Origin: Paraspadella gotoi
Taxonomy: Eukaryota; Animalia; Chaetognatha
DNA length: 64,000 bases
NCBI GenBank assembly: GCA_051294375.1
Contig: CM119264.1
Span: forward strand, 7,883,301 to 7,947,300
Reading direction: 5' to 3'
Of the stretch, positions 1 through 64,000 are shown one piece after another (position 1 is the first letter of the stretch; each line of letters begins with the position of its first letter). The position numbers were made by a program, and so were the translations under genes. The notes beneath the pieces were generated by a model. That model worked only from the letters and a program-made list of their open reading frames with translations. It was not told where the DNA came from and made no database searches.

Positions 1-1
1 C

Positions 2-3000
2 GAATCCGAACGAGGCAGGACCGGCTACCCTGGGGCCGGCGGTGGTGGTCTGGGGGAAAAGGGCCGCGGGGGCGGCGGCGGAGTCGCCGAGGGCCGCGAT
101 CATCTCGAAGTTGAAACTAGGGACTCTCGCTCTGGTGGAATCGTCCCTCTTCTTCCTGCCCCGAAAAGTCGCGGCCTGGATCATTCGCCACGGGGAGGGG
201 CGGCGGCGCCTTCGTCGCTGAGCGCCGTTCAAGATCAGTGGAACTCTGAACCTCGGGTGCCGTCGTCGATCGCGGCGAAAGGAAACAGATCGAACGTCGC
301 CGGTCAACAATCGCCGGATCTCGGGCTTGGTGAGGATAATTGCTTTATTGTAAATGTGATTCACGATTTTATGAAATAAATTATTGACTTAAGTAGGTTC
401 TGTGTCTTATTTTCCCCAGGACCAACAAGTTCAGCTTCCCATCCAGTCCCGTTGTTTCCACCCGGCGTTCCTCCTCCTTCCTCTGGGACGAGGCCCGGGC
501 GTGCATCCCCGTTGAACAATTCTACATCGCCCGTTTCTCATTCCGGGGTAAGAGGGAGAAACTAATAATAAAATATTTTTTTATCTAGTACTGCCTTTTG
601 AACCATTGGCTAATTGGTTAGCTCATAGCATACAGCAATTATCGGGTCCCTCTCAAGAAAGACTTAACGTCTTTACTTGTCTCCCTTAACAATCGAGCTT
701 TGATTTTACCCTTAGACTCACGTAACTCTATGGATTTCGATTGTTTCTCAATTGACTTTCAGTTCTCCTCGGCGAGGCCCGCTCATACAAACGGACAGAT
801 TCAACCATTGCTGGGCAACGGGCCTCAGGCACCGCGACCGGCGCCTTCCTATCCCGTAGGCGGACGTGGAAGCGGGGGAAGCGTCGGTAGCGGGGGCAGT
901 GGCGCTCCGAGCCCCCGGGGCTTCGCGATTCGCGGACCCGTTGGAGCCGGGTCGTCTCTAGTAACGGAGCAGGATAGGATTTTCAAAAAAGTCAGAGGGT
1001 GAGTAATTGAGTACCATTACTACTATATCTTACGTTGAATTATTGTTTTTAAATATTCAGAGCAATCTGTACTTTTTTTGCAGAATATTAAACAAATTAA
1101 CGCCGGACAAATTCGACAAACTTAGTTTAGAACTTTTAAACGTTGGCATCGATTCGCCTCAAATTTTAAAAGGCATAATATTACTGGTGAGTTAACTCAT
1201 TTGCAAGTTAATACTTAATCGATTTAACTGCTCTTAGATGAAAAACGAAGTAATAAATTAGCAAACAAATATTCTCTTTGCAGATATTCGAGAAGGCTTT
1301 GGACGAACCAAAATATAGTTCCCTCTACGCTCAACTTTGTCGTCGTCTTCACGATGACGCTCCGAATTTCGATCCCCCGAACGTGACGAGTTCGAATCCC
1401 GCCCCCGCCTCCGGAAACTCTTCCTTCTCGCGGCTGCTTCTCAACAAGTGCAAAGATGAATTCGAGAACCGCTACAAGGCCACCAACGAGTTCGAGCTCA
1501 AGCGAGCCAACAATGATGGCCGCCCGCTCTCCATCGACGAGGAAGAGCAGGTGAAAGAGCCTCGATGCCGGAGAACGTCCCAGGGTATTATCCCCTGTTC
1601 TAATTTTATTGACCACTCCTTGTGATTAAAAAATTTTTTAAAGTAACCCTCAGAATCAGTTTTCTTCTTTTATTTTTAGGCCCTCATCGCAAAATCGAAA
1701 ATGCTGGGAAACATTAAGTTCATTGGGGAACTGGGAAAACTTAACATGTTGCACGAAAGAATTTTGCATCAATGCATTAAGCAACTTTTGGAGAGGAAAA
1801 AGGAAAATCCGACCAATTGGTCGCCCGAAGATTCTGAAATGGGCAAGAAGAAAGACGTGGCTGGAAAAGCGGGCGAAGTTGAGGTTTGTTGCAGATTTAC
1901 CCGGTATCCATTAATAATTTTTAAATATTAAATAATTTTTATAAACATTTTGTATTCGTGGTACTATAAATGTTTTAGGTCAAGGAGGCAGAAAACCTGG
2001 AGTGCCTCTGTCACTTGATGCGAACGGTCGGACCCAGACTCGACAAACCTGAAGCCAAAGCATGGATGGACGCTTACTTTGAAAGAATTAAAGGTATAAC
2101 TTTAATCTTGGGAAAGAGATGGACCACGCTAAAGACCTGAAATGAAAACCGTTCGATTTTATTCCTTCTCTCAGCTTTTCGCTCCAACGCGAAACTCCCC
2201 TCTCGCATCCGGTTTATGCTGCAAGACATCATTGATCTTCGCGGCCAGCGTTGGGCTAGTCGTCGCATCGGAATGAGTCTTCAGGATTCCGGTCCCAGGA
2301 CGATTCAGCAAGTCAGAGAAGACGCCGCCAAGGTAGGCAGTTCTTCAGTTCTTCTTCTAAACGCATCGATTTTGTGCTTCGTGATATTTTGTGCTAACTT
2401 TTGGTTCATTTTCGTTTTTGTTCGTTTGCCGCTTTAATTTTCTGGCCTACGCCCGACTTGTTCCTCTTTATTCACATTTAACCCATTTTATTTTCCCCCT
2501 CTTCTTTCCTTTTATCCCTTTTCTGCCTCACCGCAATCCCCACCTTTTTTTACTAATTACTCGCCTTTCTCCGATTTGCCTATTTGTGCTCGCCCACGTT
2601 TAACGCCTGCTAAAATAACGCGCGCGTACGAAAAAAAAAAAATTCGGCGAAACGAAATACAGGATTTAGGGATAAACGTAAAGGGGCTGGGGCAAAAGGA
2701 CAGCGCGTCCCCTGACATACATACCTTGTTGTATGGCGCGAGTATCGGTGATCCAAATGCCGATCTTTTCCAGGTGATGATAATATTTAATTTGATTTAA
2801 TTTAATTTGTAGTTTTGAGTATTGATTTAATCGCCGCCCTTCTATATGCCTTTACCTAATTTTACATGAGCCTTACTTTACCTTCTCCGTCACAGGACAT
2901 GGGACTATTTCTACCAGCCTCACAAGGCGGCGGCGCCGGGATGGCGCTCTCGTCAAATCCGTTGGCCGCGTTCGAATTGGGGCGGGGCGGCCCAGATTTT

Positions 3001-6000
3001 TTTGGCTCCACAAACAAGGGCGATCAGGTCAGGAAATATTACCGAGGACTTGTATCTATTTCTTCCTCCATTAAAGTGAGAGCGCTATTATTCAATCATT
3101 ATGACCATAGATGTCGTCTAAACACGGGACCTCCAACGACGGAGGAAAAGGTGGAAAGACCGTCAGCTTCGTGGAAGATATTCTTAGTGGAGGTATTTTT
3201 TGTAGAAAACATTGTCAGTTTTATTTTTCAGTGTTAATTACCTATAGTCATTTAGAGCGCAATATTGTTTTTAATTTTTAGGGCCGAAACTGTTCTCTGA
3301 AATTATTTTAAGGTCTTAGATCTGTACATTTTATTTTTGCAAAAATTACATCGTACAAGGTGGCGGTGGCGGCGGCAGCGGTGGTAATCTTCCAATCAAC
3401 CTCATCGGCGCCGGCGCCAGACGTGACGACGACGAAGTCATGGGCGGCGGCGGTCGCGCCTTCGGTGGCGAGAAGCGCGGCGGCGGTCTTAAGCTGGAGC
3501 GAATGGATTCGCGAGGTTTGACCGATCGACAGGAGAACAGCCTGAGTCAGTACGACCGTATGTACGAGCGACCCGAGCAGCGCGGACGCGAGCGCGGACA
3601 GCTCGGTCGCGCCGTCGGAGAGGAGGAGGAGCGGGGTGGTGGAGGAGAGGGCAGGACAGCGGGCGGAAGACGAAAGGAGGACGGAAGTTCGGGCAGGAAG
3701 GAGAGGAACTCCAACAAAAGCGCGAGCGGTGGTGCAGCTCCGTGGGGCAAGTCACTAGAAGAGCCTCGACGAGAAAAAGACGGTGAGTGCTGCAAACCGT
3801 TAGGGTGGGGCGAGGCGGGAGCGTTTGCTTTCTTTTCTCTTTACCAGTCACTTCCCCACCCCTCATAGGTGGCTCACATGGTAGAGACGAGGATCCCGTT
3901 CCTTCTCACCGCGGCGGTCGCGGCGGAAAGGGGGCCCCCACCAAGCGAGAAGAGTCGTTCCCTTCGTTTAAGCCAGAGGGAGAATCGTCATCTCGGTTCG
4001 TCGATAGCGATCCGGCGCCGGGTAGAGGCGGGCGGGGCGGATTTTCGCGTCGGGACGAAAATGCTTTCGGTGAGTGCGGGTTGTTTGAAACAATCTTCTC
4101 TAGATTCTAAATTACACTTTATTATTGTGGTTTTTTAAGCGTAGGCCCGTCTTGGGCGAGATTTAGGTTTACTTTTGATTTTTAGTGACGTCGTCGTCAC
4201 GATTTTTTACAATTGGATATTGTAAAAGTTTCATTCTATTCAGTTAAATTTGTTTCATTCATTCATTGTATTTTTTTAATACTTTTTTAAATAATGATTC
4301 CTTATCTTCACTTCAATCATTCATTATCATCGCATTAATCAATCATTCATTATCCTCTTAAGTTTTTGCACTATTCGAATTATGTATTCAAATTAAAAAG
4401 AAAATTCGTTGCGAAAACAAATCTTTTCTCTTGTTTAAATTTATACCAACATAATGAAAGGAAATTAACAAAGATTTTTTTTTAAATTAATTTTAAGATT
4501 TTTTGTTTTTTATTTCAACTTTTCCCTTTGCGCAGATTCCAAACGAGGGGCGGATCGACGCGGCGACGACTTTCCGCTGGGCGACCGTGGTAGAGGCGGG
4601 AGGGGAGTGAGAGGAGGCAAGTCTGGTCGAGGCGGCCGAGCGGGAGAGGAAAGACCAAGGTAAGTTTTGGGAAAGGGAGTGAATGCCAGAAAGGGAAAAA
4701 ATGTGTGGAGGAAATTACCCCAAAAAATATTTTTCGTTCCAGATTCAACGAGGGCGAGATTACCGCGGCTCAAGAGGCGGCGCAAATCAAAAACGCCATC
4801 TTTCCGCCTCAGAAACTGACGTTAAAGTCGTCAGTGATGCCTCTTAATACAGAGGAGATATCTCTTCGCCCGGCATCATTCGGTAAAGTGGAACGATCCC
4901 AGCTTAGTATTGTATAATAATATTGCTAAGTTTTATAATATAGCGAGCGAAAATTTATTTTCATTTGATCTATATATTCTAATAATAGGCGGAGCCACCA
5001 AAGGCGCCTCCATCGCGAAGACTAACAAAAGCACCAAGAAGCCGTCGACGACAACCTCTACGCCGACGACCGATTCCGGGAGCTCGGAGCAGCTCACCGC
5101 CTCGATGGCATCGCTCTCGGTGAAAAACGAGTGCAAGGGAAAGGCCGCCGCATCGCCTAAGGTCTGTTTTTTGTAATCGTCACCGTAATAGATAGGCCAT
5201 TTATTGCAATCGTGTTTTTTTTTTTCATTCAGAATTCCAGATCAGCCACGCCATCCTTGGTTCCCTCTTTCGACGAGGCGCGCGCCGTGGAGACGTTAAA
5301 GGCGCTCGTCACGTCGGCGGTCACCGATTTGCCCAACGGCGATGGCAGTCAAAGGGGGACACCTGAGCCTGACCAGGACTCGGAGTCCCAAGCGACGCGG
5401 ACCAAATGTTTGGAGGATGTTTTCGCTAGGGTCAAAGAGTTGTCGGCTCCCTCCAGGTATAGACAACGCTCGAGAGCACTAAAATTTGGTTTATGGCAAC
5501 AGCCGGGTTGCCTGTGATGCCCATTGGGATGGGGCATCTCACTGTTGGCTTTGGGGGCTTCCGACCCTCAGTGACGACTCCAGTCACTGGCGCGGTTACC
5601 CTAGGACGGTCTCGCTTTGCCAACGCAGAGGGAAGTCGTGAGAACTGTGGATGGAACACTACGCTTGGGATGGTGTGTTCCCCCTCTGAGCCAATGGATT
5701 TGGCTGAAGGATGGTCGATGTGAGGCGGTGTGAATATACCGCCACAGGTTGATGTTAAATATAAACATTTTTTCCCTTTCTGTCAGCTTTGTGCCGACCC
5801 TGTTCGCGACGGTGTTGACTTCCGCCCACGAGGCCAGGGAGAATCTGTCGTCCCGCGACGTGGCCTCTCTGCTTCTTGTCTCACTAACTGCGTTGTCGTC
5901 GAACGCGGAAGGGATCGCCGGAACCGGATACGAACGCCTCCTTGAACAAATGCCTTCCTTCGAGGCAACCATCCCGAGGATCAAGGCGCATGTGGCGCAC

Positions 6001-8170
6001 TTCGTAGCGCAAGTGAGCATTCGTCCCTCTCCTCTTTGTAGCGTTACCATCATTTTTTAAAATGTCTTTTAGGAATAAGTTTTTGTGTTTCAATAACGAA
6101 TTTTATTGACAATATTGACGCCTATTGCCAAAAAAAAAGAAAATATTACAAAAAAGTCTTTTATAATTCTTACTTTTTACTTTATCCTGCTCCCCTATAT
6201 TCAGGCGGTGTTGTCGGAGGAATTGAGCCTTGGTCAAGTGGCGACCCCGTTGAAAGGTGGCGCCCACTTTCCCCTCTTCCTTCTCGCGCTACAGGCAATG
6301 GTCAAAGATCCTTCGCACAAAGACGAGGCGGAGGCTAAGAACAGAGTTAAGACGCTTGTCGACGATAGTGGGGTCAAGCTGCCCGATATGGTTCCGCAGG
6401 TGAATTGATGACGATTGACGAATGAAAGAATAGGCTTAGCCACTAGCCAGGATTCAACGTGATCAAATTTCTCTTTCTCTCTCGCAGACTTCCCTGCCAA
6501 ACCTGCTGTCGGTCTTCAGCGATCGCGGCCTCGGCTTCCTTCTGCCACTGCTGCGTCTCCGAGTGGAACTCAGCAAAGCGGTTAACGAGGATCCGACGCC
6601 AAAAGCCCTCTACTCGTGGCTGCAAGATCACGTCGATGACCCGAAGATGAGGGCCTCGCAAGACTTCATCCACGTCCTTACCACCGTGTAAGTTAGAATT
6701 CTTACAATTTTTTTTCAAATCCATAAAGAACTCTTCTTACCTCAGAAGAGTGCGGGGTTATTCGGAACATGGACAGATAAAATAAAATAAATCTTTTATG
6801 ATTTTTTTTTTTGTGCATTTAACTGCTAGTCAAATTTCATCAGTCATATTAGACGTAATGATTATTGAATATTAATATATGATAGACGAGACTACTTATT
6901 TTTAGTTATTGTAATTTGTATAGAGTATTTAAGTATTTTACAAAGCTGCAATTAAATTGGGGTAAAACGGAACACGTTTTAATTTTTTAAAAAATGTGAC
7001 CCCTTAATTTGTTTTCAAAATATATTTACTATGCGAAAATCTTGATTACTTCCATAAGTGTTCCGAATTACCCCGCACTAGTAGTCACTACCCTACATAT
7101 TTTTTATCACCCTTCTCTTTTTTTCAGTCTGTTGACCTACGTCACTGAGCAGTCAACCCTTCGAGGGGACGAGGCCGAGTCGTCGTCCCAGGTTCCCCCT
7201 GGCAAAGAGAAGGCCGAGCAGGAGCGACAGCAATTGGCCAAGTTCTCGCCGATTCTCAAGAAATTCGTTGAGGACGAGGAGGAGGATGCGGCTGCCAAGG
7301 GTGGCACGAAGGGCCCCAAAAAAAGGGGCGGCGCCGGTGGCGAGATGAAGAGACAGATCGCCCTTGTTTACTCCATGCAAGTTTTCTGTCATCAAAAGGT
7401 TCGCTAAAAAATTCGCGAATAGTGTTGAATGTGTGGTTTATTCTGTATAGAGAAAGATAGGGTTAAAGTGACCGAGAGGAAAGGGGGTCGCCGTGCCTCT
7501 CAGAGGATTTGGATAGCCACCATATTTAGTGTGCCCAGTGGGTCTGGGAGATTTTTGCGTCAGATGCTTTGCTTTTAGGAAATTTGGATCAGGCTTGCTA
7601 CCGGTGGTTTAACCGACCCGTCACTCTTTTACAAGGACCGTTCCGACTAGGGCTAGAACCCGGGAACATTGTATGTCCGAAGATGAAGCATTAGCATTAG
7701 CTATGGTGGCGTTGATGGAAGGAACGGTCGTATTCAACGGGTAGTGATATTACGTCACTTCAGGGTTTTAATTTGCAGTAAAGACTTTGTCCATCTTAAT
7801 GATAATCTGTATTTTTTTTTCTTTGCGTCTTTCCCCATTTTTCCCCTCTTCCTTCGTTTCTCTCTCTCCCTCCTGCCTACAGGGTTGGCCGAAGGGAATG
7901 TTGCTGCGTCTCTTCACTTACATGTACGACTTGGAGGTGGTCGAAGAGGAGGCCTTTCTTCAGTGGAAGGAGGACATCAACGACGCTTATCCCGGCAAGG
8001 GTAAAGCGCTTTTTCAGGTAAAGTAGCGCTTCGTTTACTTAAAAAAAAACTTTTTTTTTATTTTAATACGAAGCGATTCTTTTCAATTCCGACGTTTTCA
8101 GGTCAATCAGTGGCTGACGTGGTTGGAGCAAGCAGAATCCGAGGACGAAGACGACGAGGACGACTCTTGA
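2..8170 (+). CDS. EIF4G2: Eukaryotic translation initiation factor 4 gamma 2 (DAP5/NAT1/p97), multi-exon, 5' end outside window
   Basis: GT-AG exons join in frame. MIF4G: IFKKVRG|[21 protein letters not shown]...[44 protein letters not shown]5-type EISLRPA motif near 4855. MA3 region: [13 protein letters not shown]2: [41 protein letters not shown]|[25 protein letters not shown] at 8168-8170. Confidence 0.95.
592..694 (+). ncRNA. Candidate intronic box H/ACA snoRNA
   Basis: In eIF4G2 intron 548-762: hairpin (aacca/tggtt), H box ACAGCA 632-637, second hairpin (ggg..aaagac/gtcttt..ccc), ACA 689-691 about 70 nt upstream of the acceptor. Confidence 0.55.
2663..2773 (+). CDS. EIF4G2: Alternative eIF4G2 exon A ([10 protein letters not shown]...ADLFQ), paired with exon B at 2896-3027
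   Basis: AG|...|GT, 111 nt, phase 0-0. Begins DLG, as exon B begins DMG, at the position of the DAP5 DLG motif. Confidence 0.6.
5491..5746 (+). repeat. Structured ~255-nt dispersed element, family A, copy 1 (eIF4G2 intron)
   Basis: Near-identical to 18096-18350; homologous to minus-strand copies at 26092-26315 and 20661-20877; many hairpins. Confidence 0.9.
7466..7760 (+). other. Structured ~295-nt intronic element, family B (second copy at 12022-12303 in the duplicated block)
   Basis: Closing helix aagtgac/gtcactt; crossing 9-bp helices gccaccata/tatggtggc and gaccgttcc/ggaacggtc. Confidence 0.55.
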
Positions 8171-8951
8171 GCAATATTATTTTTTATTATTTAAAAAAAG
8201 ACATACAAATGGAAAAAAAACCTTTTATGGATTATTTAGTATATCGACTTGGTTTAAATTATGTTTCAAGGTTGCTGTTTTTTCTTTTCCTTATTAATGT
8301 TTACTAAAAAATTATCCTAGTTAATCCGTTTTAATCACAAATCAACCTTTTTTTCGCTATCCCGGGCTACAACGAATCGATATTTTTTAAAGAAATACGT
8401 TGTAACCTTTATACGAATAGTTACAATAATTTTTATTCGTTCTATCCTTAAATACACTACAAGTTTATATTCTTTTGACGTGCGCCCTATACATATAGAC
8501 CTGGATTTTTTTATATCTGTTGAATTATCAACCGGTTTAATCTTTCTCTCTCAAGTTAGGGGTCTCCCCTTTCTCAACTTGTATCTTAGATCAGTAGTTG
8601 TATCAGTTGAATGATTAAACCTCAAAAGTAAAAGCAAGCCGATCTACGTAGTCGAGCGCATTTTTTTTACAATTGTCAACGAATGAAAATATTGCTATGA
8701 CGCGTGTATCGATTAAACAATTAAAAGAAAAAAACTTTTCTTTTGCGACGTCAATTTAAAAGTTAACACAGATAGGTCATCACTCCGAAAAAAATTTGCA
8801 GCAGCGGAAAACTGAAAAGATACTAATAAATTTGAATCCCTACCCTAGTGAAAAAAAAACTTATTAAAAAAGGGTACAATATATTAAGCGAGAAATGAGA
8901 ATTATTGCGCTCACACTCTTCGTCGGGCCGAGCGAAAGGCATTCTCGTAAC

Positions 8952-9092
8952 TCAGTGCTGCTTGAATTCTTGTGTGGCCAGGTTGCACTCGTTCGCCAGC
9001 TCGTAGACTTGCGGGTTCTTCAGTTCTCGCTCTGTGGGCACGCGATAGTCCCGCACGTGGGGCGGAACCAGGATTCGTATCGTCTTGAAATT
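8952..9092 (-). CDS. Duplicate of the FAM78-like terminal exon (NFKTIRILVPPHV...EFKQH*)
   Basis: 141-nt exon, nearly identical to 13491-13631. Confidence 0.7.
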   Translation of the reverse strand, partial: NFKTIRILVPPHVRDYRVPTERELKNPQVYELANECNLATQEFKQH

Positions 9093-10212
9093 CTGAGAGC
9101 AGAAAATTGGTTTTTCGTTTTATACTATTGAATTACTATTGCGATTAGAGAAAAAAGTCATGGAACTAGGGCCAATCCATGTCAATGGGGTGGGTCAGAA
9201 GTTTGATTTGTGAACCTTCCGAAATTAAACTTAATACATTTCTGAGAAAAATTTCAATGTACCAAATTTTATTAAAATGGCTAGAAGCACTAGTAATTAT
9301 TTGTTTAATTTATTATTTATTTATAGATAGGAATTTTTTTTTAAATTTTGTATTTTTTAAAGCAGATTCAGATAGTTTATGAAAAGTTGTCTACACAAAG
9401 TATAATTCTAAGTGGGTCAAAATTAGGAAAAACCTAGTTTTCGGTAATAAAACATCAAAGTTTTAATTACAATTTTTGCTTAAATTTTTGAGCTCTATCA
9501 GAATAAATTTAAAAAACTTAAAATATAAAAAAAGTTTTACATTATATATCAATATGATAATTTTAAACATTTTTGCAAAAAAATATTTTAACACAATGAC
9601 TAACACCAATAATGGATTTGTTTAATGCTGTTCCCATTAAAATTAGCTTAGTTCAAACCTATTAAATAAAATTAGAAAAGTGATATTTTTTTAATATTAA
9701 AAAAATTATAACTCTTTAACCGATAATCTTTTTTAAAATTCTTTCAGCAAAACAAGCATTATTTCTTTATTCAATTCGCCATAATTTTTTTACAAAATAT
9801 TTCACAAACATTGTTAAAAAATATCATTTTTTAAAAAAATTTATCAAAAATTGACCAAAACAATTGGTTTAAAAAAAATTTTCTTAGTAAAAAACTAACT
9901 AATTTATAATGCGAGTATGTAACATAGTCAATTTTTTCCACTCTACAAGATAGTTTGGGTTTCGTCCTCTAGCAATAAAGCTTTATAGATATTTAGCAAA
10001 AAGTCTATTTTTTACCATTTTTTTTCATTTTTTTTCAAAGTTGGCAGCATTTACTGTAAATTTTTTTTTGAAAAAAAATGTTCAAAAAATTCATATGATG
10101 TATGGGCACCTTTTACACAATACTCGTTTTTTGATTTCAAACTTTTCATATATGGCAAAGGTCTAGTAGTACACTACCCTACATATTTTTATCACCCTTC
10201 TCTTTTTTCCAG

Positions 10213-11065
10213 TCTGTTGACCTACGTCACTGAGCAGTCAACCCTTCGAGGGACGAGGCGAGTCGTCGTCCCAGGTTCCCCCTGGCAAAGAGAAGGCGAG
10301 CAGGAGCGACAGCAATTGGCCAAGTTCTCGCCATTCTCAAGAATTCGGTTGAGGACGAGGAGGAGGATGCGGCTGCCAAGGGTGCACGAAGGGCCCCAAA
10401 AAAAGGGCGCCGCCGGTGGCGAGATGAAGAGACAGATCGCCCTTGTTTACTCCATGCAAGTTTTCTGTCATCAAAGGTTCGCTAAAAAATTCGCGAATAG
10501 TGTTGAATGTGTGGTTTTTATTCTGTTGGGGATGCGCATCGTTTCTAAACAACTCATTGTTTTATATCAAATTTGGTAGCGTTCGAAGACAATTGCCAAA
10601 CATTATCTACATGCATAATTCATATATCCGATAATCCGTTCAAAGTAATCGCCAAAAGCAATCGCAAAAATCGCTCTTCAAACCGATCAACTTTCCTTTA
10701 AAATCGAGCTCGTTTTGATCCAACAAGATTAGACTATGCGTAGTACTAAGCTTTAGAACCGGCGCACAGTGAGATCCTGGGCTGATTTTTCAGAAAAATC
10801 CCGTTCAGTTAAAAATATTTTTTTATTATATATTAATTATAAAAATTTTTTTTTAATTTATTTGAATATTAAAATAATTAAAACAAAATTTTTATAATTT
10901 TAAATAAATAAAATAAATATATTTTATAATAAATATATATTATTATTAGATTATATAATAATAATAAAATAAATTATAATAATAAAATAATAATAATAAA
11001 AATAATAATTATAATTAAAAAAATAAAATTAAAAATAAAATATTTATATTTATTTATTATTATTA

Positions 11066-11098
<33 letters not shown>

Positions 11099-12712
11099 AT
11101 AAAAAAAAATAAAATTTTTTGATTTATTATATTTAATAGATTATTATATTTTATTAAAATTAAAATTTTATTTTAATTTTATATTTTTAATCATATCATA
11201 ATAAAAAAACTTGCAGTTTAAAAAATTAGTTAATTTTATTGTAAAATATATTTTTTTATACAATATATACTTTTTAATCTATATACTACCTTTCTCAGAT
11301 TGAATAAAAAAAAATTATTTTCAACACTATAATTATATTTATATAAATATTTTTATATATATATATTATTATATATATATATAATATTTAAAATTTATTT
11401 TTCTAGCATTTGGGACTCACAAGCAACACTGTCGACGATTTTTATTTTTAATAAGTTTTTATTGACTTTTTTTAAATTTTGCATTATATTGAGAAACGCT
11501 TTTGAATTAAGCCCGCGCTCTACCTGATTTGAATAGTAAATCAATACAGTTTCTGTCAATTGGATCAAAATTGAAAAAAAATGAAGGCTTGACTATGCAG
11601 TTTTCACCTAAAAAACCAGTTCATTTGATTGCTTTATCAACAATTAAGATTGCAAGAATTTTAATTTTGCCTTTTTTTTATCATGTAGAGAAGACAATAA
11701 GGTTTCGGAAACTGGACTAATATGTATGATTTGGTATTTTTTCTCAAGACCCAGGAGGTTTTCTTGGATTAGGGAAAAAACGCCCTGACCAGTCAATTTA
11801 AATACCATTTTGGCATGATAAAAATGGGAATATTCGATCGCGCTCTACCTCCATTGGCTTCCCAAGACGCCAAGCTTTCGAAATCTGCCCCATATTGATA
11901 TAATTTGTTTTGGCCTTGACTATGCAGTTTTTGAATAGAAGTGAAATATAAAGGAACCTTGATCGGAGCTTCGATTCGAACGATGCTCATCTCTAATTCT
12001 GTATAGAGAAAGATAGGGTTAAAGTGACCGAGAGGAAAGGGTCGCCGTGCCTCTCAGAGGATTTGGATAGCCACCATATTTAGTGTGCCCAGTGGGTCTG
12101 GGAGATTTTTGCGTCAGATGCTTTGCTTTTAGGAAATTTGGATCAGGTTGTAGAACCGACCCGTCACTCTTTTACAAGGACCGTTCCGACTAGGGCTAGA
12201 ACCCGGGAACATTGTATGTCCGAAGATGAAGCATTAGCATTAGCTATGGTGGCGTTGATGGAAGGAACGGTCGTATTCAACGGGTAGTGATATTACGTCA
12301 CTTCAGGGTTTTAATTTGCAGTAAAGACTTTGTCCATCTTAATGATAATCTGTATTTTTTTTCTTTGCGTCTTTCCCCATTTTTCCCCTCTTCCTTCGTT
12401 TCTCTCTCTCCCTCCTGCCTACAGGGTTGGCCGAAGGGAATGTTGCTGCGTCTCTTCACTTACATGTACGACTTGGAGGTGGTCGAAGAGGAGGCCTTTC
12501 TTCAGTGGAAGGAGGACATCAACGACGCTTATCCCGGCAAGGGTAAAGCGCTTTTTCAGGTAAAGTAGCGCTTCGTTTACTTAAAAAAAAACTTTTTTTT
12601 TATTTTAATACGAAGCGATTCTTTTCAATTCCGACGTTTTCAGGTCAATCAGTGGCTGACGTGGTTGGAGCAAGCAGAATCCGAGGACGAAGACGACGAG
12701 GACGACTCTTGA
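10213..12712 (+). pseudogene. EIF4G2: Second copy of the last three eIF4G2 exons (first exon frameshifted)
   Basis: Matches 7128-8170; several small indels in 10213-10477; no upstream exons. May be an allelic or low-quality assembly copy. Confidence 0.7.
10527..11995. mobile_element. Non-autonomous hAT-like DNA transposon with very AT-rich interior
   Basis: Imperfect TIRs tggggatgcgcatcgtt / aacgatgctcatctcta; flanking duplication attctgt (10520-10526, 11996-12002); empty site at about 7440. Confidence 0.8.
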
Positions 12713-13490
12713 GCAATATTATTTTTTATTATTTAAAAAAAGACATACAAATGGAAAAAAAAACTTTTATGGATTATTTAGTATATCGACTTGGTTTAAA
12801 TTATGTTTCAAGGTTGCTGTTTTTTCTTTTCCTTATTAATGTTTACTAAAAAATTATCCTAGTTAATCCGTTTTAATCACAAATCAACCTTTTTTTCGCT
12901 ATCCCGGGCTACAACGAATCGATATTTTTTAAAGAAATACGTTGTAACCTTTATACGAATAGTTACAATAATTTTTATTCGTTCTATCCTTAAATACACT
13001 ACAAGTTTATATTCTTTTGACGTGCGCCCTATACATATAGACCTGGATTTTTTTATATCTGTTGAATTATCAACCGGTTTAATCTTTCTCTCTCAAGTTA
13101 GGGGTCTCCCCTTTCTCAACTTGTATCTTAGATCAGTAGTTGTATCAGTTGAATGATTAAACCTCAAAAGTAAAAGCAAGCCGATCTACGTAGTCGAGCG
13201 CATTTTTTTACAATTGTCAACGAATGAAAATATTGCTATGACGCGGTATCGATTAAACAATTAAAAGAAAAAAAACTTTTCTTTTGCGACGTCAATTTAA
13301 AAGTTAACACAGATAGGTCATCGCTCCGAAAAAAATTTGCAGCAGCGGAAAACTGAAAAGATACTAATAAATTTGAATCCCTACCTAGTGAAAAAAAACT
13401 TATTAAAAAAGGGTACAATATATTAAGCGAGAAATGAGAATTATTGCGCTCACACTCTTCGTCGGGCCGAGCGAAAGGCATTCTCGTAAC

Positions 13491-16400
13491 TCAGTGCTGC
13501 TTGAATTCTTGTGTGGCCAGGTTGCACTCGTTCGCCAGCTCGTAGACTTGCGGGTTCTTCAGTTCTCGCTCTGTGGGCACGCGATAGTCCCGCACGTGGG
13601 GCGGAACCAGGATTCGAATCGTCTTGAAATTCTGAGAGCAGAAAATTGTTTTTCGTTTTATACTATTGAATTACTATTGCGATTAGAGAAAAAAGTCATG
13701 GAACTAGGGCCAATCCATGTCAATGGGGTGGGTCAGAAGTTTGATTCTATCATGTAGTTCTTCCCCACCAACAAAGTGAGCATCTGCTCTGCAAAACGCG
13801 ACATCTCCCGAGAGAAAAACGAAGAGGAAAACTCCTCTTCCCCGCCTTCTCTTCCCCTCCCGTACGCTACCTCAGTACGCCGACACGAGACAGAATCACT
13901 TCTTCTGTTCGCGCTTTGCGCTCAGTCTCCCGGCTTTTTACGAAAATATTTTTTGATTATTTTTGTTGAAATAATTTTGCATATTTTCGTTTCTCTTTTT
14001 TTGGAGTTCAGAATACAGATATTCTTCAACACGTGGCTTTTTTTGAAGTTCTCTCTTCACGGCCGCCATCTTTTTCGTCTTCGTTGTGCGTGGCTTCGGA
14101 GGAAGAGCCCTTGACTCGGCCCTTTCGCTTGCCCTCGACGCACCCTGCGCGGCTGCGGAGGGAAGAGCCGCGACTCGGCCCTCTCGTTTGCCCTCGGCGC
14201 TTAGTACGGCTGCAGGGGGGAAGAAACCTTGTTTCGGCCCCCTTGTTTGTCCAGTGCTCTCCGTTTTTGGACTGAGGCGCGTGTTTTCAACTCGACTACC
14301 CTCATGTCTCTTCCGCCGCCTTCGCCGCCGCCTCCACCGCCGCCTCCACCGCCTCCATCAGCCATTCCGGGCTTTTCTGGTCAGGCCGAAGTCATGCCCC
14401 TTCAGATGGAGGCAGTTCTGCTCCAATTAGCAACGCTCTTTCTAGCGTTCGTCGCGAATTTAAGGAGTTTCGCCGCTCGTCTCGTTCCGAGTTGGAGAGT
14501 CTTCGGCGGTGAGTACTTCTTTCTTTTCGTTTTTGTTTTTTCGCCTTTTTTTGGCGTACATTCGGCGTACAGAGGGGTTTTCCTCCTGTGCCCCACCTAA
14601 CTCGACTTTGTTTGTTTGTTTTTTGTCGGGCCTTCGCCTGGTCTTGTTACAGGCTCACTTTGTTGGTGGGGAAGAACTACATGATAGAATTTGTGGTTCC
14701 ATATGGAACCGGGATTCTTCATGGTTCTTCCCCACCAACAACCACCCACCGTCCACCCCTGGCACCACCGGTGGTGGAGGGCGGCTCAGGCTCGCTTGTC
14801 TTGTTTGGTGGGTGTTTTTTGGGGTTCCTTTTTTGAGACTGTCATTTTTCAAATGATTTCTCTTTTTTTCCATGTACGTTTTCTTCATGGTTCTTGGACG
14901 CCTCTGTTCGCCATTTCCGCCGTTCTTCGTCGATCTTCGTTTGTTCGCTCAGCGACTTGGCAGTCTTTGCGTTCTTTGGCGGCCTCTTCGGCGGCGGATC
15001 GGCCTTCACGCTCCGAGCGGGTGACTGCGTCACGCCTTCCTCGTCGAGCCCCGTCTGCGCAAGTCGACGACGACGCCTCCGTTTCCGGATCAGAGGAGGG
15101 TTCCTCCTCTGAAGAGTCTGCTGCGGGTTTTGACAACTTCTTGTCTCGTCGTGCTTCTGTACAGCCTTCGGAGTGGGTCCTGCAGCAGTGAAGGATTTGC
15201 GCAGAGTTGGCCAGGACGACGTTCTTTTACCGTCGTGGGACGTGCTTTCCGCCAATACGCGTTTCGGCGCTGGTCGGATGTTTCTTCGCCGCGGAGTTTC
15301 GTCCTCCTGCTCAAGAGAGTTTGCCTTGCGCTCAGTTCGATGCCGTTCGGAAGGACTCCAAGACGACGCGCGCTTTCAAGGCTTTTGAGCGCATCATGAG
15401 GGACGCCGGAGCGTCCGCTCATGCTGTCCTTTCTGTCGCTGACGCTCTCCGCCTCATGGTTGAGGCCCTACGCTCGGAGGGGCCCGGTGCAGTGGACGCA
15501 GGCCACCTTGACGATCTTGCCAAGCCCTTGGAGACGCCTCGTCGGGTTTGGCGGCGATTTTTGGTTCGGCCCTCTCCGAGTCTCGGCGCTTAGTTGTCGA
15601 CGCTGCCCTTCGGATCTCAAGACAGTTCTGTCCAGTTCTCCGCCCTCCACGTCGTTCTTTTTCGGAGACCGCTCCACAGACGTCACTCAAGCGTTCCATT
15701 CTTCGCTTCTCCGCTCCGGGGCGCCACACAATTGCGCCTGTTCTGCTAGCCGCAAGCGTGGGCGTGGCAGTCCGCGTAGTCCCGCTCGCCGTCCCTACCG
15801 GCCTCGCAAGTCTTCGCCGCCTCCCAAGCGTAGGGGCGGGGCTCCAGGGACGTCTAAGGACGCCGACTGATCGCCCGACAGCTCTTTCGGCCGTTGCCTC
15901 GTCCGGCCGTCAGTTTCTCCAGGCCCGGCTTTCGTCCATGGACTGGTTTTTTGCGGTTTCTCATCCCCCCTTCTACGACGTCCGGTCAAGTGGGCGTGGC
16001 AACGTCACCGGAAGTCTTCGCGGGATTCCCCCTCTTGGTTTGCTTGGTTACGAGTGATTCTGTCTCGTGTCGGCGTACTGAGGTAGCGTACGGGAGGGGG
16101 AAGAGAAGGCGGGGAAGAGGAGTTTTCCTCTTCTTTTTCTCTCGGGAGATGTCGCGTTTGCAGAGCAGATGCTCACTTTGTTGGTGGGGAAGAACCATGA
16201 AGAATCCCGTTCCATATGGAACCACAAATTTGTGAACCTTCCGAAATTAAACTTAATACATTTCTGAGAAAAATTTCAATGGACCAAATTTTATTAAAAT
16301 GGCTAGAAGCACTAGTAATTATTTGTTTAATTTATTATTTATTTATAGATAGGAATTTTTTTTATAAATTTTTGTATTTTTTAAAGCAGATTCAGATAGC

Positions 16401-19400
16401 TTATGAAAAGTTGTCTACACAAAGTATAATTCTAAGTGGGTCAAAATTAGGAAAAACCTAGTTTTCGGTAATAAAACATCAAAGTTTTAATTACAATTTT
16501 TGCTTAAATTTTTGAGCTCTATCAGAATAAATTTAAAAAAACTTAAAATATAAAAAAGTTTTACATTATATATCAATATGATAATTTTAAACATTTTTGC
16601 AAAAAAATATTTTAACACAATGACTAACACCAATAATGGATTTGTTTAATGCTGTTCCCATTAAAATTTGTATTTGGTCGGCGACCCTAATGGAACGATC
16701 GGACGATTTCGCGAAAGTTGGTTCGCCATCCGCCAATCGCTCCTCGTCTCCATGGCTTACCAAAATAAAAGACCTTTACCAAGCCGGTGGTCCGTACTCT
16801 TAGGATAATTGAGAAGCTTGACCTATTAACGCCAGTAAACCCATCGACTTATAGTTTTTGTACCTGTGGCAAGTTGCTGTTGAACGGACGCCACACCAGC
16901 ATTTGGGCGTGGTTGGCGTCTGGCGGGAGTTTGGCGACTTTTGGAATGGGTGGCAGTCTGGTGACGAGTCTCGGCATTCCTGAATCTAAAGNNNNNNNNN
17001 NNNNNNNNNNNNNNNNTGTATTTGGTCGGCGACCCCTAATGGAAGGATCGGACGATTTCGCGAAAGTTGGTTCGCCATCCGCCAATCGCTCCTCGTCTCC
17101 ATGGCTTACCAAAATAAAAGACCTTTACCAAGCCGGTGGTCCGTACTCTTAGGATAATTGAGAAGCTTGACCTATTAACGCCAGTAAACCCATCGACTTA
17201 TAGTTTTTGTACCTGTGGCAAGTTGCTGTTGAACGGACGCCACACCAGCATTTGGGCGTGGTTGGCGTCTGGCGGGAGTTTGGCGACTTTTGGAATGGGT
17301 GGCAGTCTGGTGACGAGTCTCGGCATGTCCTGAATCTAAAGAGACAGGATTAGAGTTCCGATAACCGTTAATTTTTTAGGAAATTCGCTTAACCGTTAAA
17401 ACTAACATTTTTTAACGGTTAACCGTTAAGATCGGTTAATTTTATAATTTAACTTTAAATTTAAAATATTAAGATTTAAAACAAACTAAAGTATTTAATG
17501 GTATTTTCTCTTTAACTCTGGCTTTTGAATGCGCTGATAAAGACTTGAAACAGAGTCGAAACATGTCTGTTTTTTATGTCAAATAAAATTGTTGTTGTAA
17601 CAAAACAATAATTTTTGCTAATCTCATAACACAACGAAACAAAAGGATACCATCAAATTCTAATTCTATATTTTGTTTTCTCTTTCTCTCTTTTGCTTTC
17701 TTTTTTTCTTTCTCAACTTCTCTTCCTCATTATTTTTGTAGTTGTTAGTTTCTGATTATTGATAGACTGGTTGATTTATCGATTGATCAAAAGATTTATT
17801 GATTAATAAATATATTTTTCATTTTAATTAAAAAGTATATCATCATTATTGAAGGATAGTTTTAGTTAGCCTTAATGTCTTTTTTTAAGATTCGTTCCTT
17901 CTATTATTAATTTTAAAATTTTTTAAAAGAGTTTGAAATGAATTTTCAACAACGATTATATCTTTAATAAAAAACGGACATGTTTCGGCTTAACTACATA
18001 GGCGTTTGTCGTAGCGTACCCGAAGTCGGCAGGGCATAGGCGTTTGTCGTAGCGTACCCTGAGAAGGTTGCGTGTTCGATAGTAGGGCTCACCACTTATG
18101 GCAACAGCCGGGTTGCCTGTGATGCCCATTGGGATGGGGCATCTCACTGTTGGCTTGGGGGCTTCCGACCCTCAGTGACGCATCCAGTCACTGGCGCGGT
18201 TTACCCTAGGACGTCTCGCTTTGCCAACGCAGAGGGAAGTCATTAGGTTTGTGGATGGAACATTACGCCTGGGATGGTGTGTTCCCCCTCTGAGCCAATG
18301 GATTTGGCTGAACGATGGTGGACGTGAGGCGGTGTGAATATACCGCCACAAGGGATTATTTATTTTTATCTAAATTGAATATATATTATTGCATGGAAGG
18401 GCCAAAAAAAAAGGAGAAAAAAGAAAGGGGGAAAGAAAAAGGGGAAAAGTGAGAAAGAAAAAGAAAGAAACAGGAGGAGATAAATAAAGAGGAAGAAAGA
18501 ATAAGAGAGAGATTAGGATAGAAAAAAAATAAAGGAAAAAAGCAGGGAAAAAGTGGAGAAGAGAGAGAGGGATAAAAATATGGTGAGAAGGGGAGAGGAG
18601 AATAAGAGAGAACAGGAAAAAAATATAATTTTTTTTTATAGTGGTAATAACCTTTCTTTTTCGTTGTTGTATGTATTTGGGCAAAATGATTTTTGTTTTA
18701 CAACGAATTTTATTTTATCATAGAAAACGTACATGTTTCGGCTTTGGATGCAAGCCTTCTTCAGCGTCAATGATTTGTGAAAATTTGTACAGTTTTTTGT
18801 GTGAAAGAAGGAGAGAGAGAGAGAGAGAGAGAGATAGGGCAAAGTTTCCAACACAGAGTTGAGAAAAATAGTAGTGGTCAAGTGGTGAGGACAGGTTAAG
18901 AATGAGGACAGATAGAGATTTTAGTTTTGAATAAGAAATGAAATGGTCAGAGTGAGAGAGATTGAGAGAGAGAGGAGAGAGAGAGGGAGAGAGAGAGAGA
19001 CAGGGAGAGAGAAAATAATATTACATTTCAAATGTACAACAAATAAAGTTTTTAAACTGTTATTAACAATTAACTATTTAATAAATAAACAAGTGAAGGT
19101 GAAAATGAAATGTGAAAGTGAGAAGATACATTTAGTGTAAAGAATTGTTAATAAAGTTAGAAATTAAGAATTGTCGTCTTTATTACTAACTCCTGTAATA
19201 ATTGACGAATCTATTTAGCCTAATATATTAATAGAGGATTGAGTATTCACTATAGTTATATTAAATAAGGTAAAACAAAAGAAATAAAACGGGAGAGAAT
19301 TACAAATTGTTACTCGGCCAAAATCACGACTGAAGAATTACAAGCGATCGAAAACCAAAAAGCATTTGTTTACAATTCGGCGAAGGTTATTTGTAAACTA

Positions 19401-21428
19401 CAAGACCGAGATTTTGTAATAATACTTTAATATTCTGACACCGCCCTCCTAAAATATAATTAATCAATTAAATGAATTTATTAATTATTCAAAAGTAAAA
19501 CAAAATTGAGGGCCAAGAAACAAATGTAAAACAATAGCAAAAAGGTACACCGTCATACAGGTGTAAGCCTCTTTAATAACCGTTAACAGTTAACGGTTAT
19601 CGGAACACTAGACAGGATTCGTTGAGCGCGCACGCGCGAAACAAGTAATATCTCAACTCGGTCATGCGAGTCATTTTTCAGATTAGTTTACCAAGGGTTC
19701 TTTGAGGAATCCTCTCGTCCCACAAGGGTTACGGGGTTCGACTTGAATGTGAATGTCGCAATCCCATGACAAGCACTTGAGTTCGATACAATCGCCTTAT
19801 TGGTGAACGAATTCAATGATTTGAAATAAAGGTTCTTAGTTACATCCATTGCACAAAATCGAGGTTACGCCGAAGTGATCGAATTGTTAATTGACTGTTT
19901 TTGATGCAATCGCGTTTCCGTCGACCTGTGACTTCGTTAAAAGCGACGAGCCACGAAAAGAACTTTTGTTTTCGTTTGATGCACGTTAAATCGAGTCCTT
20001 CGGGCGAACAATCGGGATGCCTGGTCGGGGCCTGTCGCCGTCGGGTCGCGTGAGAATTTTTACTTTTATTTCTCTGCAACGCATAATCACCTTGAGGGTA
20101 ACGTGAGAGGCAGGACTGTCGCTCATGGCAACTGTGAATGTAGTTTCCTCTTGCGATCATAAAAGGGGGCGGGGAGCAAATTAACGTTTACATGAGCCAT
20201 GGCACCTCTTTTCTTTTCGGTCAGTCGTCTGACGTTCTGACCCCCTCTCTCCCCCCCTCATCGCCTCCATACGCGAAATGGGTCCGGCCAGTTGGAAGAT
20301 CTCTCTGTCGTGACCGTAGAAAGGGTATGACTGCCCGTCCGAGTCGTTTACTCCGGGAAGGCCCACGTTGAGCTGCGGGAATTCCCAAGAGCTAAACCCA
20401 ATGGTAGAATACCTGTTAAAAGGGTAGCAAAACTAAATAGATCTCCCAAGGTTGTCATTAGTGGAGAAAGCGGAATAAGGTGATTCTAAATTGTCGTCTT
20501 ACACGTTGGCAAAGTTCATGAAATAGCAAGATTGGACCCAACCAATTGTCCAGACTTGACCAATTGGAACTGTACTTTTCGGCCAGCCAGTCAATCGATC
20601 AATCGAGTTAATAATAATGCTCTAAAAATATATTTGCCCTCTTGTAGAATTAGACTGGAAGCTGCCTCACTGCTGTTCGTCTTCAGTCTCGTCTCAATGG
20701 CTGAGCGGGCTAAATCATCTCGTTTCAACCGTGCTTCCGGGTTCAGTCCATGGTTATCCCGGTACTGGCTTAAATGTGACGGAGCCAGTGACAGCAGGCG
20801 GTCACTCAGGGTCCGCAGCCCCTACGCCAGTTGGTGAGATGCCCCGGGTATCACAGGCAATCCTTCCGTTGTCATAAGCTGATTATTAATGGATTGAATG
20901 CTATAATTGATCGCAATGCCTGGCGGCGCCGTAACAGTCGCTTTTGCCCGCATCGTCGGGGTCCTTGAATAAAATATTACCGAAAAAGTTTTTCGATCAA
21001 GAGCGAATTTTAAAAGAATTCGAATAAAAAATTCAACATCTCACAAAGCTTTCTCACATGAAGATGAAAATTTTGTCGTTTCTCTCTTCTATTTTGGTCG
21101 GATTAGGATTTCGATAAACTTCGAGTCGAACTGTTTGTTTCAAGAGAAACTCGTGTTATGGTCCTCATTTGTGCGAAAGGTTCTCACCTTGAACTTGTTT
21201 TTGAAGTTGATCTCGTGGAACCCACCCATCTACGCTGTGTCCTTGAAGAGTAAGTCTCGAAGTCAAACTCGTTAAAGTGTTACGTAGGAACTATCGATTC
21301 AAGGCCGTCCATCTCATTTCGTAATGAACCAATAGTTCCTCGGCTACCATTTTTTTTTATTTTAAGATTAAATATTTTTGTTTAAACTTACTCGTCTCGT
21401 TCTGTCTGAAGGAATTTCTGTTTCCCAT
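13491..21428 (-). CDS. FAM78: FAM78-family protein, multi-exon
   Basis: Reconstructed: MGNRNSF...NPTKIEE...TPTMRAKATVTAPP|VPIGQVWTIGWVQSCYFMNFANV|YSTIGFSSWEFPQLNVGLPGVNDSDGQSYPFYG...FTVAMSDSPASHVT...LTCIKRKQKFFSWLVAFN...EPL|IQDMP...DANHAQMLVWRP...|NFKTIRILVPP. Matches remembered FAM78A/B motifs GWIQAC, SSWELP, SDSDGxxYPWYG, FTTWLVA, ANDAQVLMWRP. The first exons are less certain. Confidence 0.88.
13744..16230 (+). mobile_element. Non-autonomous DIRS1-like tyrosine-recombinase retrotransposon
   Basis: About 143-bp inverted repeats (13757-13900, 16053-16195) with non-identical outer extensions. Internal complementary region 14653-14741 is the reverse complement of both termini joined at ATT. 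Frameshifted gag-like remnants at about 14800-15870. No RT or recombinase ORF. Empty site at 9206-9208. Confidence 0.9.
16668..17341. other. Scaffold gap (25 N, 16992-17016) flanked by the same ~325 bp; unmerged contig overlap
   Basis: 16668-16991 is almost identical to 17017-17341, including one FAM78 exon. Confidence 0.9.
17531..17570 (+). ncRNA. Minimal type I hammerhead ribozyme, core-mutated
   Basis: gcg CTGATAA a gact-tgaaacag-agtc GAAA CATG TC tgt; G8 replaced by A. Confidence 0.7.
18096..18350 (+). repeat. Family A structured element, copy 2 (nested in hAT, antisense to FAM78)
   Basis: Aligns end to end with 5491-5746. Confidence 0.9.
18726..18768 (-). ncRNA. Minimal type I hammerhead ribozyme, intact core
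   Basis: Minus strand: gacg CTGAAGA a ggctt-gcatcca-aagcc GAAA CATG TA cgtt; palindromic ACATGT stem III; AATAAA just downstream. Confidence 0.85.
20661..20877 (-). repeat. Family A element, divergent copy 4 (FAM78 intron, sense)
   Basis: Minus strand: ttatgacaac...ttgcctgtgatacc..ggggcatctcac...ggggct..gaccct.agtgac...gtcactggc...ctgaag...gtgaggc. Confidence 0.75.
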
Positions 21429-22802
21429 TTTTGGGCCGGGTCCTTTACGCGTCTTTTAACTTCCTACGTCTACTCTATTCGCCTCGTATTAAAAAAAAAT
21501 ATGCAAGTATTGGCTATTTAGGTCTTTCGTTAGTGATTTTCGTTTGTAAGCCATTTTTCTTAATTCTTTTCTCTTTCGTCATTTATACGAGTTGAGTTTC
21601 GTTTCGTTTAACTCTTTTATTTCTTTTTGTGTCTTTGTTCTAATTAAAGCACGAAATCTTCGCCTATCTTTAAAAAACTTTACCTAACGGTGAAATGATT
21701 TATGTATTTAGATTTAGAACCTAATGATTATATTTTTTACTAGCTGCGTTTAAAAATTTACGGATATTTCTAGCTCTTTCGCTGTACCTGCCGAGCCCAG
21801 AGTAGATCTCTCCTCTAACAACAAATAAGCAACTTAATTTAATGGAATAAGACATGAAGGATACAATGGGAGATTGTTTTGAATGAAAAAGTTGGGACCA
21901 AATCACAGCGGCAATTCGAGTGTCACACCATATATTATTTTTAAGAATTTGTGATGGATAAATTTTAATTTTAAAACGTAATTCCCGTGAAATGGCATAA
22001 AAAAGATAACGTCAAGGCTTCGCGATGACTAGTACACATAACGGATATATTGTCGCGTTTTTTTAAAATTCGGGCTTCAAGAGAGACAATGAAAATTTAT
22101 TCGATGAGACAATGTATTTGTGCATGAGACGCCGAATCTTTCGTTTTTAAGCAAAAGAGACGCAAGTTAAAAAAAAAAACACCGATTTCGCTCGCGAAAG
22201 GCAAAGAAAATAATCTTCTGAAGAAAAAATAAATAAAACTTAAGTTAATAAGTAGTTAAAATTAATCCCGCGAATTAAAAAAAAAAAAAGCACATGAGAG
22301 CTGCGATTTGTTTCTCTTTGATCAGAACGACGACGTCGAGGACGACGACGACGACCGTTCCGATCCCCCCACCTCAACGACAGACGATGGCGCCAAAGAA
22401 ATCAAATGACATCAAATGAAATCAATCGAAATTAACGAAAATCGATAAATAAGAAATAAAGAAGTGCAAACCGCCCACCCACTCCCGCTTCCCTCTCTCG
22501 CGTTGTCCGTTTTTTTTTTTCTGACAATACTAAGGAGGAGGGGAGGGAAGATGGTGATATTAAAGTATCGATCGAAAACGTCGGTCGATTCGTCTGGAGA
22601 GAGTGTCAAAGAGAGAGAGAGAGAGGGAAGCTCCAGTCATTATTCTCTTCTTTTTCTACGACCGACGGAACGACTCGATGCACGACACCACCTTATCCCC
22701 CCCCCCCAACCCCCGCGGACCGATTTAAGCTGCGGCTCATCCTCCTTCCCTTTCTCCCCTCCTGCCGGCGTCTTCTCTCTATCCGGCGATCCTTTCCTCT
22801 TC

Positions 22803-23967
22803 CTACTCTTCGGCCGGGGCGTCGGCGGGCGCCTCTTCCGGCGCCGATTCCGTCGCAGTCCCTTCTCCCTCTCCCTTCTTCTTCTTTTTGCCCAAAGCGT
22901 CGGCGCCAAAGGCCGGCTTCTCCTTCTCTTCCCCGAGGTCGAACTTCTGGTCGGGATTCGTCGTCGCCTGGTGGAGGAAGAAGAAGAAGAAAAAAAAAAG
23001 AACAACTCAATCTAACATTTTCATTTTAAAGGTTAAACCCCCCCAAAAAATAACCAAATAGTATTGATAAACAACAGCCCTTCGCGACTTACCTTGAGCC
23101 CAGATCGGAAGGCGGCGGCTTTGGCAGAGTCGGATTCTCCAGAGGATTTCTTGATCTTCGCCGCGGTTTTGTTGACGCGTTTCAGTTGAGGCTTCATGCT
23201 GCAAAAATCGTTGAGGATTGGTTAAAAAGTAAAAGGGGTTTGATAGGTCAATTGGGTCGTCATTAATTATATCAATATGGTAGCATTTATTATGTGAATC
23301 GATTTTTAAAGTATATAAGTGATTTAAACTAGTAAATAGTCAACGCTATTGATTGGTGAAAGAATGAGAACTGATTGTGACTGTCTTCAAAAAAATGAAA
23401 CTCACAATTTGCCGGTGCCCTCGTTGACTGACAGCGTAAGCTCGTTCATGTCGTAGTCTTGTTTGACCATGGAGAGCTCCAGAGCGAGCTTCTTCTCTTC
23501 AGTCTCTTGCACCCATTGATACAGGGTGACGCACTTTTGGATGAGATCCTCTGCAAGGGACAAAAATGGTGAGCATTGGAATTACTTTTTTTTGAAGGAT
23601 GAAAATGATAATTTGTGTATAAATACTGGGAAAAAATCCCCTCTTTCCATTTTGGTCTTCAAACACAAATCGAATATAGTTTTGGACTCGATTTACCAAC
23701 ACAAAGACGACAAATAGCTAATCTCACAACCTCCTTCATTCCACCAGTCAGACCAACCTCACCGGCCCAACTTAACTGACCTCCCACGCTTTCAAACTCA
23801 CCCTCCTCGTATCCCTCGATGTCGAGCGGGGGCACGAGCTCGTCGACGGCCTCCTTCTTGGCGCGGTCCTTCTCCAGCCTCTCCCTCTCAAGATCCTCTT
23901 GCGCCTTCTTCAGGATCAACACCTTCAGCATGCGCTTCTTCTCCTTCGTCAACTTGAACTTCCCCAT
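22803..23967 (-). CDS. TNNI: Troponin I, paralogue 1 (4 coding exons)
   Basis: MGKFKLTKEKKRMLKVLILKKAQEDL...KQDYDMNELTLSVNEGTGKF|MKPQLKRV...AFRSGLK|ATTNPDQKFDLGEE...AEE*; canonical splice sites. Confidence 0.92.
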
Positions 23968-24199
23968 CCTCGTCTGCGGTTAAGGGGGGGCGGGCTGGGG
24001 GAAGGGACGGCAGGGTAAGAATTGAAATTTTATGCCGATTTTCCATACGGCCTTTGGGAGTTCTGATCATGACCCTTTTAAAGAATGCGAGATAGTATAA
24101 TATGAAACTTGCTCTGTTCAATTGTTTCGCTGATTTTTTATTGTTGAAATTGCTACAATGATTGTCCATTCAAAAAATTATCCATTCATTTAAAAAACA

Positions 24200-24296
24200 A
24201 ACTACCTGACCCTTAATATGGCGATTTAAGGAATCCATCCCTTCTACAAGATGATAACATTGCAAGATCTTGCAAGCTTTCAATCAAGACTCTCAA
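24200..24296 (+). repeat. Dispersed repeat fragment, homologous to 63866-63956
   Basis: Shared gatttaagg...tacaagat.at.acat.gca...tgcaagc.ttcaatcaagactctc. Confidence 0.7.
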
Positions 24297-24976
24297 CATT
24301 ATTAAAATTTATTCATTAAAATGTGGCTTCAGTTACTGATTGCCTTGTTCCTCTAGTCGAATTTGCTTCTGAAAATCAAGACATTTACGTAGGAGGTCGT
24401 TTCGGGTCATCTTGCTGAAGCCAAAGTCAACTCGGGCTGATTCTCTCCCTATCTCTCTCTGTATAAAATATATATTGGTTGTACCAATTTCATAAAGTCG
24501 TCAGAACATTTTAGATATGTTATTATGTACTAGCTAAAAAGAAATAGCGAATCTAAACTCCTGTCGGCTAATATTAAATAATAATTAAACTGTTACTAAA
24601 TAACGATCGAAAATTAGAATGTTTTATTGTTTATCACATTGATATGATTAAAATCATCGATGATGACGCGCCCCGCAGAAGCTATTTAATGTTAATGTTA
24701 AAAACAACAGTTCATAGATAATAAGTAATAAAAGGTGACGAAAAATTTCGCCCTCAAAACTGTCGTCCAGAATTTCTTTTCCAGTCGCTCTTTCCGATTA
24801 GAGAATAAATTAAATGTCTCCACAACCAGCGCCACAACCGTTTCCACAACCTCGAAGTTTTAGTAAAATCCTCCATAAATCGTTCAAAAGTTTTACATTA
24901 CTCCAACACCTCGTTTAACCCCCTCCATTTCCCCCCCTCCACCTTTCCCCAAAATACTCCAACCCCTTCTCTCCGT

Positions 24977-26389
24977 TTAAGCCTCGGCCTCGGAGGCAGT
25001 GTTGACCTCCGCGTGCGCTTCCCCGTGCTTCTTGTGCTTCTTCTTCTCGAGGACGTCCTTGAAGTCGGGTCTCTCTTCCTCCTTGGCCAATTCGAACTTC
25101 TGCTCTGGACCGGAAGTAGCTTTGAGGCCGGAGCGGAACGCGGCCGCCTTCGCCGCCTCCTCGTTACGCTTCAACTTGATCTTGTTCTTCGTCTTGTTCA
25201 CGCGCTTCAGCTGCGGCTTAAGGCTTTTTTTCGTGTGATTGTCGATGATCGTTTGTTATTTTTTGTGACATGGTTTTGTTTAATTGAAGTTAATTTTTGT
25301 TTACAATATAGATTTGGGGGTGGGAGATAAATAAAGGAGAGAAACGTTAAAACCAGGATTGCGATTTGAAAAATTAAACGACCGCATGCAAAATATGTAG
25401 AAAGACATATCCGGCCAAGTCAGTCCCGGACCATGCAATTAAAACTAACCATGCCAATTAGGAAACTTGCCTCCAATCCTTCTCAACAGCTTTTTTTAAG
25501 ATAAGCGTTTTTGTAATAATAACATTTCCAGTTATCTCACGGAAACTGAAGCATGCACAGAAATAGAAGCCTGTACTCACAATTTTCCGGACATCTCGTT
25601 GATCTGTACGGTGAGTTCGTTGAGCTTAGATAAAAAGGTTTTCATGAGTACAGATCAATCGGAGATAACCAGTTTTCAAATATGATTCACTCGAAAGAAT
25701 ACTAATTCTTAAACCGTTATTACAACTGGTTCTACCTCAAAATCCTTTTTGATAATTTGATACTCTTTTTCCAGCTTCTTTTTCTCCGCCTCCCAGACCC
25801 TCTGATACAATTGCTTGAGCTTCTCGACCAGGTCATTTTGCGAGGCGCCATCTATGTCTAACGGCTCCACAGCCGCATCAACAGCAGCCTTTTTCTCCTC
25901 CTCTCTCTTCTGCGCCTCCAGCAGCAGATCTTGCTGCACTTTTTGAAGGATCAGAACCTTTGGGTTTAAAGAACAACTTATTGTCATTTGTCATTATTAT
26001 CTTTTACATGTGACTACTGAAGAAAGAATTTTCGGGTCATATAGTAATTAGTCTTTGCGTATTTAAGCACTGCGCCACAGACCCTTAATCAGGTATATTC
26101 ACACATCCCCCATACTTCAGCCATTGCCATTGGCTCAGTGGGGGCACGCACCATCCCAAGCGTTGCGTTCCATTTACAGTCCTAACGACTTCCCTCTGCG
26201 TTAGCAAAGCGAGACCGTCCTAGGGTAACCGTACCAGTGGCAGGCGGTGCTACTAAAGCTAAAAATAAGATGACCAATCCCAATGTGCATCACAGGTAAC
26301 CAAGCTGTTGCCATACAACTTCGTAGTTTTACCTTAAGCTTTCGCTTTTTCTCTTTGGTAAGAACGAACTTCTTATTTTTCGCCACCAT
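24977..26389 (-). CDS. TNNI: Troponin I, paralogue 2 (4 coding exons)
   Basis: MVAKNKKFVLTKEKKRKLK|VLILQKVQQDL...KKDFE|LNELTVQINEMSGKF|LKPQLKRV...RPDFKDVLEKK...EAEA*. Confidence 0.92.
26092..26315 (-). repeat. Family A element, copy 3 (troponin I paralogue 2 intron 1, sense)
   Basis: Minus strand: tatggcaacagc...ggttaccctaggacggtctcgctttgctaacgcagagggaagtc...gtgtgaatatacc. Confidence 0.88.
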
Positions 26390-27304
26390 CGCGTATTTTG
26401 AAAGAGCTGTAAAAATTTCAAAGCTTGCTTCAAAACAATCAAAGTGTGTTAAAAGGTTAAACTACCGAACCAACAATTAACTGATGACTACTGACCTGAT
26501 CCGGCTGTTACAGATTAGACTAAATGTAAGTTCATGCTTTCTAAAAAGTGGTTTAGTTAAAACTGACTAAAACTTTTGGCTTATTTTGGTTTTTCTTGAA
26601 TGAATACAAAAATGTAGGAGATATAACCGAAAAAAAATATTTTGAATCATCGTCATCGCATTATATTCCACGGTCTACACTTCCCAAATCCAGGTCTACA
26701 CTTTCAAAATCGCTTTTCTCTAGAATTTCGCCAAATTCATATCCCGAGTGGATCTCGATTGACAGAGAAAAGAAAGAACCTCTATTGCGAACATCATAAG
26801 AAACAATTTCGCTTACAAAGGCTGGAGATGGCGGCATGCACGTTGTTGATGTTTTTCGTTGTTGGTTGTTCGGTACAAGACACGGGATGCCTCATTCCAA
26901 GAAAAAAAATATAAAAAAATGAAAACCATTTTTCATGTGATTATCGTCGGTTTGTGCTTCAAAATATTATGTGAACATTAAAAACATTGAAAGAAAAAAC
27001 ATTAAAAACAAGCGAAGATATAAATTTGTTTTGGGTGGAGCGTCGGACTTTTTTGTTGATCCATTTAACTGTCAGAATTGCATTTGAAGAGTTTTTGATG
27101 GTATGGCAATATTTTTTTATTACTTGAAAAAAAAGATAGTCTGCTTAACATATAATTGTAGAGGATTTTATTCCTTTATAAACTAGCGGAGTAAATCAAA
27201 TACAGATCGTCGACGGAGAACGATTCATGCTGCACTCGGCGTAATGCTGCGGTTAGCGCGGCTAAGAAGGCTGCAGTCGCCGAGATGCGGCGCCGTCGCA
27301 ACTT

Positions 27305-28461
27305 CTATTCACCCTCATGCTTCAGCTCTTTGCGGAAGTCGACGCGCTCCTGCGGGAGAAAAATGGGAGGAGGAAATTCATCCAGAGTAAAAAGAGCCGA
27401 GTGAAAATATGAAAAAATGATAAAGGATGAGAAAACAAATTAAAAACAGACGGTTGACGAGCCACTTCGGCGGAGGCTCCTATCGACAAACGAACCTTCT
27501 CCTCTTCCAACTTGAATTCCTTTTTCTCCGTGGCTTTGAGAGACGTGACCGAGAAACCCGGGTCCTCCTTCTTGGCGGCCATTTTGGTGAAGCGGCTCCC
27601 GACCTTGGAGACTTTCTTCAACTGGGGCTTCATGCTGAAGGAAGAAGCCAGGAGTCCGTAATTCATCGAGTGAACGGATCAATTCTTATAGTCAGCTTTG
27701 ATAATTCTTACATCGTACATAATTTGGTGAATTTATGAGATTTTTAAAGTGTAACTGTCAAAAATCTCAGTCCTGAAGACTGTACCGAATTTGCGTCTAT
27801 TTTATCAATCACTCACAATTTGCCCTTGATGTCGTTGACTTGGACGGTGAGTTCGTTGATGTCCGAGTCCTGCTTGACCAAGCGGTATTCGAAGTCGACC
27901 GCGTAGATCAGAGTTTCCCAGACCTTCTGGTACAACTTGACGCAGACGTCCTTCAACGACGCTGCGGACGAGACCATTTATTTCTTTTATTCGTCTTTCT
28001 TTCGTTTTTCAAATAAAAAAAAATTACGACAGTTCTTTTGTTTATCTCCTCGCGGCGAAACGCGGAAAACTTACTCATGTTGAGGCCATCGACGTTTAGC
28101 GGCGCAACTTTTTGCTTGAGAAAATTCTCCTTGGCTTTTAGTTTAGCCTCCTCTTCCCGCCGGAGGTCGTCTTGGGCACGCTTGAGAATGAGCACCTGGC
28201 GGGTGGCCGCGAAAAAAAGTGTTTTTTTCCGGTTAAACAAAACGGCAACGGAGCCTTGGATGCGGCAGAAGGCAAACAATGAAAGAAACGTAGGATTCGG
28301 AGGTCGTCGCTTCTCGGGGAGACATCTGCGACGACCGGTGGAACGTGCGTTGCAAAATCCAAGTCCATTTCCGGAGGAAAAAATTCGCTCGAGGGCGGGG
28401 ACATGACGGAAGCAAGCAGGAAGACAAAGATGCAGGGACACGAATACGGAGAGAGAGAGAG

Positions 28462-28533
<72 letters not shown>

Positions 28534-28922
28534 AACGTCGGACGGTGGAATGCGTGTTCGTTAATTTAATTTCTGAAAACGCTGCAAAATCAACCATTTA
28601 CCGGGTGCAAAAATATTTCTTTCTTTGAAATTAATTATTTGAGATGTTTTTTTTTTTCGTAAATCAGATGCTGGGAATTTCTATTATCAAAAACGATAGT
28701 TCAGAGGGAGAGGGCAAGAGGTGACTGGGAATCATGCTTCATACGCAATTGACTTTAGAAAAAAAGAAATCACGATCTTCGACTAAAAAACAAAAACAAA
28801 AAAACAAAAAAAAAACAACGGCTTCATCCCGAACGGGGGACGTTGCCTTAGCCTCGACGGGTCCTTACCCTCAACTTCTTCTTCTTCTCGGGAGTCAACT
28901 TAAACTTCTTTTCCTTTCCCAT
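27305..28922 (-). CDS. TNNI: Troponin I, paralogue 3 (5 coding exons)
   Basis: MGKEKKFKLTPEKKKKLR|VLILKRAQDDL...|...KQDSDINELTVQVNDIKGKF|MKPQLKKVSK...KKEFKLEEEK|ERVDFRKELKHEGE*. Confidence 0.93.
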
Positions 28923-29739
28923 CTTCTCACGAGTTTATGGGCAGGAAAACTAAAGTTCGAAAAAAAAAGAGTCGATGAGAAATTTAGAAGTTAAAGCGAT
29001 TTACGTTGGGATCGATTCGAAATTGCTGTTAGCACTGAAGGTTTCACTCTTGGGTTGCATTGCTTGCAGGATTACTTGCAGGATTACTGTCGATTGCTGA
29101 CAGTATTGCTGATGGAAGGAATAACAAAAATGGGGGAACATGCCTTGGGTCTTTTTCCGACAGCGCCGGACCATTAATCATTTTCAGATCGAGGATTTCG
29201 TTCGAACGATTCGCACCGACCGACTCAAAATCATATCTCGTCGACCCAGTTTGCGAGAAAAGGTGATCGAATTTTATTTGACCCCTGGGTATGCAACCAG
29301 CGGCCATTTAGCATGGCCATCGGAAGAAACGGATACGACGGGTACGATTGGTAAAAGAGAACATCTTAGGATCTCGCAAAAAGTAAAGCACAGCAATGAA
29401 CGATATGAATGAAATGATTGAATTAATGAATGACGACATAACAAACACGAAACAGGGTCACTGGCTGAAACAGAAAAAAAAATGATCGTGAAGCAGTTAT
29501 ACAAAAAAAAAAAAAAGAAACATAGGAAAGAATTCTGGCCTCAAAATTCTATGGTTTCCTTTCGCCGGCGTTCAAATTGTAGTTTCATGAAATAAAAGAA
29601 AAAGTTATAAATAGAAAAAGAAAAAAAAAAAGTTAAAAAGCCGAAAGTTGAAGCGATGATCCAACCACGAGATCGGCCGATCCATGGTGATGGGGAGAGG
29701 GGGGAGAGTGGGGGGGAGCGTCAGGGTGAGAGAGAGAAG

Positions 29740-29819
<80 letters not shown>

Positions 29820-31438
29820 AGGATTGAAATTAGAAAATGTTGAAGATTCATAGGATTTGATCTGATGATTTGGGCATCGCGTCGGCTTGAAGGAAACCAG
29901 GGCGCGCCGACGTAACTGGTACAACAGAGGAAACTAGACGATAAGGTCAGATGTAGAGGAGGTTAGGCGCTGTTTGTGTCATTAACATGAAATCGGGCGT
30001 CGACATTTATGAGGCAATTTTTTAAAAATTGTTATCAAAAAACTATACTTTTTACTTTTATATTTTAATCGCCTTTTGCTTCATATATTATTCCACTTTT
30101 TTTTAAAAATTCTGCTGAAGCAACGAGGTAATCCACAGTACTAACTTAAACATAAGCAGTCAGTTAAAATTTAACAATGACGCCGGTCTATTTGGCTGTT
30201 TTGTAAATTGTTGTGGATACATAGAGGCTTCAGTAAATCACAGCCGATTAGGCCAAGAAGATAGTCAAACAGAACGAGGCGCGATCGAATGCAAGAGGGA
30301 ACAGACGAACGGACGGACGGATTGAAAAAAAAGTTGGTTGTTGAGCTAATTTCGATCGAAAATCTAAGACGATGATCAAAATTTTACGTAGAAAGTAATG
30401 TAGTTTTAAATTATGTTAATAAACGATGCAGTTGAAAAAAAAAATCCTACGAGTTGCGTAAAAAAACAATTCAATGCGCTGAGCTAAAATAAGCATGCGA
30501 AAGACCGCACACATATTTACATGCCAAGTTTGCCGGTTCGATCGGAAATATTATCATTACCAAATAAAATGTTAGTTTAACAGAAAACCATTTACTCCTA
30601 GACGTGCAAAATATATTATGGGGATTTTTTCAACGAGAATAGTACTTGAAAGACAAGATCAACTGAAAAAAACGTTTACTCAGCTTTATTTATTTTTAAG
30701 GCAATAGGGTTATTTTAATTATTTGATACGACAACGCACAATATACTGAGATATAATTTTAATTTTATGATACAATCAAACTTTTTAATGTAACCATGAT
30801 ACCATGCGGCCAATGCTGAACTCCCAAGGCAAGATTAGTCTAGGCCTATATTCATTATTCGGCCCAATGGCATTGCTCGTTAAGGCCAATACTAACCCAG
30901 ATGGGTAAAGCAATCCAGACTAATTAATAAAGCAATTTTTAAAAAAACTTACCCGAAGAAGAATTTAGATAAATATTCCTTCAGCAGGCGGGCGGACGGC
31001 GAGCTTGGAGAAGGAGCGGATGTTTCTGAAGAACTGAAGGGAGGGGGAGTTGGAGGAGGGGAAGATGCGGAGGAGGAAGAGGAGGAGGAAGAGGACGAAG
31101 TGTTGCAGTGATCAGAGGTGCAAAAGATACAGGGCCTAATAAGATTCACCACGATTCAGAAATTATTAGTAATCTATGTAAACATATGATGAATGTACTT
31201 AGTTCCATCCACAACTCCGGATTTAAAAATACTAAAATTCCACCACATCGCAAATTATTTCAGTGCTCATTAATTTCAAATCATGTAAATTATAATTCAT
31301 GCCTTTAAATATTAAAGGATTGTTGAGTCGGATATAAACCCCTGCAACGCGTTCTTCAAATCCGAGCGCGGTTGGTGGTTTTCGATGGTGGGGTGGACGC
31401 CGAGTGTGGGCGATGCAAAATGATCGAAATGCGCGTGT

Positions 31439-31508
<70 letters not shown>

Positions 31509-31868
31509 AGAGGAGAGAGGAAGAGAGAGAGAGAGAGAGAGAGAGAGAATCGTTCAGACAGCGTTACGACTCGTGCTGTAAGCCGATTGATTAAGGAAGA
31601 TTTTTTTTAACCACTGATTTAAAAGTCGCGAGGAATACAAGATAATAGTACATTTAAAAACGTTATTCCTATAGATTCTCTTAACTAGCCGTGCTGCCTC
31701 GTCATAACGGTGACAAATTAAATTCGTTAAACATTTTTTTTAAACATGTTCGTACATGTAATCAAATAATGGGCGAGGTCAAGAACGGTGAGTTGAAGGA
31801 GCGGAACAGAAAAGGGGCTCAATTTTTAGTGCTAGTTCGAAAGAGCGGGCGCTCCAATCAGTTCAACG

Positions 31869-34131
31869 CTAGATCGAATCCACCGACAAATTCTGACTCC
31901 ACTGATAAAGGTGTTCGGCCTCTTCCTCCCATTCGTCCTCCTCGTCATCGTCTTCTTCCTCGTCATCTTCCTCCACCTCTGCCGTCTCATTTTCTTCGAG
32001 ATTGTCGTCATCGACACGGGATCCTCGCCCATTTCCGGCGCCACTGGCGTTTTCCGCTTCGCTCAGGGAGCCACTCTCGGTCCCGGTGTAGAGATTGCGC
32101 AAGCGTGTCACGCGCGCTTGGTGAATCTTAGATCGCCGACCGTGCACCAAGTTATTCTTTCTAAAATACATACGCGCACAAATAGAAAATATATTAAATT
32201 GAATCTAGCATCCTGTTAACGTACCACACAATAATTTACCTCATGCTCGGCCTGACGAGGGTGCTGGGCGTCTGCGGGATCGGAGGAAAGAATCGACTGA
32301 GGATGTCGATCTGCCTCCGTTGGACTCTCTGGTCGACGGGGTTTTGCATCAGCAGCGGCAGCGCCAAATTGAGGCGTTCCGTCCGTCGTCCGTTGGTTGC
32401 CAGGTCGATCACGTCGTAGAAGATCTGAAAAAGTAAGTGGATAAATATTAAAGAAGTGAAATCAGAATAATAGAAATGTATTTACTGGAGGTGTCCTCAG
32501 TGTAAGAAATTTATTTTTGCCCGCAAAGAAACAGGAGAAAGAAAACAAAAGGGAAACAAAACAATGAAACATAAATAAAACTGGGTAGAAAAATCAATTT
32601 CCCCGAGAATGACGTTTTATGGCCCATAAAAAAAAAAGAAAAAAAAAAGAAAACATTTTGTGGAGGTAAGGAAATTAAGAGCGACAAACGTAGATTTGAC
32701 AAAAAATTTGCTTAAAATGAAAATACAAGATTCAAAGTCTTTGTTTTAACTCTCATTATTAAAGTCAGCATGAAAGTAACATTAAAAATAAAAAAAATGA
32801 AAAAATAAACGAACCCCGAAAAAAAATACCGTTCCGATACCGTGTGCCTGGGTAAGTCCTCCAAGTTTAGCTTCCGCCATCGATTGTCTTTTCCGCCGAC
32901 CCGCGCCGCCGTTTCGTCGAGGTAAGTTCGAAACTGCATGAAGTCCCTTACCGTGGCCACGTCCGCCTCGTCGGTCACGCCTCGTTGATGATACTCGCAC
33001 GAGTCGGCCAAGATCTAAAAAAAAAGTCGTTGGTTGTAGTCGTTGCTAAAGTTCCTTCCGTTTCAATTAGTTGTTGTGGTCGATTCATATTTTTATTACT
33101 ATAAGTTATGGTATAGTTATAGTATAGTTATAGTATAACATGGCAAAAATTGGACCAGTATTAGGAAGCTTCTCTCTGATTGGTCAATAAGATGAAAGGA
33201 CGAAAAAAGTCAAGATGTGCAATCTATTAGGTTAGATCCATCAACTGGTCCATTTCCTACGATGATACATATGATTGGGACGACCTGCTTGAGAAAGAGC
33301 CTGTTGCCCATGAGATTAATGGCGTCGGCAGCGGCGTCGGACGCGGCGCGAATGACGCGCTTCCCAGATAAGTAGGTCGTCGTCGGAGAGAATTTGGCGG
33401 CGTCGTTGTCGAGAAAAACCTGAGGAAAGGGTGGGACTACTCGAGAAAGAATTCAAAGTTTTTAAAGATAAGATATTTCAAATTTTAAATTATAAATAAT
33501 GATAAATTAAATAGTTTTCATCAAATAAGTAACTTTCCCGATTGAAATTCATATAGATTCGTTTTTTAACTAATACTAATAAAGTTAGTTTGTTAACTAA
33601 TAGACTTCCCCTTTCTGGTCGGGATATTAACACTTACCTTGAAGAAGATAACAGGTGGGAAGGATTCTCCGCCGAACCGGAACCTGACCTTATAAGGGAT
33701 GTTGCTTTCGCGCAAGAACTCTGCCTCTTTGGGATTAACCTTCTTTAAAATATCGAAAGACATGGAGTATTCGGCGGCGCAAATTGAGTGGACGAGCAGT
33801 TTGAACACCTGGAGGGAAGAAAGTATTAACGGCTGTTTTTTAAATACATGTTTGATTCAGGTATGCTTTTCTTTACTTTACCGACATAGAAAATAATACA
33901 ATCAATGATAGAAATATTTCCTATGATAGTATCATTGTTAAAATAAGTCCTATATCATCATAACCCATCATCATAACCGTAACACTATTGCTCTCTCACC
34001 TGCCTGTCCCTGAATCTCGCGTAAGCCCTCTCGATAATTTTCACTGCTTTTTCCTGTTTTTTTCTTAAAATTTTTGAGGATCTGGTTTCTCTAGATGTCG
34101 GCATTTCGAAATTTATTGGTTCATTCATCAT
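31869..34131 (-). CDS. CXorf58: CXorf58-like uncharacterised protein
   Basis: AVKIIERAYARFRDRQ|VFKLL...ILKKVNPKEAEFL...VRFRFGGESFPPVIFFK|...YLSGKRVI...YLDETAARVGGKDNRWRKL...EWEEEAEHLYQWSQNL. Motifs recalled from the CXorf58/C11orf65 family. Start codon tentative. Confidence 0.78.
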
Positions 34132-34857
34132 CGAAAAACATTTCTAAAATGTTTAGTTAAATATTTTAAACAAAACCCTATTTTAAATTAGTAAACTCAT
34201 TTCGATTTTTACTTTTCGTTCTTGGGTTGCTAAGGTAAGCAAGTTTCCCTCATCTTCCTCCTCCTCCTCTTCTTCTCCGCTGGATTTCGCCGTCCAAACC
34301 TTTTTCTTCCTTGGACCGAAACGAGGCCGTCGCCGCGCCGGACGCCGCGGCGGCGTCGTCCGGAGCGGCGCTCTCCTTCGCCAGCAGCGCCTATTCTTCC
34401 AATCGCTGTCACCTATTCTCGATCCAGCTGACTCTCAAACATGAGGGACATGAGGGACCCGGAAAAACTGGCGGCGAGGAAAGGGACACTTGTCCCGAGA
34501 GGACGACTGGCCACTCAGAATGCGTCTCCGCGGTTGGACCCCATGACCTTTTGTTCCTGGACACCTTTCGCTTTTAAAAAAAGTTCGATGACGTAGCGAA
34601 CAAAAGGCAAAACGATGCTTACGTGATCGGGTCACCGCGAGTGATCCGTCAGTCTTCGAAAGTCTAACTGTCACGCTCTTTTAAATTCACGAAAAATCCA
34701 AAGGAAAAAAAAAACATCCGCAAAATCGCCGCGAAACTTCAATAAATCATCTTGCTTAAACGCAATAAAACGCTTATAAAATAATTTTAAAAACAAAACT
34801 TGAACATCTTTTAACGCAAATTAGCCCCGAACGCGACTTGAAATCTTCCTGGAAACC
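34132..34857. promoter_or_regulatory. Probable bidirectional promoter / 5' UTR region
   Basis: About 725 bp between divergent ATGs; GC-rich core. Confidence 0.5.
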
Positions 34858-37800
34858 ATGAATATGCCACGACTCGAGGAGAACGAGCTACTCAAGGAAG
34901 ATCTGCTTCAAAGGATCGGGAATGCTTTGAAGGAGGTACGGTTACTGTGGAGTGGCCCATGGAGGAAGGGAAAGTAGCTATGAATAAATAGCGCAACTAA
35001 AGTAATTTCATTCGTATTTATAAATGACCAATAACCAATGAGCATTGCTCAATCTGTAAATGATTCGGCTGTGTGGAATGAGTTTAGAAATTTCTTAATT
35101 TTTTTTTTCCCAGATCCACGCGTCCATCCTCCCTCCTTCTCCCCCTTCTCCCCCCGGCTTAACTGAACCTTATGAAATCATCTTAACCACCTCGTTGCCT
35201 TGTGTCACCGACCTCTGTCAAGCCGTATATGAAACGTTGTGTCACGGATTGCGGCTCAAGAATCGGGGGATCTGGCCCCTCGCCTTGGAGATTACGCGGC
35301 GATCGGGGATCAGCGAGATCTCGGGTCTCGTTAACGTGAAGACTGACAAAGCTCGAGGTTCGCCATTGTTGATAGCATTTTTTTATAGCAGAATCTCGAA
35401 AGCCCCTTAACGTATAGTTTACATATGATTTTTACCTTAGAAGTCGGGAAAACAAATTTTTTATACCGTTGATATGTCATAAATTGTAACGTCAACATAC
35501 TAGAATAAATCAAAATCATAAATGCGTATTAATCATTTATTAATCAGCTATTTTAAATGGAACGAACATGCTTTGATTTTCCTTTTTCTTTGCGTTCTTT
35601 ACAATTTTAATTTGCCTTCTTTCTCGACCAAGATTACAACTGTTTTTCGAGGCCATTTAATCGGGCTTCACCACATATTTCGGTTTCTTTGTTAACAGGT
35701 CGCGCTTGGCTCCTTTTGGCGCTCAATGAATTTTCGCTTGAAAGTTACTTTCGCTTTTTGAGCGAAAACCCAAATGTACGCCAAAAGTTTTACAATCAAT
35801 CTTCTTTGATACGAGACGAGAACTGCCTTCAGGTTCGATCCGCTGTGGCAACTCGCTTAATACAACTATTACCTAGGAAAGATTGATCAAACTATTAATT
35901 CTTCACAGGCGCTTTTGATGCTGTTGGCAGGATTAGAATACGTACAGTTCCAAAATGCTATCGATCTCCCTTTCCTCGATCATACGTTCTCTAACCGAAA
36001 AGGTCAGTAAATAAACTTGTTAAAATTGTTTGAATATTCCCTTTATAATCTCTCTTGTTAGAAGACGCTGATCGTCATTTACCCGAAGAATTCAAATCCG
36101 ACGAGGCGACTGGATTTGTTGAAGACCCTGCCACGATTTCTATCGACTCGGTAAGTCGTCGAATTCGTAAGTGAAAACTTTTCACGAACGGAATACTAGT
36201 AAATAACAATGCTTCTATATCTCTTACTCGCCACGCCTACAGTCTTCCCGAAATTCGGACTCCTCGGGTCGACGTCACTCTAGTCTCACGGAATTCATCA
36301 ACGACGACCTCTTGACCTCCGAACATTTCAAGATCCGCGGCGACCCCGACGAACCCTTACGCACCAACCAATCGCTGCCTCCGCTGCCCCCTCTCGATCG
36401 GCCTTTGCTTGATAGCGACAAGGCGTCGTCCCGTGCCGTGCGAGGAAAGATTGTGGCGGGCGAGAGTTTTCACGACGGGCATTCAGAGACGAACGCCCCG
36501 AGCGCCGCCGCCAGCGTTTCTAGTGCTGCCGCCAGTTTCGCTGCATCCATCGACAGACACATCCTGGGCATCGTTGAAGGCTCCGTCGCATCGAACGAGG
36601 GTCTTGTCGGCGCTACAGGTGTCACTATTGACTCCACAGTTAAAAATGAAGTTAAAAGTCGCAAATCGATTCCCGCAACAATAGGCGGAAGGATCGAGCG
36701 TATCAGTAAAATCAGGTCAGATCCCGAGGAAGAGTTGGAGGTGATTTCATCGACGAGAACAAAGCGGCAGTCCAGACGGCGAGAGGGAACCGATGATCGA
36801 GAAGATGATCGCTATTCTCTATACGATCGCCCAGTCGAAGCCGGCCTCGACGCCGTCGTTTCAGATTCTCTGTCAATTGAACGACGGGCTGTCAAAGGAA
36901 ACTCCACGCAGTTGTCCCGATTAAGGCGGGAGAAATCGGCCGGAAATTCACCTCGGAGCTCCCGAGAGCCGGAAGGTCGGAATGATCGGACCAAAGCCGA
37001 AGCCTCGGACGAGGATGGCGACTCCTCGGCAGAATTGATAAAGGTTTTGGATCGCCTTAACGAGGAAGATGTAAGGGAAGAGAAGGGAATTGCATGGAAG
37101 TCCTCGCGGGGAAAGGAAAGAAAAGGGGTGACTGGGAGGGAGAGCGAGAGTTTGCGGCCGGCCTTCGTCACTGAAGTGTCCTGGGCCGAGGTCAGGGAAG
37201 ACGACGAGGAAAGAAATTGGCGACGACCGATTCCAACTCCTGCCGAAGTTTTGGGTTTTGAAGATTTAGAAAGGGAGTTTGAAAAAACCAAGTTAGACGA
37301 TCCGAGAAAACAGAGAACTGAAAAAGATATAAATGCACCGCAAAGGGCAAGCTTTGGGAGAGAAAATCAATACTGGAAAAGGGAAAAAGAAAGCATTCCA
37401 CCTATTGATAAAAAAGGAAAAAAATTAAATGTGGAAAAAGAGAAGAGAGTTGAAGGAAATTCGTCAAATTCAAAAGAATCGAACGAATTGGAATTCAAAG
37501 TTTCACACTTTTCCGAGATTAATCTTTCCAGTTCGACAGGAGGTTTTAAGGACGAAGAAAAAACCTTAGACTGTGATGAAAAATACATTCGTGATATAAA
37601 GGCCGCCTGTGATGAAATCATTCCCGAAATGCACTTCAGCCTCTTTGATCAATCGAAAAGTTCCTCAACTTCTTCTTCATCTTTGGAATTTAAACGGCTG
37701 CGTCCAGCGTTTGCTCTTGACAGCGAGGTTTCCGTTGATCTCATGGAGTCCAAGCCCTTATCTGCGATGTTGACGTCAACTGAGTCGACAAATTGGCACG

Positions 37801-40800
37801 ACGCCGGGTTCGCGACAAAGCCCAGCGCCGAAGCGACGCTGCCAACTCAAATCTCCGATGAAAACGGCGCAACTCCGCTAACTACGGCCTGGAATGAGAC
37901 TGAAGGCATCCAGCCGATGCGAGCCAATTACAGTCCGGAAAGAGTGTGCGGGAGTATGAATCGCGTTAATCAAATGTTAAACGAAATAGAAAGAAAACGT
38001 GCGATCGAAAGAAAGCCTTCTCTCCCGGAACCGATCGTGGAAGTTGTTCCCGAAAGTCTCAGGTAGTTATCATAGTAACTTCATAGTATATCCATTGTCT
38101 AAATTTTGTATCCAATCCTAAACTTCGACGATTCGTAATGTCAAATTGCGGTCCCCTTCCAGCCTAACAAACAATCAGTTGCTGCTTATCGATCTTCACG
38201 TGCTCGAAGTCGATGGAGAAGAACTCGAAGCGACCTTTGGTTTCTTCATCGGCCACTCCAACGGCTCCTCTCGGAGTAGGGTCTTGGTGGTCTCCGACAG
38301 AGGAATCTACAGCATCGTTAAGACAAAGGTAATTCACTTTTGTCTCGCTTCTCATCGATTTCAATAGTTATTAATTTTTATCTTTTTGACTTTACAGAAA
38401 AGCCAAGCCGTCGATCACGAGGAACTGGAATTCGAGAAAGAGTATGCCCTTCCATATTTCAGGCTAGATCGCGTCGACATGGGCCTTGGAATGCAGGTTG
38501 ACGGTTTTAAATCTAGGTTGAATTCTAAAATTGCTTCGAATTGTTGTTAAAAATCTTATTACGGAACATATGTTTTTCCAATAGTACCTGACACTGTACC
38601 CCATGCCACCGGACGGCGCGTATCCCGCTGTTCTGAAGCCGCTGCACATCGCTACAGGAAATCAGGCAAAGTCTCATTCAATTCTTGACAAGATCAGCAG
38701 CCACGCCCCCTTTGCTGAAATATGCGCGGATATTAACAAACAGAAGGTAATTTTGTTTAAGCTTTTAGATTGGATAATTATTTAATATTCATTATACAAA
38801 CTATGCCCAAAATTTGACATTCGCTGTTCAAGAATTATACAGTCGGTGATAATTTTTTTAGATTTTTACTTGCAATGTAAAAAATATTATTATGCAAAAA
38901 GGAAAAACGTGAAAGAATATAAAAACGTCATCGAAAACTAACCTTAATAACTCCTTACTACCCTTAACGCTTACCACCACAAACCTTAACCCCCTCTCAA
39001 TCCTAACTACCTTTAACTTTACCCACCCTTAATCTTGACCACCCCTAACACAAACCACCCTTAACCCTAACCAACTTTAACCATCTCTAACTACCCTTAA
39101 ACGCCAATAATCTTTAATTTAATTGAAATTTTAAGAAAAAGTAATGATATATGCAGATAGAAAAATAACCAACTGGGTAGATTCCAGTCGTCGAAAGTAA
39201 AATTATGCCAAATTATGATTATTAGAAGCCACAAAAGTTCGCCCTTTCCTACTTGGTGTTTGGATTCTTGATCTTCATTCAGGCTTCGCTTCGACGAGCT
39301 GCGTGCAACGAACTCTCCAAGTCTTCAAACTCCTTCACCACCGTCGACTCTTCCTTGCTCTTTTACGCCCTCACTTTTTTCGACGACGGGCAGATGGCGG
39401 AGTCGCCGTCCGTTCGCAAGAGTAGCAAATTACCATCCGCTGGCTCGATTAAAAAGTCGCCGTACGCCGGTCGTGGGAAGTCTCCCTCTTCCACTTCCTC
39501 TTCCTCTTCCGAAGCTTCGAAAGAGGAAGCGACGATGGACGGAATTATGGCGATGAAACCCAACGCAGGTCCGTTTATCATTGCTTATGATTTTCAATTT
39601 TTCAATCTAATATTAAATAATATTAACTTAATTATTTTTTTTTAATCTCAGGATACATTCCCCCAGCGGTGACGGCGGCCATGTCTACGATTAAAAACAC
39701 TCTGGCCTCCGTCTCCTCAGTGGCCTTTCAGCTTCCCACACCCCCGCCCACTTCATCGAATGGCGCATCGAGCTGGCCGAGAAGTTACTTCGTGTTAAAA
39801 AATGGAAATCTCTTGTCTCTTGCTGCTGGAGAAAAGGAATTCGGTCCTGTTTTGCTTTTGAGGTCAGAGAAAGAGTGATTATGATAAAAATACTAGCGAA
39901 AAAGGTTTGAATTTTTATTAGATAAATTTATATATACTATGTAATTTACTGGAGAACATTTTATTTAAAGTGATGTCGATTCCGTGCAAAATTCTGAAGA
40001 CGGCGACTACAGTTTTACGATTTTTCTTAAAGATGGCAGCAGTTTGGTTTTTCGAACGGAAACCAATGTCGAGATGCAGCGCTGGATTAACGTTTTTCGT
40101 TCAAATCTGGTATATAACTATAATACAACTATTAATAGCAACGTACTGGGTAAAATATAAATTGATAATTAACGTGAACCACCCTCTACCGAAGTTTTTT
40201 GACACTAGGCACGTTTATTTATTACTATCTTTGCCAAACACATTTTTCAGACGTATTAATTTGTATATGGTTGATTAAGTTTTTAATTTTTTTACGCTTA
40301 AAAACAGGAAAAACCTTTGGACTTTAACGTTGACGCTCTTTCGACCTTCACGTCCGGTTCCGTGGTTTTGACACCGCAAGGCCTTATTTTTTGTCACCAA
40401 GGTAACGGTTACATTTACTTATTAACGAGGCCCTTCATTTCCTGGAGTTGTTTTTCCCACAGATTTGGACTCTGATTTTGTTCGCCCCTTGCTTTCTGTG
40501 CCTCTCACTGAAGTTCTCGCGCTGTCAATCGATACAGAGTCAGACTTCTTCTGCTGTTTGGTAATTTATTTATGGAACCATGCTAGTTAAAAAGATTTAT
40601 TGCGAACTCCTCGGCTTTTCCATAATGATTTCTTTCTTTCTTTCTTTTTTTTTTTTTTTGAAAGACCTTGGACGACAAATCAAGCGAGTTCAAAGAAACT
40701 GATCCTAAAAGTCGGTGCATATTCTTTTTGGCCGAAAAGGAACGACAGCTTTTCGTTGACGCCCTTTGTTCTGCTTGGGCTAAGGTTTTTCAGGTGAATA

Positions 40801-40969
40801 TTTTCTCCTTAATAATAACATTTACATTTTAATTGTATGATGGTTTATATCATTTTTATGCCAGGTCCCAATGCCTGTTGAGGTGATGGAGGATTTGGAC
40901 GTGCTGCATGAACTCCGAACATTCAGCTTGAAATACACAAAATTGCTGCAGAACTCTTTTTCGTCATGA
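34858..40969 (+). CDS. PLEKHM2: PLEKHM2/SKIP-like RUN and PH domain protein
   Basis: RUN domain (ETLCHGL..GIWPL...KARG|RAWLLLALNEFSLESYFRFLSEN...LLAGLEYVQF), 1.8-kb disordered exon, PH-like WPRSYFVLKNGNL...EMQRWINVF, C-terminal WAKVFQ|VPMP; TGA 40967-40969. Confidence 0.9.
38938..39100. repeat. Degenerate CCCTAA/CCTTAA telomere-like tract in a PLEKHM2 intron
   Basis: Repeated ccttaa/cctaac motifs, e.g. cccttaaccctaacc; almost no G on the + strand. Confidence 0.55.
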
Positions 40970-43900
40970 TCCCCCGTGCCAATTTTTTTATTGCCTTGGT
41001 ATTGTTTAATAAAACTTTGTTTTTAGCGTTGAATTTTTTTACTTCGAAACATGTAAACTTTTAGATGTTTTTAATGATTTTTCTATGAATTTCTTGTCAT
41101 TGTTATAAGCTGCCTCGTCTTAGACAATAGGAGTCGCTTTATGTCGCAGTGTTAAAGAATTGTCTCATTCCAAACAAATGTCCTCGATTTCGAATTTCGA
41201 AAATGTTTTTATTACGACTGTGTTGAAATAAAATTTCTTTGTATTTTTTTCGTATCTCCGTTACAGATATTAAATTTTATATAAGAACTTTGTTCCGATC
41301 AATTTGTCTTAATTTGAATTTTAGTAAGCCTGAGTTCATCATTAGCGGCTTTAGTTTGTCGCCCCATAGAAGTTTAAATAGTTATGCTATATCAAAGACA
41401 TTCCCCACCTGTAGTAGCTAAACAAGTAATGATTGTCGGCAGTCATTCCTGCAGGTCTGAACCGAGTTTTCAGGTGGTGGTAATTTGTCCCTCCTGTGGT
41501 ATTAGGCTCAATTACGTTATAATGAAATAAGGAAGGGGATCATTCGACAATCTATAGTATCTATCTAGTATCTATAGTATAAGCATATAAATATGATTCG
41601 CTTTTAAAGTTATCCTTAGTCTTCGTGAATGAAAAGTTTTGTTGTCGCCCCTACCCGAAAGCAAAACGTCTTCCTTACAAGATTTAAAACGCTCAATTTA
41701 TGCAGATTTTTTCCCGTCTTTCACCTGGTTTTTTATCACGGTCTTTCACCGCGTTTCACGTCCTTTCTTCCAAGGTGGTTCCAACCATCAATTAGCCATT
41801 TCGAGAATCCCCGCTCTCGCCTCGCCGCGAAGGACGTCGGATTTGCCATTGGTCGAGCCGCGGAAAGGCGTCCACCGATTGGCCGGAAACTCGTCTCGTC
41901 CTCATTAGCGGGATCAGTTGCGTCCGGAGCCAAGAGGAAATTAGAGTATATGCCATCCTAATTAAAACTCGTTATTGATGATATTTGTAGAGGATTAATT
42001 CTTCCTAATGAAGCGCTTAATCAGGGACGAGGCGCAGGAGCGAAGCTTTCCGTTTTTTAGCTTCCCTTTTTCTCGCTCATCCTTACGACCGTTTTTTTCT
42101 TCTTTTTTTAAAGTTTTTATTTCTTTTCTGCGCGAGGGAATCTGTTTCGTCTTAGGATTCGACAACATCTGTTTCATGTCGGACCATTAATTATTTTAAT
42201 TATTCAACGTTCAATATTAACGAACAAGTTATTGTAAAATGTTGATAATTCAAGTTACTGAATTCTGTGAACAATGAACGAAATTAACTTCACCATCAAC
42301 GAGAGCCTGCTAAGATAAATTTAAATTAGATCAATTTAATATTTAAGGATAAATTGCCACAGAATTTCCGCAAAATAATTAGTGGTTGAACTCGAAGAGT
42401 CGGTGTTTTGACGTCGAATCTTCGTTCATATTTCATCGGGTTTGTTTTGATTGTCATGATTCTTTTTCTCGTCGCGTCTCTCATCCCTCGGTCCCGCGTC
42501 ATCGCTAATCATGAGTTACGGCTTCGGCGTCGCTGGGACGACGACGTCGCCGCAGCCACCATCACCGCCACCATCCTTCATTCCCCGGAACTTACGATGC
42601 GATAAGATTATCCTTCGCGTTTAGCCTCAGGCTTTTTGGTACGTATAATTCTTATCTTATCCTCTTCTCGTAGTTTGCCTCCTTGCTCTTTTCGTCTGAT
42701 TACATTTTTATTTATTTTAATTCACTATTCGATAAAGAATAATATTAATGTTACTTATTATTGACATACCATTTCTATTTTTTAAATACCAGCATCACAA
42801 ACTGGAAATAATTTCTCGAAAACTCCGAAATTTGCTTTGCTCCGACTCTTCGCGCTGCATGTTAAACAAATGCGGAATTTTTCTCACATCTCTTGTAGGT
42901 TGTAACCCAATTTTCCTCTCTTTTACTATTTCTTCCCGGCTACCACCCTCTGCTACATCGATAATTCCTTCCCTCTTTTCAATCCTCTTTCACAGTCACC
43001 CACGTCACTCCTCACTCCTCACTCTTCCAAAGGGAAGCGCTCCTGCGTGAAGCGTGACCTCCGAGGAAGAACTAAACCGCGTTTCAACGAGACTCCATAA
43101 AAAACATTTCATTTCGAATCCATGAGCGAAAGGGGAAAGGAGGGGCCACGAAGAGGAGGCGAGGGGAAGATGATAGCGAAGGATATGACTTGAAACCCAG
43201 CGTGTTAATTGATATAAAGAATTGTTATTGTTATAGGGGAATAGTTATATAGGAAAAGGTGGAACAAATCTATTGGATGAAGAGATGCGGCTATGGAAAA
43301 GGAATAAATAAGAATAAGAAAGGACAAAATGATTGGAAAAGACTGTGTAGACAGCGAATAGCAAAGGAAAGAAATGTTTGTTTCCCTTTTTCTTTTCTCT
43401 TTCCTTTTTTTCTCTTCCTTTTTTGTTCTCTCATATTATTCGTTTTGTCTCTCCTCGCCTGCTGCCCCCTCTTCCTCAGTCGAGCAAAACCTCACCTCCT
43501 AAATTTGGAATTCGAGAGATTTTTACGACGACGACAACGACGACGACTTTAACAACAACAACGACACCCGAAAAGATAAAAGGATGAAGCGCAAATCACG
43601 GGGCGGTCGTTTTGGAAAAAGAGGGGGGGGGAGTTTCCTTTGAAGCGACGCCTCTGACTTGAATCGAAGAGGACGCATTACCATTCGGCGTCGATTCGGC
43701 GTGGAATGGCATCTTGGTGCCATTTCAGCGTCGTTTTTGTGCCACTTTGGTTCTAAACTCACCGCTTAAAGCTTAAAGAATTCGTTTTGACATCTCATCT
43801 CATAACGCAAAACCTTCTCTATTGGTCATTGCGTCATTGCACTGATATTCAGAGATTCTATTAGCCATTTGGTTCCTTTAAGTCATAGGAACAGAAACTC

Positions 43901-44499
43901 ACGTGATTTTGAGTTTGGCAACTTGATCTTCGATGTTCACCACAAATTTTATTCGCAATGTATAATATCTTCTTCAATTTCTGTTAAATATCAAAAATCT
44001 CATGAAAAAATCTCAGGAAATTGAAACCAAAAATCGAAAATAATAGTCGTGGCATTATAATTTGTCATAATTTGACAATTATGACAATTATGACATTCAT
44101 TGTGACAACAGATACTTTTTCTAAACGGGCGGTTTGGTCTCAGTTAGCTATTAAACAGAAATTGATGATCAATTTGATTTATAAATCTCTTTCCGACTTT
44201 CGCTCTTCTTTCTCCGATCCTCTCATTCTCTCTCCAGTATTTCACGAGCTCCGTTTATCGAAATGAATGGAAGAAGGCGGCCGCCGTAATGTCCATAATT
44301 TGTGGAGTAAATACGACGCTGAAATAAAGAAAGACCGACAGAGCGAGAAGAAGAGGAAGAGGAAATAAAAGGAAGAAGAAAAAGAGTTTTTTTTTTTTTT
44401 GTTTCTGCGGTTGAGTTTGAATTATTCCGCGGTTAAATCATCACCAGAAAGAGAGGGAGGGGTAAGAAAAAACGGAAGAATGATAATATTCATTTTGTT

Positions 44500-48310
<3,811 letters not shown>

Positions 48311-48730
48311 AAGAAGAAAAGAAAGAAAGTAAGTTGGAAGTCGAACCGCAGCCTAAAGATGGACAATCAGCCTTTCGTCGATATAAATTTAGAAAAAAAA
48401 AAAAAAAGAAATAAGAAAACAAGACGATATAGAGAAAACGAAGAAGACGACGCCGACGGGCAGAACAATGACCTCATCGACGATCCCGTTGTCGTTGACG
48501 ACCATAATGACGACCATAATGACGACCACGGAGGGGAATCAGAGAGAAATCGAAAAATAACCGTCGACGAAAAGTTAATCGGACGATTTCATCGGAATTA
48601 ACGACGCCGCCCGATCAATAATAAGTCAATGACGGCGCTGGTGACGCCGAAGACGCCGCGCGCTGCCAAGACTTTCGTAAATATCATATAAGATTACTGT
48701 TGGAAGATTACCGAAGAGCATCGCGCCGCC

Positions 48731-48774
<44 letters not shown>

Positions 48775-50515
48775 GGCTGCAACCGCTGATTCGTCGCTAA
48801 CTGTAATCATCTGATGAGGAAAAGGTGAACTCGGCAGAGAAGGTAATGTCAGGTAAGTTTGGAGGATGCGACGTTGGAAAACGGCAATTGTCAACGACGA
48901 CGACAATGACGATGAAGATGTCGACGACGACGACAACGACGACGACGACTTCTTGGGCTCGAAAACGGCGAGAAATGATCATGTCCACGACACTACGGTG
49001 ACAAAGTCGTCGATGACCAAACACAGTGAAAAACGAAGAAGATGACAAAGATGACTACTCTACTGTATTTAGAAGCTACCAACTTTGAAAAAAGAAAACA
49101 CATACAGTTACAGAAACAACAACCAAACATCGTAGCCAAAGACGACGAAGGCAACGACGACGAAAAGTCCACCTCTTTTTTTCCACACGGTTTTGACCAA
49201 ATAAACAGTGGCAGGTTCCAATTTTCTTTTTTTTTTTCTGCGCAAATGACGAGGCATATTTTTTCGGCTAAATTTTGGTGTTCCTTTTTTCTCCTTAAGT
49301 CGCATTTCGAGATGCGTCCACTCATCTTTGTAAGAAAGTTAATGGTCGGTCGGTCGGTGGCGGAGTCGGTTGGATGGTGCTCATTAGTGGATTTATTAGT
49401 CTGTTGTCAAGACTGTCAAATCTTATATACAGTAGTTTAATCTTAACTCAAATTTTTAGTTGAATGATAAAAAGGATAGAGATAGATATAGAATTTATCG
49501 ATAGATATATAGATATATACATAGATAAATAGATATTTAGTCTTATAGATAGATATAGATAGATAGATGTATATATAGATATCGCGTAGGTAAATAAAAA
49601 TTAAAAAGCATATTTTCTTTCATAGTTTACGATAAATAGAATTAGTAATAGTTACTCCATCGCTGGACTTTGGCGGAGATTTTATGCTTTGGCGACGAAC
49701 TACTACTTTTCTCACCGAGACACGAATCGAAATTCGGCGGCGGCTTAAGAAAAAAATTAATAATGCGGATTTTAAAAAATGCTAATGGAGAGATTTAGTT
49801 AAAATTAACCGCCCTTTCCAGAAGCGTATTACATACGAGCTCATAATTGTTAGAATTTATCATTTAAATAAGTTTTACGCACTTATTATTCAACCATCTG
49901 TAAGTTATGCACCTTAAATTCTTGGAATTTCTAGTCTTCTACAAGTAAATTCTTTCACTGTTAAAAACAATTTGCGTCGGTATCGTCATGTAAAATAAAC
50001 AAAGGAACAACGGAGGGAAAAAATCGTTTTGTTTTGACTTTTGTTTTTATTTCAAACAACCGAAAAGTTTTTTCGTCGCTCGTCACGTTCCTTTTATTTT
50101 TCGCGGCCAAATATTTTTGTTGTTGTTTAAAATTTCAAGTTAATTTTTATCAAGGGAATGAAATTTGACTTTTCACAAATCGACTCCAGTTGGGTTCATT
50201 TGTTTTTTTCTCTCGATCATTTTTGTCGGAAGATAATATTCAAGATCGAATTGGAGCGAAAAATAAAATCCACGAATTTCTTCCATCGGTCGTTTCTCGC
50301 TTTTTTTAAAATTATTTTCTTTTCAGTTACTAATTGCCATATTAGTCGAAATTAATATCAATAAAACTCGCCCCGCTTTATTACATTTCTTTAATTACAT
50401 ATTAATTAATATTCGATAAAATATCGATTTGAATCAGGTTTCCCCTTTTTCTTTTCTCATCGTTCGGCCAAAGTAAAAAGAGAAAAAAAAAAACCGCCGC
50501 CAAACGACAACAAGG

Positions 50516-51332
50516 ATGACGCGATTCTTCCGCTTGTCTTTGACTCTCCTCGTCGCGGCGGCGACCCTAGCGCCGCGCCGCCGCGGCTCTGCGCTGCTTC
50601 TCCGCCGAGACCCACGCGGGCGCCGCCGCCGCCGCTTCCTCCACGGGTCCGGCCAAGGATGCTCTTCACCATGAGCCGCACTCGGCCGCCTCGGACGACC
50701 ACGGCCACGACCACAGCGGACACAGTCACGACGACCACAAACACGGCGCCCACGACGACCACTACCACCACCACCACGACGCCGCGGGTCACCACCACGA
50801 GGAAAACGTCTGCCCCGCCGACCAGAACCTCTGCTCCTACGCGATCACTGGAGCCGGTGTCAAGGAGCCGAAAGGATGCGCCAAGGCGGCGGGGAAGAGA
50901 GGAAACGTGAGCCAAAATAGTTACTTATTAAATTATTCTTGTTAATATCTTCTGTTATTAAATGTTAATGTTATTTTAGCTAATTAAGTGAGTAATTAAT
51001 TGATTGGCTGAGTGTTGGATTAATCGATTGATTTATTTTTATTTATGTACTTTAAAGTGGTTGAATAATTGATTATTGGATTATTAAATGGCTTATTGTA
51101 TCATGAATTAACTTATTCAATAATCATTAATTCATTTATTAATTCATTAATTCATTTATTCATTCATTCATCGATTCTCTTTTATCAGGGCTTCTGCGAG
51201 TCTCGTCACGGAGAGCGCCTCTGTTACTGCGATTCCGAATTTTGCAACGCGGCGCCGTCGTCGTCGTCGTTTCCGTCCGTCGTCGCATTGGGCGTCGCCG
51301 TCTTCGTCGCCGTCGCCGCCACCATCTCCTGA
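50516..51332 (+). CDS. GPI-anchored three-finger (Ly6/uPAR, quiver-like) protein with His-rich loop I; apparent frameshift at about 50570-50582
   Basis: Signal MTRFFRLSLTLLVAAATLA; then in the +1 frame ALRCFS...His-rich...NVCPADQNLCSYAI...KGCAK..RGN|GFCESRHGERLCYCDSEFCNAAP and hydrophobic tail VVALGVAVFVAVAATIS*; intron 50907-51188, phase 0. Confidence 0.82.
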
Positions 51333-52373
51333 CCAACAGACGATCGACTGCATTTTGGATCGCGCCGAGTCTGATTCCCGCCGCTCTTTTAATTTTTATG
51401 ATTTTAATTTTCATGATTTTAATGATTCATAACTAGTATTACTTGCTTTTTTTTTTTTAATCTAGTTTAATCCCGAAATTTGCGGCTCGGTTGAGCTCCA
51501 ACCGTTTTTTTTTTCCTCGATCAATCGGATTTTTGACATTTGGAGAAAGACGAAAGACGATTCGTAACCGGTCTTCCGCTATTAAATTCAATACGTTAAT
51601 ACATATTGATTGGTAAAATTTGTTGTTTTTCTTTCATTGAGAAAAATAATCGCTGGACTAAATGTAGTAAGTCAATTTTATCCATTTTGAAATTGAAGAC
51701 GTATTGATGCGAGTGAATGGACACTTGGACTAGTTTGAGAGTAATAACTAAAACATACTTATTACTGATTGTTGTATAGTATTTAAAAAAAGAAAATCCT
51801 ATATAAAAAGAAAAGAAATTAGGAGAAAAAAATCTCTAAGAAAAAAGTTTATCTTTGAAAACAAAAAAAACTTTCGCAAATACTAGAACGTCATGTTAAG
51901 ATAAGCTTGAAGGCTTTTATAAAAGCCTTTAATACAAGCAAGATAAATAACGTAAAATGTTTTAATTTTGTAATTTTGTATTAACATATCATAAATATAT
52001 AGATGAAAAAATAAAATTGCTTTGCATGAACAAAATTGTTATTCAAAATCTTATCACGTATAGTTAGTTTCAAAACGAGGCTAACTAGAAAAAAAAATAT
52101 AAGGAGTTTGAAATAAATTTAGGGACTTTGTAAAAGTCCTTCTTACTAACTTAATCACTACAGGATATTTATAATTCCTAAGCAAAAAGCATCTCAAGTA
52201 AATCATTAGTTTTGAAAATATACAAACTAATATATTTATTATAGCACCTTTTAGTTTACCTTTTAGCACCTTTTAATTTACCTTATCTACATCGGTATAT
52301 AAAATATTTTTTTAGAGTTCAAAAAACGAGAATGTTAAATTGTTCTGACAACGGCAAATTTTTTACAATAAAA

Positions 52374-52416
52374 CAAGGACATCTTTAGGCTTGTAGTTCG
52401 AGCCTTCATCAGCAAC
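52374..52416 (-). ncRNA. Degenerate minimal hammerhead ribozyme
   Basis: Minus strand: CTGATGA aggct-cgaactac-aagcc TAAA gatgtc; GAAA mutated to TAAA; tail similar to the other copies. Confidence 0.6.
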
Positions 52417-52929
52417 CATTTTGCCTTTACCGAAACAATTCAAAACTCTCGTTTGTTCAACTCTGAAAAAAGCAACGAAACTGAAAGGATACATTACAAG
52501 TATTTTTTACAGTCTTTTTTATTTAAAAATTGAGAATAAAGATGGTCGGACCGAATCAAACGAGTTGAAACTAGAAAAAAAAACTGGTTCCTCCGGAAAA
52601 GAGGCGTGAAAAAAACTTAAAGCTTGAGATAAAATCTTTTTCGATCTCCCAATTTTGATCAATTCCTCGCAAACTCGATTAAGAGAGCATTGCATTTGCA
52701 ACAACAAAGCGATTTACAAATTTTCACTATTTTTTACTATTATTTATTACCTATATATTTAAAGTTAATTATTTTTCGTTAGTAAGTAATTGTAAAGGAA
52801 TTCCTTATGTCATAAGTCATAACCGAAAACAACGAAATAAAATTTAAATAAATTAATTAAATAAAAAAAGACACAAAAAAAAAAAACCAAACTTGGAACT
52901 TCCTCTGTCCGCCAGATCGAGCGACGAAG

Positions 52930-55360
<2,431 letters not shown>

Positions 55361-56809
55361 TTTATTTTCGGTAAAAGTTGAAGAAGATTAATGAATCCGG
55401 ATCAATTAAATAAATTAAATGAATTGACGTATTTTTCTGGGGAGGGGGGGGTAAGAAGAGAATTCGCAGGGGGAAAAAAAAGAGAAAATTCGAGATTTAA
55501 AAAAACTGGTTTGGATTTTTTTTCCGTGGAAGATAAATGATTTTTTTCTAAACTCGATGGCGATGCAGACCGACCAGAATCTTCGGACCGACCAGAATCT
55601 GCAGAGTCCAGTTGTCAACGATCTTTCTTTCGGTTGAATAGTGTTATCGGATAGACTTGAAGTTTAGAAAATAGCAATAAGCGACACAAATAATAATTTT
55701 TACAATAGCTTGTAAATATTGCTTATGAAAATGCTAAAATTTTGTTAAACATACAAGCGCACTTTGATTTAAAAATCATTTTTTGTTTATTATTCTGATT
55801 CGTAAAGCCACTACGATGTGATACTTAAAATGTGATACTTAAAATGTGATTATTTTTGGTAACTTACTTGTGAATAAGTGTTTTTTATGTCCTGTTATTA
55901 TTTAAAATAAAATTAAGAAACTGAAGAATTCGAGTGTTGGTCTTTCTTTTTCGTATTACATCGATTTCCGCTGTAAGAAATTGTCGCCGAAGAATTAATC
56001 CTTAATTTATAATTGATTTCCGCAATTCGAACGACTTTTATTTATAATAAGCGGCATAAGACGACGTCGTCAGAATAGGAGGCAGAACGACGATTTCGCA
56101 AATCCGATTAACGAGGAAGACATTTTTTACAGTCGCCATCTTTATCGCCGCCATCTTTATCGTCACCATTTTCGTCGTCGCCGTTCGATTGGAAGAAAAG
56201 CGATTGTTGCTGACTCCGTTGCCGAATTTAAAGAATCACTGACGGGAGTTCTAAGCAGTTTATAATTTTTTTATTATTTCTTATAATCCTGGATTAAGCA
56301 GTAACAAAGAATGATTCGCTTAAATCGATTTTATGGCGAGGGGGAAAATAGGTTGTTGTTGTCGTCATTTTGTTTGTTATAATAATCTTATTAATTTTGT
56401 TTGGATTAGATTTTTGGATCTTTCATTTGGAACTTTCATCTTTCATTTTTATAAATTCTGCGAAGAGGAAACTAAAAAAGATGATTTGTTTATCATATCA
56501 CATAAACTAAATGATGAGCTGTCCCAAAGGGTATTGCTTAAGAGCCTTTTGAAGTTTTGTAAAACCCTTTTCAATAAAATTGGTCTACTTTAACTTGAAG
56601 CTTGTTTACAGCAGATGTCAGACAAGTAAATCAATTGGTTTTAAAATTTACATGTATTGTTTGGAGGTTTAACTTTATTTCTTGTTTTGATAAAAAAAAA
56701 TACAAGCAGTTGCGAAAGAGACAAGCTTAACTCAGCGAGAAAAATAAACAAAGTTAACCCTTCTTTTTATGCCTTTCAAACCGTGTCTCTCTTTCCGATT
56801 TTATCGATC

Positions 56810-56901
<92 letters not shown>

Positions 56902-57437
56902 GACTTGTTTGAGAGTCCTTTTTTTCGTTCCCATGGCCACCATTGAACCCGTTTGAGTGTGACACCTTTTTTTATTGGAGTAATTACAGATAATGTGAAT
57001 GTGGTTTTGGGAGGCGGGATCGAGGCAAGGAGCCTCGTAAATCCGCGAGGAGAAAAAAAAGGAAAGATAAAAAGAAAGGGAAAAAAAGATGAAAAGAAAG
57101 AATGAAAAATGAGGACGAAAAGGATTTAAACAATGAAGATGAAAAGAAGCGGAAAAACTATGATATAAAAAGAATATGTGTCTACCCCTGAGCATTGACC
57201 CTTTGTGAACAAATATGTTGACAAATGTTTTATTTGTCAATGAATAAATATTCAAATGAATAAAAGTTTTATCATAATTTATAAAAAGAGGAAAAAAGTT
57301 ATTTTAATGTTTTTATTTTTAGTATAACTTTGATTTTTTACTAATCGTTAAAAACTGTTTCAAACGAAAACCAAAGTAAAACGAAAGTTTTTGGAGATAA
57401 ATTCGGGATTCGTCTTCTTATCGGCAAATGTTTGCTC

Positions 57438-57560
57438 ATGGCGCAGTTGAAGCCGGAATCGCCGCCGCCGCCGCCGCAGACGCCGATTCCACCAACCGGC
57501 GTCGTTTATGAGCCTCATAAGCATTTTTTCGGCGCCAAAGATAAGAAGAATCGCGAGACG
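57438..57560 (+). CDS. Possible first coding exon of an unidentified gene
   Basis: ATG...MAQLKPESPPPPPQTPIPPTGVVYEPHKHFFGAKDKKNRET|gtactt; GC-rich island in AT-rich DNA. Confidence 0.4.
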
Positions 57561-58217
57561 GTACTTCCGACTCTTCGCCATTTCTTGCCATTTCGGTTTC
57601 GCCGTTTGAGCAGTTTATGCCATTTTATTCATGTCCATTTGTTAAATTTTACTTTTAGACTTGGGATTTGAATCATTTGGTGTATTTCGTGGTTTTTTTT
57701 TTTTTTGGCGTTTCTACTTATAGATTTTTTTTCACTTGGTCTTTATATTTACCATTTTCACTATGCCCATCATTTTTCCCATTTATACCATCTCCCCCAT
57801 TTCCACCTCCGATGCCATTTCCCTTCCCCCAAACCGCCATTTTCTTAAACGTATGCGTCGTGGAGATAAAAGGCGACGCCGCCACTAAATTCTTTCTTTT
57901 TTTTTTTCCTTTTTTATTTCCTGTTTGTCAAGTTTGGATATAACCTTTATTTTTATTACTTGTGATAGAGTTGTGGATGGTGTAACGTCATTATTTTTTT
58001 CCGAGATTGTTTCCTTTTTTCTTTTCTACTTTTTTTTAGTTTCTTTCCTCTGTTTTTGTTTTTTTATTTTTTTTTATTCTCTAATTCTTTTTTTCTTCTG
58101 TCCATCTTTTAGGCAGCGGTTCGACTACAATTACATTTTTTTACTGCTCCGTTTGTGTCTTTTTTCTTTCTTTCTTTCTTTATTTCTTTATTTCTTTCTT
58201 TCTTTCTAGCTATCTAG

Positions 58218-58252
<35 letters not shown>

Positions 58253-58256
58253 TATT

Positions 58257-58336
<80 letters not shown>

Positions 58337-58974
58337 TTACTTTCTGTCTTTCTCCCCATTCGCTTGCTCTCTCACGTCTTCTCTCTTATCTCTCTCAAGT
58401 TTTATTGCTGACTCCTTAGGTTAAGGAAAACAATCACGACAACGACGCAAAACAACAAAAACAAAGGAACCCACGAAAACAGAGCACAAGAGAGAATAAA
58501 AGCAAACAGACAATTTAATTTCAATGAATTAAATGAGATAAATATGCGCGCAAATCTGAATGATGTCCCAAGCAAAAAAAAAATTCGCTTCAGGTTTCGA
58601 TTAAATGATAGAGAAGCAAAGAAAGAAACTATAAAAAGAAGTGAGTGTGAGTGTGAGTGTGAGTGTGAGTGTGTGAGACGGTGACTTTTCCCGAAAAAAA
58701 GTCTCACGGGCGACGGAGACGGTTTTTTGTTTCTCTGTGGAATCATTTCCGTCTGTCACTTCACGACGACGACGACGACGACGACGACGACAAACACGAC
58801 GACTCGCTGTCCCCTTCCCCTCGGCCGTCCCTCGTCGATCGTGACACGGCCGCCGATCCGCCGGCCGGCCGGCGACGACGACGACGACGACGACGCCGGC
58901 CGGAGGAAGAGGTCTTCCCGCGTTGTCGCCGGCCGAGCGGAAGGGAGGAAAGGGACGACGACGACAACGACGAC

Positions 58975-59005
<31 letters not shown>

Positions 59006-59067
59006 TTATTGGGTTTGTGGTGAAAAAGACGAATTCCAGAAGGAAGAGAATCGAGTCACGAGTGATT

Positions 59068-59188
59068 CGTGTCACCGATCTCAGTTGCGTGTCACAGGCT
59101 GCTGTCGCGTGTCACTAACTGCAGTGGCGTGTCACACTTACGTGTCACTGAATAAAGCGGCGTGTCATTATGTGCAGTTGCCTGTCAC
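59068..59188. repeat. Degenerate 20-bp periodic array of CGTGTCAC
   Basis: Motif at 59068, 59088, 59108, 59128, 59141, 59161 (variant), 59181 (variant). Confidence 0.8.
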
Positions 59189-59675
59189 TGGCTCTCGTTT
59201 TAAGTCACAAAAATCTCTTCCTAGTCATCGAATTAAGTATTAGTCGTTTCAATGTCGAAACTAACAATGATGTCGTTGCTTGTCATTTCTTGTCGTTGCT
59301 TGTTATTTGATACCATTGCTTGTCAATCTTCTGTGAGGATGAAAAGAACTTCGTGAGTATAGAGACATCACGAAGTAAATAAATCCGTCATAAACTCATT
59401 GCCGTCCAAGCGCTTCTCTCAACAAACTAATCCTTGAATAATCTTGAGTAAATATAAATATTTCAAACTATCGCAAAACGCAGTTTAAGAACGGTTTTCG
59501 TTCTCCACTTGAATGTTCATTAATAACTTTATTGCGAAACGTTAATAATAAACATATTTGTCGGATAATTATCGTCTATTGAGACTGTTTTTCGTTTCGT
59601 CAGAACTATCGTCGTCGTCGTTTCGTCGTCGCGGTCATCGTCGTCGTCGTTGTCTTCGTAGTTTCAACGTTTCGA

Positions 59676-59706
<31 letters not shown>

Positions 59707-60277
59707 ACCATTCGTTCTCAGAATCGTCGACCCCATGGACGTCGTTAGTATCGGAGTTGCTATCGTCATCGTCGTCGTTTCAACGTTTTGATCGTCGTCG
59801 TCGTCGTCGTCGTCGCACGCGCGTCAAAAGTCGCGTGAGGCGTTTGACGCGACCGGGCGATTTGGGACGCGTTTCGCCCGCGATTCCGACGCGCGATTCC
59901 ATTGGTGACTCGTGATTCCATTCGATATTCGTCTCTCGATTCCATCTCTCTTCTTGAACTCAAAGTTCCATTAAAAAAAAATCGCATCCGATCATTTAAT
60001 TCGAAAAAAAAAAAGAACACAAACGGAAGACGAAAATTTGAACTAAGTAAATAATTCTTAAATTTTTAAAATTATTAAACGAAACAATTTTCTGCGCGTC
60101 CTTTTTTTTTCTCCTCGGAAAAAGAAACGATTCGAAAACAGAGGAGAACAAAACAGAAGCGAAAACAAAACAAAGGCGACGTTTTCTCTCGCTTCTTAAG
60201 GCCAACAATGTGGCTTCGTTACGCCTCCAAATTCTGACCTTCGATAACTTGGGCCTTCGTTGGTCATCCGCGCGCCG

Positions 60278-60380
60278 CCAATCACGGCGCCAATCAAAGG
60301 ACCAATCAGTGCCGACGCGGGCGCAATCAGCGCCGTCTCCGGGCCAAGAGATCATCCCTCATCAGCGCGACGTCAATCAA
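60278..60380 (+). promoter_or_regulatory. CCAATCA cluster upstream of the exon at 60645
   Basis: ccaatca at 60278, 60290, 60302; variants at 60323, 60373; GACGTCA nearby. Confidence 0.55.
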
Positions 60381-60544
60381 GAGCCGACTCCCGCCGCCGC
60401 CAAAGTCAGGAGCCGGTGACCGCATCAAAAAAAATCGAGTTTGACCCCGAATCGTCGTCATAACAAAACTCGAAAAATTGTCAAAAAAATTGACGAACTG
60501 AACTTTAGAAAAAATTAAACGAGAAAATAATCAACGCCATTTTC

Positions 60545-60638
<94 letters not shown>

Positions 60639-60644
60639 GGCGAC

Positions 60645-61006
60645 ATGACGCAAACCTCCATCCAGCGTCTCAACAACGCCAATTTGGCCAACGCCTCCGC
60701 GCCCGGCGGACCGGCGACATCTTCCTCCGGAGGAGCGGCCGTTACTGGCGCCCCGAGCCCAGCGTCTTGCGCCGTGGGCGTTCCCGGCGCAACGGCGCTC
60801 TCCGGCGCCCCAGCGGCGTCGCTTCCGGGCGCGAATCCCGGACCCGGACCCCTTAGTCAAAGGCTCCAGGCGATGAGCCAAAACAACCAAATGACGTCGT
60901 CGTCGTCGTCGACAGCGTCGTCGGCGGCGTCGTCTTCCGGCGCCAACGGAGGGGGATGCAACGCCGCGGCGCCCTCGGCTTCGATCGCATCGTCGGAAAA
61001 TTCCGG
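60645..61006 (+). CDS. First coding exon (Ala/Ser/Gly-rich) of an unidentified gene that probably continues beyond the window
   Basis: gacATGa start, 120 open codons, strong donor gg|gtgagt at 61007. Confidence 0.65.
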
Positions 61007-64000
61007 GTGAGTGTGTGTGTTTGTGTTTGTGTGTGTGTTTGTTTGTTTGTTTTTTGTTTCTTTTTTTTTAGCAAGGTCAGAGATTATTTGCGAATTTTAT
61101 TTTTCGTCTTTTTTTTTCGGGCAAGAATATTCGATCCAAAGTTTAGATTAGGATAAATTTATAAAGGAAAAAAAAAATTTGGTTCCTCACCGATTTGAAC
61201 GTTTTACGTAAAACGAAGCAAGCTTTACCTTCAATACGTATTTTTAGGAAATCGGCTGTTTATGTCTGAATTAAACATAACCTTAAGCCTCTGTGTCGAT
61301 GGAAAGTCTGAGGAGAGAGAGAGAGAGAGAGAGAGAGACCTCCCTCGTCCCCATTTTCGCCATCACTCCAATCAACGTCTCCTTTACTTTTTGACGTCCG
61401 CGCAAATTAAGAGTGAAAAACCACCACAATGGTCTCTCGTTAATGTAGCCCTTTTTGTGAATGGAGGGATCAAAGAGAGAGCAGAGTCGCGAGTCATCGA
61501 TTCGTCGCAGCCAATCAGCAGACCCGGCTTTTGGCCAATCGAAAAGGCGCGAACATGACCCCTTCTTTGCAAATCAGTTGTCCGATGGCCGAGGCGGTTA
61601 GTTACATAATGGCTATTAGTCACATACTAGACAATAGAGTAATGTGAAAATGATAAAATTTTAGAAAAGGTTTTTTAAAAATGTAAAAAACTATATTTAA
61701 GACGCCAATTTTCAATTTCCAGTTTAAAAATATAGTTTTATCCTACTTAATGATATAATTTTTGAAAAAAGTTTATATTTTATTTTATCGACTTTTAATG
61801 GGGAATTTGAATCTGTTCTCAGAATTTAAAATAACTATTTAAAAATTTTGACATTATATACGGGTAGTACCATATACAAAATAAGATGACTGGGCTACAA
61901 TATACATAAAAAAACAATTACAGATTAGTATTCAATAATATGATAGTTTTCAAAATATGACTGTTAAATTTTGATTATAAACTTTCACTTCACCCTACTA
62001 GACAATACATAACCTAAGGGAACGAAACGCAATCGCTTTTCCCCTTTTCATTTTAACCACTTTTTGAGGTGATACTTTTTTTTCTACGTAAAAGCGAGAA
62101 GATTAATCAATATTTTCAACGATAGGAACCCATTATCTTCGCCTTCCTCCCTTCCTCTCCATCAATCAGAAAGCGATAATAATCACATTGAGATCAATAA
62201 AAGAGATTTTTAATCTAAGAGATGGAGTCAATTACCAATTACCATATTGCAGTTCGGTAATCGTCCATCGAGTTTATGAAATTGGTGGTTACCTCAAACT
62301 TGTGTCCATTTCATAGATTCGCATGTTTGAAATGCCGGCTTCATCGTTTGTTTGTCCGTTCATTGGTTTCTTCGTTCTTTAGATCCATCGCTCGTTCGCT
62401 AAACGAACTTTTAGTCTTTTACCGAAAATTCTTACGTAAATTCGGTAACTTATTGAATTTGTCGACATCCAACCGAAAATCTGAATCTGATGCCCAAACG
62501 TTCTTTTATTCTTTTTTTTTTTCAGCTTTGAATCTGGTTCGAACCTCGGTAATGAATCGGGTTTAATTTATGCGTTGCCCTAGATATAATTGTAACGTGA
62601 TTGGTGCCTGATTGGATTTTGAATCGAGCTTGATTGGATACCGAATGACGACTGGTTTCGACGCATCTGCGCCTCGCTCTTCTTAAGTATTCTGGTCTGC
62701 GCCTTTTTTCGGGATAAATGTCACGGAGACTAACGTAGACAACTTTTCCTATTAGTTTCACCAACCGATTCTATTTCATTTTTTGGATTTGATTGTTTTC
62801 ATCCCAAAGGTTGACCGCAATAAAAGTGTAAAATACCCCCCCCAAAATACTTTTTTTCCTGAGCTGCTACGTTTCTCCTTTTGAAAGAAAATATTTAAGC
62901 CATTCTTATCCTGAGATTTTTATCAATTTACTTTGGAAAAAAGCGGTACCTGACACCGCTTGATTAAAAAGCAATCAAATCTATCTTATGTATCTATCCA
63001 AGCTAACCTTCACTATTGACTTAAACTTTCCCATTTTTAAGTTTTGGTCGTCGATAAAAAAAAAGGTTATTACTCATTTTCGTTGGGTTTTTTTCTACTG
63101 GTTTGACAAAACATTTAAATGAATTAAAAACGGACCTAAATAAATAATTTTTTTTCAATTTATTATAAAACTATAGGTTTAAGTTATAAGTAAAATAAGT
63201 AAAAAAAAATTATTAAATATTTTTATTCTTGTTCTGCTGTATCTTTTTTGATCAAGATTAATTTTTGACGAAAAAAAAAGTACTGTTTAATAATTTCCGA
63301 GCTAATTTCGAACGTATCTAATATTAAAAAAAGTAAGCGAGATGATTGCAAAACAAAAAAAGAAAGAAAGAAAGAAAGAAAGAAAGAATAAGAAAAGAAA
63401 AGAAAAGGAAATTGTTCGTCCTTTGTTTCGGAACGTTACAAACAGCCGATGGAGAGAGAGAAAAAAAGAAAGACAAGTTGGATGATGACGAGAAAAGTAA
63501 AGAGAGAGAAATTGGGAAATATGACGAAGGAAGGAAGGAATCGGAGAAAGGAGGAAAGGAAAGGAGGAATGAATCGGAGAAAGGATAACTCGGAGGAAAG
63601 GAAAGGAGGAAGGAATCTGAGAAAGGATTTAGGAAAAAAGAGAGAAAAAGTTGACTCATTTCTTCTTCTATTTTCACATCACATCCATAAGAAGTTTTTT
63701 TCTTTTGCATCTAGTCCCTTCTTCATCTCTATTGTTATTTTTTTTAAAAAATATATCATTTTCTCCCAATTAGTTCCCCACATATTTTTTTTAATTTCTC
63801 ATTGGGATTTTTTTTCTTTCTAAGTTTATTTGTATTTCATGAAATTGGTACAACTCAATATAAAATTATCCCGACTTTTGGTGATTTAAGGCCTCTATCA
63901 CTCTTACAAGATAATGACATAGCAGGTCCCTGCAAGCCTTCAATCAAGACTCTCTCACAGTCTCGTTTATTCACTCCCAGAGTACCTGGCTTCCCTATCA

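What the first reader, a model, noticed from the sequence alone, without database searches (positions are those of the whole stretch)
5491..26315. Family A: ~250-nt multi-helix RNA-like element with compensatory changes, filling introns of three unrelated genes
Seen: four copies (5491-5746 +, 18096-18350 +, 20661-20877 -, 26092-26315 -) share the 5' boundary tatgRcaac, with no clear TSD, TIR, poly(A) or tRNA head. Helices: ggcaac/gttgcc, gatgccc/gggcatc, cagtgac/gtcactg, gttggc/gccaac, cagagggaa/ttcccctctg or ggaacac/gtgttcc, agcca/tggct, ggcggt/accgcc. Copy 3 has two compensatory double changes (ttGgc/gcCaa to ttAgc/gcTaa; acAc/gTgt to acGc/gCgt). Copy 4 keeps several stems while changing loops. 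Three copies are sense to the host (eIF4G2, TnI-2, FAM78), start 17-42 nt after the donor and occupy most of a 330-375 nt intron. Copies 1 and 2 end at hairpin + ACA. Inference: a mobile structured RNA selected at the structure level. Options are an unrecognised ribozyme or 5' module of an I/Nimb-clade LINE (weak remembered resemblance), a novel SINE, or an intron-processed ncRNA. I could not match it to hammerhead, HDV, twister, snRNA, SRP or RNase P/MRP cores.
Basis: partly seen in the sequence, partly recalled or inferred. Interest (0 to 1): 0.8.

Follow-up and report, generated by a model that had tools for sequence, protein, structure and literature searches.

The report
Animal LTR retroelement carrying twister ribozyme
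This 255-base repeat, scattered at many sites in an invertebrate animal's genome, is likely the terminal repeat of a tRNA-primed jumping element when read on the opposite strand, and it holds a predicted self-cutting RNA (a twister ribozyme), a layout we found described only in plants and with a different ribozyme.

Summary
The four copies are real, but they were read on the wrong strand and are not an intron-born RNA. In one DNA run the 255-bp unit has at least 267 different left flanks, sharp ends, and summed depth thousands of times that of its flanks. On the opposite strand it runs TGT...ATA. At copy 2 it is followed by a 2-nt spacer and a tRNA-Trp primer-binding site (12/13, plus an 18/18 T-arm match), and this flank is itself high-copy. 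Copy 1 has a 4-bp target duplication. The unit is therefore most likely an LTR, and the intronic copies are antisense solo LTRs. On that same strand copy 1 holds a complete type-P5 twister ribozyme (21 of 23 scored features; 2 of 5000 shuffles reach this), although Rfam scores it below threshold. Copy 3 shows a compensatory pseudoknot change but lacks the cleavage segment. Best reading: an animal LTR retrozyme that uses twister instead of hammerhead. Cleavage, circular RNA, the polypurine tract, the second LTR and the helper element were not shown.

The parts
5492..5746 (-). Copy 1: complete 255-bp unit, read as a solo LTR (TGT...ATA on the minus strand), antisense in an eIF4G2 intron
5544..5624 (-). 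Predicted type-P5 twister ribozyme: P5 5624-5619 with 5549-5544; P2' 5615-5612; L1 GA 5611-5610; T1' 5609-5607; P1 5606-5599; UAA 5598-5596 (predicted cut between 5598 and 5597); P2 5595-5592; T2 GC 5591-5590; P3 5589-5569; P4 and L4 5568-5553
5488..5491 (+). Left copy of the 4-bp target-site duplication of copy 1 (GGTT)
5747..5750 (+). Right copy of the 4-bp target-site duplication of copy 1 (GGTT)
5683..5693 (-). Pol III box-A-like 11-mer (1 mismatch in c1 and c2, exact at the same place in c3 and c4); box B poor
5457..5786 (+). Host intron of copy 1 (330 nt, GT-AG), spliced in run X9
18097..18350 (-). Copy 2: LTR still joined to the start of the internal region; two single-base indels in the twister core that are not among the common variants of run X1
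18082..18094 (-). Primer-binding site, 12 of 13 complementary to the 3' end of a tRNA-Trp, after a 2-nt spacer (18095-18096)
18062..18079 (-). Second block of tRNA-Trp complementarity, 18 of 18 to the T arm and variable loop
17997..18061 (-). Further internal sequence with a ~38-bp tandem unit; high-copy; truncated at this locus
20643..20876 (+). Copy 3: diverged subfamily, antisense in its host intron; keeps P5, GA, P3, P4, most of L4 and a covaried T1, but lacks the P1-UAA-P2 segment; no TSD
26092..26315 (+). Copy 4: decayed LTR, antisense in a troponin I intron; 5' end and twister L4 lost

Best explanation
The 255-bp unit is a high-copy interspersed repeat that, read on the minus strand, is likely the long terminal repeat of a probably non-autonomous, tRNA-Trp-primed retroelement and holds a predicted type-P5 twister ribozyme, so it would work as an animal LTR retrozyme. 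Shown: copy abundance, sharp ends, a high-copy tRNA-Trp-complementary flank 2 nt from the end, one 4-bp duplication, a full twister motif in copy 1, variation kept out of stems. Inferred: a transcript spanning two LTRs self-cleaves 149 nt into each LTR. The released unit is ligated into a circle. A Gypsy-type reverse transcriptase primed by tRNA-Trp copies it. The integrase removes the 2-nt spacer and inserts solo-LTR, full or multimeric cDNAs with 4-bp duplications. Copies 1, 3 and 4 are solo LTRs that enlarged small introns and sit antisense to their hosts; they are not intron products.
For: Abundance and ends: run X1 summed depth 1.5-2.0 million over the unit against 169-254 on the flanks; 267 left and 128 right loose ends in the rows shown, agreement 0.41-0.47; flank majority ATAT-like on both sides in X1 and X9. 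PBS: ARAGORN tRNA-Trp in L025; 12/13 and 18/18 matches, blastn E 5e-5 in the window, 0 of 2000 shuffles reach the alignment score. The flank is high-copy in X1, X5 and X9; a second internal variant joins the same PBS in 4 of 4 runs; c3-like LTR letters follow the same PBS in X5. The Trp PBS with 4-bp TSD is described for the CsRn1 Gypsy lineage (PMC3630058). Twister: all conserved core letters and both pseudoknots match the published layout (PMC8501958 Table 1; Rfam consensus). A strict descriptor gives 1 hit in 128 kb and 0 of 20000 shuffles; the score test gives 21/23, reached by 2 of 5000 shuffles. T1 is CGG/CCG in c1 and CCG/CGG in c3; P4 is fully paired in c3 and in a 4% variant of X1. 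One-sided stem changes in c3 and c4 are G-U on the minus strand in 5 of 5 cases. P1, P2 and P4 imperfections are tolerated by tested twisters (PMC11662667).
Against: No Rfam family reaches threshold. Twister-P1 scores only 17.6 bits, E 0.12, gathering 67.2; the P5 model gave no listed hit and c3 gave none. The descriptor and score were written after seeing the sequence. c1 has a mismatch in P2 and in P4 and a 2-bp P1, and the minimum-energy fold of the segment (-31.5) is not the twister fold (-17.6 without pseudoknots). Only 1 of 4 copies is intact. Conservation of twister-specific positions against other unpaired positions is weak: 1/34 vs 15/111, P 0.07. The 5:0 strand bias has P 0.06, and one helix read by eye favours the other strand. 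TSD in only 1 of 2 testable solo copies. The LTR ends in TA, not CA. No polypurine tract, second LTR or helper element was seen; only ~100 nt of internal sequence is in hand.
Confidence: 0.6

Rival explanations
1. An ordinary TRIM, possibly Helenus-like with a degenerate pol III promoter in the LTR. The twister match is a relic or does not cleave, and the structure serves packaging or strand transfer.
For: Box-A-like motif at the same place in all 4 copies. Animal Helenus use Gypsy primers including Trp and make 4-bp TSDs (PMC10886601). Rfam twister score is sub-threshold. 3 of 4 copies lack an intact core.
Against: Box B has 2-3 mismatches, there is no T4 terminator, and ARAGORN and Rfam see no tRNA in the LTR. 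A box A with one mismatch is expected by chance in about 1 of 6 sequences of this length (my estimate). The common X1 variants leave the catalytic letters untouched.
Confidence: 0.17
2. The same LTR with twister, but belonging to an autonomous Gypsy-type retrotransposon with a long coding internal region, the ribozyme defining the RNA ends.
For: Trp PBS and 4-bp TSD fit the CsRn1 lineage. Contigs run several hundred unseen bases beyond the internal piece (table 8).
Against: The internal sequence seen is a tandem 38-bp unit and a GA-rich tract in two variants. Cleavage inside both LTRs would remove the terminal redundancy that a linear LTR RNA needs (PMC4918200).
Confidence: 0.12
3. A tRNA-headed SINE read on the first reader's strand: a tRNA-Trp-derived head, then the structured body, with headless copies made by precise processing.
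For: On that strand the c2 flank resembles tRNA-Trp with CCA directly upstream of the unit, and the second variant adds D-arm-like letters.
Against: Shared sequence continues upstream of the supposed head. There is no tail and the 3' end is sharp. The anticodon arm is missing. The twister motif would be antisense.
Confidence: 0.05
4. A non-autonomous DNA element (MITE, Helitron-like or recombinase-moved) whose terminal hairpins act in single-stranded DNA.
For: Hairpins lie 3 nt from each end, the ends form a short imperfect inverted repeat, and both strands fold well as DNA (z -3.2 to -4.7 for c1 and c2).
Against: It does not explain the high-copy tRNA-Trp complement at a fixed 2-nt distance or the twister core.
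Confidence: 0.04
5. An intron-processed host ncRNA (H/ACA-like or telomerase-like).
For: Three copies lie in introns in the same orientation; hairpin plus ACA at one end; an intronic telomerase RNA exists in Caenorhabditis (PMC12921731).
Against: Hundreds of unrelated flanks and no conserved 3 nt after ACA; no Rfam match; 3 of 3 in one orientation is equally what antisense LTRs give.
Confidence: 0.02

Closest known systems
Plant LTR retrozymes (Cervera et al. 2016, PMC4918200)
   Same: Ribozyme inside a short LTR, PBS next to the LTR, 4-bp TSD, many solo LTRs, presumed Ty3/Gypsy helper.
   Different: Animal host; predicted type-P5 twister, not type III hammerhead; tRNA-Trp, not tRNA-Met; a second tRNA-complementary block; 255-bp, not ~350-bp LTR; circles and polypurine tract not shown here.
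Animal non-LTR retrozymes (PMC7761336; bioRxiv 10.64898/2026.07.22.740005)
   Same: Animal, non-coding, ribozyme-bearing repeat.
   Different: Those are tandem type I hammerhead repeats tied to Penelope-like elements and are stated to lack LTR, PBS and PPT.
Animal TRIMs: ta-TRIM of taeniids (PMC4558846), Helenus and Ajax (PMC10886601)
   Same: Short LTR, tRNA PBS, 4-bp TSD, solo LTRs in the thousands.
   Different: No ribozyme in the passages read. Helenus LTRs hold a near-complete tRNA with boxes A and B; this one has box A only.
Twister variants of Schistosoma Perere-3 (PMC8501958)
   Same: Twister core in an animal retrotransposon.
   Different: Type P1 at the 5' end of a non-LTR element, with P1 formed from the target site; here type P5, internal to an LTR.
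CsRn1 lineage of Ty3/Gypsy (PMC3630058)
   Same: tRNA-Trp PBS, 4-bp TSD, short LTRs; the likely kind of helper.
   Different: Autonomous with gag-pol; no such ORF was seen here.

Membership tests
Twister ribozyme | Cleavage-site UAA, L1 GA with the general-base G, L2 GC, conserved L4 letters | tested here: met
   All present in c1 minus strand against PMC8501958 Table 1 and the Rfam consensus; not intact in c2, c3, c4
Twister ribozyme | Pseudoknots T1 (3 bp) and T2 (2 bp) | tested here: met
   Both Watson-Crick in c1; T1 covaries in c3
Twister ribozyme | Stems P1, P2, P4 | tested here: inconclusive
   P2 3 of 4, P4 2 of 3 plus the invariant G-C, P1 2 bp with a palindromic core; such imperfections are tolerated
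Twister ribozyme | Rfam gathering score | tested here: not met
   17.6 bits against 67.2 for twister-P1; no P5 hit listed
Twister ribozyme | Self-cleavage | not testable with these tools
   needs an assay
TRIM / LTR retroelement | PBS just 3' of the LTR | tested here: met
   12/13 to tRNA-Trp after a 2-nt spacer, high-copy in 3 of 4 runs and present in the fourth
TRIM / LTR retroelement | TG...CA termini | tested here: inconclusive
   TGT...ATA; TG...TA ends also occur among Helenus consensus LTRs
TRIM / LTR retroelement | 4-6 bp TSD | tested here: inconclusive
   c1 yes, c3 no; c2 and c4 not testable; ATAT-like flank majority on both sides
TRIM / LTR retroelement | Second LTR and polypurine tract | not testable with these tools
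   no genome held; read-laying shows 30 letters of loose ends only
LTR retrozyme as defined in plants | Type III hammerhead in the LTR | tested here: not met
   no hammerhead hit in the copies; twister instead
LTR retrozyme as defined in plants | Circular unit-length RNA in cells | not testable with these tools
   only contigs of one RNA-like run
LTR retrozyme as defined in plants | Non-coding internal region | tested here: inconclusive
   only ~100 nt seen
Helenus (TRIMp3) | tRNA-like sequence with boxes A and B inside the LTR | tested here: inconclusive
   box A 0-1 mismatch, box B 2-3 mismatches or lost; no ARAGORN or Rfam tRNA; no motif shared with the published set
tRNA-derived SINE | tRNA head at the element's 5' end and a 3' tail | tested here: not met
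   shared sequence continues upstream of the tRNA-like part; no tail
H/ACA RNA or intronic telomerase RNA | ACA three bases before a conserved 3' end; low copy | tested here: not met
   flanks vary directly after ACA; hundreds of sites

The most novel reading that the evidence does not exclude
An animal LTR retrozyme: a Gypsy-dependent, tRNA-Trp-primed element that uses a circularly permuted (type P5) twister ribozyme to cut its transcript into a circular RNA and has spread to hundreds or thousands of sites. It would show that the LTR-retrozyme strategy arose again outside plants with a different ribozyme and primer. The palindromic P1 core may let two ribozymes pair, and the loss in copy 3 centred on the cut site may be a scar of copying across the ligation junction.
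Probability: 0.5. Interest if true: 0.82.

Novelty: new variant of a known kind. Interest (0 to 1): 0.7.

Why it matters
In the passages read, reviews up to 2026 describe LTR retrozymes primarily in plants, with hammerheads, and describe animal retrozymes as lacking LTR, PBS and PPT. Twister is tied only to non-LTR elements there. A twister inside an animal LTR would give this ribozyme class a second mobile-element role and a type-P5 example in an animal repeat. It would point to an abundant circular RNA that can be tested with one in vitro assay and one RT-PCR. It also shows that permuted ribozymes below Rfam thresholds can hide in high-copy repeats.

Tried and rejected
Rfam at gathering over the window: 0 hits. 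By E-value over 5000-27000: 5 chance hits, none in a copy. Nematode-type intronic telomerase RNA: rejected on copy number; a template-like stretch in c1 is absent from c3. SRP, RNase P/MRP, U3, 7SK, HDV, hammerhead and pistol resemblances were considered from recalled motifs and dropped, as no full core fitted and Rfam saw none. Metagenome pattern scan: 22 matches, none extends beyond the pattern. Viral-contig scans: 1 chance match, then 0 and 0. L024 has the same spacer plus extended Trp PBS, but no gag-pol lies next to it in 10 kb of nested repeats, so it was not used as a comparator. No RNA holder on record was listed; X9 is a guessed RNA run, though it holds the spliced host mRNA. Its element depth (25,000-112,000 against 527 on exons) cannot give strand, ends or level and is not used as evidence. 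Summed contig depth is not a copy number: the ratio of about 8,000-10,000 is an upper bound, and overlap of short contigs could inflate it up to about 30-fold (my estimate). Runs X10 and X11 hold the repeat at depth about 2-20 in other samples; I cannot tell relatives from carry-over. Host lineage not resolved: the eIF4G2 exon is 52-70% identical to named brachiopod, insect, mollusc and chordate proteins alike. Earlier findings of the scan: none. Literature searches for a twister in an LTR element found none; the library lacks most subscription papers, and Repbase and Dfam could not be searched. Of the Helenus supplement I read part 1 of 11 and ran two term searches; the bioRxiv preprint's supplements were not seen.
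Full report
Observation. Four related copies exist and no fifth: c1 5492-5746, c2 18097-18350, c3 20643-20876, c4 26092-26315. c1 and c2 are 94% identical; c4 is 78% to c1; c3 is 72% over its first ~110 nt. The host is an animal: an eIF4G2 exon hits MIF4G and metazoan eIF4G2 proteins, and the c4 host exon hits Troponin. The lineage was not resolved and no genome is held. The c1 intron (5457-5786) is spliced in run X9. The c3 and c4 introns were read from sequence. FAM78 as the c3 host is recalled, not confirmed.

It is a high-copy insertion. Laying run X1 on c1 gave 7,756 contigs, with summed depth 1.5-2.0 million across the unit and 169-254 beside it. In the rows shown (339 more were not), 267 loose ends lie at the left boundary and 128 at the right, with agreement 0.41-0.47, so the flanks are unrelated. 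The right boundary is exactly at ACA, with no tail. The majority flank letters next to both ends are ATAT-like in X1 and X9. Summed depth is not a copy number; hundreds of sites are shown and thousands are plausible. Of 18 sites with a minor share of at least 3% in X1, 2 lie in the nine helices (110 of 255 positions; 7.8 expected; P 0.003, base-matched 0.008, 0.012 without the outer 31 nt), and those two pair with each other. I left out three sites private to c1.

The unit is joined to a primer-binding site. The left flank of c2 is itself high-copy: 0.55-1.1 million in X1, 18,000-51,000 in X5, 12,000-27,000 in X9. A second internal variant joins the same stretch in 4 of 4 runs, and in X5 four contigs continue from it into c3-like letters. 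On the minus strand the unit reads TGT...ATA, then a 2-nt spacer, then 13 nt that are 12/13 complementary to the 3' end of a tRNA-Trp called by ARAGORN in L025, then an 18/18 match to its T arm and variable loop (E 5e-5 in the window; 0 of 2000 shuffles). I found L025 with a pattern shaped partly by recall; a wheat tRNA-Trp fragment carries the same T-arm letters (PMC8722339, passage). A Trp PBS with 4-bp TSDs marks the CsRn1 Gypsy lineage (PMC3630058, passages) and is used by some Helenus TRIMs (PMC10886601, parts 1-4 and 6 of 6 of the main text and supplement searches). Extended tRNA pairing beyond the PBS is recalled from Ty1; I saw only a search listing. c1 has a 4-bp duplication, c3 has none, c2 is bounded by internal sequence and c4 has lost one end. 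I read the unit as an LTR, so the three intronic copies are antisense solo LTRs. The polypurine tract, a second LTR and a helper were not seen.

A twister ribozyme lies on the same strand. Rfam gave only sub-threshold twister-P1 alignments on the minus strand (13.4 bits for c2; 17.6 bits, E 0.12, for c1), covering UAA to L4. The missing 3' strands lie upstream instead, which is the type-P5 permutation (PMC5408937, passages). In c1 the order is P5, P2', GA, T1', P1, UAA, P2, GC, P3, P4, L4, P4', P5' over 5624-5544, matching the columns of Table 1 in PMC8501958 (passages). A strict descriptor hits once in both strands of the window and in 0 of 20,000 shuffles. A scored version allowing P1 or P5 order on either strand gives 21 of 23 for c1, reached by 2 of 5,000 shuffles; c2, c3 and c4 score 19, 20 and 16 on that strand, and 70 of 5,000 shuffles score 20. 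Both tests were written after seeing the sequence. c1 has one mismatch each in P2 and P4 and a very short P1; tested natural twisters tolerate these, though an A-C mismatch in P4 lowers cleavage somewhat (PMC11662667, passages). c3 swaps T1 to the complementary triplet, pairs P4 fully and changes two P5 pairs compensatorily, but lacks P1-UAA-P2. c4 has lost L4; c2 has two indels that are not common in X1. Within the ribozyme the common X1 variants fall in the P3 loop, the P1 loop and one P4 position where the variant pairs. Against: the Rfam P5 model is silent, the twister fold is not the minimum-energy fold, and the extra conservation of core positions is only P 0.07. One-sided stem changes in c3 and c4 are G-U on the minus strand in 5 of 5 cases (P 0.06), with some arms placed by eye.

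Mechanism. Two independent features, PBS and twister, share one polarity. Plant retrozymes have this layout with a hammerhead: cleavage in both LTRs releases a unit without terminal redundancy, which is circularised, primed by tRNA and copied into solo, full or multimeric cDNAs (PMC4918200, passages). I infer the same cycle here, with the cut 149 nt into the LTR and a Gypsy-type helper. None of these steps is shown.

Comparison and novelty. The element fails strict membership of plant retrozymes (no type III hammerhead, animal host) but likely works like one. Animal retrozymes are described as lacking LTR, PBS and PPT (PMC7761336 and bioRxiv 10.64898/2026.07.22.740005, passages). Twister is linked to non-LTR elements (PMC9695139, passages; PMC6765202, passages, names none in LTRs). 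Three searches found no twister-bearing LTR element, within the limits of the library. The Helenus reading rests on a box A in all four copies but lacks a good box B, a terminator and any tRNA call. I also read passages of PMC4558846, PMC3587641 and PMC12471100 and the abstract and one section of PMC12921731.

Verdict. A new variant of a known kind. I put the LTR reading at about 0.85, an active twister at about 0.7, and the full retrozyme reading at 0.6. Interest 0.7.

Noticed in passing
window 13743-16230: Element with split inverted terminal repeats and an internal region (14653-14741) complementary to both ends, the layout of a DIRS-type retroelement (recalled). It is present in one copy of a duplicated segment and absent from the other (junction near 9206), with no clear TSD.
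   Followed up: partly
window 7078-9644, 10163-10526, 11996-16668 and 16669-17341: Near-identical duplicated stretches with small indels and an N gap: probably haplotype or assembly duplication of the eIF4G2 3' end.
   Followed up: no
window 17354-19610: Inverted termini of about 20 bp beginning TAG with an 8-bp duplication: a hAT-like non-autonomous element that contains copy 2. Its interior is multi-copy in X1.
   Followed up: partly
window 18722-18768 (minus) and 17920-17991: Minimal hammerhead of Penelope type (motif recalled) and a half copy of it next to the internal region of copy 2; the half copy is a separate high-copy repeat. Rfam did not list it.
   Followed up: partly
window 26055-26085 (minus): tRNA 5'-half-like sequence replaces the lost end of copy 4, perhaps a SINE head (weak 10-nt match).
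   Followed up: no
window 20570-20919: The intron holding copy 3 appears to use a GC donor.
   Followed up: partly
window 23000-28400 (minus): At least three troponin I-like genes in tandem; one exon confirmed by Pfam.
   Followed up: partly
L024 200-245: An unrelated contig has a 2-nt spacer followed by a 35-nt perfect complement of tRNA-Trp including CCA, among nested DIRS- and BEL-like remains.
   Followed up: partly
table 5c, joint 5573-5680: One X1 contig shows a further subfamily with a different palindromic P1 core and a different P2, keeping the A after the cut and the T2 GC.
   Followed up: no
window 24219-24294 with 63879-63954; 48174-48365 with 58099-58297; 44913-45453: Other short dispersed or inverted repeats.
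   Followed up: no
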